This document shows, piece after piece, positions 1-64,000 of a DNA stretch of 64,000 nucleotides. The DNA is taken from positions 26,571,537-26,635,536 of the forward strand of contig NC_057719.1 in NCBI RefSeq assembly GCF_004010195.1. Reading direction: 5' to 3'. The notes beneath the pieces are model-generated. The model saw only the letters and a list, made by a program, of their open reading frames with translations, did no database searches and had not been told where the DNA came from. The stretch is from Chiloscyllium plagiosum. Its lineage: Eukaryota. A program made the position numbers and the translations under genes. How positions within the stretch are numbered: position 1 is the stretch's first letter; every line of letters begins with the position of its first letter.

Positions 1-12
1 ATATTTTCAGTT

Positions 13-315
13 TAGATTAGATTAGATTCCCTACAGTATGGAAACAGGCCCTTCGGCCTAACAAGTCCACACCGACCCTCAGAAGAGCAACCCACCCAAA
101 CCTATTCCCCTACATTCATCCCTGACTAATGCACCTAACACTATGGGCAATTTAGCATGGCCACTTCACCTAACCTGCACATCTTTGGCCTGTGGGAGGA
201 AACCCACGCAGATGTGGGGAGAATGTGCAAACTCCACACACAGTTGCCTGGGGCGGGAATTGAACCCGAGTCCCTGGCGCTGTGAGGCAGCAGTGCTAAC
301 CACTGAGTCACCGTG
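13..315 (-). mobile_element. tRNA-derived SINE, shark HE1/V-SINE-like, near full length
   Basis: Minus strand reads cacggtgactcagtggttagc (A box) ... gggttcaattccc (B box) ... and ends in (tctaa)n; several copies in window. Confidence 0.85.
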
Positions 316-1306
316 CAGCCCTGACAGTTACCTGACTTTATGCAAATACCTGGTAAATTAATATTTCCCACTTAACAATCAAACATAATGTCCGTCATTT
401 TAAACAAAAAATTTCATTTTCTATTTCCTGACTCATTTTGAAAGTTCTTGCATTTATTGTGAAGTGAAAGTGTGTTTATGTAGCTAATTTTTAAAAATTA
501 AAATTTCATTGTCCTGATAATTTTATTGACAGCTTTCACAATCATTCAGGAGTATGCTGCATCCTAGCATATTTTTTACTGCTACCTGCAAAAGCTAAAG
601 GTATTGATGCAAATGTAAGTTTTTTTTTAAACAGTTTGATTTCTCTGAACTTTCTGCCCCAGCATTGTATGACTGCACCACGCAAGCTGCTTTGCTCTGA
701 TTTTTCACTGTTGCAAAATTTCTAATTAATTATTGCGACGACTGAAACTGTTGACTTCAATTCTGACCTCACCTTTGACTCCATTCCTGTCCTTGGCAGC
801 TGTCTGAAGTTGTATCAAATTGAATGCAACCCCAACATTATATTTGACCCAGAGATGAGTTTCTAACATGTACCAGTAAAATCATGAACATTTTCAATTT
901 CAACATCCATAAGATCACTTCCTCTCACCCCCATTTCCCTCAGCATCCCGCAAGCTCACTCCTCTGCTGACATGCTCATCCATGACCTTTATCTCTGGAA
1001 GCAACTGTCCTAGCTCACTCCTTGGCTCACAGCCCACCCATATTGTATCCTCTGAAAAGTGCACCCACCTTCAATTAACTAATACAGATAGTAAGAAATT
1101 GAGCCCTAACCTGATCCCTGTGACATTCTACTCATTACTTTCCTTCCACCTTCAAAAAACTTGATTATGATCTTGAGTATGTTAACACCGAGAAGACAAA
1201 TTCTCCATCCATGCTAATACATAATACAGCAATTAGTCCAGCATGCCTCTAAGCAAAGTTATCAAACATGAATATCCTTTTACAATACTATGTTGACTCT
1301 GTACGG

Positions 1307-1543
1307 CGACTGACTGTGTGTGTGGATTTTGCACGTTCTCCCCGTGTCTGCGTGGGTTTCCTCAGGGTGCTCCGGTTTCCTCCCACAGTCCAAAGATGTG
1401 CAGGTCAGGTGAATTGGCCATGCTAAATTGCCCATAGTTAGGTAAGGGGTAAATGTAGGAGTATGGGTGGGTTGCGCTTCGGTGGGGCGGTGTGGACTTG
1501 TTGGGCTGAAGGGCCTGTTTCCACTGTAAGTAATCTAATCTAA
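1307..1543 (+). mobile_element. HE1-like SINE, 5'-truncated
   Basis: Same body as 13-315 (tcccacagtccaaagatgtgcagg...gggcctgtttccac) ending taatctaatctaa. Confidence 0.85.
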
Positions 1544-1549
1544 GAAATC

Positions 1550-2450
1550 TATTTCCCTTGCTGCTACTTATTTCCACATCATAATTTATTGCACCTATAT
1601 CACAGTTCTTCATCACATTAATGCTGTCCTTTATTAACAATCTATGCCACCTCGTTTTTTTATTTTTGCTTATTGTTCCAGAACATTGGATACCCTTAAA
1701 TATTCAAGTTTGAGATCCTGGCCATCTTGTAAACATGTATCTGTAATAGTTATCAGGTCATATTCATTCATTTCTTTGTGCCAACATCTATCTTCTCTAT
1801 AAATATTGTATACACTCAGATAAACAGCATTATTTTGACTTTTTGCCATTATTACTTATTCTGGTTCTAATTTCTCTTGTCTTCTGCTTATATTTTCTGC
1901 CCTTGTTACATTTTGGTTACCTTTGCCTATTCACTACCCTGTACTTCTGTCTTCTTGTTTTTGCTTTGTTAAACTTTCCTTCAATTACTCCCTCCCTAAA
2001 CTAATTAGTATAAAATCATAGCCTAAACTTCTGTTATACGATTCACCAAGGCACTGATCCCAGGATGGTGCAAATGAAGCCCATTGCAATGGAACAGCTC
2101 AATTTTCCTCCGTCTTGGTGCGAGTGCCCCATGAATCTGACCCATTTCTTCCACACCAGTCTTTGAGCCAAGCATTTACCTCTAATCTTGTTACGTATGC
2201 CCATTTGCATCTGGTTTGGGTAGTGATCTGGAGATTACCTTTCGTGGTCTGCTTTTGACTTTGGCTCCAGGCTGCTCATCCCTTTTTCCTATCTGTGTCA
2301 TTGGTACCTCTGATAACTAGTTCCTTATCATCATCCTCCGATTCCTGACCCAGAAGAGATGTCCTGACCCTTGGCACTGGGTAGGTTACGCAGCCTTTGA
2401 GACACACTTTCCTACAGTAAACAGTGTCAATTTCCCCTGCTGTGTCCCAT
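1550..2450 (-). mobile_element. Old CR1 LINE fragment (ORF1 esterase region and start of ORF2)
   Basis: Minus-strand ORF 2276-2563 contains ELVIRGTNDT, the GxND block of the CR1 ORF1 SGNH esterase; heavily decayed. Confidence 0.55.
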
Positions 2451-4305
2451 GAATAAATGTTTAAAAAAAGGTGTGCTATCCCTTTTTTTTTAATGTGCGT
2501 TTTTCTACCTCCAACTTGAACAGTGGTGCTTTGGGGAAAGTGGGAATGAGATATATTGATCATATTGAGCGGCAGAGTCGGCTCAAATAGCTGAACGGCC
2601 TACTCTTCCTGTTTTCTATGTTTCACCATCATGCATGCAAAAATGCAGTTTTTTCTTTGTATACCACAAGTGACATGAAGGTTATTTTTATTTCTGCTGA
2701 ACATTCTGATCATCAGACTCCTAGATTGTGTGTCCTATTTCTGGGCAAAGGCTGCTGTGAAAGAAAAGCTTTTATAATAAAGCAAGTGCTTTCGGGCAGT
2801 CCAACCAACTTCCAAATATTTTCAAGACTGTTTCAACTTCTATTCCTGAAAGCCATTCTGTTCCCTTTTATTAATTGTAACTAAGAATACCACATCTCGA
2901 AGGGAACAACAATTTATGCTGCAACAGGACAGGGTCCTGAGTTGATTTGAAAGTGGACGTTGACACTGTACTATTGCTGAAATTCCACAATAGAAGATGC
3001 AAAGTAATGTTGACCAATTCATTGTATATGATTTACAATATTTAGGGATACCTCTGACCCCTGTTTGGGGTGGTTTAGTATTCTGGCTGCAGACTGATTT
3101 CATGCAGATTCTTGACTGCTTTGATTTTTATTTAATTTCCTGCAAGGATAATCTGTTAAACAACATCTATATTCCATGTCATAAGTCATATTGTAAACCC
3201 TTCTGTAGCGGCCAAACAAATTGATTTTTGATTAGTTATTGGAAAATCTTAGCTAGTTAACCACTTGCCACTGTCTCCATGCTTCACTATAACTTCTATA
3301 AATTTTTGCCATATCCTTCTGATCTTTGTGAATCATGCCACAGAATATTGATTGGTTCACTAACAATCAGAATTTTTTGAATTGATGTTTTTGCAGGTGA
3401 AACTCTACCTTTTTATAGTAGCTTTGTGTGTCGCAAGCAGCATATGGGTGACAATGTACAGAATTTCATGTGAATTCAAGGCAGGTTCAATTAATTTTTT
3501 ACCTATTCATTTTTGTGTGTTTTATGAATAAGAATTACTAACATTAGACTCCTAATGTGTTCATATATGAATGTAGAATAGAAATATTTCCAGCTTTCCT
3601 TAGTTCATTAAAGTTCAGTTTTAAATCAAAATTAGGGTTTTCACACATTGAAGAGAATGTGCTAGAAACCTAATGCACTTTAATTTGCAAAAGGGCACCT
3701 TTTATGTTGCATGATTTGGTTAGGAAATATTTGTGGATGAACTTGAACTACTATTTAAAGAGAATAGTGTTTGTCGTGAACAAAACCAAATGGCAAAAGT
3801 TGCTGAGCCAGGCTCAGGAGATGAATAAGATATTATGTGTGATATTGTTGAAATGTGCAGGCAGACAATGTTTTCTTGCATAGATTGTTAGTTACTGACT
3901 ACCGAACAGTAACTGTCATTTGAGTACTGGAGCAAATTAAATACTCCATCTGACGCTACCATGTTGTGAAGAAATTGGCAAGATGTTGAAGACTGCCTGA
4001 TCTGAGATGAGAAAGGGGTTATTGTTTGTGATTTTTTTTTTAGCCACTCTGCTGACACAACATTGCTGAATTGTTGACGGTTGTATTACATTGTAACTCC
4101 AGGGTGTTGATATTTATCTTGTGATATTGTACCTATGGCAAAGAATGTTGCTTTGCCAATTTTAGCTCATCCTTTGAGAATAAGTTGCATTTCTCATTTT
4201 GTCATCTGACTATATTCCATTTCATTTTTACATTGAATTAAAATTGGCTCCCAAAAATATCCTGATCAAAACATAACTTTAGGTCTTGGTGTTATATCGT
4301 GTTAT

Positions 4306-6136
4306 AGAATCATAGAGCTGTACAGCATGGGAACAGACTCTTCAGTCCAATGTGTTCATGCGACCATATATCCTAAATTAATCTAGTCTCGTGTGCCAGC
4401 ATTTGACACTTATTGCTCTAAACCCTTCTTATTCATATATTCATCCAGATGCTTTAAAATGTTGCAATTGTACCAGGCTCTCACCACTGCCTCTGACAGC
4501 TCATTGCATATATATACCACCCTCTGCAGTAAAAGGTTGCCCCTCAGATTTCTTCTGAATCTTTCACCCCTCACCAATGCCCCTGAGTTTTGGACACTCC
4601 CACAGAGACCTTGTCTCTTCACCCTATTCATGTACCTCATGAGTTTGTAAACCTCTCTATAAGGTCACCCCTTAGCCTCTGATGTTCCTGGGAAAACAGC
4701 CTCAGCCTATTCAGCCTTTCCCTGTAGCACCAACCCTTCACTGACTGATAAAGGCAAGCATACCAAATGCTGCCTTCACTATCTTGTGTATCTGGGTCTC
4801 CACTTTCAAGGACCTATGAACCTGCTCTCCAAGATCTCTTTGATCAGCAACACTCTTTAGGACCTTACCATTAATTCCTGCCCTGATTTGCCTTTCCAAA
4901 ATGCAGCACCACATATTGATCTACATTAAACTCCATCTGCCACTTCTCAGCTCATTGGACCATCTAATCCAGATCCTGTGTACTCTGAGGCAACCTTCAT
5001 TGTCCACTACACCTCCAATTTTGGTGTAATCTGCACTTACTAATTATAGCTCTTATGTTCACATCCAAATCATTTATATAAATGATGAAAAGCAGTGGAC
5101 CCAACACTCCAGTGGTCACAGGCCTCCAGTCTGAAAAGCAACCCACCGCTACCACCCTGGATGTATTCCCAGGAATATCCTCCCTAAGTAGAGCCGTAAT
5201 GTTATCCCTCACCAAAAATGCCACTCCCGCTCATGTCTTGCCTCGCTTTCTATTCTTCCTCTAGCATCTATCACAGTCCCATGTTCTCCACCATGCCCTG
5301 GGTTCATCTGTCTTGTTAGGCATCTTGCACTGAAATAAATGCAGTTTAATTTATTTGTGCTTTGTTCCTGACTATTTATTTGACTTGCTCCTTTTCCCAG
5401 CTGCACCAGTCTCAGACTGATCTCTTTATTCACAATCTCCCTTAGTGGTGGTGTCATCCCCATCCCTCACCCCCACTAGTTTAAATCCTCTCCTGCCAAT
5501 TCCGGTGCAATCTGTCCTCCTCATATGGGTCAGTTCTGCCCGAGAAGAAATGCCAATGATCAAAAAGTATGAATTCCTCTCCCTTGCACCAGCTCCTCAG
5601 CCACACATTTATCTGCTCTATCGTCCCATTCTTACCATCACTAGTTCGTGGCACCGGGAGTAATCCAGGTATTACTACCCTTGAGGACCTAATTTTTAAA
5701 TACCTGCCTAACATCCTATATTCTCTCCTCAGAATCTTGTCCTTTTCTCTTGCTATGTCATTAGTTCCGATGTCTACAGTGACCTCCTGCTGGTCCCACT
5801 CCCCTTTTTGAGGATATTCTGTGCCCTCTCCAAGAAGACTTTGATCCTGGCACCAGGGAGGAAACACATGATTTTGATGACTTGCTGTCAGCCATAGAAA
5901 CATCTGTCTGTCTGCCTGTCTCTAACTAGAGTCTCTTATCACAATCGATTGCTTGGAACCAGACGTAACCGTCATCATAATAGAAACCTGGCTGTCAGTG
6001 CTATATTTCCCTGAGATTGCATCTCCCCCCCCCCCCCCTATTTTCCAAGGCAGCATATTTGTTTGAGATGGGGATAGCCATAGGGGACTCCTGCACTACC
6101 TACCTCTTCCATTTTTCTTGCAGGTAACCCATCTAC
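4306..6136 (-). mobile_element. CR1 LINE, internally deleted (3' tail and RT end joined to EN N-terminus and ORF1 esterase)
   Basis: Tail atagaatcatagag; RT motif GVLGPLLFIIYINDLD; ORF 5481-5903 VDIGTNDI...VIPGLLPVP...INVWLRSWC...DRLH fits an SGNH esterase. Confidence 0.85.
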
Positions 6137-8380
6137 CATAGAGTCATAGAGATGTACAGCATGGAAACAGACCCTTCGGTCCAACCCGTCCATGCCGACC
6201 AGATATCCCAACCCAATCTAGTCCCACCTGCCAGCACCCGGCCTATATCCTGCCAAACCCTTCCTATTCATATACCCATCCAAATGCCTCTTAAACGTTG
6301 CAATTGTACCAACCTCCAACACTTCCTCTGGCAGCCTATTCCACACACGCACTACCCTATGTGCGGAAACAGTTGCCCCTTAGGTCTCTTTTATATCTTT
6401 CCCCTCTCACCTTAAACCTATGCCCTCTAGTTCTGGACTCCCTGGCCCCAGGGAAAAGACTTTGTCTATTTACTCTATCCATGCCCCTCATGATTTTGTA
6501 AACTTCTATAAGGTCATCCCTCAGCCTCTGATGCTCCAGAGAAAACAGCCCCACCCTGTTGAGCTTCTCCCTATTAGCTCAAATCCTCCAACCCTGGCAA
6601 ATCCTTTTAAATCTTTTCTGAACCCTTTCAAGTTTCACAACGTCCTTCCGAGAGGAAGAAGACGAGAATTGCACGCAATATTCCAACAGTGGCCTAACTA
6701 ATGTCCTGTACAGCCGCAACATGACCTCCCAACTCCTGTACTCATTACTCTGACCAATAAAGGAAAGCATACCAAATGTCGCCTTCACTATCCTATCTAC
6801 CTGTGACCCTACTTTCAAGGAGCTATGAACCTGCACTCCAAGGTCTCTTTGTTCAGCAACACTCCCTAGGACCTTACCATTAAGTGTATAAGTCCTGCTA
6901 GGATTTGCTTTCCCAAAATACAGCCCCTCGCATTTATCTGAATTAAACTCCATCTTCCACTTCTCAGCCCATTAGCCCATCTGGTCAAGATCTTGTTGTA
7001 ATCTGATGTAATCCTCTTCGCTGTCCACTACACCTCCAATTTTGGTGTCATCTGCAAACTTACTAACTGTACCTCTTATGCTCGCATCCAAATCATTTAT
7101 ATAAATGACAAAATGCACCCAGCACCAATCCTTGTGGCACTCCACTGGTCACAGGCCTCCAGTCTGAAAAACAACCTTCCACCACCACCCTAGTGTTCTA
7201 CTTTTGAGTCCGTTCTGTATCCAACTGGCTAGTTCTTCCTGTATTCTGTGAGATCTAACCTTGTTAACCAGTCTCCCATGGGGAACCTTGTTGAATGCCT
7301 TCCTGAAGTCCACATAGATCACATCTATGGCTCTGCCCTGATCAATCCTCTTTACTACTTCCTCAAAAAACTCAATTTCCCACGCACAAAGCCATGTTGA
7401 CTATCCCTAATCAGTCCTTGCCTTTCCAAATACATGTACATCCTGTCCCTCAGGATTCCCTCCCAACAACCTGCCCACCGCTGACGTCAGGCTCACTGGT
7501 CTATAGTTCCCTGGCTTGTCCTTACCACCCTTCTTAAACAGTGGCACCACGTTTGCCAACCTCCAGTCTTCCGGCACCTCACCTGTGACTATCGATGATA
7601 CAAATATCTCAGCAAGAGGCCCAGCAATCACTTCTCTAACTTCCCACAGAGTTCTAGGGTACACCTGAACAGGTCCTGGGGATTTATCCACTTTCATGTG
7701 TTTCAAGACATCCAGCAATTTGGACATTTTGAAAGGTGTCACCATCTATTTCCCTACATTCTATATCTTCCATATCTTTTTCCACAGTAAATACTGATGC
7801 AAAATACTCTTTTAGTATCTCCCCCATTTTCTGTGGCTCCACACAAAGGCCACCTTGCTGATCTTTGAGGGGCCCTATTCTCTCCCTGGTTACCCTTTTG
7901 TCCTTAATATATTTGTAAAAACCCTTTGGATTCTCCTTACCTCTATCTGCCAAAGCTATCTCATGTCCCCTTTTTGCCTTCCTGATTTCCCTCTTATGTA
8001 TACTCCTATTTCCTTAATACTCTTCTAAGGATTCACTTTATCTATTCTGTCTATACCTGACATATGCTTCCTTCTTTTTCTTAACCAAGCCCTCAAGTTC
8101 TTTAGTCATTCAGCATTCCCTATACCTACCAGCCTTTCCTTTCACCCTAACAGGAATATACTTCCTTTCACCCTAACAGGAATATACTTTCTCTGGGATC
8201 TCGTTATCTCATTTCTGAAGGCATCCTATTTTCCAGCCGTCCCTTTACCTGCGAACATCTGTCCCCAATCAACTTTCGAAAGCTCTTGCCAAATACTGTC
8301 AAAATTGGCCTTTCTCCAATTTAGAACTTCAACTTTTAGATCTGGTCTATCCTTTTCCATCACTATTTTAAATCTAATCG
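6137..8380 (-). mobile_element. Younger CR1 (HER1-like) LINE, 5'-truncated ORF2, nested in an older CR1
   Basis: catagagtcatagag tail; ORFs with KSPGP..YPRTLWE, PEDWRLANVVPLFKKG, NYRPVSLTS, LYRTLVRPLLEYCVQF; frameshifted. Confidence 0.92.
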
Positions 8381-9100
8381 AAGACTCTATCTGTGGTTTT
8401 TCTTCCTTCCTGCAACTGCCTTCCATCAAATCCCCAGCTCCTGTAAATTTCTCATTGCCTCTAACTGCTGCTCCAACCGATCCATGCGATCAGAATTCAC
8501 AACTAAACACAGTTCCTGCAGACAATATCAGTAACATGGAAGCTCTTCCTAATCTTTCACATCTGACAGGAAGAACACATTACTCTACTGTAGGTCATCT
8601 TTGCATCTGAACAAACTGTAGACTCAGAAAATAACCCAGTCTTACTGCTCTGAAAATAATGCTTCAGGCTAACTTAGTAACTACTTTTATATTTTTCAAA
8701 TTTAATCAAGAGACAGATCTCAATAAAACCAAATATAATCACCCTACTTTCTATTGTGGGTTTACAAAAAATACAGTAAGGCTACAGTTTAAAACTAGCT
8801 ACTTAGTTGCTCTCTCGCTATGCTCTCCACAGGTTTCCCCAAGGTCAGCTCTGAATTTCACTGTTTATTTTTCGGAAACTATCTCCCACGTCCAGAGATA
8901 CTTAAAATCAAACAGCAGAGGAAGTCAGCTGTGCAGGCTCACTGCTGGGTCAGACAGCTGTGCATGTTTCACTTCCTGTGTGGTCACTGCTGTGTTTTCC
9001 TCTCCTTTTTTAAGGCGCTGTTGTTTTGTTCCCTGTTTTGGAACTTGTGAAAAAGCAATGCAACAGCTTATAAAACAGCAATTATTGCTCCTAATATTTG
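8381..9100 (-). mobile_element. Probable 5' part (ORF1 N-terminus and 5' UTR) of the older CR1 at 4306-6136
   Basis: Sequence resumes on the far side of the nested CR1 in the same orientation; inferred from position and CR1-like composition. Confidence 0.5.
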
Positions 9101-9279
9101 AGGAAATCAACTCTAACACTGAAAATACCTCAAAACTGCATGAAGTAATTTCTCCTGATTTTCCCATGCATCATTGTTTCACCAGTATTAGTTTGTGCCT
9201 GTTCTAGGGTTTTGTCGTATCTAAACATCCTGTTGTTAATTTTATTTTGTGTATATTGTTTCCTGATATAAAATTGTGT

Positions 9280-10850
9280 ACTCAAAAAGGGAAAAAGGCA
9301 GAATGTGGGTAACTATAGGCTGATTAGCCTAACTTATATTATTTGAAAAAATTGGATTCAGTTATTAAGGAAGTAATAGCAGAACATATAATGTAATCAA
9401 GCAGAATCAGTATGGATTAATAAAAGGGAAATCATGTCTGACTAATTTTTAGTTTTGCGAGTCTCAACCAGAGTGGATAATAGGGAACCAGTAGATGTGT
9501 TGTAATTGGACTTCCAGAAGGTATTCGACAAGGTACCTTATGAAAGCTTAAGTCATAAGAACTAACTATGTTGGAGGTAATATATAGGAATGCATAGAGA
9601 ATTGATTAATTGGTAGGAATCAACAAATGGGGATTAAGGGGTTCTTTTTCAGGTTGGTGACCTGTAATCAGTGGCGTTCCATCGGTGCAGGGACTGTAGC
9701 CATTTACAGTATATATTCATGACTTGAAAGAAAATGAATATACTGTAGCCAAATTTGCAGATGACACAAAATTTGTTGGAAGGGCAAGCTATGAGAGGAA
9801 TACAAATAGTTTCCAGAGAGCAATTGATAGGTTAAGTAAGTGGCAAAAATTTGGCAAATAGTGTAATATGGGAAAATGTGAAGTTGAAAAGTGTGTTGCT
9901 GGAAAAGCGCAGCAGGTCAGGCAGCATCCAAGGAGCAGGAGAATCGACGTTTCGGGCATAAGCCCTTCTTCAGGCTTATGCCTGAAACGTTGATTCTCCT
10001 GCTCCTTGGATGCTGCCTGACCTGCTGCGCTTTTCCAGCAACACACTTTTCAGCTCTGATCTGCAGTCCTCACTTTCTCCAAAATGTGGAGTTGGTCATT
10101 TTGGAAGGGAGAACAGTATTATTTAAATGGAGAAAAATCTCAAAGCTGCAACATAAAGATGCTTGGGAGTACTTGTGCATAAAATATAGAAAGCTTGCAT
10201 AGATTGTGAAGCAAGAAATTAGGAAGACTAATGGAATGCTGGTGCTTTATTTCATGAGGGTTGGAGTAGAAGAATAGGGAATTCTCACGGAGCTAAAGGT
10301 GTTGTTGGTGAGACTACATCTGGAGTATTTGAGCAGTTTGTCTCCTTATTTAAGGAAAGGTATTAATTCATTGGTGACGGTTCAGAGAAGATTCTGTAGG
10401 ATGATCCCTGGTATGGAATGATTGTCTTATGAACAAAAGTTAAACAGGTTGGGACTCTATTCACTGGAGTTTAGCAGAATAAGATGTAATCTTGTTGAAA
10501 CATAGGATTCTTAAGAGGTTTGATAGGGAAAATGTTAAGAGGCAGCTTCCCCTCATGGGAGAATTTAGGACCAGAGCACATTGTCTCAGAATAAAGGGGT
10601 GTCACTTTAAGATTGAAATGAGGAATTTCTTGGCTGAGGGTTGAGCCTATTCCTCCACAGCTCTCTGTGGCAAGGAGTTCGAGTCCTTATGTATATTTAA
10701 GGCTGAGAGTGTTTCTTAGATACCAGGGGGTGAAAGGGAAAGGCCAGGAAAATTGATGTGAGGAATGTCAGATCATTCATGCTCCTGTTGAATGGCTGGG
10801 CAGGCAAAGGGGACTGAACGACCTTCTCCTGTTCCTTTTTTTTTAAATCG
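9280..10850 (+). mobile_element. Old CR1 LINE RT/3' fragment, interrupted by a Penelope-like hairpin
   Basis: ttggacttccagaaggtattcgacaaggta (LDFQKVFDKV), gccaaatttgcagatgacacaaaa (AKFADDTK), CR1-type 3' region. Confidence 0.85.
9887..10080. mobile_element. Penelope-like-derived fold-back microelement (family A)
   Basis: Inverted arms gtgtgttgctggaaaagcgcagcagg / cctgctgcgcttttccagcaacacac; TSD aaaatgtg(a/g)agttg at 9873-9886 and 10081-10094. Confidence 0.8.
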
Positions 10851-11604
10851 TCTTTTAAGGTCCTCTCTATAGCCCTGCTTTTCCAGTCTTTGATTTCTAC
10901 TCGGTTACTTAAAGCATGCCAGGTTTATCAACAATTTCCTAGATTCTCTCTGGACAGGCTAATTAGTAACTTTGGTACATACCTCTGGACCAAGTAGGAC
11001 TTGAACCAGGGGACTATTAGCCCAACAGTAGGGATGCTATCATAGTACTACTACATTCTCACCAGCAGTTTCCGAATAAACACGTGAATATACAGTATCA
11101 AACATCTTCGACTGTGACTTTAGTGGTTTGCATTTTCCTCACATTGATTAGGTAACACCCTAACTGAACACCTGTTAAATCCCAATGAACAAGATATATT
11201 TGGGTTACCAATTAGCATAATTGCTGAATTCTGGAATATTGTAATCACATCTTCCAATTACCATGCATATTTGAAAATATGTCTGACAACCTGTGAAGTT
11301 GCTTGAACCAAAACCTGCATTGTTAATATACTTTATTAAACCATATTTAGCATTTGCAGTATAGCCCTTACATTATTGATACATGACAAAAGGCATGTAA
11401 TATTTAAAATTTGTTATTTATTCTCTAGATTTGGCATCTTTGGTAAAGCTATTATTTATTCCTTATCCTTGGTTTCCCTGAAAAAAAATGGTGGGCAGCC
11501 TCCTTGAATCACTGCAGTTTGTGTGGTGAATTTACTTTCAGTACTGTTTCAGGAATTTGACTCCTTTATGATAAAGGGATGATAATGTATGTCAAATATG
11601 TGCA

Positions 11605-12030
11605 TGTCAACAACATTGAGTTCAACAACTTGAGACTTTACCTTCATTTTGGGTTATGTGTTTCCCCTCTCAAAGTGTCTACCTTGCTTTCCTGTTCTTG
11701 CTTTCTGTCAGGGCTGACCTTTTATTCTCTTATTTACAACTATTTTGGGCCAATATTTTCTCTTCTCGACAAGCCTTACCACTTGCTTTGCCTTTTTGTT
11801 CTGTGATCCCTTTGATCTCTAATCTCTTGAACATTTTCATGACTTTCCTATTTGTTCTACTGGCGCATTCCCTATTCCAAGAGGATTAAACCTGTTGCAT
11901 TTTCATCTCTCTTCAGTTCCCAAGAAGAGCCAAATAAGACTCAAACATAACTGTTTCTCACCGCAGACACTTCCAGGCCTGTTGACTTTCTTTAATGTTA
12001 CAGATGTTTTAGATCTGAAATATAAATAGG
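11605..12030 (+). mobile_element. Old Penelope-like element 3' end
   Basis: aacattgagttcaacaacttg (NIEFNNL) resembles the ORF C-terminus seen in the 42708 element, followed by a decayed terminal repeat. Confidence 0.45.
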
Positions 12031-12659
12031 TAATGTTTAGCTTTTATTGTGATGTATGTCAAGATGGAATGCGAGTTACTGTTCCTGTGCATCTGACTTT
12101 GCCTTTCTCAAAGGCACAAGTTGCAGATACTGGATTTGCTGCTGAAGCAGCTTCTGGTCAGTTGATGCATTCTCAGGATGTGTAATGGTCTCTGACAGTG
12201 ATCGTCATCAGTTGTGCAGGTCTAATGAGAATGAAAAGACAGTCAAGTATGACATTTCTGGTGAATTGACTTTGTTTGACCTGATAGCAGTCTATTGCCA
12301 TTTTACCAACTGGCTTAGGGGTATATGAATATGTATTCTCTAGCTTGTTGATCCAGTGACAGCTATACTGCGATACCCTTGCTGTAGCCTACTCCCTCCT
12401 AGCACTCCCTGCAACCATAGCAGTAGAGGGCTTGAATGTTTAGGCTAAAGCTTATGCACTAAGTGGTAACCAAGTGAACACTAAGCTTTTTGTTGTCTGA
12501 TGATCAATTATCAAGTATAGAAAATTAGAACTAAAATTAGAAACTTCAGAAGAATGCTGTACTGCATAGATATGTAACTTGTCAAGAATCGAGATTTTTA
12601 TCACGTGGAAGAAAGGATTAATTTGTCCCATTCTGTGTAGTTAATCTCTCAACTGTAAA

Positions 12660-13680
12660 CCAGGATTTAATGTTTTGAGTCCAGTGATTCTTCTTCAGAA
12701 CTGATAGCAGCTAGGAAAGTTATGCTTGAGGCATTGGTCATGAGGAAAGGAGTGATGGAGATGGAGCCCAGAGAGAACAAGAACACTGGTTAGGGAGACA
12801 GTGATGGATAATTTTTAGGTTAGATTCCCTACAGTGTGGAAACAGGCCCTTCGGCCCAACAAGTTCACACCAACCCTCCGAAGAATAACCCACCCAGACC
12901 CATTCCCCTACCTTATATTTACCCCTGACTAATGCACCTAACACTACAGGCAATTTAGCATGGCCAATTCACCTGACCTGCACATCTTTGGACTGTGGGA
13001 GGAAACTGGAGCACCCGGAGGAACCCACAGACACTGGGAGAATGTGCAAACTCCACACAGACAGTTGCCTGAGGTGGGAATTGAACCCGGGTCTCTGATG
13101 CTGTGAGGCAGCAGTGCTAACCAGTGAGCCACCGTGCTGCTCCATTTTCCAGGGAGAAGGAAAAGCTGATAATAGGGATCATAAGTAGATGAAAATAGGT
13201 TAGCTGTACTGAAAGCAGCACTTATCATGACAGGGTGTAGGGTGAGCAAAGTATGTTGAAGAAGATGTTCAGGCTCTAAAATTGTTGAACTGGATATAAA
13301 ATCCTAAAGGCCATATGGAAAATTCTTTAAGAAACAATTTCAGAAATTGCTGAAAAAACTCAGTAGGTCTGGCAAATCTGTGGAGAGAAAGCAGAATTAA
13401 CGTTTCAGGTCCGGTGACCCTCCTCCAGAACTGATGTACCAACATTTTCCTTTCTAAAATCTCTTCTGAAGAATGGTCATTGGACTCAAAATATTAAATT
13501 TGCTTTTTCTCCTCCACAGATGTTTTTTGTTTTATTTTGTTTTGTTGTTTTTTTCTAGTTTGTCCTGAGCCTCACGCACTGCAACAGACCCGAGGCAGAA
13601 ATATTGGCTGGAAAATAGGGTGCTGCATTGAAATGGCAAACTGCTGGAAGCTTGGGGTCATTTTTACCCTGATGTGTTTG
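12660..13680 (-). mobile_element. Old Penelope-like remnant hosting a SINE (12818-13138) and an old hairpin element (about 13344-13520)
   Basis: Terminal motif ttcttcttcagaactg; inverted pair aacgtttcaggtccggtgaccctcctccagaac / ttctgaagaatggtcattggactcaaaat. Confidence 0.45.
12818..13138 (-). mobile_element. HE1-like SINE, full length
   Basis: tRNA-like head (gcacggtggctcactggttagc...ccgggttcaattcc on minus strand) and LINE-like tail. Confidence 0.88.
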
Positions 13681-14119
13681 TTCCTTAACATTAAGCAACC
13701 AAAATATTCATGTGATCATGAAAAAAACGCTCAGAAGTACTGGAAATTAGTCTTGGTCTTATGGGTGGATTTGTCGTTGGAAAATTCAAGCTATTTCTAT
13801 CATTTTCATTTTTATTTTTATTCATTATATAAAATCATGTGAACGTCGTGTAAAACATAACCGCTGTAAAGTTTTTTTTTAGTATACAGAAACTAATGCT
13901 GGTTCAGTAATACAAGAATTTAAAAAAAAAACTTGAGGCAGACTTTGAATTATCAGATGTGCTTTAGTCAATTTAAACATTACAAGCTTGTTGCAAGCAT
14001 TCAGTATCATTATGTAATACCTCTGTGTTGGCCTTGTGTCTTTAGTCTATTAAAGCATTAAAGATATATGGAAGTGTTCAATCTCTATACTTGCAATTCG
14101 TCTGAATGACCAAACAAAA

Positions 14120-14530
14120 GGTTGAGGAGGGCATCTTGTGAGGGAAGATTTGACAAGCTAGGCTTAGATCCACTGGATTTTAGAAGAGCAAGAAGCAACT
14201 CAGTTTAAACCTACAGGCTATGACAAGGTAAATGCAGAAGGGATGTTTCCTGTTACTGGAGAATCTAGAGCTCGGGATTGCTGTTTAAAAGTCAGGGCTC
14301 TCCCATTTAAAACAGATTGGCCAACTTTTTTATTCATCCCTGACACTCGTGAAACTTCGGAACTCTTCCCGAAAAAGTGGTGGCACCGCAGCCTATGAAT
14401 ATTTTTAAGGTAGCGAGTGATTCTTATTGAGCAAGGGGTAACTTGGGAATATGGATTAGATATTACAATAAGATGAGCCATGATATAGAATGGAGCAGTT
14501 TCAAGGGGCTTAATGGCCTTGCTGGTCTGT
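14120..14530 (+). mobile_element. Old CR1 3' fragment
   Basis: Decayed CR1 ORF2 C-terminus and 3' UTR (agccatgatatagaatggagcag...ggggcttaatggcct). Confidence 0.65.
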
Positions 14531-15639
14531 CCACAACAAGCCCTTTTACTGTTCAGCATATGGTTCTGTGTTGCAAATTCACCAGGTTGGCATCTCACTG
14601 AGATATTCACATAGCATACTCTGCTATACCATTCAATGAACCTGTGTTGATCACCTGGCTAGATAGTAATGGTAGAGTGAGGGATATATCAGACCATGAC
14701 GTTATGGATTCTATTGCTGCTCTCAGCTTCTCATTAATGCCCAGTTTATACAAGCTATTCCATTGCCAATAATAGTAGTACCACATTGCATAATGGAGTA
14801 TAATAAAGCTAAGAACTGCAGATGGTGGAAATCTGAAACAAAAACAAATCGTTGGAAAATCCCGGCAAGTCTGGCAGCATCTGTGCAAAGAAAGCAGAGT
14901 TAATGTTTTGAGTCCGGTGACTCTTCAGAACATAATTGTCAGTCATGATTGTATGTGGAGAGGACTCGATGGGCCAAGTGGACTAATTTTTTTCCTCCTA
15001 TGTCTTGTGGTTTTATAATTGAGTCAGTTCTAAATATGAAGGAGGGATTTTGTTTCCACAAATGGCTTGTGTGGTGTTCACTCTGACCAGAACTATCCTG
15101 GAAAGATTTGCTTGACTGGTGAGAACCATGTGAAGTAGAATTTTATATCAATCGATTTATTTTTAATTTTTTTTTTCCCAAGTCAAGGCTTATATATTTC
15201 CAAGTTTGATGCAGCAATGTACAGCTCTATTTTGAGTTCTTGTAATTTAGCAATTTTTGGTGCTATTGAATATGCTTCACTTGATGAGATGCTATGTACC
15301 TGATGGAAGGCTGTTTGCCTTCTAGAAGACAATCTGTTAAGAATCTGTTCCAACTACAGCATCCACCCTTTCACAAACTATGACAGTTTATGCTTCCACT
15401 CTCCTATCTGGAAGTACATTGCAATTCTTTTCTTAATTTGTTTTGATGTAGGTGATCTATCTAAAATCAATGCTACTTGTCTGTCTCATGTTGTCCTGAG
15501 AACACCTTAGTCATCCACATTATCTAGAGTTGGAGTCACTTATAGGCCATATTGGATAGGGGTGATGGTCAGTGCAGAAGTTAAGCCAAATTATACTTGC
15601 ACTGCTAGTATGTACTAAAGTAAAAATGTAATCAGAATC

Positions 15640-15797
15640 TAGATTAGAGTGGTGCTGGAAAAGCACCACTCCTTCATTCCTGATGAAGGGCTTTTGCCCA
15701 AAACGTTGATTTTCCTGCTCCTTGGATGCTGCCTGACCTGCTGTGCTTTTCCAGCACCGCTCTGATCTCTAACATCTGCAGTCCTCACTTTTGCCTA
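15640..15797 (+). mobile_element. Penelope-like terminal fragment (older family A variant) with mutated hammerhead core
   Basis: cctgatgaagggcttttgcccaaaacgttg followed by ggatgctgcctgacctgctgtgcttttccagc...ctgcagtcctcacttt. Confidence 0.7.
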
Positions 15798-17871
15798 AAA
15801 ATTAGTTAACCCATTGCCATTTTCATCTAGTACTAAGTAGGATTACAACAAAAGTGAAAAGTTCAGCTAGACGGTTAGATTGTCATAGGTTAGCAATACA
15901 GATATTGAATGAAATGCTGCACATTTGCAGTATTTTTGTGTTTTAGTTTTCATCGTTGCAGGAATTTGTACTTTTGTTTTCTGGTTTGATATCCTGTTTG
16001 TTTTGAGTAATTGCAACATTGCCTCATTCTACTTGGTGCTGGTGTGGAGTCTGAGATTGGAGCAGAGAACAATAAAAACGCAGAAGAAATCACATGGGTA
16101 GTTTGGGTTGGCACTTTCCATTTGCTATTTTATAAAACCCTGAATCAAATTTGAGTGAAACTGAATGGGATGATGATGACTGTCCACAATGAGTGTAAAA
16201 TTACGTGGCTTGATTCTGCTTATTACAGAACAAGTTCTTTAGTTTTTGAGTAAGTGAATAAAGAAATGCTTATCCTATTTTAATCACTATTTGATTATGA
16301 CTTTTCATTTCATCTTCCTATAAGTTTAAATAACCTATTTTTTTCAAATCCATTAACCAAACAAACAAGATGGAAGCTTGCACAATTAATCTTCAAACAT
16401 TTTCTTCCTACCAGCTGCTGTTCCGGAGTAAACCATTCAATTATAAAATGAGTCCCTTAAGTGGCTAATGGTAACCTACTGTGGTAATGACAGGTTGTGA
16501 TCAGGCAAGTCCACAGTTAGCGATATTCGAGTACATTCCTGTGCTGGTACATCAATCACTTGCACTTTCACTGTGCAGAAAAAATCCATTGTATAATCAC
16601 TTTTAGAAGTGCTTAATTTTTTGACCTTCTCCTTTTGTTGGCAAGTTACTTTTATTTTGAAGAGGATATGATTTTAAGTATGGAAAATGTCAAAATGCAT
16701 TGATTTCTCTAAGTTGTGAGAAGTACAGTAGTACAGTGTAATAGTCATGGGCAGATTCATTGGAGTTTGTCAGGATGTGTTTGTTGGCTCTACTATATTA
16801 ATTTGGTAGGTCTCAATGCGTATTCGTATGTAAATTTGAGAATTTAAATACATAAACCATTTCAAACATATGCAGCTTTAAACATGTTTCTGATTCTACA
16901 GCCTGAAATAAAACATTTGAAGTGGATTTGATTTCTGATAAAATTTTGGGTTTCTTTCAGTTAAATCACTTGTTTGGTTAGCCTCCATCCAATCTATAGA
17001 GTAGAAAGACATGTTAACTGGACATAATTATCTCTGAGAAAAGTCTCTTGTAGATAAACTAAGCAGCTGCAGTTATAAGCTGTGAATGAGTCGTCATATG
17101 CAATGAAGTATGGTTGTACTGTGCTCAGTAATTACTTGTTTGGCAGCTGTTTCTTCAACTTTTTTATGCATTGAAATCAGTAAAACTGAGTTTATTGATA
17201 AACTCAATGTTTAATTTTTATCTTCCATTCAGAGCAGAACAAATTATGATTTAATGTTCAAATTACATATTAGAATTTTTGGGTAACTATGCATAATTTG
17301 AATGTCAATGGCACAGTTGAATATAGAAATTGAGTTACACTCATATTTCTGAAGAAATTTTAACCTTGCTTCAATTTCCTTCCCAGTTTGTTTTCTTCCT
17401 CTGCAATCCACATCTGTTTACGATACAGTACCTTCAACTATGATTCTTGACTGTTTTGTTATGGCAGGCCATTTGATTAGAGTCTAGCTTTTTTCAGTTG
17501 TTACCTACCATTTATACATTTGCATTTCAATAGAAGTGAACCAGCTTTTCTCTTCACTCTCTATTTTAGGAATTCAGTGGCTACTTAGCAGAGTACTACT
17601 GTCAAATTAAATGACAGAAGGTTTGAGGGGCTGAATGAGTTCTTCCATATTCACATGCAAGGCTGGAGTTAATTCGCAATATAGAACCTAGATCAAACTT
17701 GGGTTGTTAAGGTGATGCAGAAATTTAATGATCACTGAGCAGTTTGTTTCTTTATGGAGCAATGTTTTTATTTGAGGAATTTTCTCTCTTTTTTTTGTCC
17801 TCTAGCATTCTTGGCCACCAACTCTCCAGCACTGATGTGTAGGAAAAGTAGACAAATCAGTATCTCTCAAT

Positions 17872-19105
17872 ACCATAAGGTAGAGTAGCAGAAATAGGCC
17901 ATTCAGCCCATCAGGTTGGTCTGCCATTCAATCATAGCTGATATGTTTCTCAACACCATTCTTCTGCCTTCTCCCTGTAACCCTTACTAAGCAAGAATCG
18001 ATTTATCTCTGTTTTAAATACGCTCAACAATTTGGCCTCCAGTGTCCTCTGTGGCAATGAGTTCCATTGTCTGGCTGAAGAAATTCCTCCTCATTGCAGT
18101 TCTAAAGGGTCATCCCTTCACCCTGGGTCCTAATATCTTCTTCTAGTAAAAGTATATTTTCTCCCTGTCCACTCCATCCAGATCTCTCCGTATTCTCACC
18201 TTCAATGAGATCCATTTCCCCCCATCATCTTTTTGAACTGAGTACAGACCCAGATTCTTCAACCGCTCATCATATAAGCCCTTCATCCCAGGATTATTCT
18301 TGGAAACTTCCTGTGAGCTGCCTCCGAGTCTAGAACATCCTCCCTTCGACTGGGGCCCAATACTGCTCACAATATTCCAAATACAGTCTGACCCAAACCA
18401 TCTGCAGCCTCAGCCGTACATCTCTGCTCTTATTTTCTAGCTGTCTTGAAATGCATGCACATTGCCTTTGCCTTCCTCAGCACCAACTGAACCTGCATGT
18501 TAACTGTAAGAAAGTTCTGAACTAGGACTCCCAAGTCCCTTTGCACTTGAGATTTATGAAATCTTTCCCCATTTAGAAAATAGTCTACACATCATCTTAC
18601 CAAAATGTATAACCTCTTACTTTGCCACACTTGTATGTCATCTGCCAGTTCTTTGCCCACTCATCCAGCATGCCTGAGGCCTTCTGCAGCCTCTCCTCTT
18701 CCTCCTATCTTAGTGTCTCCTACGAACTTAGCAACAATGCCCTCAGTTCCTTCATCCAGATCATTAATGTGTAACGTAAATAGCTGTGGTCTCAACACTG
18801 ATCCCTGTGGAACTCCACTGGTCATTAGGTGCAATCCTGAAAAAAGATCCCTTTTATTTCTGGCTGTCTGCAAGAAGCCCAGTCCTCTATCCATTCCAGT
18901 TCCTTGCCCCTAATGCTGTGAGCTCTTATTTTAGAAGCCTCTCATGCAGCATCTTGTCAAAGACCTTCTGTGAATCCAAATAGATCATGTCCAATAGCTG
19001 TCCTTTGTCTAACTTGCTCATTACCTCTCAAAATTCAAACAGATTTGTCAGGCATGACTTCCTCTTGACAGAGCTGAGCTGACTCTGCCATATTTTATTA
19101 TGCAC
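17872..19105 (-). mobile_element. CR1 LINE RT/3' fragment
   Basis: ORF 18661-18894 SGVPQGSVLRPQLFTLHINDLDEG...KFVGDTKIGG; CR1 3' tail near 17875. Confidence 0.88.
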
Positions 19106-21281
19106 TTTCAGAACCGTTCTGAAGGAGGGTCACTGGACCTGAAATATAAACTGTTTTCTCTCCATAAATGCTGCCAAATCTGAGTTTTTCCAGCAATTTG
19201 ATTTTTGTTTTTAAATCCCATTGCTCTCCCACAACATCTGATTGCTTTTATTAATATGCCAAATTGTATTTCTTGAGTTCAAATTCCCTCTCATGATAAA
19301 TTCTGTCTGCTGTAATTTTTTCAGCTTGCTATTTGTCTTATCAAATGATATTTCTTCAACGATGGCAGGGAAGTGTAAAAGTGCTGATTGATGTTTTGCC
19401 AATGTTTTGGCTGAAATCCATGAACTCTGTCAAGATCAGTGATTACATTGTGAATATTCTGTTTAATACTGTAGCTTAGCCATCTTTATTCCAGCCCCCT
19501 CTTTTATATAATGAACGTAAAACCATATATAATCCTCATTAATGCTCACAGATTAAGCACCTAGTTATTAACTTTGACTAACAAGGGAAGGTTGGGTGTT
19601 TTACCTCAGCTGTTTAAAAAAGCTTTTATAGAGTTCTTTGTATGATAACAACAGGCACTCACTGATTTTAGAACAACATGGGATTAAGTTGTAGTTTCAT
19701 TGCATGTAATTAAAGGTTCAGAAATGTTACTGAAGCTTGTGTACAATACATATCATTTAATTGTAAACATTTGTTGCTATTGGTTGCATCTTATAGGATG
19801 TATGGTGAAAAGAATGGTTTGCAATATTGATAATATACCCAGTCTAAGGGAGGATGTTCTAGACTCTGAGGCAGCGCACAGGAAGTTTCCAAGAATAATC
19901 CTGGGATGAAGGGCAGTTGAAGAATCTGGGTCTGTACTCAGAGTTTAAAAAGATGATGGCGGGGAAATGGATCTCATTGTTTGTTGGTCAAGTGCACAGT
20001 GGGGTAATCTTTCAAGCAGCAGGTAATTGTGGAGACTTACATTAGATAGCAGTGCAATTTGTGTAGAATTTCACTGCTTGTCTGTTTTGCTATATGTTTG
20101 GAATAATGAGTATCAATGTTTAAATAATTCACAGATATAGTAAATTTGGGCTCTGCTACCCAAATCCTCTTGTTTAGCGGTGATAATCTCACTTTCAAAA
20201 TGTCTGCATTTATGGCTTAGAGCTTTGACTGGAATGGTGCTACATGGCAAGAAATGCCACTTGCAATTTCATTTCATTACAACACCCATCATATTAATGT
20301 AGGCATCCAAGATCAGTGAATAAAATGGGTAATAAGTCTTACTAGATTTATTGCAATATGCTAAGTTAACATCTATTTGAAGCCCTCCACAATATTGGGT
20401 TGCTGTGAAATACGCCAGTACTGAAAAACCTGCATGTGACTTTCGAGAAGCTATTGAAGGCTGCAATCAACAACTTCAATTTTGTATACAGAGCTGGCAG
20501 GAGCAAGAGTACTCCTGACCTTATGTCAAAACCACTAGGACTTGTTACATCCAGGCTGAATTTGGTTTTAAAATAATTGGAAGGGTCAACAAATAATTTT
20601 AACTAATATATTAGTATTTCATAACTATTGTTAAGCTTATGACAAAATGCATTGTAAGGCTTACTATTTAAAACCAAGTGTAGCATAAGGTACTACAATG
20701 TTTGAGCATTACAGTTGTGAAATAAGCCCACTTGTCACTCCTTGTTCACTTCTCAATTCACTGGGGTAGCAGCCCAGAGAGCTGCTACATTGTGGCCCAG
20801 GTGGAATTCTTCAATACTATCAACAGAGAACATGAGCAGGTAGTAGCCTGGGTGCTGTCTACCCTAGGAAATCAAAAGTAAGTATGTTTAGCTCTAGACA
20901 TTGGTAAATGTATGATTCACAGATGCTAATATGATTTGGAGAGAGAAAATTTTAAGTTGATTAGTGGGGAATTTTCTCCAGTTCCAGTTGTGTAGTGAAT
21001 TAAAAAAAAACTTGTGTACTATGGTGTTTCATTGAAATCAAAGTATTGAAGCTGAATGAAATAATATAGAAGGTAAAGAAATCAAAATACAAGAATTGTT
21101 CCGGTCAGTGGCAGAGGCCATATTGGGTTGCTTGTCATTTTCTTTTAGATTCAAAACAACTTGGATTTGACAACACCTAACTTGAAAGGCATTGCTAATC
21201 ATCATTTTATGTTGTCATGTCTGCCCTCTTATGACTGAATGTTGAAATAACATCTGTATACATTTTGTTTGAGTTCCATAC

Positions 21282-21610
21282 AGAGTCAGAGTCAGAGTCA
21301 TAGAGATGTACAGCATGGAAACTGACTCTTCGGTCCAAGCCATCCATGCCGACCAGATATCCCAACCCAATCTAGTCCCACCTGGCCCATATCCCTCCAA
21401 ACCCTATTCATATACCCATCCAAATGCCTCTTAAATGTTGCAATTGTACCAGCCTCCACCACTTCCTCTGGCAGCCCACTCCATACCCACACCACCCTCT
21501 GTGGAAAAAGTTGCCCCCTAGGTCTCCTTTATATCTTTCCCCTCTCACCCTAAACCTATCCCCATCTAGTTCTGGATTCCGTCACCCCAGGGAAAAGACT
21601 TTACCTATTG
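21282..21610 (-). mobile_element. CR1 (HER1-like) 3' end, heavily 5'-truncated
   Basis: (agagtc)3 tail and close match to 6140-6470. Confidence 0.9.
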
Positions 21611-22077
21611 TATGGCAGAGGATAAAGCAGTTAATAGAATATCACAGGGAACTGGTTTTTGGGAAACATTACTTTAGAATGTTACTTGTAGTCCCACTAT
21701 TAAATGTTTTGAGTAAAGCTTGTGAATTTTAACATAGAATTTAAGCCCACCTTTTGGTGGGGAAGGGAGACTGAAGAGAGCATGTTAATTTTGAACAGTG
21801 GAAGTAAGCTGGATGTTCATAGACTTATTTTTTTGCTCTGTAGGTACAAGGTTCAGATACACTCAGTATTTGACTGAGCTAACTGGTATACCACCCTAGA
21901 ATTATCTTACTGAATTTCTTTTCTGATTTGTTTGATTAGGATGCTAACATGCTTGCACTAATAAAAATTGTTTTGAAATTCAAGCTGTTCAAAAATGAAA
22001 ATATTAGTGCGCTCAACTGGGCAAATTGCTAATAACCACTCATTCTAAATTTAGTTTGTTTCTCACCCCTCTTCCAG

Positions 22078-22274
22078 ACGTTTCCACGACTGAAAAGGCA
22101 CTGCTCTTCCAGAAGAAATTGCATCAGTGCTGCGTTGTATTTGACTTCATGGATTCATTATCAGATCTTAAAATGAAGGAGTACAAGCGCTCTACCCTTA
22201 GTGAACTGGTGGACTATGTTGCAGTAGGTCGAGGAATCTTGACAGAACAGACATACCCTGAAGTAGTTAAAATG
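22078..22274 (+). CDS. PPP2R5E: PP2A B56 epsilon-type regulatory subunit, internal coding exon (197 nt)
   Basis: ttccag|ACGTTT...AAAATG|gtaaat; encodes (D)[77 protein letters not shown] is characteristic of epsilon among B56 proteins. Confidence 0.93.
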
Positions 22275-25200
22275 GTAAATGCTTGCCCTACAAACCGTCA
22301 TGACCTATCTGTTTTCTTTTGAGTTTAACCTCTCCTGCATCTTGTCCTCTCTTTTCCTTACCATTGTTGGCATGACACCCGCCATAAAGGACCTACTCTG
22401 AAATACCCTTCCTGATCTGTCTGATGCTTCTCCTTCCTTGGCGGTATCCTTACAAGATTTCTTTAACCAAGTTTTTGGTTAGCCCTCCAGATCTTACCTT
22501 TTACCTTGGTACGATCTTTACCTTTACCTGGGATGTGCAATGGGATGTTTTTCTACATAGTTTCTTAAAGTTGGGAGTTTTAAATTGTCTAACTCGTTTT
22601 TGGCTCTCCATTTGCTACAATACATCTACAACTGTCAAATCAATTCAATTTCTCCATTACTTCCGTGTTTGATACCTTCAACTCCAGTAAAACCCTTAAA
22701 TTCATCTTCTACCCACTGTTTTGGCTCCCTTAAATCTAAGGAGCACAAACTTGAATGTATGTGGTGTACAAGAGGTTTACTAATTTGCTACCTTAACGAG
22801 ATGACATTCCCGCCTCCAGCATCTTCTCAGAGTAATGGAGCACTGAAGAAGCCATTCAGCCTGCTGAGTCTGCACTGCTTTTTGAAGAAATCTAGTTAAT
22901 CCCTCTGGCCACCTCTCACTGCCCCCCCCCCCAAAAAAAAAATCTTGCAACTTGATTTCTCTATCAAGGATTTATAAAGTAATTTACTTAAATATCAGAA
23001 CATAACTTTATTTTTGTAAATAAACTTTTTTCATTCTTTCTGATGTATAATTATATCAGTTATTTACAAAAATCTTGGCAAAACATCAAATCAAAAATTT
23101 CAACTTGTTCCCCATTGCACTGTTTTTCACACTGAGTTCCAGAGAAATAACTCTCCTTTCTCAGCTTTTTTAAATCATTGGTTAATTGACACTTACCAGT
23201 TTCTTTCCCTTGAACTGTTAAGACCATTTTCTTACTACAGTAAATCCTCAGTATCAGTGAAATCATGAATTAGCCTATCCATGCCAATAAGTTAATAACA
23301 AAAATCAATACCTGTGGAAAAAAAATCACATCTGCGATATTTTTAACCATTTCATCGTATCTTTAATGAACTTTGTACTTGCGAGTTTCATCATTCATAA
23401 GGGTTCGCGGGAGGGGGGGGGGGGGGGGGGCATGGATTTCTTTCTATATTTGACTGTATTTCTTTGAGTCTGTTGCCATGAACCCTTCTAAGCTCTGATG
23501 TCCAAAACCTTTCTGTTGCAGCAATTTGAAGAGTTCTGTCCAAATTCTCATAGCTCTGCAGATTATAAACCATTTCTGCTGAGGTGAATGGTGCCCTTAA
23601 GCTGATTTGATTTCACCCCTAAATTCTGAATTCAACTCTAGGTTATTCTGAATTAAAACTTTGAACCTTCTGTTCTAAAGTTGAAACTAAATTAATTGCC
23701 TTAAACTAATGTGTTTAATACTCCACCATTTGTCGCCCCAACAATATTTTATCCATTTAATGCTGCAAGTGTTCTCTCAGGTATGACACTACTGTCACAT
23801 GCTTTCTTGGAACTGATGTATTTAGGTCACATCTCCAAATTTATTTAATTAAACTTTATCAGAAGTAACCTTCTAAAAGTAATAATGCATTAGACAGCTT
23901 TCGTCATGCACCTCATAGGGATTATGGATGGATTGATTGTTAAAGTAGATTGGGGAAAGTAAGTGACCATTGACTGAGAGATTTTCAGTACCCTATCATT
24001 GGTCCTTCATTTTTCATCCTTAAGTTTGTTGGTGACAGTAAAATTGATGCCCAGTTCCACTGGTGCAATGGCACCCAACTCTACCTTGCAACTGTATTCT
24101 TGACTCCACTTCTTAGTGTTGTCAGCTTTCTTATCTGATAGTCCTGTATGAGTTGCAATTTTCTACAACTAAACTTTGGCAGGAACTGATCTTGAGCTAC
24201 ATCTTCTGTCAAAAGCTCTTGTTCCACTGCAAAGACTTCATCTCCATAAGCTCACTTATCTCCATTCCAGCTCAACATACCTGCTCCTGGAACTCTAAAC
24301 TATGCTTTTGTTACATACATACTCAGTTATTTAATTGCTCTTTTAGGTGTGACTCATGCGATTGCCTTTTATAAATGGACTCATTACTCTGCGCTCATTA
24401 TCCTGAAATGGACTGAGTTTCCTGGTTTATCACTCTGGCATAAACTGACATACATAAATGTCTCAATTTTAGCTATAATTCTCTTGTTCAAAATCCCCCT
24501 TCTTTTCTACCTCGATACTGCCAATTTTCCATGAAATTGAAACTCTTCCTGTTGTTCTTTATTACCAACTCCAACTCAAGGATTTTGTCACACCACTGAT
24601 GCCCATACCTGCAATCATATAGGCCGTTGTCACTGGATAACTCTTCTCTTGGCATTCACCTTTTTCCCCCTCTTGTAAGACCACCTTTTGGTTAAGCTTT
24701 TAGTATCTTGCCCCAATGTTTCCTTTGGCTCAGTGACAAATTTTGACAGGTTTAACTCCCTGTAAAATACTTTCATATGTTTTCCAACGTTGAAAGAACA
24801 AATAAGTTTAAGTTTTTAGTCAATTGCCACTTTGCTCTATTGTATAATATGTTGCTGAGGGGATAGCGTTGCTTAATTTTTTTTAAACTTATCCTGAAAG
24901 TGCTTTGACATGACTGCACGAATGCCTGCAGCTCTCCCGTAACCTGTCCTAAGTCGTGGTTCTCCGGGAATACTCCCAAACAGTAACTGTTGGGAATCGA
25001 TTTCCATGGCGGGCATTTCAGTTGATCTCCTGGTCTTCATATATACATTTTCAATGGAGTCAATTGAATATCAATAGGAATAAGAATTTTGATTACTCTT
25101 TACTCTGTCTAATCCAGGCATTTGAACCAAATTAGTTAATTGAATGTAGATAGGGATTTGAACCAATTTGGTCATGGTCCATTTATGTTGGTACCACACT

Positions 25201-27111
25201 CGTGGTGCTTTTACGTAGACAAAGTGGTTAAGTTTATAAAATGACTTTTTTGAAAGTTTTTTTTTGGAATGCTTTTTAATTCCTGGTTGAAGTCATTCTC
25301 TGGTTTAGAAATGCAAAGTTCTTTTTTGAGTTGTCAGTCTGAGCATGAGTTTATTTTTGTTACTACTTAAGCTGCATAAATTTACTTGATAGTAAATAAA
25401 AAGTAGCAGTGAACTAGAAGATTGTAACTATTTGAAGTACATGTATACCTTTAAAGATCAAAAACCTCAGGTACAGAATTCTAGAGCATTGATACATTTG
25501 CTTTGTTTATTTACATTAGGAGTCGCAGCCCACCCACTACCTATCTGGCTAAATATTTACATGGTTTGATCTACACAGTGAGAAAACAAATCAAATGACA
25601 AATGTTTGCTGCTATTGCTTTATATGTTAATTCAAATTGTAGTGAACACATTGTGTTTTTTAAATTGCTCAACACACATTTCTGGAGAAGGTAATTTTAA
25701 ATTTGCAGTAATAGATTGAAGTCTTTTGGAGTGGATCTTTAACAGTGTTCTAAAAGTTAATTTTTTATTTTGTATGAAACTGTTCGATTGTCTTCAAAAT
25801 TCTGGTGTATAATGCTGGTGTGTACAAAGCTAAGGAGATTACCTCTGGCATGCATTAGAAGTGAAGTAGTGAACTCAGTCATGGTTATAGAGCACCGAAA
25901 CAGACCCTTGGTCCAACTTGACAATGTCACCCAGAGATCCTAAATTAATCTAGTCCCATTTAACAGTATTCCTTTAGTGTTAATGTAGCTTTGACTTAAA
26001 TAAGCAGTCTAAAAGTTGTCTTCTGTGTCACATATTTTGATCAACACCATTGTGCATTTCCAATCCTGTTATACTAGTTTTTCACTATTTGTATCCCATG
26101 ATCAAGTGAGCTGCACTATTTCACTTGAGTATTATTTCCACATGCAGCGGTGAATGTTGTTGGATGATTACAATATTTGAAAATTACTTAGACTTAATTT
26201 TCGCATCACCAGCAAGACCAACACTTAAAAGCCATTCCTAACTGCATTTGAGAAGATGATGGTAAAACCCTTTGTTGAACCATTGCAGTTCACGTAGTGA
26301 GGGTGCTTTCACAAAGGTGTCGGATTGGGTTGAAGAATTTTGACTTTGTGCTTGTGAAGGCTTATAATAAATGTCCAGGATGGGGAATTGTGTCACTTAA
26401 AAGTGATGCTGTATCTATGCACCAGCTGACCTGTTTTTCTGGGTGATAGAAGCCATGGGTTTGAAAGACACTCCCAAAGAATCCTGGGAAGATTGATATA
26501 GTGCATCCAGTTGATAGCATCCAAACTGATCTTGTCTTCATCTCGGCATCTCTAGTTCATTTTTTACTTTCATCCAAAATTTTCTTTAGACAATCTACAT
26601 TTCTTTGTTTTCTTTTTATATTTTCTCTTTCTTGAGAGACATGTACTGTTTAGCATGAAAATTGCTTGTTGTTGAGGGTGAAGGATGGCAATGCACTATG
26701 TAATGGTACACCCATTTTATGCATTAATACATCTACCTGGTTGCAGTCTACCTAGGCACTTCAATCCAAGCGCTATGAGTAAATCAGATATATTTGATCA
26801 GAAAAACCTGACATAAAACTGTCAGAAAAACAATGAATATCTAAATATGGGTTTATACTTGGTATTCGCTGAGTTTCCCACAAGTACTTTATTCTCAACA
26901 GTTGAACTGTCTCATGAATTCTTTCCATGATTTTCTGTTGGCTGTGATTTTCAATGCACCATTCATTTTCCCTGTATTACATGGAATTTTGAGGAACTTA
27001 TTGAAATAGTTGCACAGCATGTTGTCAATACATAACTCTTAATCCGAGTGCATTGGATGGGTTTGGAAGGAGACAATTCAGCATTTAATTTTGTACTCTA
27101 TCTTGTTATAG

Positions 27112-27213
27112 GTTTCTTTCAATATATTTAGGACCCTTCCACCTTCAGAATCTTCAGAGTTTGATCCAGAAGAAGATGAACCAGTGCTTGAAGCAGCCTG
27201 GCCTCATTTACAG
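27112..27213 (+). CDS. PPP2R5E: B56 epsilon-type coding exon (102 nt)
   Basis: ttatag|GTTTCT...TTACAG|gtgaac; [34 protein letters not shown] with the B56 EFDPEEDEP acidic loop. Confidence 0.95.
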
Positions 27214-28349
27214 GTGAACATTGCATGCTCAGAAGTAAAATAGCTGGTTAATATGCTTTACTTATTAAAGCATTTTGGTAATCTGTAATATTATAATAGA
27301 TCACATTTGGACAGTAACCTGAAATGGAAGTTGGCCTTGTGCATACCTGAGAAAGCAGGAGAGTTTTGCAACTTGGAAAAATCAAGCGGTGCACATTTTT
27401 AGCTATGGCAGACATAATTTTTTGAAGCAGTGAGGTTGTTTCTTTGAGACAGTGTGGCACAGGGGTTTATGTGAAAGAACCAATGGCCTAACAACGGCCG
27501 TCAGATTGGTCGAGCTGCAGTTTTGCTGCGAAGCTGTCCTGTTGAGCAGCTGAAGTCCACCAGAGGCGATGAACTGAAAGCATCTCTCCCCTTTTCCCAG
27601 TGTGAGGGAATTGACCAAAAACCCAAGAAAGAAGTCTTTGTTTTAATCTAACAAAAGACCTCTGTTTGGCAGATCAGCAATCAGTGAAGAATGACCATTG
27701 CCTTACTGGTAGCATTGTGTTATCAGTGCCGCAAATAGCTGTGTAAAAGATTTTAATTTGCCCATGAAAACTAGACTTTGTATTTTGCCTTACCCTGTCT
27801 ATATTCTCTGTTCATCTGTAATGTGTATTAAACTATCTGTCTTAATCATGACTGTGTGTATTTGGGTCTTTTGGAGGAGTATGATTTAAATTTTTAAAAA
27901 GTATTAGATTAGAAATCCTTGCTTTTCTCTGCCACTGTTAAATGTGTTCCAATATATTCTGTCAATGATATAACCTGGTATAAATTTCCTTTGTCCTGCA
28001 TAGCAGTCAGACCAGCAAAATTATCATCTTAGTGGTCGAATTGAGATTTTGTTTTGTATGTTTATCCATGGTTTGTCAAACCGTGGGGCATGTCTATCAG
28101 TAAACTGTTCCCAGCTCAGTTGTAAAAATAGTTTGGGAGTCTTGCTGCTGGGTATTTGAATGAGTGCAGATTGGATTTTGAGTAAAGGTAATTGGTAATG
28201 GATAAAAGGACAGATGCCAGGTTTCTTATACTCAAGATGGCATTGAAGATAGCTTAAACCGTCCTGCTGGAAGAGGTATCAGTGATAAATATAAAGGAAG
28301 TAACAAAAGCCAGACAGATGTAATGAACATATAAATCAGAAATAGAATT

Positions 28350-28605
28350 CAAAGTTTGTGCGAAGATTTGTAGCTCTGGTGCTCGTTGTTGTGGTTCTGT
28401 TCGCCGAGCTGGGACCCAATATACCAACCATTACAGCGGACAGCTGAAACTGACAACCGGAAGCGGCAGGGACAGGCCACTATAAACACCGGAGGAAACA
28501 TCAAAGAAGCGCTTCGCAGGAGGCTCCCAAGCACTGATGATGTCGCCTAGCCAGGGGACGAAACGTTTGCAACAAAAACTTCCAGCTCAGCGAACAGAAC
28601 CACAA
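28350..28605. mobile_element. Penelope-like-derived microelement (family B) with short inverted ends and hammerhead
   Basis: TSD cagaaatagaatt at 28337-28349 and 28606-28618; inverted ends gttgtggttctgttcgccgagctgg / ccagctcagcgaacagaaccacaac. Confidence 0.8.
28531..28570 (+). ncRNA. Minimal type I hammerhead ribozyme motif (PLE type)
   Basis: GCA-CUGAUGA-U-GUCgCCU(AGCC)AGGgGAC-GAAAC-GUU-UGC: intact core, stem II hairpin, stem I GCA/UGC, palindromic AAACGUUU stem III. Confidence 0.7.
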
Positions 28606-29255
28606 CAGAAATAGAATTGCCTTCCAGTGCCAAGAAGGCAACAGTGAGTGAAATGTTGGCAAATGATCTAGACTGGTGGAAATACAGGAAGGAGGATGTA
28701 TATAGTCAGTCACTTGAGTTAACAAAGATTCAATTATGGTTAGAGCAGCTTGCAAAGAGAATTGAAACAGCATAAGCTCAAGGAGAAGGAACATTGAAAT
28801 GAAAGAGCAAGAGCTGGAAATGAATAAACTTGAAGATCTTCAGAAAGAGGAGAATAAAAGTGAGCAATTCAAAGAAAGGAAAAGGTGCAAAAAAAAATTT
28901 AAGAGGCTCAAACTAGAGATTCCGGAGAGAGAAAAGGAAAATAGATAATGAATCACGATACAAAAAACAATTGAAAGAAAAGATTTTATATGCTGACAAA
29001 GCCTAGTCACAATTCAGAGTTGAGTAAAGATTGTTTAAATTTGTTTCAGACCGACAATGAGGGGGTTAAAAACATGGAGGCATTCTTTTTCATTTGAGGA
29101 AATAGTGGAACAATTGAAGTGGCCAGAGGAAAACAGGACATTACCCATGCCAAGCAAGTTGACTGATCAAGCATATAAAAAGTATGCATCGCCGTTGAAG
29201 GAGATTTTTTAAGGGTTATGCAACATATTTTTAAAAAGAGGTATTCTGGGTGTGT

Positions 29256-29456
29256 CATTTGGAGATGCCGGTGTTGGACTGGGGTGTACAAAGTTAAAAA
29301 TCACACAACACCAGGTTATTGTCCAACAGGTTTAATTGGAAACACACAAGTTTTCGGAGCGCGCTCCTTCATCAGGTGATGGAGTGGCGCTCCGAAAGCT
29401 AGTGTGCTTCCAATTAAACCTGTTGGATGATAACCTGGTGGTGTGTAATTTTTAAC
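29256..29456. mobile_element. Penelope-like-derived fold-back microelement (family C)
   Basis: TSD ttctgggtgtgt at 29244-29255 and 29457-29468; arms of about 80 nt; minus-strand CAC-CUGAUGA-A-GGAGC..GCUCC-GAAA at 29345-29378. Confidence 0.8.
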
Positions 29457-31282
29457 TTCTGGGTGTGTGCTAGTTCCTGAACCATGCAGAAAGAACATTA
29501 GAAATTTGAGGGAGTAGTCTAGGCAACCTAGATTAAATTTGAAAGGTTTAAAGCAAAGTATTTTTGACAGGTGGGTTATGGGTATTAGGAGTAAATATCA
29601 AGTATGAAGTTCTCCGATTAATTTTTGATGGTAAATATCAAAGGTTTAAATCAAACCTCCACTGTAAGAAAATAGGATGCCTTTATTCAGAATTCTGGAA
29701 GTAGCATGGAAAGCCCACAGGACCTTTTGGGATTCATAGGAGTGAGGTTGATCAGAAACTCGCATGGAAAATACCAGAGATAAAATTGTAGCTTAACTAC
29801 AGTGATGAAGCTGGAGGTAAACACTGCTGTGATTGCAGCAGGGGTGACTAAAATTAGAGATAAAGGTTTCTTCTTCTCTGCATTGAAATTATTCCACTAA
29901 ACTGTAGCTTTATTAAGGAGCACGAGCTAAAGATGTTTTTGCTGGAGAGGACATATTTCTCCTTTTGGAGAATTCAAAGAAAGCAAAAAGGATAAGTTAT
30001 ATCCTGGTTCTCTTGCCCAAAATGCAATTAGTGAGACTTGTTCTCCAGAACAATGGAAGGAGGGGTTGCTTAAAAAAAAATTCCCTGTGGACAAAATTGA
30101 CTGGCTGAAGTGAAGTTTATAGCTTTGCCCATAATCTCAAAATCCAAGTGAGGTTAAAGATACAGCAGTTTTACTGCAACCAGTTTCTGGTATTTTTCTG
30201 GTCAAGCAGCATCTGTGTAGAGAGAAGCAGCATTAATGTTTCAAGTTTGACTTTTCAGAACTAAACTCTGTTTAACCCTGATTCTCTCTGCAGATGCTGA
30301 CAAACCTGCTGAGTTTCTCGCACTGTTGGTTTCAGACCTCCAACATCTGCAGTGTATTGACTCTGTTCAGGAATTTGTTGTTCTCATTATCATACACAAC
30401 AGCGACTGAGTAAATTTCATTACCAGGCATCAAAGCATTACCACAAAAAGATGTTAAAATAGCTGATTCAGAGATAAATTGACTCAGTCAGCTCACACTG
30501 AAGCAGAGGCGGACTAAGATCGAGTGGTATTGTATTAGAAATGGAGATCTGATGAAAGAGTGGGAACATTTTTATATTCTTCCAGATAAGCAATGGACAG
30601 TTCACCTGATAGTGGTACTGTAAAATTTAATAATGTGATATTGAGTAGCGTTAATAGGTTTTTATGGCAAGATGTGAATTTGAAAAAGCTATGCATCAGT
30701 AAGCAGAAATTTTACCAGGTCAGGCCTCCATTTGGGTGTAATGTAATTCTATAAAACACACAATATATCAGACAGTTGGGAAACAAACTTAATTTGCAAG
30801 TTGGCTATAAAACAGTTGAAGTGCATTCATGAACATGGTGGCTTCAGAGAAATCTTCGGACTCTCAACGATCATGAAGGGTAATTGTTTTGCATACTTAC
30901 ATGGTTGAAAAAAGGGTTAGATTTCTTAATTTGCTGTAAAAGACTCCCCAGTTAAATCTACTGGGTTTAGTTCATTTAAATTGATGTATAGTCCTGAAGT
31001 AAGAGGTCCATTAAAACTGATCATGAGAACATAGTTCAAAGTGATCATGAGAGATGGCAAAAAATTTAGCGTTGTTTATAAGGCAAAAAGACAAATCCTC
31101 AAAACATTGAGAATTACATGTCCCATGTTTTCAGAGAGACAGGAGTGTGTAAAGTAGCATGGGAGTGTTTAAGAAGTTGTGGAGCTGAAAAAAGCACAGC
31201 AGGTCAGTCAGCATCAGAGGAGAAGGGGAATCAACATTTGAGGACTGGTGAAAGGTTCTGACCTGAAACATCAACTCCCCTT

Positions 31283-32425
31283 TTGGATGTAGGTTTGCTT
31301 GCTGAGCTGATAGGTTGATTTCCAGATGTTTCATTATCTTACTAGGTAACATCTTCAGTGGACTTTATGCAAAGCAATGCTGAAACTTCCTGCTTTCTAT
31401 TTACATGTTTGGGTTTCTTTGGGTTAGTGATGTCATTTCCTTTGGTGATGTTATTTCCTGTGGTGAAGTCACTTCCTGTGCCTTTTCTTCGGGGGTGGTA
31501 GATGGGGTCTAACTCTGTTTGTTGATAGAGTTCTGGTTGGAATGCCATGTTTCTAGGAATTCTCGTGCATGTCTTTGTTTGGCTTGTCCTAGGATGGATG
31601 TATTGTCCCAGTCGAAGTGGTGTNNNNNNNNNNNNNNNNNNNNNNNNNNNNNNNNNNNNNNNNNNNNNNNNNNNNNNNNNNNNNNNNNNNNNNNNNNNNN
31701 NNNNNNNNNNNNTAGTGTTTGTTACAGTCCTTGCACGGTATTTTGTAAATGACATTAGTTTTGCTCATTGCCTGTATAGGGTCTTTCAAGTTCATTAGCT
31801 GCTGTTTTAGTGTGTTGGTGGGTTTGTGGGCTACCATGATGCCAAGGGGTCTGAGTAGTCTAGCTACCTGAGTAGTCAGCTAATGAACTTGAAAGACCCT
31901 ATACAGACAATGAGCAAAACTAACATCATTTACAAAATACTGAGCAAGGACTGTAACAAACAATACATTGGACAAACAGGCAGAAAACTAGCCACCAGGA
32001 TACGAACACCAACTAGCCAATGACCCTCTCTCACTAGTATCCTCACATACGGATGAGGAAGGACACCACTTCGACTGGGACAATACATCCATCCTAGGAC
32101 AAGCCAAATAAAGTCGTGCACAAGAATTCCTAGAAGCATGGCATTCCAACCAGAACTCTATCAACAAAGAGTTAGACCCTATCTACCACCCCCTAAGAAA
32201 AGGAACAGGAAGTGACTTCACCACAGGAAAGAACATAAAAGGAAATGACATCACCAACCCAAAGAAACCCAAACATATTAATAGAAAGCAGGAAGTTTCA
32301 GCATTGCTTTGAAAGTCCACTGAAGATGTTACCTAGTAAGATAATGAAACGTCTGGAAATCAACCTAATCAGCTCAGCGAGCAAACCTAAATCCAAAACC
32401 TCAACCTGAGCTACAAATCTTGCTA
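31283..32425. mobile_element. Penelope-like element: two GIY-YIG 3' halves in inverted orientation (family B-related)
   Basis: Plus arm LMNLKDPIQTMSKTNIIYKILSKDCNKQYIGQTGRKLATRI (GIY-YIG); minus arm NVIYKIPCKDCNKH; TSD atcaactc(c/t)cctt at 31270-31282 and 32426-32438; contains N gap 31624-31712. Confidence 0.88.
32316..32357 (+). ncRNA. Minimal type I hammerhead ribozyme motif (PLE type); mirror copy at 31321-31362 on minus strand
   Basis: UCCA-CUGAAGA-U-GUUACCU(AGUA)AGAUAAU-GAAAC-GUC-UGGA: intact core, GUC triplet, 4-bp stem I, ACGU palindrome. Confidence 0.7.
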
Positions 32426-34582
32426 ATCAACTCTCCTTCTCTGCTGCCTGACCTGCTGTGCTTTTACCAGTTCCATTCTTTATCAGCTTTGACTCATCAG
32501 CATCTCCAGTTCTCACTATCTCCAAGGTTTAAGTTCACAGGCAAAAATGAAAAAAATGGACAAACATGCTGCAACTGGAACACTGTAAAAAGGAAACCAA
32601 GTATTAGTGCAATTACTATTGCAAGATGAACCTTGTGAAATAGTTAGGCAGATTTACAAAGTGACTTATCTCGTAGGTGCTCTGGATTGTAGAAAGAAGA
32701 ATCTGTCACATAAACATGTTAAACATGCTGGAGAGGAAGATGAGACAAAGCAAGTGTGTAAAGTGGTAAGAGTAGTGAAGGTTGACAAAGTCAGTGAGTG
32801 AAATAGGAGAGGCAGATAGTTCACAAAGTAAATCTCCCATAATCTGATTAACAATAGTGAAATATTGGGCAGTTATACATTAGTATTTTTGTACTTAGAC
32901 CTAGTAAGATTACTGAGGAAATTCAAGGTAATCTGTACAGGTACACCAAGATGTACAATGTAAGTGAGGCATGATATACGTTTATCAGAATCAATACCAA
33001 TAAAATGACATTCTTATTGGTAAAGCTTTGGTGGGAAAGAAGATTAAATACATTTTTGAATATCAACTGATTGAACCTAGCCAGTCACAAAAAAGCATTC
33101 ATACTATATTTCTCAATTAGATTTGGCAGTGTTTCATTCCTTTCTAAGATCGATCTGTTGAAGGTGAACTGGTAAATAACATTAACACCAAGAGCTAAAG
33201 AAATATTAGTGTTTGTTACACCGAAATGATTATTCGACGTCAAGATCATGCTATTCCAGTTTAAAAATGCGTTCCGAAGACTTGTGAATCAAGTTGTAGC
33301 TAAAGTGCTTAATTTTGTAAAATGATGTCATTAGTATAAAGTAACACTTCGAAAGCAATTAAAAGATCTGTTTAGGGAATTACAATTGGCTGGTTTAATA
33401 ATGACTCTTGCCAAGAATGAATTAATAAAATAGTAGTTAATGTTGGTGTACTGGGGATAGATTCAGACTTATTGCAGGTAATGAATCAACAAAAGAGACA
33501 TTTTTAAGAAATTTAACCAAAATTGGAAGTACTACTGTATAGTGGAAATGGAGATGTTTGTTAGTTATTGGCTCCAAAGCATTTTCAAGTCTGTGCCTGA
33601 CCTAGTTGCTGAACAACATTAATGTATACTGACTGTAATCCACCAGCTTTATGGAGAAATTTAAGACTCTGCAAAATTGTTCTGGTGAACCTCTATTGAT
33701 TCAACGATTCACAGTAAAAATTGTTCATTTTGCTGAAAAAGTTGATGTAAAAGTAGGCATGCTCAAAATGATCAATTGAAATAGTTAAGGGTTTGAGAGG
33801 AAAATGACAAATTGATGAAATTCTGCATAATGGAATGTATGAGGGCGATTTTATTTTGTATTGTGTGTTATGTTTACAAGTGATACATTTAAAACAGTGT
33901 GTAGTCTGCCTTAAGGGTGGTGATGTTTAAGGAACCATATAGTTTCCTTTTTGGACTGTAAACTAAACAGGAAGTTGGATTAGCATATATAGCTGAGATA
34001 GATGGAGAGTTTTGTAGCTTGGAAAAAGTCAAATAGAAATCATTTTAGTGTGCAAGAGATTGTTGCTATTTGAAGCAGTGAGATTTTTATTTTAGAAGGA
34101 ATGGCACAAAGTGATTTTAAGTCATCTAAGTACTCACACATTTGTGATGAAGTGTAATGGTGCAGGAAGTTGGTCACACACACACACAGAAGGCTTACCT
34201 GGTTGATTCCACATTAATCCAAGCTGTAGCAACAGTCTGTTTCAGTTCGTTTCCCCTCCTCCATTACTCATAAGGCATCAGAACTGAATTTTTTTTAGCT
34301 CTTATGTACAGATTACTAACTTTGAATCATAACTATTAATTCCACTTTCTCAATGTGCTGCATTTTTTGCTAAACCACTGAGCTTTTCTTTTGTGTATGC
34401 CTTCACTACTTAATTTACCCAACATTTATTCTTTTAGCGAGTGGGGAGAAATTTGTGAAATCAACAAGAAATGATGGCTGAAAACAGACCCTTTCAAAAT
34501 TGATTTTTTTTTTCTGGTATTTTTGCATTTAGAAGTGAATGTTTTTTTTTTACCCTTTTGTAATTTAACTTATCTATTTCAG

Positions 34583-34675
34583 CTTGTATATGAGTTCTTC
34601 ATTCGGTTTTTGGAGAGTCAAGAATTCCAACCCAGTATTGCCAAAAAATATGTAGATCAGAAATTTGTATTGCAG
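34583..34675 (+). CDS. PPP2R5E: B56 epsilon-type coding exon (93 nt)
   Basis: tttcag|CTTGTA...TTGCAG|gtgcgt; [31 protein letters not shown]. Confidence 0.95.
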
Positions 34676-35858
34676 GTGCGTGTGAACTTTTTTTGATAAG
34701 ATAAGTAATTGTATATTACCTGTACTTTCTAGCAATCAATCATTCATAAAGTTAAGGTATGGAACAATAGAACAGTAGCGGTTTGTTTTGGCAATGTGTA
34801 TATATTTAAGTTTGAGTAGAAATGATATTTTGAATATCCTTTTGCAACACTCTTCCGTCAAACAATATCCAATGGTTTGCTATTAATATCCCTTTTAAAG
34901 CTTTGTGAAATTGTGGTTCATTGGTTTTGCACTAAATGTATCTAATCTGTTCCAATTTGATATTTTGGATTCAAAATTTATTGCAACTTGCATGTCCCCA
35001 CAAAAAGTCTTGTGTTTACATTTCCATCTAATTGTCATTTGATAAATTTGCAGAGAAATCACAGAAGAAACTTCGGATTTGTGTGGATCTTTTAATTTGT
35101 AATGGGGTGAATAAGATTAGTTACAAATTTACTGATGATAGAGTAATTGTGTAGCGGAGACTAATGTTCATTGACTTATGTGCCATTGCATATGAAAACT
35201 GTTCAGTGTAGAAGATTCACTAGACAATTTATGCAGGCCTTAATTTCTAAGTGAGGACATTTATGCAGCTATACTGACTATGGAATAAGTTTTATTCTTT
35301 ACTTTGTCCCTTTTTTATATGTTTTGCTTTAATCCCACATTCTAGGGGCAGGTGTCAAGTGGATTATTCCATCAAAAATAGATTTCCATGCCTTTAAATG
35401 CTGCCACGTTTTGGGTTTCGAGATTTCCTGCTGTTACTGATCACACTCCAGTTGTGTCAACCCACTGCCCAGAATCTCATTATATTGAACTAAGTAATTA
35501 ATGTAAAAGTTATGAAGTATTTGAACAGCAGTGTTTGATTATAGAGAATGCCATTTGTGTGTGTGTAAAAGGTGTTAAAGAGATGACTACTGAATTGAAA
35601 ATTAACTAGAATATTGTGATCTTTCAGTCACTGCAATATTCTATTAGTAATGTATTGGGATTAGTTCCTATTGTGACCTGTATGTTTGATTAGGTCAAAA
35701 TTGTTAGAATTCTATTCTTGCTCAGAAATCTCATTTCTTGGGAGCTAAGCAAGATTGCATTATATTACAGTTGAACTAATGTTGAAATGAAGGTTTGGTG
35801 ACTACAAATAAACTAAGTAAAACTTGTAAACTGGGCAAGTGGTTTACGGGAAAGGTGA

Positions 35859-36014
<156 letters not shown>

Positions 36015-36636
36015 TAAGTGTTATTGTGTTAAAAGTTGAAGCGGTATGTTCAACTGTTATTTTGTTGGGGGTAGATGAAAAGAAGTTAAGTGAATATGAG
36101 GATGCCAAGTAATACTCCACTAATTTTAAGATCTATGTCAATCTTTTACCTCAACAAAGTTGTCTGCCTTGTGCATTGCTCATAGTGGATAGGGTAGCAA
36201 ATGCACTCCATGTGCTTGCCATAATGGAATTGCAATATGCTTACTGAAGCTTCCAATAACCTATCAGCCTATTAACACTGAGAATGGGGACTGATTAGCA
36301 TCATTCCTTGTTTTAACTGACTCACCGCTCTCATGAAGGTTAATTGGACAAGGAACTGGCATCTTCCTGGGTTTGCATCAAAGCTCTTTCCAATCTGGGG
36401 CTAAAATTTAGTCAACCTGAATTCTAAAAGTGGTTAAGGCCATATTTGGAACAGGTACCATACTCCGCAATGGCAGAGCAGGCTCATAGCTGAATGCCCT
36501 GTTCCTGGTCCTTTTCCTTATGTTGTCTCCAACCTTTCTTGAATAGTCAAGTTACATTTCCTAATTTTGAATCTGGTGACCTTTTGACAAATCATTACCA
36601 GTGTATCCATTATTTCCACACTTGGCTCTTCTTCAA

Positions 36637-39277
36637 ACATAGAGCCTGTACGGTGCTGTACTTTTCTATGGCCCACGATGTTGTGCTGAGGATTAATCCT
36701 AATCTAAAATAAAATAACCTAACCTCCGCACTTCCCAATTCACTGCTGTGCATGTCCAGCAATCACTTAAATGTCCCTCATGACTCTGCTGCTTCCACCA
36801 CCACCGCTGGTAATGCATTCCATGCGCTTACAACACTCTGCGTAAAGAACCTACCTCTGATGTCTCCTCTATACCTTCCTCCCAACACCTTAAAACTGAT
36901 CTCTCATGGCAGTCAATCCTGCCCTGGGAAAATTCTCTGACTATCGACTGTATTCATGCTTCTCATTACCTTGTACATCTCGATCAGGTCACCTCTCTTC
37001 CTCCTCCTCTTCAGAGAGAGAAATCTGAGCTTAGTCAACATCTCCTCAAGACAAGCCTTCCAGTCCAGACAGCATCCTGGTAAAACTCCAATGTACCCTC
37101 TCCAAAGCCTCCACATCTTTCCTATAGTAGGGCGACCAGAACTGGACACAATATTCCAAGTGGAGTCTCACCAGGGTCTTGTAGAGCTGCAGCAAAACCT
37201 CGTGGCTCTTAAACTTGATCCTCCTGTTAATGAAAGCCAAAACACCATATGCTTTCTTAAAAACGCTATCCATTTGAGTGGCAACTTTGAGGGATCTATA
37301 TACTTGAACACCAAGGTCCCTCTGTTCCTCCACACTGCCAGGAATCCTGTCTCTAATCCTATATTCAGCATTCAAGTTCAACCTTCCAAAATGCATCACT
37401 CCACATTTATCCAGGTTGAACTCCATCTGCCATTTCTCAGCCCATCTCTGCATCCTGTCTGTCGTGCTGCAGCCTGCAATAGCCCTCAACACTATCGATG
37501 GCACCTCCAATCTTTGTGTCACTGGCAAATTTACTAACCCAATCCTCAACCTCCTCATCCAAGTCATTTATAAGAACTGTAAAGAGCAGAGGCCCAAGAA
37601 TAGAGCTCTGCAGGACACTATTCACCATTGACCTCCAGGCAGAATACTTTCCATCTACTAAAACCACTCTCTCTGCCTTCTGTCAGCCAACCAATTCTGA
37701 ATCCAGACAGCCAAATCTCCCTGTAACCCATACCTTCTGACTTTATGAATGAGCCTACTATGGGGAACCTTATCAAATGCCTCGCTGAAGTCAATGTACA
37801 CCACATCCACTGCTTGAGCTTCGTCAACCTGTCTCCTCACCACCTCAAAGAACTTCATAAGATTTATGAGGCAAGACCTGCCCCTCAAAGCCATGCTGAC
37901 TGCCTTTAATCACGCTATGCTTTTCCAAATTGTAATAAATCCTATCCCTCAGAATTCTTTCCAAAACCTTGCTGACCACAGACATAAGACTCACTGGTCT
38001 GTAATTGCCAGGGATTTTCCCATTTCCCCTTCTTGAAAAGAGGAACAACGTTTACCTCCCTCCAATCCTCCAAGACGACTCTCGTGGAGAGTGAGGAAGC
38101 AAAGATCTTCGCCAGCGGCTTAGCAACCTCCTTTCTTGCTTCCTGGAGAAACCTAGGATAAATCTGGTCTGGCCCTGGGGCCTTATCAATCTTAATGTTT
38201 GCCAAAATTTCCTGCACCTCAACTTCCTCAATCTCTATCTGTTCAAGCCTGTTTCCCTGCTCCTCAAAGTTCTCATTCACAACAAGGTTCCTTTCTTTAG
38301 TGAAAACCAAAGCAAAAAGCTCATTTAGGGCTTCCCCTATCTGCTCAGATTCCGTGCACAACTTCCCTACAATATCCCTGATCGGACCGACCTACTCCCT
38401 GATCATTCTCTTATTTCTCACGTATGCATACAACGCTTTTGAGTTCTCCCTAATCCTTCCTGCCAAGCCTTTTTCATGCCCCCTCCTGGCTCTCCTCAGT
38501 CCATTTCTGAGCACCTTTATTGTAAGCCTGTAATCGTCTAAATCTGTGCTTTCTCCCTCCACCTTACGTAAGCTGCCTTGTACCTTTTGACTCCTCTGTT
38601 CTCATCATCCAAGGCTCCTTAATCTTACCCCTTCTGACCTGTCTAGAGGAACAAATTTGTGCATCACTTGCAGCAACTGCTCCTTAAAGAGTCTCCACAT
38701 CTCTATGCCCTTTCTGTGGAACAATTGCTCCCAATCTGTACTTCCCAACTTCAGTCTGATAGCGTCATAGTTTCCTTTGCCCCAGTTAAATATTTTCCCT
38801 TGGTAACTGCTCCTTTCCATCTCCATGGCTATGGTAAATGTGAGGCAGTTGTGGTCACGGTCACCAAAGTGTTCTCCCACTGTGAGATCTGACAGCTGTC
38901 CTGGCTCATTGCCAAGCACCAAATCCAAAATGGCCTCTCCTTTTGTCAGCCTGTCTAAATACTGAGTAAGGAAACCTTCCTGAACGCACCTGACAAAAAC
39001 TGCTCCATCCAAACCATCTGTACTAAGGAGATTCCAGTTGATATTGGGAAAGTTGAAGTCACCCTTAAGAACAACCCTGCTACGTCTGCACTTTTCCAAA
39101 ATCTGCTGGCCTATGAGTTCTTTGATCTCCCTAGAGCTATTAGGGGGGTCTGTAGAAGACCTGAAAATGTGTTGCTGGAAAAGCGCAGCAGGTCAGGCAG
39201 CATCCAAGGAACAGGAGAATCAACGTTTCGGGCATAAGCCCTTCTTCTGGTCTGTAGAAGACCCCCGATGAGGTGAC
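36637..39277 (-). mobile_element. CR1 LINE ORF2 (EN C-terminal part, RT, 3' tail)
   Basis: ORFs with GDFNFPNINW, ILDLVLGNEPG, EHFGDRDH, KAPGPDQIYPR, YIDFSEAFDKVPH, KFASDTKIGG; frameshifted. Confidence 0.93.
39162..39248 (-). mobile_element. Family A Penelope-like single-arm insertion
   Basis: tgaaaatgtgttgctggaaaag...gggcataagcccttcttc; TSD ggtctgtagaagacc at 39147-39161 and 39249-39263. Confidence 0.82.
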
Positions 39278-40300
39278 TATAAGACCATAAGACATAGGAG
39301 CGGAAGTAAGGCCATTCGGCCCATCGAGTCCACTCCGCCATTCAATCATGGCTGATGGGCATTTCAACTCCACTTACCCGCATTCTCCCTGTAGCCCTTA
39401 ATTCCTTGTGACATCAAGAATTTATCAATTTCAGCCTTGAAGACATTTAGTGTCCCAGCCTCCACTGCACTCTGTGGCAATGAATTCCACAGGGGAAAGT
39501 GAGGTCTGCAGATGCTGGAGATCAGAGCTGAAAATGTGTTGCTGGAAAAGCGCAGCAGGTCAGGCAGCATCCAGGGAACAGGAGAATCGACGTTTCGGGC
39601 CCACAATGAATTCCACAGGCCCACCACTCTCTGGCTGAAGAAATGTCTCCGCATTTCTGTTCTGAATTTACCCCCTCTAATTCTAAGGCTGTGTCCACGG
39701 GTCCTAGTCTCCTCGCCTAACGGAAACAATTTCCTAGCATCCATCCTTTCCAAGCCATGCATTATCTTGTAAGTTTCTATTAGATCTCCCCTTAATCTTC
39801 TAAACTCCAATGAATACAATCCCAGGATCCTCAGCCGTTCCTCGTATGTTAGACCTACCATTCCAGGAATCATCCGTGTGAATCTCCGCTGGGCACGCTC
39901 CAGTGCCAGTATGTCCTTCCTGAGGTGTGGAGACCAAAACTGGACACAGTACTCCAAATGGAGCCTAACCAGAGCTTTATAAAGTCTCAGTAGCACAACA
40001 GTGCTTTTATATTCCAACCCCCTTGAGATAATTAACAACATTACATTGAATTCCATCAACCATTTCCTGGACCACTCCTCCAAACTGTCTAGATCCTTCT
40101 GCAGCCTCCCCACTTCCTCAGTACTACCTGCCTGTCCACCTAACCTTGTATCGTCGGCAAACTTCGCCCAGTCCCTTCTTCCGGATCATTAATATATAAT
40201 GTGAACAGCTGCGGCCCCAACACTGAACCCTGCAGGATACCGCTTGTCACCGGCTGCCATTCCGAAAAAGAACCTTTTATCCCAACTCTGTCTCCTGTCA
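39278..40300 (-). mobile_element. Second CR1 subfamily (ataagacc tail), internally deleted, nested in the 36637-41050 CR1
   Basis: Tail ataagaccataagacataggag; ORF 39364-40113 LYKALVRLHLEYCVQFWSPHLRKD; GILQGSVLGPQLFTLYIND. Confidence 0.88.
39494..39603 (-). mobile_element. Family A Penelope-like single-arm insertion including tail
   Basis: ggaaagtgaggtctgcagatgctggagatcagagctgaaaatgtg...gacgtttcgggc; TSD caatgaattccacagg at 39478-39493 and 39604-39619. Confidence 0.82.
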
Positions 40301-41050
40301 GACAGACTGCTCCCTTGCTGTTTCTAACTTCCACCCATACTGATGCACTCTGATTAGCGGTGATGCACTCTGATTAGCAATGCTACCTGCTCCTCCCCAC
40401 CATTCTTTAGCAACCACAAGTGCCCTTATGAAACCCACGTCTCTGTTAATGGGTATAACATCATAGTGCCAAGTACTAATCCACGCTAGAAGTTCGTCAC
40501 TCTTATTTCTGACACTCCTTGCATTAAAGCAGACACACTTTAACCGATCCTTTTGTTCCATCACATGAAAAACCTTCCCGATAGATTCACTACTTCATGT
40601 CACTGCCTCGTTGACAACTAGACCCACCTTCCCACCCCCCTCAGATGTGTAGCTCTGGTTCCCACCCCCCCTGCTAAACCAGTTTTAAACCTTCCTAAAC
40701 CACTCAAGCCATTCTCCCAGCCAGGACTTTTTGCACCTCCAGTTTAGGTACAATCTGTCCTTCATATACAGGTCCCACCTTCCCCAGAAGGCACCCCAAT
40801 GGTCTAAGTACGTGAAGTCCTCCCTCCTGCACCAGCCGTGCAGCCACGTGTTAAGCTGTACTTACTGACTGTTCCTCATCTCACTGTCCTGTGGCACTGG
40901 TAGCAAATCTGAGAACACTACACTACTTGTCCTGCTCTTCTGATTCCCATCCTAGCTCTCTGAAGTCACTATTCAGATCCTCAGTCCCTTTCCTGGCTAC
41001 GTCATTGGTGCCAGTATGTATCACGATTTCTGGCTGCTCACCCTCCCCCA
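40300..41050 (-). mobile_element. 5' part of the CR1 at 36637 (EN N-terminus and ORF1 esterase remnant)
   Basis: LKCVCFNARSVRNKSDELLAWISTWHYDVI (APE endonuclease start); minus-strand HTGTNDV esterase motif near 41000-41020. Confidence 0.8.
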
Positions 41051-41416
41051 AAACTTGGGTGCAGGCCATCCAGTTCTAAATAAGTAAGAGATAAGGAGAT
41101 CTTTCATCATTTTCTAAAATGCAAGTGAAGTCAGTAATAAAATGTAGTATGTTGGTCACCAATGTTAAAAATTACATCTGTAGCATTTCTTGGCTAGCTA
41201 GCAGTACACTTTCTAAATTAACACCCTGCCTGTAGTTTCAGGTTTGAACTCTCTCTAATTCAGAATATTAAAACAATAGTTTTAAAGTTTTTAAATGTTT
41301 TGAGAATATTTGGGCATTGATACGACAAGTTTGGTGTTTCTTTTTTTCTTTCCGTAAAAATGCAAGTGTCGCTTGCTGTTTAAGCACACACTTTTACACT
41401 TCAGTTTTCTTTACAG

Positions 41417-41476
41417 ATTTGTTTATGAAACAGAACGTTTTAATGGTGTAGCAGAGCTTCTGGAAATATTAGGAAG
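41417..41476 (+). CDS. PPP2R5E: B56 epsilon-type coding exon (60 nt)
   Basis: ttacag|ATTTGT...GGAAG|gtaagc; (Q)FVYETERFNGVAELLEILG(S); phase matches both neighbours. Confidence 0.95.
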
Positions 41477-41571
41477 GTAAGCAACCTCACACCTAATTAT
41501 TAAGCTTAGTTACAAATTCATAGAATTCTGATTCTTTTCTGATTCTTTTATTAATTCGTAACATCAAAATT

Positions 41572-41900
41572 TAGATTACATTACATTAGATTACATTACA
41601 GTGTGGAAACAGGCCCTTCGGCCCAACAAGTCCACACCGACCCGCCGAAGCGAAACCCACCCATACCCCTACATGTACCAACACTACATGTAATCCCCTT
41701 ATCCAACACCTACAGGCAATTTAGTATGGCCAATTCACCTGACCCTGCACATCTTTGGATGGTGGGAGGAAACCGGAGCACCCGGAGGAAACCCACGCAG
41801 ACACGCAAATCCACACAGTCAGTCGTCTGAGGCGGGAATTGAACCCGGGTCTCTGGCGCTGTGAGGCAGCAGTGCTAACCACTGTGCCACGGTGCCGCCC
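41572..41900 (-). mobile_element. HE1-like SINE, full length, young
   Basis: gggcggcaccgtggcacagtggttagc...ccgggttcaattcccgcc on minus strand; (taatg)n-like tail; CpGs retained. Confidence 0.9.
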
Positions 41901-42707
41901 ACATAATAGACTACCTTGGGAGCAGTGACCAAAATATTACTCAATTTTACATTGTTTGAAAGGGTGATGATTGGGTCTAAGAGTGATATTTTACAATTAC
42001 TGACAGCTGTATGAACATGAAACTCAGCTAGCTGAATTGACCCGGTACACCAGACTATTGGATGTATGTATAAAGATGGCATTAAAAGGGTTATTTTCGA
42101 ATACTCTTAAGTATATTCCTACGATAAAGAAAGACTTCTCCAGGAAAGAGCCAGCATCTGTGGCCAACTAAACATATTCAGGAAAGCATAGAATTGCACA
42201 AAGGTGAGTGACCAGTTGGATAATTGATCAGAATATTAAGAATATCAGAATAGCAACAAGGTTACTCAGGAGGAAGTGAGCTAGAAAATGGATAGTAAGA
42301 ATATTTAAAAAGGAAATGTGAAAGTATATTGTGTTCCTCTAGAGTAAAAATGGGCAGTTAATAAATAGTAGTTCAGTCAAGAGTGCAGAAGGGCATGCCA
42401 GGAGCTTCACTAGACTAATCTAAAAATGAGCAGTCAAGTGAGAAGCTACAAAATAGGACTAATGTGCTAAACAGCACAAAGAGCCAGTGATGGATTGAGC
42501 TAAGCAATCTGGCAACCAGCAGATCAGATCTAAGCTCAGTTGTGAATGGTTGTGGACAATTAAACAACTTGCTGGAAGACTATGTTGCACAAGTATCCCC
42601 ATTTTCAATACTGTGGGAGCCCTGCACATCAGTTCAAAAGGCTGATGCATTGGCAACAATCTTCTCTCAGTGCTGTGTGGATGATCCATCTTGGCCTCCT
42701 TTAGAGG

Positions 42708-44199
42708 TTGAAAATGTGTTGCTGGAAAAGCGCAGCAGGTCAGGCAGCATCCAAGGAACAGGAGAATTGACGTTTCGGGCATAAGCCCTTCAGGAATGAG
42801 GAAAGTGTGTCCAGCAGGCTAAGATAAAAGGTAGGGAGGAGGGACTTGGGAGGGGCATTGGAAATGCAATAGATGGAAGGAGGTCAAGGTGAGGGTGATA
42901 GGCCGGAGTGGGGTGGGGGCGGAGAGGTCAGGAAGAAGATTGCAGGTTAGGAAGGCGGTGCTGAGTTCGAGGGATTTGACTGAGACAAGGTGGGGGGAGG
43001 GGAAATGAGGAAACTGGAGAAACCTGAGTTCATCCCTTGTGGTTGGAGGGTCCCTAGGCGGAAGATGAGGCGCTCTTCCTACAGCCGTTGTGTTGCTATG
43101 GTCTGGCGATGGAGGAGTCCAAGGACCTGCATCATCTGTGGCATCCGCTGCCCCGATGTGGCCTCCTCTATGTTGGGGNNNNNNNNNNNNNNNNNNNNNN
43201 NNNNNNNNNNNNNNNNNNNNNNNNNNNNNNNNNNNNNNNNNNNNNNNNNNNNNNNNNNNNNNNNNNNNNNNNNNNNNNNNNNNNNNNNNNNNNNNNNNNN
43301 NNNNNNNNNNNNNNNNNNNNNNNNNNNNNNNNNNNNNNNNNNNNNNNNNNNNNNNNNNNNNNNNNNNNNNNNNNNNNNNNNNNNNNNNNNNNNNNNNNNN
43401 NNNNNNNNNNNNNNNNNNNNNNNNNNNNNNNNNNNNNNNNNNNNNNNNNNNNNNNNNNNNNNNNNNNNNNNNNNNNNNNNNNNNNNNNNNNNNNNNNNNN
43501 NNNNNNNNNNNNNNNNNNNNNNNNNNNNNNNNNNNNNNNNNNNNNNNNNNNNNNNNNNNNNNNNNNNNNNNNNNNNNNNNNNNNNNNNNNNNNNNNNNNN
43601 NNNNNNNNNNNNNNNNNNNNNNNNNNNNNNNNNNNNNNNNNNNNNNNNNNNNNNNNNNNNNNNNNNNNNNNNNNNNNNNNNNNNNNNNNNNNNNNNNNNN
43701 NNNNNNNNNNNNNNNNNNNNNNNNNNNNNNNNNNNNNNNNNNNNNNNNNNNNNNNNNNNNNNNNNNNNNNNNNNNNNNNNNNNNNNNNNNNNNNNNNNNN
43801 NNNNNNNNNNNNNNNNNNNNNNNNNNNNNNNNNNNNNNNNNNNNNNNNNNNNNNNNNNNNNNNNNNNNNNNNNNNNNNNNNNNNNNNNNNNNNNNNNNNN
43901 NAAATCCCTCGAACTCAGCACCGCCTTCCTAACCTGCAATCTTCTTCCTGACCTCTCCGCCCCCACCCCACTCTGGCCTATCACCCTCACCTTGACCTCC
44001 TTCCACCTATCGCATTTCCAACGCCCCTCCTTCCTACCTTTTATCTTAGCCTGCTGGACACACTTTCCTCATTCCTGAAGAAGGGCTTATGCCCGAAACG
44101 TCAATTCTCCTGTTCTTTGGATGCTGCCTGATCTGCTGCGCTGTTCCAGCAACACATTTTCAGCTCTGATCTCCAGCATCTACAGTCCTCACTTTCTCT
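42708..44199. mobile_element. Penelope-like element family A, long inverted form with GIY-YIG remnants
   Basis: Left arm (minus) MQVLGLLHRQTIATQRL*EERLIFRLGTLQPQGMN; right arm (plus) begins IRC..RCGLLYVG; TSD tcctttagagg at 42697-42707 and 44200-44210; N gap 43179-43901. Confidence 0.85.
44071..44107 (+). ncRNA. Hammerhead-like core in family A terminal repeat
   Basis: CUGAAGA-A-GGGC(UUAU)GCCC-GAAAC-GUC; stem I is weak in this copy. Confidence 0.5.
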
Positions 44200-44759
44200 T
44201 CCTTTAGAGGCTCTCAGCATCTCAAATGCCAGTCTTTAGCCAATTCAATTCACTCTACATGGTAGCAAGAAATGGTTGGAGGCATTGAATACTGCCCCAA
44301 ATACATTCTTGCAATGATACTGAAGACTTGTGCTCCTGGACTTGCTATACCCCTAACCCACATGTTTCAGTACTGCAACGATATCCAACTGTTTGGAAAA
44401 TTGCCCAGGTATGTCCTGCACACAAAAAGGACGCATCCAACCTGGCCAGTTACTGCCCCATCAGTCTACTCTCAATCAGCAGTAAACAGATGGAAGGTGT
44501 CATCAACAGTGCTATCAAGCAGCGCCTGCTCAGCAATAACCTGCTTAGTAATGCAGAGTTTGGATTCCACTAGGCCTGCTCAGCTCCTAACCTTATTACA
44601 GCCTAGGTTCAAGCATGGATAAAAGAGCTGAATTCCAGGTGAGTGTGATAGCCCTTGACATCAAGACCATATTTGGTCAGTGCATTTAGCTGTTAATTGA
44701 AAGTTGGTGGTTTGAGACCACCCAGGGATGGAGTGATTGCTGTTCTAACTCCATCAGTT

Positions 44760-46670
44760 TCACTAAAATAGGAGGCATCGTGGACAGTGAGGAAGGTCGT
44801 CAGAAACTGCAGCTGGACCTTGATCAGATGGGGAAGTGAGCCGAGAAATGGAAAATGGTGTTTAGAACATAGAAAAGTACAGCACACAACAGGCCCTTAG
44901 GCCCACGAAGTTGTGCTGAGACTTAATCCTAATATAAAATATAGTAACTTAACCTACGCACACTTCAACTCACTGCTGTCCATGTTCATGTCCAGCAGTC
45001 ATTTAAATGACCCCATTTGCTTCGCTTCCACCACCTCAACTGGCAATGCATTCCATGCATTCACAGCTCTCTGCGTAAAGAACCTCCTTTATACCTTGCT
45101 CCTAATATCTTCAAACCATGACTTCTCGTACCAATCAATCCTGCCCTGAGGAAAAGTCTCTGGCTATTGACTCTATCTATGCCTCTCATTATTTTGTACA
45201 CCTCAATTAGGTCTCCTCTCTTCCTTCTCTCCAGAGAGACGTCTGAGCTTATTCAATCTCTCTTCATAAGGCAAGCCCTCCAGCCGAGGCAGCATCCTGG
45301 TAAACCTTCTTTGCACCCTCTCCAAAGCGTCTATCTGCCCTATAGTAGGGCGACCAGAACTGGACACAATATTCCAAATGTGGTCTCACCAGGGACTCGT
45401 AGAGCTGCAGCAAAACCTCACGGCTCTTAAACTCCTGTACTTCCAAAATGCATCACTTCGCATTTATCCAGGTTGAACTCCATCTCGCATTTCTCAGCCC
45501 AGCTCTGCATCCTGTCTATGTCGCGCTGCAGTCTGCAGTAGCCCTCTACACAATCGACAACACTTCCAACCTTTGTCATCTGCAAATTTACCAACCCACC
45601 CCTTGACCTCATCAAAGTCATTTATAAAAACTACAAAGGGCAGAGGCCCAAGAACAGAGCCCTGCGGGACTCCCCTCGATACTGTCCTCCAGGAAGAATA
45701 TTTTCTATCTACAACCACTCTCTCTGCCTTCTGTCAGCCAACCAATTCTAAATCCAGATAGCCAAATCTCCCTGTATCCCATACTTCCTGACTTTATGAA
45801 TGAGCCTACCATGGGGAACCCTATCAAATGCCTTGCTGAAATCCATATACACCACATCCACTGCTCTGTCGTTGTCGACCTGTCTTGACACCTCCTCAAA
45901 GAACTTTAATATAGATAAGTGAGAGATTTTGCGTTTTGGAAAATCAATTCAAGATAGGAGAGAATGTTCAGGCCTTTGGGAGTATAGTGGAATATAAGGG
46001 TCTTGAAGTTGAGGTCCACAGTTCTCTGACCGTGGAGTCACAGGTAGATAGGACAGTGATGAAGGCTTTTGGCACACTGGCCTTCATCAGTCAGGGCATT
46101 GAGAAGTTGGGGAGTTATGTTGCAGTTGTACAGGACATTGGTAAGGCCACACTTGGTGAATTGTGTTCAGTTTTGGTCACCATGCTGTAGGAAGGATGTT
46201 ATTAAACTGGAAAGAGTGCAGAAGAAATTTATAAGGGTGTTGCCTGGATTCAAGGGACTGAGTTATAGAGGTTGGACATGTGTATGACTCTTTTTTTCTT
46301 TAGAGTGTAGGAAACTGAGGGGTGATATTATAGCAGTGTATAAGATCATGGACAGGGTGAATGCATTCTCTTTTTTTTTTTCTCAGGGTTGGGGAATCAA
46401 GGGCTAGAGGGCATCAGTTTAAGATTAGAGGGGAAAGAATAAAAGGGAACCTGGGAGGCAACCTTTTTACACAGAGGGGTTGGAATGCATATGGAATGAG
46501 CTGCCAGTGGAAGTGGTTGAAGTGGGTACTTTAACAACATTTTAAAAGGCATTTAGACAAACGTGGATAAGAACAACTTAGAAGGGTACAGCGGAATGGG
46601 GTTAGCGTTGATGAACATTTTAGTCATATCGGCTAGTTTGGGCCTGTCTCCGTGCTGTAGAACTCTTTAG
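44760..46670 (+). mobile_element. CR1 3' fragment interrupted at 44863-45906
   Basis: gacagtgaggaagg...ctggaccttgatcag...atggtgttta resumes as atatagataag; MLQLYRTLVRPHLVNCVQFWSP; tail near 46660. Confidence 0.82.
44863..45906 (-). mobile_element. CR1 RT/3' fragment, same subfamily as 36637, nested in a + strand CR1
   Basis: GVPQGSVLGPLPFVVFINDFDE...KFADD; 3' region matches 36640-37200. Confidence 0.9.
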
Positions 46671-46677
46671 AATCAGA

Positions 46678-47022
46678 GAATCATGGAAACAGGCCCTTTG
46701 GCCCAACAAGTCCACACTGACCCTCTGCAGAGTATCCCACCCCAACCTATTTCCCTACCCTATTACTCGACATTTATCCCTGACTAATGCACCTAACCTA
46801 CATATCCCTGAACGCTATGGCCAATTCACCTAACCTGCACATCTTTGGATTGTGGGAGGAAACCGGAGCACTTTGAGGAAACCCATGCACACACTGGGAG
46901 AATGTGCAAATTCCACACAGCCAGTCGCCTGAGGCTGGAATTGTTTCCGGGTCCTTGGCTCTGTGAGGCAGCAGTGCTGACCGCCAAGCCGCAGTGCTGA
47001 CCGCCAAGCCACCGTGCCGCCC
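46678..47022 (-). mobile_element. HE1-like SINE with a 20-bp tandem duplication in the tRNA head
   Basis: gcagtgctgaccgccaagcc repeated twice at about 46972-47010; body matches the other SINE copies. Confidence 0.85.
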
Positions 47023-47509
47023 AGATGAGACTCTAACTGAATCTGACAGCAAAGAGCCCTTGCACAACTGGAGTCAATGGGAATCTGGAATCGAGGGTGG
47101 GGAGAAACTCTCTGCTGGTTGGGGTAATACCTGGGACATACAAAGCCAGTTGGCGGTCAGTCATCTCAGCTCCAGGACATCTCTACAGTAGTTTAAGGTA
47201 GTTTCCTAGGCCCAACCATCTTCAGCTGCTTCATCAATGACCTTCCTTCAGTCACAGGATCAGAAGTGGGGACGTTCCCTGATTGTGCAATGTTCAGCAC
47301 CATACGTGACGACTCAGATATTAAGGCAGTCCATGTCCAAATACAACACTACCTCGACCAATTTAGACTGAAAAAAGGCTAGCGGCATTCACATCACACA
47401 AATATTAGGCAATGACCATCTTCACAAGAGACAATCTAAACACTTCCCCATGACATTCAGTGGTGTCACCATCACTAAATTCCTCACTGTCAACATCCTT
47501 TGGTAACCT

Positions 47510-47850
47510 ACTTCCTAACTGAATTTAAATGGGTTAAATGCAGGCAGGATGTTTCCAATGACCATGAAGTCCAGAACCAGGGATCACAATCTAAGGACAC
47601 TGAATCAGTTATTCAGCAGGACTGGGATGAGAAGAAATTTCTTCACCTAGAGAGTAGTGAGTCTGTGAAGTTCTACCATAGAAAACAATTGACAAAGAAA
47701 TGTTTAATATTTTCAAAGAGGAGTTAAGTTAATTCTTGGGGCTATAGAGATCAAATCATATGGGGAGAAGGAAGTGACAGGTTACTGAGTTGGATAATCA
47801 GCACAATCATACTAAATGGCAGAGCAGACTCAAAGAGCTAAATGACCATC
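47510..47850 (+). mobile_element. CR1 3' fragment
   Basis: gtccagaaccagggatcacaatctaagg...gataatcagc...ggcagagcagactc; CR1-type 3' UTR. Confidence 0.65.
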
Positions 47851-48814
47851 ACCTACATTTAAATGAAACTGCCTCAAAAGTAGGCTACTGCGTTTTACCC
47901 TTTGCCCAACTATACAGGAAATTCTTTATCCAAGATTTGCACATGGAGTTATGCCCAATATATCCTTCATTTCTGATGTTCGACCTTATTACTGATGTAA
48001 AATAAAAGAGACTGATTGTAAACAGTTCAGTTCTGAGTTCTCAACTGCAGCCAGATATTTACATGCTTTAAATAGGTTCAAGAATTTATAAACGGCTGTA
48101 ACTGGCTTTTTAGAACACTTCTTTGCAGTGGCCTGAAGGGGTCAGGCGATGTTAAACACATTACTGTACTCCAAGTATTACAGGAATAGGCATTGCATTA
48201 TTTAATAAATTACTTGTATAACATGTCTCTTACAGTGCATTGATTCAGTTTCTTTTCTCTTTGCTCTGAAATTTTGGAGGGTGGGGCTGGGAAGGAAATG
48301 GAAGCGGGGGAAGTAAATGAGCTGTGTGGACTGGAGAGTTGTCCGCAATATATCATTGCGATTCTGTGGTTGTCTTTCTAAGACTTTAAGTTCTAAAACA
48401 ATTGATAGTTAAGCTGACTTATTTTACACATTTGTCACACGTGCTTACAGAAGTGGCCTTGAAATGTTGATGAATTTATATCATTGTGGTTTTCTAATCC
48501 AGTGCTCTCATTCTGCTGGCCTTACTTGGCACAGTTGTATGTACTACAACGTGTAGATGTGAAAAGGGAGGTCGTCTTTTTGATTTTTGTCAAACAAGGC
48601 CAACATAAGCATCTGCAGTTTGGTGAAAAAATGCCTGAAATGTTTAAAAATGTGAGCATTGAGCTACATGTAGAAGATGATGACTCTTTTAATTGGAACT
48701 GTTTCTTTTTATTTGATATCAACACTTTATTAATAAAGTTCTCGGAAAAATTGTAGAGTATTGTATACGTTTAAGGCTGTGGTGGATAAGCATTCCTTTT
48801 GTTTTTGTTGACAG

Positions 48815-48923
48815 TATAATAAATGGGTTTGCATTGCCCCTGAAGGCTGAACACAAACAATTTCTGATTAAGGTTCTGCTCCCTTTGCATACTGTGAGGA
48901 GTTTATCACTTTTCCATGCACAG
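48815..48923 (+). CDS. PPP2R5E: B56 epsilon-type coding exon (109 nt)
   Basis: tgacag|TATAAT...GCACAG|gtagga; (S)[36 protein letters not shown]. Confidence 0.95.
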
Positions 48924-49863
48924 GTAGGAATGTTACTTGATTTACTTATTTTTCTAGTGCTAGATTATTCAGATTGAGATTGCTCATGTCCAGAGGTGTA
49001 AGTGACCATTGATACCATTCATGTGTGAAATTCTGCCATAAACGGCAGACATGATCATTCCCATTTCACTTAAGTCTCCATTTTGCAAAACAGTTTACAT
49101 TATTTTCTCCTTTCAAAGGCTATAAGTCTAACCTCCTCCCAAGTAGAGGAGAGCATGAGTTACTGCTATTTATATTTTGTTTTGACAATCTTTAGCAGTC
49201 TTTTGATTGTCAACAGATTTTCTAACTGTTTGAATAGTTTGTTAATGTTCTTTGACAGCAAAGCATAATCTGTCCTTTGAATTCATTCAATCCTATTTGG
49301 CTGCAACTTATCCTCAGGTCATTTGCAACGAGAACAGGGTCTATTATGAATTTTTCCAGTCATAAACATGTGCAGCATTTATCTTTGTGTTCCATGGTCA
49401 AATGACTTTTTAAAGTATGTGACCTGGAATTTATTTGGAAAAATAATTTGTGAAATCAAACAGGATTTTTTTTTAGAAAATAAACAAAATGCCGTAGAGA
49501 AAATTCACAGGATCAATACAGAATAGATGCTGAGATGGGAAGTGGTGCCATGATTCTTGAGTTCCAAACAATCTTTTCATTTAATGGCAAAGCTGAATCC
49601 CTTGTTGCAAATTTGGAATGCTTAAACTGGTCCTTTTATGGTTCTGGCCAGCACTCATGTTATTTGTTGTTTTTCACCAATACTGTGTTTAAATTTATTT
49701 GATGTACTCAATCATCTCATGAATGTAAACTGAGATCAAGACTGATCAATCTTCCCATTGTGTCCTGCCTGTATCTTATAAAGGCAACTCTGGATGTTGG
49801 TTGAGGATATTCCCGTAATGAACTTAGTGCCACCAACCAAATGTAGGTTATGTCAAAAAGTTG

Positions 49864-50050
49864 AAAATGTGTTGCTGGAAAAGCGCAGCAGGTCAGGCAG
49901 CATCCAGGGAACAGGAGAATCGACGTTTCGGGCATAAGCCCTTCTTCAGGAGGGCGTCTCCTGTTCCCTGGATGCTGCCTGACCTGCTGCGCTTTTCCAG
50001 CAACACATTTTCAGCTCTGATCTCCAGCATCTGCAGACCTCACTTTCTCC
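49864..50050. mobile_element. Family A Penelope-like fold-back microelement, young
   Basis: Perfect inverted arms of about 55 nt; TSD tatgtcaaaaagttg at 49849-49863 and 50051-50065; minus-strand CUGAAGAAGGGCUUAUGCCCGAAACGUC. Confidence 0.85.
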
Positions 50051-52387
50051 TATGTCAAAAAGTTGCACCGTAGAACTACCTTGAAAATTTCAGTTTTGCA
50101 TATGGCAAGTGTATTCAAGTATGCTTTACCCAGTTTTCAAATTAGCAATTTTCTGATGAAGTTTGAGAGATATGGGATTATTTCTGAGATACTGCTCTGA
50201 ATAATTAATGCTGTTGAAGAGTAAACTTTGATTTGATCTAGGAAACACAGCAGACAATTTATGCACAGCAAGCTCTCTCAGACGGCAGTTGATAAAGGTG
50301 ATCTGTTTTTGTAATGAAGTAGAAATCAAGTTGAGACACTTTCTAATATTTTTGGTATATTACTGTATTAATATTCAAAATTATGTATTCCTAATTTTGG
50401 TTTGGGTATTGCAATGGGGATGCAGGGGAAAAATGATTAGAGATCTGAGTTAATTTGTAACTAAAGAAACCACTTTATAGGCAAATTCTGTGTAATTATG
50501 CTTGTACATTATTTAATACCTACGAATGCACACTAGTAACATTGTCAAATTATGATAATTAATGTTTCCAGTATTTGGTGAACAAACAAGATGGGGAAGA
50601 ACAAGTCAGGTGTTCTGACTGTACCTCAGTCTGTTTTTTGGATTTAATGGCTTCAAAACAGATTAGTTTAAAAGCTTAAAGAGTAGGATTCAAGAGTGTT
50701 GTGACCGTTTTTCATTTAATGGTTGTGAAAGGTAGTAACACGTACAGAAAACTGAGGAATGATCGACAGTCACCGTGGTAATCTCTGGGTTTATTTGTGA
50801 CTTTAATGAGAGCTGTCTCAGTGCAATGTTAAGAACAAAAACCTCATTGTTTGGATTCAAACGTGAATTTTCAGAAAGATGGGTTTCAGAAAGATTTTGA
50901 AATTAACAACACATTCAATTCTTTGGTGAGGGAAGGAAACTACTGTCGTGATTATTTTACTGAATGAGGAATTCAATGGCTAGCGGTAATTCGATGGCTA
51001 ATGATCTTGAGGTCAGATTCCAAAAAGTTTTTTTAAAAAGCAGCTTGGGAAGTTAAATTCAGGCAATTTGGGATATATCATAATCCATTTGTTTAGCTCC
51101 TGTCCTTGAGGAAAGAAAACCTATTGGCCTTTGTAACTCATAAACCACAACTGTAAGGTTAACTCTTCATTGTGTGCTGAAATTGCAGACCACCAATGGC
51201 TGAGGTGATTCACTCCTCCATTTTTGAGTGTGTTTGGAGATAAGCAGTAATTGGTGGCCTTTGTCCATATTACTATGAATATGTTTTTTTAGAAATAGAG
51301 AAGGAGTTCGTAGTTATGAAAGCTGGCTGTGAAACAATTCTTCCATGCTTTATATTGTTATAGCATTCTCCTAGGGACATTTAGAAATGATATGAAGAGT
51401 CCATGACTGGCTGTTGTGTGGGTTGAAGGACTCCATCCAATGTGGCTGGAGACTTTTTCTCAGTATGTGTTATGCCAACAATTGCGTTCATAAAGATCTC
51501 CACTGTGGTATAATTTCATTAGTAATTTTGTTAGCTAATCATAAGGAATTACGGATATACAATTTGTTTTTATTTAGCTGTGTACTGAAACTTGTCAGTA
51601 ACTCAGTTTCATTAAACTAAGTTTTTATGTGGTATGAGCAGTTGGTGACACAAGCATTACTGAAATCACATTAAGCATACCAGCTATTTTAGAGAACAGT
51701 TTTCAAAGTTTGTGCTCCAGTATATTTCAGATGTGTATGTTGCAAAGAAAGTAGTAATGATCTGTTTTATGTATTTTCTTTTTGCATTTTTTGCTTCGCT
51801 TGATAATTAAATTTCAGGAAAATTATGCAAATATTTGCACTTTGCTGCTACAGTATTGCAATTTACAAGCACGGTTATAAATTTAGATTCTCACAGTTGG
51901 GGAAGACTAGATGGAAGGAAGTTGAAGAAGTTGAAGAATTTGAAGAGTTTGTTCATAGTATTAAATTTGTTGTACAATAACCTCTTGCCCAAACAAAATA
52001 CTCCCTACCCGTCCTGCTCGGATAATTGTGGTTGTTCTGTAATGGGAAAATTGCATTGTTGTCATTATACCAGCTATAGGTGGTAGAACTGTAACAAGGT
52101 CGTAAGAAACAATACTGTACTACTCAAGGACAATAACTTACAGAAAAACCATCACAATTCTGTTTAATTTTTCTTTCTGATATACAATCTTGCATCTTTG
52201 TAATCTCAAAGGTGGATAGTATTTCAGGCAAAGCTTGATTGTAATACATGACCAATTTCTGCTGTCTTGATTTGATTTCTGTATGCATATTGTACAAAGA
52301 CTTTTGGTTTGGGTATGGTACAATTGGTATTTTTTTTAAAAGAAAGTGTTCTTTTTACTCTAACAGTCAATTTACTTTTATCAACAG

Positions 52388-52441
52388 CTGGCATATTGTG
52401 TAGTACAGTTTCTAGAAAAAGATCCAACGTTAACGGAACCG
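52388..52441 (+). CDS. PPP2R5E: B56 epsilon-type coding exon (54 nt)
   Basis: caacag|CTGGCA...GAACCG|gtaggt; [18 protein letters not shown]. Confidence 0.94.
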
Positions 52442-52533
52442 GTAGGTTTCACAAATAATTCCCAATGAATACTCTTTTTCACAAAGAATGCTAAATTGGG
52501 TTGATCTTAAAATATTTGTCCTGTATGCTTCAG

Positions 52534-52584
52534 GTCGTCAGGGGTTTACTGAAGTTTTGGCCAAAAACCTGCAGTCAAAAAGAG
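52534..52584 (+). CDS. PPP2R5E: B56 epsilon-type coding exon (51 nt)
   Basis: cttcag|GTCGTC...AAAGAG|gtaagt; VVRGLLKFWPKTCSQKE; follows a 92-nt intron. Confidence 0.94.
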
Positions 52585-53099
52585 GTAAGTATACAATTTG
52601 AACCTACACCTTTTTAAATATGTCTAAAGGAAAGTGTAGGCTGCAACGATAAATGGTGAAAAATGCTAATTACAAAACTTAAAAACTGTTCACTGTTATC
52701 ATTCAGCTTCTTCCTTAGCACTCAAGTGCTTGACTGCACTGATTATCTTCAGAATTGTTTCTATTAAAAATTCTGTTTGCTGCTGAAGTTACTACATTCA
52801 AGAAGTTCTTAAAAACATCTTTTTTGTTTTTGTTGATCATATAGAAGAAAGGATCTAATAACAAACACTCCTAAATATTTATTAGGATGTCACAACGAAG
52901 TACTTACAATCTCATAATTACAAAAGAGAATTAAAGGTCTAAAATGCCATGAAACAAATTATTTTCTTGAATCTTTTGTGGAAAATCTGTTGTGAGAATG
53001 CTAAGATGTGGGTTTTCTAAATAGATTGCTGCTGTTTCACATAATACTGATGTTTGAATGTCTGTTTTAAAATTGTGAAAATATTTAACTAGCTTCCTT

Positions 53100-54970
53100 C
53101 TGTAAGAATGGAAGAATCCGTTAGAAGCAAGGAATCTTTGAATGGTTGCAGCGCAGCAACCCATTTAGCCCATTGTCTGCATTGGCAATCTGAAGGAACA
53201 ATTCATGAAGTATCAGGTTCTCTCCTCCCATCTTTCCTACCCCCCCACAAACCTTACCTTTTTTTTTTTCAATTAATTCCATTCACTTCCTAATCTCTTG
53301 ATTAAACTGATTTTCATAATGGCTGTAATACCTCTGCATCCTTCATAAAGTGTGGTATCCAGAAATTAATAGTATCAACTAGAATATTATATTATGGACC
53401 AGGCCAGACCCCTCTCAACATTTCTAGAATGTAGCCCAGACCCTAACCATTACTTGATTTAAGCAAGTGTACAGTGGATATTCCAGGAGAGAATCAGCTG
53501 GTCAGACTATTTAGTTTTAAACAAAACAGAATTTATTTACAAGATTACTGAATGAAATACACAGCACAGAAAATATAATACCAAAATAACTTATCCTATC
53601 CGAACACGACAGGTTATCCTGACGTAATGATGCTGTTTGAAAATACTTGCAACAATCCCAATAAACACTCCTTTGCACAGCAGGTAAAAATGAAACAAAG
53701 GCTCACAGGTTTGGAGTTAGAAGAAAGAGTGGCAGCTGCTTCACACACACCTACTGCTGCTAAACTGCCAGAGCTGCTGATCTGGCCACTCCCCTTTTAA
53801 TTATACAAGTCTTTTATTAAACTTGAAAGCGTACTGCCTGAGACAGTATCTGTTATTTGTAAACAAATGGCCCTAAAATCTATCCAGACTCTGACTTTTC
53901 AGAGTCTGGGCCATTTACAACCTCTCTGAACAAAATCAAGGATGACATAACCAGAATGAACAGCCTTGTAACAATACCAAACTAGTGTATTACACCTATA
54001 TAAAACAACTTCTTTGTTTTTATATTCGGCCACTATTTATAAACCTGGAATATTATGTGCTTTATTAACTGTCTCTCAACCTGTTCTGCCATTTTTGGTG
54101 AAATCTGCATATAAACATCCATGTCCCTCTGTTCCTGCATCCCCTTTTGAAATGTAACCTTGCTTTTATTATGTTTCTCAATGGCATTCCTCCACAACAG
54201 ATTACTTGATACTTCTCAAAGTTAAGTATCTTTGCCATGTGCACATACATTTCACCACCCTTTGGCGTTTTTAGGTTCTACACTATCCTGTCGATCTACA
54301 GTGCTTCCAAGTTTAATATTATCTGCAAATTTTCATGTATTTGACATTTAGATCATTTTAGATTTATATGTGCGCATCTTCATTTGGAAGAGCAGAGTAC
54401 TGATAACTAGCTCTTAGGGTGCTCCAGTATGCATTCTCCTCCAGTTGTAAAACAACTGTTAACCGCTACTTTGTTTCCTGTTTCTCAGTCAATTTCTATA
54501 TTGCTACTGTCCTTTTTATTTCATGGGCTCAAACTTTGCTCACAAGTAGTTATATGGCAAATTATCAAATGCTGTTTGGAACTCCTATGCATATCACCTG
54601 TAACACATTCATCAATGCATTTGGTTAAAAAAAATCAAGCAATTTAGTCTTGCTATTTTCCAGTAACAAATCTGTGCCAGCTTTCCGTAATCAGCATTTA
54701 ACCAAGTAGCTGTTAACTTTGTCCCAGATTATAATTTCCAAAATTTTAACCAGCTCTGAGGTTAAACTGACCAAACTGTAGATGCTGGATTCATCTTTAC
54801 ACCCTTATGTAAATATGGCACACGTTGAAATTCTCCAGTCTTCTCATACCGTGCTTCACTCTGAAGAGTAGTGGAAAATTATGGCCAGTACCTCTCTTTC
54901 CACTCTCTTACAGCAATGTCCCTGGATGCATTTAATCTGAACCCGGTGCCTTATCAACTTTAAGTACAAA
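53100..54970 (-). mobile_element. Very old CR1 fragment interrupted by an LTR-like insertion
   Basis: attatctgcaaattt (KFADN on minus strand), gaggttaaactgacc...gtag (YRPVSLTS-like); highly decayed. Confidence 0.6.
53390..53973. mobile_element. Probable solo LTR (about 585 bp)
   Basis: Ends tattatg.../...gtaaca resemble TGTTA..TAACA termini; non-coding; interrupts a CR1; no clean TSD. Confidence 0.5.
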
Positions 54971-57449
54971 CAGTCCATCTAATACTATCTGCACAACATT
55001 TTACAATTGTTCACATAGTCCTCTTGTAGTTAAATATTACCCCATCAGTAATACCCTTTCCAACTTCCTAATATGATCGCTGGAGTTTGTAACTCTGACT
55101 TCTGTTCTTTTCTCTTGACAGTTTTTCACAATTCTGTATATCCATAGCAGCCAATATTATGGAAGTAATTTCAGAATAGTTTAACCGATTAGAACTGCCA
55201 ATAATGTGGCTATAATTTCCATTATTTGTAAAGTAACCTGATTGATTTAATTGAAATGCATGTCTTGGGGCAGACTGCAGTACATGATTGGTTCATACAG
55301 ATAAATGAGCATTGACCACATTAGTTTGGCTTTTTGATATTAGCTTGGATGTGAACTGATATAATATGAAATTAAAGCTTGAAGTGGAGAATAGCTAGCA
55401 GAGAAATTCTGACATAAATCTATTAATTTAAATGTGCAGTCTCATTTTCTAATGAAAACCTAATGCTGATGACAGATTCTGGTATGCTATGACCAATTTT
55501 CATGTTTAATGTATAAATATTCATTTTTGTTTCCAAATTTATAATTTTAAAGTTTTGAGGCATTTGGTTTCATTTTGAGTGAACCTATAAGCTTTGCTTC
55601 ATAGAAACTTGCACTTTTTTTTCAAACTTCATTTCATTTCATAGGTTTGTGCCTTAAAATTGTTTTTCTAAAATAAAAACATGTCCTGGTGTCACAACTT
55701 CCATCTGTTCCGACTTCCCCATTGCATGGTGAGATCATCTATGTTCTGTGTGTCAGGTATGATTGACAGCCAGTCATCTCTGACACTGAACCAATCATAT
55801 TCCAGGTTTCCAAGTCAGAATATGGGGACAGGCATTCCTGCTTATTCGGGTCACAGCAGCACCCCAAGACTTTGACAAAATAATGATCCTGGTGAAGTAG
55901 TAAGACTGCTTATTACTTTTCTTTTCTGCATCATGAGCAGTAGAATTTTCTAAATTAACCATGTAGGACATTTGAATAAATCATCTGTAAAACTATCAAA
56001 TCTGTAATGTGCTTGTCCAGATTTGTGCTGTAGAACATGTGTTTTTGAGCGATTCTATTTAAATTCTTGGTCTGTTGATAAACTATTGTGTGAAAGCAAG
56101 GTAAAATGCATATACTCAGCTTTTACTATTACTATTTAAGACCCAATTTATAATTGGCAATGATTAATGAAGATTTATTTTGGAACTTTCAACTCCAGCA
56201 ATGTCAAAATGGGTAATATAGATTTGACCACCTGCGATGATCCTGTGCAATTGTCTCTCAGGGTTGAGTGGCTAATTCACTCCTACCCATTTCCTGCTTC
56301 TGTCACAGTTGAAAATTCCATTCATTTTGAAAAGTACTTTAGGTTTCATTTCAAATTTAGTAGAAGCAATATTTAGAGATCTGGTATGCAAAGATGGATC
56401 ATGGGGTATTATGTCCTTAATTGTTGAAGTTTTCTAATGAGTTATACTTCTTTTGTTACAGGTTTCACAATAATGCAATAATTTCAAAGTGTTATATTTT
56501 AAGACGTCATGTTAGAGAACTCAATGATACAGAAATAATGCTCTTAAGTGCTTCCACTATAGAATGAAATGAAATTGTTAGATTAGTATGATTTTCTTTT
56601 TTAAAAAAAACTTTGGATTTCATTGAAAGAAGATTCTTTAAATGGGCAATAAACATAGATGATTTTTTTATTTTGTACATATTTTTGTTAATACCTAGCT
56701 CTTAGATCAATAAAACTTGAGATTAAAATAAATTTGCCAATGTGACAAAATGAAGATTGACTAAAGAGATGCTTTATTAGCATGTCATGAATTTTACTTG
56801 TAAAATGTCTTATGATTATGAATTAGCAAACAAAAAACAATATTTTATTAGTCTAATAGGATGTTATTCCTGAAATTATACACACTGAATGTCAACATAA
56901 GTTTAAGCTATTGATATATTAAAAGAATAAAATGATACTTTGGAATAATTCAAATGCTAAATAAGATGAAAGCTATGATATTCTGGAGTCCCCAACATCT
57001 CTGCTATTACAAGCATGGAATGGAATTGTTCAGATCAAATCATGATTTACATTTCTGGCCTGTGCTGAGGTAGCTGGTGATGGTCAATAGTAGTAAGGGT
57101 ATCATGGTACTTCACCTCTTAGTTTCTGGGCTCGACTGGGGAAATAGCAACCACTATTAGTGTGAGAAGTGAATGTTGGACAAGGAGATGTTTAGGCTCC
57201 ACATAATGAAACAAATTGTCATGAAGTTGAGCAGAGTGTTACTGAGATTTATCGAATGTTACCTTTTGATTAGTGAATACTTTCAGGAGATGTGATTAGG
57301 AAACCAGATTAAGAAATGGATTCAAATATACAGAATTTGCAGAAGCATTGATATGCTAAATTACAGGTCCACAAGGTTAAGTGACTTATGTTGAGAACAT
57401 CATAAATGTTAAAATATTTTGTGAAAATTATTGCTTTATTTCATACTAG

Positions 57450-57569
57450 GTCATGTTCCTTGGGGAGTTGGAGGAAATCTTGGATGTTATTGAACCTGTA
57501 CAATTTGTAAAAATTCAGGACCCACTCTTCAAACAAATTTCCAGATGTGTTTCCAGCCCTCATTTTCAG
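57450..57569 (+). CDS. PPP2R5E: B56 epsilon-type coding exon (120 nt)
   Basis: tactag|GTCATG...TTTCAG|gttaga; [40 protein letters not shown]. Confidence 0.95.
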
Positions 57570-60380
57570 GTTAGAAGTTGCTTCTTGTGCTATCGGTGGA
57601 AACAATATTGCCATTAGCACGCCACAGTTTTGGGATTTTGACATGAATTATTTTTTCTCCATACAACAGAAGTATGTTCAATCTGCTAGTGTAATAAATT
57701 AATTTATTGAGTTAGGGGTGTTTGGAAATAAATGACAATAAATATTTTTTTTCTTTATTTCATATATTAGATATTTAAAAATTCTTAAAGGTCCAGGAAG
57801 AAAATTTGAGAATCAGGTTAAACCTGCTACTTCATCTTTTCAGCTAGTATTTGTCTCTTGACGATTGTAGTATTGTAATGTTTGTTATTTTTGCTGCCCT
57901 CCAGTTTAATTTGTTTACAAAAATTGTAGCCTATACCTTGACCTGCTTTCCTACTTACTGTCGACATTTTTATTAAAAATGCATACATTTGGAACATTTT
58001 TTAAAATAACATTTTAAATAAAAATCATAATTAAGAAAAAGAACAGCAATGCTATGCCACTAAATTTCTGATCACTACCGAGAAGTCCCAATACTTAAAA
58101 AAAAAAGTTTTGAAATTAATTAGTCTCTGGAGTTTTTGGTAAGTTTTCTTGAAGTGCCTGCAATAATCTTGGAAGTCCTGTTTGCTAGGTTCTTTAATAC
58201 CAACACATGATTATTTAACTGTATTCTATGTTTGTTCATTGGGAGCATGGGTGCTGAGTTGGATGATCATACTGAATAGCGGACAAGGTACTCCTTCTAT
58301 GAATGGTTTCTATTTCAATTTGTTGCATACATACATTTGAAAACCCATTAACAGCAGATTAAATTAAGATTAGCATTCTCTCCATTTCAATTAAAATATT
58401 CTTTATATCACAATATACCTGCTTGGCTCCACAGCCTGAATTGTGTACCAATCATTATTTCAACTATTTTGTAGCACATGGTCTACAGGAAGCTGAAGAA
58501 GCACCGGTTAAATATGTATAGAATTCATTTTTTTCAAACATAAAGTTTAATAAGAAATGGTATATACATTAATTGCAGCATCACATTCCTACTTTCACAC
58601 TGCAAAGTAATCTTGATTTTGCATAATGCAGATATTTGCTTTTGTCTGAACTTAGGTCTCTTTCCTGGTGCAAGAACATTGAGTTTAGCACCTTGACATG
58701 GGATGAAATAAATCCTTAAACCCTGCATCTCAACACTTCCCCAAGGAGATAATTAGCATTTTATGATCAGAAATTTAGATCTGGATATCAATCAAATTGA
58801 ATTGACTTGCCGAACTGTTTAACATTCCTAGCCCAGGTTGAAGTTGAACTTGAGTATAGCAATTCTCCATTAGGTTACTTATGAATTGTTGAGTGAATGA
58901 AGAAAAGTTTTTGTCAAATCATTCCAGAAGTCAGCCCATAAATTATAAGCTAACTACTATTAATTAGCTACAATTATCATTTTATATTTCAAGGGTATAC
59001 AAAACTGAATAGCTTGGTGTGTTACCTATTTTAAAATGAACAATTGAGGTTTTTAATAATGAGTATGAGGTTGTGACATTAATTCAATAGTTTCAATGAA
59101 TTCAGTCATGCACCACTTAATTTATAGTTTAATTTATGAAATTATGCAAGACTGAGTGGAATTAGGATTAAACTCCCTAAGTATATCAGATTAACAACAT
59201 TGGATAGACTGTCTGTTGAATAGATGAAATCCAAACGTGGATGGTTAATGATGCTTCTGGTGTGGTAAAGTTGAACTGATTTTCCAATACCATTAGGATG
59301 TTGGCATTCGTGAGAAGTGATTCACACTGAAAGAGATGAACTTCTGTAATGTCACCCAGTACCAATACCCAGATATGCCAAAATGACTGTAAAGTTTCAT
59401 TCATCATCTTATTTAAAAAAAAAATCCAACAGTGGTATGGGCATGGCATATTTACATTCCATTATTTCTAGTCTATGGCATGCACCATATCAACAAAATT
59501 GAATAACATTAGTTTGACTAAAGCTTTTTTTGTGTTTCAATTAGGTTTGATTTCCCCAACAATTTTCAGCATTTGCTTTAACTACTGGCTTTATTAGATA
59601 CTTGTAAATAGAAATTCTGTATTGGGAACATACTTCTCAAGTGTTAACACTAATGAATCTCTCATGCTTGAAAGGCTGATCTGCAATTGCTACTTCCCCG
59701 TGTCTATGCCCATGAGATTACATTAAGCCAAAAACTACCCTATGTCAACTTGACGAGGCCATTGTAGGCAGTGTGTGCTGATGAATGTCAACAGTCTGAT
59801 CTCACAATTTAAAAAAAAACAAAACTGTGGGCAAGTTCTACTTTTGAAAGTTGTTTTAGTTCCTGATTGAAGCATAGGAGATCACCTAGTAATGAGAACA
59901 AATACTGACTGTCTGTCTGTAGAGTGTGCTCTGTATTATTGCGCAGATCTCAGAAAGGCATTATAGCTTTAAGTCAGCTGGCTGACACCACACATGACTT
60001 TCGAATAAGAAGTCTCCATTTTGGTCTCTAAATTGTCAGTTGCTGGTTGGTCTGTTACCAAACAGTAAGGAAGTTCACAGTGTATATAATATAATGTAAT
60101 AGTAATCTAAGTTGGCACGTAACCCAGAGTGTAAATGCAAACCTAAATTATCATACTAGTGTGCAAGTTCATTGTTAAATTTCCAAGTATCTGCCTAATT
60201 AGGACCCTGACTCTTTGTGGTATGTTAGTTGAGCTGATAACATGCAGCACATCATGCTTGGCATCAAATGGTTGCATCTCTCCGCATTGAAATATTTGTC
60301 ATCCTAGTGCTTGTGTTAGTTCAGAGCACTACAAAAATTTTAAATATTGCTGTAAATCTAATTGTTTTTCTTCCCTAAAG

Positions 60381-60508
60381 GTGGCTGAAAGGGCACTTTA
60401 TTACTGGAACAATGAATACATTATGAGTCTCATAGAAGAGAACTCTGCTGTCATCCTGCCCATCATGTTTCCCAGCCTGTATAGAATCTCTAAAGAACAT
60501 TGGAATCC
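60381..60508 (+). CDS. PPP2R5E: B56 epsilon-type coding exon (128 nt)
   Basis: ctaaag|GTGGCT...GAATCC|gtatgt; [42 protein letters not shown](P). Confidence 0.95.
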
Positions 60509-60867
60509 GTATGTATTTTTTCATTTGGAATGGAAATATTTGTTACCTTGGAGAATTTTATTTTTTCTGTGTACTTTCTGTAATTCAGCAATGACTCTGC
60601 TGAGATTATTCCTGTCTAACTACATTTAACTTTCGAATTGCTCACTTCTACAAGTAATGCTCAAGCTTCTACAGATTTCATTGGTGAACTCATCCAGCTT
60701 TTAATTTAGCTTCCCACATGTCTCTGACAAACCTGCCTGCTGCTCCTGTTAGCTTATGAATTTTGTCAAAGTTATTAATGGCTGACGCCATGGTGTCCTT
60801 GAGGCTGAACAGCTAGCAGGTCTCCAGTTCTACGAGATTAAGCAAACCACATTGTTTCTTCCTTGGC

Positions 60868-61750
60868 TAGGGCGTGCCTGTGATGTGCTCAATAGAATGT
60901 GCCTTCGACTCTAAATTGAGGCAGAGTACCCACTGAAGTGTCAGTATTGAGTTGGAGGGTGAAGGAGGCTGGTGATTCCTCTGAGAGATTTGTGACTTCT
61001 TCCTCAGAATTGGAAGTGATTGTGTTGGCTGGAGTGGGTCCGCTATCCTCTGGGTCCAGACCATGCAGGTGCTATTACTGCATGCAGATGGCATGAGTAT
61101 GCTGGTGTATTCAGCAAACATGACCATGTCGGTAAAGAGCACCCCTGCTGTTGATACTGAATCTTGCATGGTTGCTGGCACATGAGCAGTTTCTATCCCC
61201 TCTTACAAGCTCAAGGATCCTCTCCTGTGGAGTGAGGCAATGAATAATGGACATCCCATTACCTATCTTGGCTTTCAGCCCTATGATGGGTTGTTTTCTC
61301 TTGGAATGAGTCAACGGGAGAGATTAAGTAAAACGAAAATAGCTGACACAGCTGTTAACTATTGGTATGGATGGATGAAAGCTGTCCAGACGAGTCAAAA
61401 GTGCAGAGGACAGGAGGAGTTAGTAGCCTGACGGAATGGGGTGGATGAGAGCTCTTGAAAGATGTTCCGTGCGATGGTGAAAGTCATAAACCATCAGTCT
61501 TAGCAGAGATGTGTGCAGGAGCAGCATTAGTGAGAGCGTAGCAGAAAGCGGATGGTGACCTTTGTGAAGGGCGGGAGGCTATTAATCTGTCTTGCCCTCC
61601 TGGCAAGCGCTGACCGAGTAGCAACTTTGTACATGCTTGCAAGGTCTGGTGCCATGGTCTTTGCTGGTAGTCCTGAGAAAAGGTGTTGCCTCTCCAGTCC
61701 ACAGCCTTGTCCACAAGAACCTCTGGGTCTTCGTCAGCAAATCAGGGTGT
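60868..61750 (-). mobile_element. Decayed RTE-like LINE fragments
   Basis: Loose peptide similarity only (NTFS..RPWHQ; MFAE; NHQPPSP) to RTE EN/RT regions. Confidence 0.35.
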
Positions 61751-61769
61751 ACTATAATTATGAAGGGCT

Positions 61770-62330
61770 ATTCCTGGCTTGCAGTATTTGAACTGGTGCA
61801 AAGCTGGAATTTAGGCCCCAAATCTAAAGGAGGAGAGGGTCCAGAGGAGTTTTACAAGAATGATCCTGGGGATGAAGAGCTTGTCATGTGAGAAGTGATT
61901 GAAGACTTTGGTGAAAGTGAGGACTGCAAATGCTGGAGATCAGAATTGAGAGTGTGGTGCTGGAAAAACACAGCATCCAAGGAGCAGGAGAATGGGTCTA
62001 ATATTCAATGGAATTTAGGAAGATGAGGGGGGATCTCATTGAAACTTAAAAAAGACTGAGGGGCCTGAATAGAATAGACGTGGAGAAGATGTTTCCATTA
62101 GTGAGAGAGACCAGGACCTGAGGGCACAGCCTCAGTCCAGGGACAATCCTTTAGAACTGAGATAAAGAGGAATTCCTTTGACCAGAGTATTTAAGACAGA
62201 AATTGTAAGGGATTCAAGATGTTTGGGGAGAAGGCACGAGAATGGAGTTGAGAAACTTATCAGCCATGATTCAATGGCAGAGCAGACTCAAGGAGCTAAT
62301 GGTCTAATTCTGCTCCTATATCTTATGGCC
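61770..62330 (+). mobile_element. CR1 3' fragment with a family A-like insertion at about 61912-61992
   Basis: gagggtccagaggagttttacaagaatgatcc; tail tcagccatgattcaatggcagagcagactc; insert aaagtgaggactgcaaatgctggagatcag. Confidence 0.75.
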
Positions 62331-62857
62331 TTAATTTTGACACCAGTAACAAGAAACCCTTAAGTCCCAACAATGGTGAGTACTTTGGCTCCTGCTGAAT
62401 GCAGTGTAAAGCAAGAGCAGTGCAGTGGGGACATGGTGCATGATTAATTAGGTGAGCAGTATAACATTTACATGAGAAAATACTCTAGAGTTCATGGAGA
62501 GAAGCCTTCCATGAAACACTCAGAAATTGACAGCCAACATTTGGGAATATTCAGAACATTATGCTTGACTTATCATCTGTTCCAATTTGAAAAATTATGC
62601 TATTTACTTTAAACCTTCTGTGTTCAAGTCTCTTTTGATTTGAACAATGTGTAGACATGTGTAATTTAAGATATTATTTTACTGAATTTTCCTCCCTGCC
62701 TTAATTTCAAGCATTTTTTCTCGTAATAAATAAATTGGTTATAAACAATCTCTGTAAATACATTTGTTTAAATGTACTGACATTTGTCCCCTAATGTTCT
62801 ATTTTTCAGTTTTGTATGTAGCAGATCTAACCATACTAGAGGGAATCTGATAACTAC

Positions 62858-63100
62858 TGTTGCGCGAGGCATCCGGGTTTGATTTCAGCCTCTGGTGACT
62901 GTGTAAACTCCACACAGACATTCTCTGTGTCCATCTGTGTGGATTTCCTCCTACAGTCCAAAGATGTGCAGGCTCGATGGATTAGCCATAAGAAATACAG
63001 GGTTAAAAGGATAAGGTAGAGAAGTGGGATACTCTTTGGAGGGTCGGTATGGACTTGATGGGCTGAATAGTCTGTTTCCACACTTTAGGGAATCTGTGAT
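62858..63100 (+). mobile_element. Degenerate HE1-like SINE
   Basis: cagtccaaagatgtgcaggc...gagggtcggtatggacttgatgggc...tgtttccacactttagggaatct. Confidence 0.75.
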
Positions 63101-63256
63101 TCAATGCTAGTTTATATTAATTTCTGGTAATCACTTCAGTTTATCAGCATATTTTCAATACTGAAGTAGCCAATTTTTTTCTTTTTTTGTTGCAGCATGT
63201 TGTGGTTCATGGCAACTTGGTCAAAACGTTCTCTAAGCATTGGTCTGTTTTTGCAG

Positions 63257-63358
63257 GGCAATTGTCGCTTTAGTCTACAATGTACTGAAGGCTTTTATGG
63301 AAATGAACAGCCCATTATTTGATGAGCTCACAGCAACATACAAGTCGGATCGCCAAAA
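63257..63358 (+). CDS. PPP2R5E: B56 epsilon-type coding exon (102 nt), probably penultimate
   Basis: ttgcag|GGCAAT...CCAAAA|gtaaga; (P)[33 protein letters not shown]; terminal exon not seen in window. Confidence 0.94.
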
Positions 63359-64000
63359 GTAAGATCTTAACTGTCTTTTAATATGGCATTGATCAATTAA
63401 TAATATAGGACTTTCCTTACAACAATCATCTTAATTTTATCATACAAAAGCCTGTCCCTATATTTTGGGCTTTAATGTTTACCTTGAGAGACACTAATAA
63501 TAACTTACTCAAAAATATTGGTAACAAATCTGAAAGGAAGATTATGGCAAGTATTTCAAGACTACAAAAACACTGCAGCAGGACAAAGCTAAAATGCCTG
63601 GTTTGGACACTTAAACTATTTCCTATTAACACAAGCACAGGCATAAAATAGGTTTTGTAATATATTCTCTTTTATGATTGACCACTTGCTTCAGCGAATA
63701 AAATAATGAAACTAAAAATTGAAATGCAAATTTATATAACTTGGAGGAAAAAAGTCATTTATATTCTTCAATAATCTCCCTACCCACCTCATGAACTGTA
63801 AAAATTGGTGAGAAAATGTGATACCCTTTAATTTCTTTGTTCGTGAATTTTGGCTGCTGATATCACAATGCCGTCACAGTTTAAAGGGCTGAGGCATTCT
63901 GTTGCTTGCATCTCCCTGGATGGCAGTGGTGTCACTCTGTTGTACAAATCAAAATTCTCAATTTTCACCCATGCTGACAGCCTCATTTCATTAGGGTTAA

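Follow-up and report, generated by a model that had tools for sequence, protein, structure and literature searches.

The insertion architecture of Penelope-like elements (PLEs), namely an inverted arm, a tail at one side only and a TSD of variable length, is already published. The interest of a textbook case is in the mechanism, as the origin of the inverted arm and of the one-sided tail is treated as an open question in the accessible parts of Craig 2021 (PMC8557442) and Frangieh 2024 (PMC11167929). The protein of the anole Poseidon element, a predicted dimer, cuts and extends both target strands, uses two start sites that flank the tail, and requires the initial 172 nt of the ORF, past the start sites at 111–118 (PMC11167929). 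That work saw the start site to be equal on both strands, and so gives no in vitro account of why each unit has a single tail. PLE hammerheads are described mainly as single motifs of truncated PLEs, and opposite-strand pairs 100–700 bp apart are already recorded (Cervera and de la Pena 2014, PMC4209133). Non-LTR retrozymes have been reported from one cartilaginous fish (Li, Clavereau, Pollet 2026, 10.64898/2026.07.22.740005).

Here we analyze 64,000 nt of the shark Chiloscyllium plagiosum (NC_057719.1 of assembly GCF_004010195.1, positions 26,571,537–26,635,536, forward strand; "the window"), in which a preliminary description had listed six Penelope-like insertions. Within the coverage of our literature search, outside which many subscription papers lie, no paper was found that treats PLE stubs in sharks or twin priming by PLEs. 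The many short TSD-bounded products of the shark genome are material for a large-scale comparison of dual priming and fold-back.

Results

All six intervals are confirmed as genuine PLE-type insertions. Each is flanked by direct repeats that adjoin the element ends (TSDs; only 2 of 2918 random position pairs attain the lowest of the six TSD scores), and each has inverted arms arranged head-to-head with a tail at one side only. The description of insertions bounded by a TSD and containing an inverted copy short of the terminal tail was thus borne out in 6/6, with tails of 29–39 nt (by arm coordinates, 30 nt in A1, which has a 9-nt deletion, 37 in A2, 37–39 in A3, 39 in B1, 29 in B2 and 37 in C1). 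The element 3′ end faces the inverted copy in all six as well, but B1 is hardly palindromic (24–26 nt inverted). TSDs measure 11–16 nt in 8/8 young insertions, these being the six and two lone arms described below; the same range given earlier for the six narrows to 11–15 nt, as the 16-nt TSD belongs to a lone arm that had not been listed. The TSD search on old copies detected none in the seven tried. Units in the window are mostly 90–260 nt long and carry no ORF.

Judged by protein matches, family A is Neptune-type and family B is Poseidon-type. The short palindrome A1 (9887..10080) consists of a tailless arm (−, 9887–9974) and a tailed arm (+, 9973–10080) that overlap by 2 nt, has a hammerhead core at 9973 (−), and is flanked by a 14-nt TSD (9873–9886/10081–10094; 1 mismatch, 8 exact). 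In the short palindrome A3 (49864..50050), a 5-nt filler separates the tailless arm (−, 49862–49951) from the tailed arm (+, 49957–50050), the core is at 49949 (−), and the 15-nt TSD is exact (49849–49863/50051–50065). The long palindrome A2 (42708..44199) has a tailless arm (−, 42709–43132) with the GIY-YIG C-terminus and a tailed arm (+) that runs from a GIY-YIG N-terminal remnant at ~43133 to 44199 across an N-run (43179–43901), the inversion point at ~43132 lying ahead of this run. Its cores are at 44075 (+) and, with a 3-nt deletion, in the left arm, and its 11-nt TSD is exact (42697–42707/44200–44210). The family A tail (44163..44199, +) starts past the point where tailless arms end (44162/44163) and runs to the end of tailed arms (44198/44199).

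Two further family A insertions, both absent from the earlier list, are lone arms: a tailless arm without an inverted partner (39162..39248, −; 15-nt TSD 39147–39161/39249–39263) and a tailed arm (39492..39603, −; 16-nt TSD 39478–39493/39604–39619). Since each carries a perfect TSD, both element ends can be primary insertion ends. An older palindrome at 15641..15791 has a short tailless arm (−), a long tailed arm (+) and a core at 15680, and an older A-related palindrome spans 31173..32522 (arms 31173–31239 and 31245–31282 plus 32439–32522); the TSD search was negative for both. B2 is inserted in the hammerhead region of the latter. Another old copy (19101–19123) bears at its 5′ end an 8-bp hairpin that resembles a real fold-back.

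The Poseidon-type long palindrome B2 (31283..32425) carries RT-thumb and GIY-YIG remnants in each arm (tailless, −, 31283–~31864; tailed, +, ~31877–32425), a locally duplicated central filler of 9 nt, cores at 31358 (−) and 32320 (+), an N-run (31624–31712) and a 13-nt TSD (31270–31282/32426–32438; 1 mismatch, 8 exact). The Poseidon-related B1 (28350..28605) has a tailed arm (−, 28350–28412) made up of the 39-nt tail and 24 nt, a tailless arm (+, ~28413–28605) with TATAAA at 28481 and a hammerhead core at 28534, and an exact 13-nt TSD (28337–28349/28606–28618). B1 gave no blastn match to B2 at default scoring and, at relaxed scoring, 68–72% identity over ~70 nt only, and the two are therefore separate subfamilies. 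The division into families A, B and C stands, with B comprising two subfamilies. The short palindrome C1 (29256..29456; tailed arm, −, 29256–~29380 with a core at 29375; tailless arm, +, ~29381–29456; exact 12-nt TSD 29244–29255/29457–29468) has neither a coding remnant nor a second copy in the window, and its assignment to a third PLE family is by architecture only (tail, TSD and hammerhead).

B2 matches protein P0001 (RVT_1, E 1.8e-8, plus GIY-YIG) at 76–89%, and A2 matches P0015 (RVT_1 plus GIY-YIG) at 65% over 51 aa. A profile-free HMMER search succeeded where a word-index protein search with the 43-aa family A fragment found no match. For both families the RT and GIY-YIG link is drawn from remnants, no full ORF being present in the window. 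Neptune elements are recognized by a CX2-5CxxC linker ahead of GIY-YIG and by a CCHH motif (PMC8557442). Both are seen in P0015 and P0010, the long proteins nearest to family A; the window copy is without the linker region, and the Neptune placement is by nearest proteins. P0001 and the B2 left arm pass from the thumb to GIY-YIG without such a linker, as in the Penelope/Poseidon clade, a placement likewise made by protein comparison. The RT and GIY-YIG matches, tails, TSDs and hammerheads together support the Penelope-like identity and common architecture put forward earlier. The proposed tie of the short forms to PLEs through GIY-YIG remnants is direct for family A, whose short-form arms are 84–94% identical to A2, but does not extend to C1.

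A strict CUGANGA-stem-GAAA scan of the window gave seven matches, six of them within the six elements (100 shuffles: mean 0.21, maximum 2). The strict core is present in five of the six, B1 being found only by a relaxed pattern, with a weakened stem II. The predicted motif is a minimal type I hammerhead in the pseudo-LTR. A core near the element end had been described; the core was found, but the short palindromes carry it at their centre. None of these has more than one complete core, and several hammerhead copies in the window are damaged. Rfam returned no hammerhead match at E ≤ 1, and its miRNA matches to the palindromes, which stem from their palindromic sequence, are below the gathering score. 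Folding of single strands did not yield the active hammerhead, which is in line with a motif of the dimer type. Many short arms end at the 5′ edge of the hammerhead, which is likely the start of the element RNA. At this edge lies a motif (44069..44075, +; +1 A at 44071, 4 nt ahead of the hammerhead core) that we take to be initiator-like in relation to the Inr consensus, and 44071 may be a putative RNA start. A T-rich, TATA-like stretch (44039–44044) is located upstream of the short unit.

Public runs were surveyed for family A, which matched ~49,000–102,000 contigs per DNA run; neither this figure nor summed contig depth equals copy number. Loose ends and a depth step mark 44071 as a recurrent 5′ end among genomic copies: heterogeneous flanks precede exactly this position in 141 contigs (X2) and 85 reads (X21), and depth rises across 44066–44088 by ~3–4-fold in DNA contigs and ~5-fold in RNA reads, although part of the step may come from subfamilies with divergent sequence upstream of the hammerhead. 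Short forms, with this preferred 5′ end, greatly outnumber longer ones. The single-cell poly(A) run, the sole raw RNA run used, showed no pile-up of molecule starts. The tail end is sharp, with unrelated flank past 44198 in 1118, 1085 and 713 contigs of the DNA runs. Metagenome and viral contigs, scanned for exact patterns, gave 0 matches.

Joint depths are based on the best 27 of 228 rows (the best 15 of 75 and the best 12 of 153), with joints counted partially in runs X1 and X9 and 84% of X2 read. The best-supported joints among these rows are about 1–14 copies deep (depths of 9–135, one of 632, at single-copy flank depths of ~14, 35 and 47), and no high-copy, amplified joint is among them. 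Certain joints recur between runs at few-copy depth, one at ~14 copies in organism B, and the contigs contain a few low-depth joints that go back on themselves. Three opposite-strand joints connect 44068–44076 to 44164–44166 with a short side of ≤34 nt and fit a tail-only arm, a geometry that we infer. Joints at 44102 were rejected as hammerhead cleavage ends, as a rare reference variant at 44103 breaks alignments there.

Six to eight central junctions could be resolved in total. At the centre, the tailless arm exceeds the tailed arm in A1 (by 10 nt), A3 (33 nt), B1 (~170 nt) and B2 (~60 nt), whereas C1 (~13 nt) and A2 (~165 nt) have a longer tailed arm. The four family A junctions in the window all differ, in agreement with the earlier remark that those at 9887 and 49864 do. 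The two arms of A1 show 0 differences from each other and 3–7 from six other family A arms; these shared variants, absent from the six, point to one template for both arms. Over 57 nt, the A3 arms match the lone arm at 39492 exactly despite a different architecture, and a 57-nt identity likewise links the lone arm at 39162 with the left arm of A2.

Discussion

We propose, with a probability of roughly 0.6, that the mirror units are assembled anew at each landing site by reverse transcription primed at both ends of a staggered cut. The model builds on features seen directly (TSDs, head-to-head arms, a single tail per unit, cores, the A2 and B2 remnants and the distinct family A centres). The element protein would cut both target strands 11–16 nt apart; one 3′ overhang would prime the RNA at the distal start site to give the tailed arm, and the other would prime the same RNA 30–40 nt upstream to give the tailless arm. 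The two cDNAs would stop independently and be joined by 2–3 nt of microhomology or a short filler, and priming at only one end would leave a single arm. Many short arms may be run-off copies, primed at a start-site copy close to the RNA 5′ end and extended as far as the transcription start that immediately precedes the hammerhead; being without the sequence downstream of the tail, they are probably not re-mobilized. Two copies do not fit run-off: B1 reaches ~120 nt upstream of its core, beyond a TATA-like motif, and the copy at 15641 may reach 10 nt beyond 44071.

An unlikely alternative is that a single cDNA (Arkhipova 2013, PMC3846280, proposed an antisense RNA) folds and is copied back into the mirror arm, and that the endonuclease then trims the product so that a tail remains at one side. 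The case for self-priming is made in PMC3846280 and that for tail resolution by endonuclease in PMC8557442. Such folding would account for the private variants that the arms of one unit have in common, which fit gene conversion equally well, for the coincidence of short centres with the stem II hairpin of the hammerhead, and for the 8-bp terminal hairpin at 19101–19123. However, (i) with a tailed cDNA the unpaired centre must be an extension of the tailed arm, and 4/6 do not show this, even if later deletion at the palindrome centre could shorten either arm and imitate the asymmetry, (ii) a tailless cDNA has no way to make the tail, (iii) the lone tailless arm at 39162 has a perfect 15-nt TSD, and (iv) both strands are extended in vitro by the anole Poseidon protein (PMC11167929). 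The same failure at the centres speaks against the earlier suggestion that the tiny forms are extreme fold-back truncations, and random truncation leaves the arm stop at the hammerhead 5′ edge unexplained.

It is rather improbable that the short forms derive from a SINE-like RNA of ~130 nt (initiator-like site, hammerhead and tail) that is transcribed from short copies and mobilized in trans, the mirror arm being rebuilt at each insertion. We are similarly doubtful that this unit is a self-propagating passenger of the shark Neptune element, primed from both target strands with a new junction each time; if true, it would be a class of non-autonomous PLEs that is dispersed, unlike the tandem retrozymes. 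The large excess of short forms and their preferred 5′ end favour a short RNA, Penelope of Drosophila has an internal promoter (PMC8557442), non-autonomous PLE derivatives are on record, and unique junctions are compatible with this version without discriminating it. Against it, short and long copies have core variants in common (39162 and the A2 left arm), the anole element RNA needs ~55 nt past the distal start site, which the short copies lack (PMC11167929), and the TATA-like stretch sits upstream of the short unit.

Least credible is the spread of short palindromes as fixed-junction units, whether RNA-mobilized and merely MITE-looking, as the preliminary description had suggested, or MITEs of a DDE transposon: some joints do recur between runs, but the junction check found 4/4 distinct in family A and no high-copy joint among the best 27 of 228 rows, and the variable 11–16-nt TSDs, asymmetric ends, and long forms with GIY-YIG and RT relatives are not those of a MITE. 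Shark stubs could nonetheless be mislabelled as MITEs or, in view of the sub-threshold Rfam matches, as miRNA hairpins.

Priming from both cut ends has a parallel in LINE-1 twin priming, where both target ends prime reverse transcription and the resulting inversion is joined by microhomology; L1 products invert without duplicating, and their second start is variable. The shark units share the inversion and, as proposed here, the microhomology joint and priming at both ends, but their second start is fixed and their arms usually overlap. Like non-LTR retrozymes, they are non-coding, hammerhead-bearing and derived from PLE pseudo-LTRs, but retrozymes are head-to-tail tandems with at least two hammerheads (10.64898/2026.07.22.740005), whereas in the window the arms lie head-to-head or occur singly, and no short form holds more than one complete core; the units are thus not retrozymes.

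Families A and B share with metazoan PLE hammerheads the minimal core, the extra base before stem II and the palindromic positions following GAAA (PMC4209133); the accessible text of that survey names no shark, and the shark motifs are predictions from sequence. B1 and B2 resemble the Poseidon element PAc of Anolis carolinensis in having a hammerhead that overlaps the ORF start and, as proposed here, two tail-flanking start sites and cutting and extension of both target strands, whereas family A is Neptune-type; the accessible part of the PAc study gives no inverted-arm model and no run-off interpretation of short genomic copies (PMC11167929). A close match is the EN+ PLE unit (Arkhipova 2013, PMC3846280; Craig 2021, PMC8557442), with its head-to-head, 5′-truncated inverted copy, 30–40-nt tail at one end, variable TSD, hammerhead in the pseudo-LTR and, as in family B, a tail overlapping the likely ORF start. 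The shark units differ from it in being mostly 90–260 nt long and without an ORF and in having TSDs of 11–16 nt compared to 8–10 in rotifer PLEs, and the asymmetry of their centres speaks against the self-priming reading given in these reports.

Architecture of the six insertions

The preliminary description had claimed a TSD, facing arms, a one-sided tail and a hammerhead for six intervals, and all of these are present, with TSDs of 11–15 nt, tails of 29–39 nt and recognizable cores. Direct repeats abut the element ends in family A (A1, 9887–10080, 14 nt with one mismatch; A2, 42708–44199, 11 nt; A3, 49864–50050, 15 nt), in family B (B1, 28350–28605, 13 nt; B2, 31283–32425, 13 nt with one mismatch) and in the third family (C1, 29256–29456, 12 nt). 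When 2918 position pairs were drawn at random, only 2 scored as high as the weakest of the six. Every element consists of two head-to-head arms, one of which carries the tail, although the inverted part of B1, described as a copy, comprises only 24–26 bases. A strict hammerhead-core scan of the whole window gave seven matches, six of them inside five of the six elements, against a mean of 0.21 over 100 shuffles; the core of B1 was found by a relaxed pattern. The short palindromes hold at most one complete core each, placed at the centre. The six elements are real, well-formed examples of an already known insertion architecture.

The strict match at 12497 lies in A+T-rich sequence outside the recognized elements and is no more than chance predicts. 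Older, decayed ends of Penelope-like elements (PLEs), 67–75% like family A and some of them palindromic, occur at 12657–12705, 13344–13521, 14812–14931, 19101–19210, 30207–30353 and 61910–61993; most start 2–7 nt before a degenerate core, and no TSD was found at those searched. B2 landed just past the core of an older A-related palindrome (31173–31282 and 32439–32522), placing a PLE inside an element of another PLE clade. A1 interrupts a CR1/L2-like or SINE-like copy at 9640–9886. CR1/L2-like RT fragments are numerous (e.g. 4874–5212, 6882–7893, 37355–38406, 45442–45906), a SINE-like family of 300 nt is dispersed (17–319, 1312–1524, 12815–13140, 41582–41898, 46662–47020), and LINE-like fragments at 18278–18420 and 19790–19980 form an inverted pair about 1.5 kb apart with 77 nt that are 96% complementary.

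Relation to coding elements

The arms of B2 match P0001, an RT- and GIY-YIG-containing protein of the zebra shark, at 76–89% identity and with no zinc-finger linker, and B2 thereby fits the Poseidon type. The left arm of A2 matches whale shark proteins, among them P0015 (65% over 51 residues), which carries RT, a CX4CxxC linker and GIY-YIG; by the linker criterion of PMC8557442, A2 therefore fits the Neptune type. At its inversion point, about 43132, a minus-strand GIY-YIG C-terminus meets a plus-strand N-terminal motif. The N-run of A2 (43179–43901, 723 nt) exceeds what protein spacing in a simple arm needs by about 450 nt, reflecting either a mis-sized gap or extra sequence.

The proposal that coding remnants tie the short forms to PLEs stands for family A, in which the arms of A1 and A3 are 84–94% identical to A2 and so are directly tied to coding sequence, but not for C1, for which neither a coding remnant nor a second copy was found in the window. 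Similarity of B1 to B2 is limited to 68–72% across about 70 nt that surround the hammerhead, and to the tail. B1 has a TATAAA box (28481–28486) about 50 nt ahead of the core and, where stem II begins, an ATG that opens a frame continuing across the arm (28537–28605), an arrangement shared with the anole element.

Proposed priming of the two arms

That the palindrome itself might propagate had been suggested, with shared junctions as the test; family A does not support this, as no two of A1, A2, A3 and the older 15641 copy have the same central junction. A3 and the lone tailed arm at 39492 share an identical 57-nt core in different architectures. With the A2 right arm as reference, about 49,000–102,000 contigs matched per DNA run (X1 and X2, organism A; X9, organism B), and the tail ended sharply at 44198. 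Among the family A joints listed (15 of 75 and 12 of 153 rows, the counts for X1 and X9 being lower bounds), the best-supported had depths of 9–135, and one of 632 (X9), against unique-flank depths of about 14, 35 and 47, or roughly 1–14 copies. On the right flank of A2, contig depth in organism B reaches 44220 and none lies past it (44199–44220); the insertion may be older than the split of organisms A and B.

Alternatively, a tailed cDNA could fold on itself to produce the mirror arm. In favour of this, the two A1 arms share private variants (0 differences, versus 3–7 to other arms), and an old arm (19101–19123) has a 5′ terminus that forms a perfect 8-bp hairpin, resembling a true fold-back. 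The unpaired centre must then belong to the tailed arm, however, and this arm is the longer one only in C1 and A2, the tailless arm being longer in A1, A3, B1 and B2; later central deletion could produce such asymmetry. Fold-back of a tailless cDNA cannot make the tail. The window also contains two lone family A arms, 240 nt from each other: one is tailed (39492–39603, perfect 16-nt TSD) and one tailless (39162–39248, perfect 15-nt TSD). The latter argues against fold-back, since a tailless end can be a primary insertion end. At the centre, A1 has an overlap of 2 nt, A3 a filler of 5 nt and B2 a local duplication of 9 nt, which we infer to match end joining.

Dual priming is a plausible origin of both arms. 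In its simplest geometry, a staggered double cut would leave two 3′ overhangs of 11–16 nt, from which a single RNA would be reverse-transcribed starting at the two ends of the tail, one for each overhang. Priming of this kind would account for the TSD, for the head-to-head orientation of the arms, for the presence of exactly one tail and for arm lengths that vary independently; overlapping arms copied from one RNA would require strand displacement. Three opposite-strand joints among those listed (44068–44076 to 44164–44166, short side at most 34 nt) may fit tail-only arms.

Origin of the short arms

In A1, A3 and the 39162 copy, the 5′-most base is no more than 2 nt from the first base of the core, and in C1 it is about 5 nt ahead of the core. 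Within an older related group, six arms are alike only up to 2–7 nt before the core. Exceptions extend upstream (B1, about 120 nt; the 15641 copy, possibly 14 nt) or end inside or past the core (39492, 61910). Across 44066–44088 in A2, depth steps up about 3–4-fold in DNA contigs and about 5-fold in RNA reads (X21), and flanks directly before 44071 are heterogeneous (141 contigs, 85 reads). Position 44071 is the A of an initiator-like motif, and the bases from −32 to −27 relative to it are rich in T. Of the 12 filler joints listed, seven, about five forms of unstated kind, return to 44071 or 44072, in each case after a G, which is at most a hint of a capped end. The RNA would start at 44071, and run-off copying from the 5′-proximal priming sites is a plausible source of the short arms; no pile-up of RNA starts was seen in the 2% of X21 reads covered.

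Comparison with known systems

Searches of the accessible literature returned neither shark PLE stubs nor PLE twin priming. The insertion unit found here, with an inverted truncated copy, a one-sided tail and a TSD, is as described for PLEs in PMC3846280 and PMC8557442, and minimal hammerheads of truncated PLEs, single and paired on opposite strands, appear in PMC4209133. Tandem retrozymes (10.64898/2026.07.22.740005) differ in arrangement. According to PMC11167929, anole Poseidon RNA must extend about 55 nt past the distal start site, and stubs ending at the tail are by analogy probably dead. In the same study, the anole Poseidon protein cuts and extends both strands, with two start sites bracketing the tail, in agreement with the geometry proposed here.
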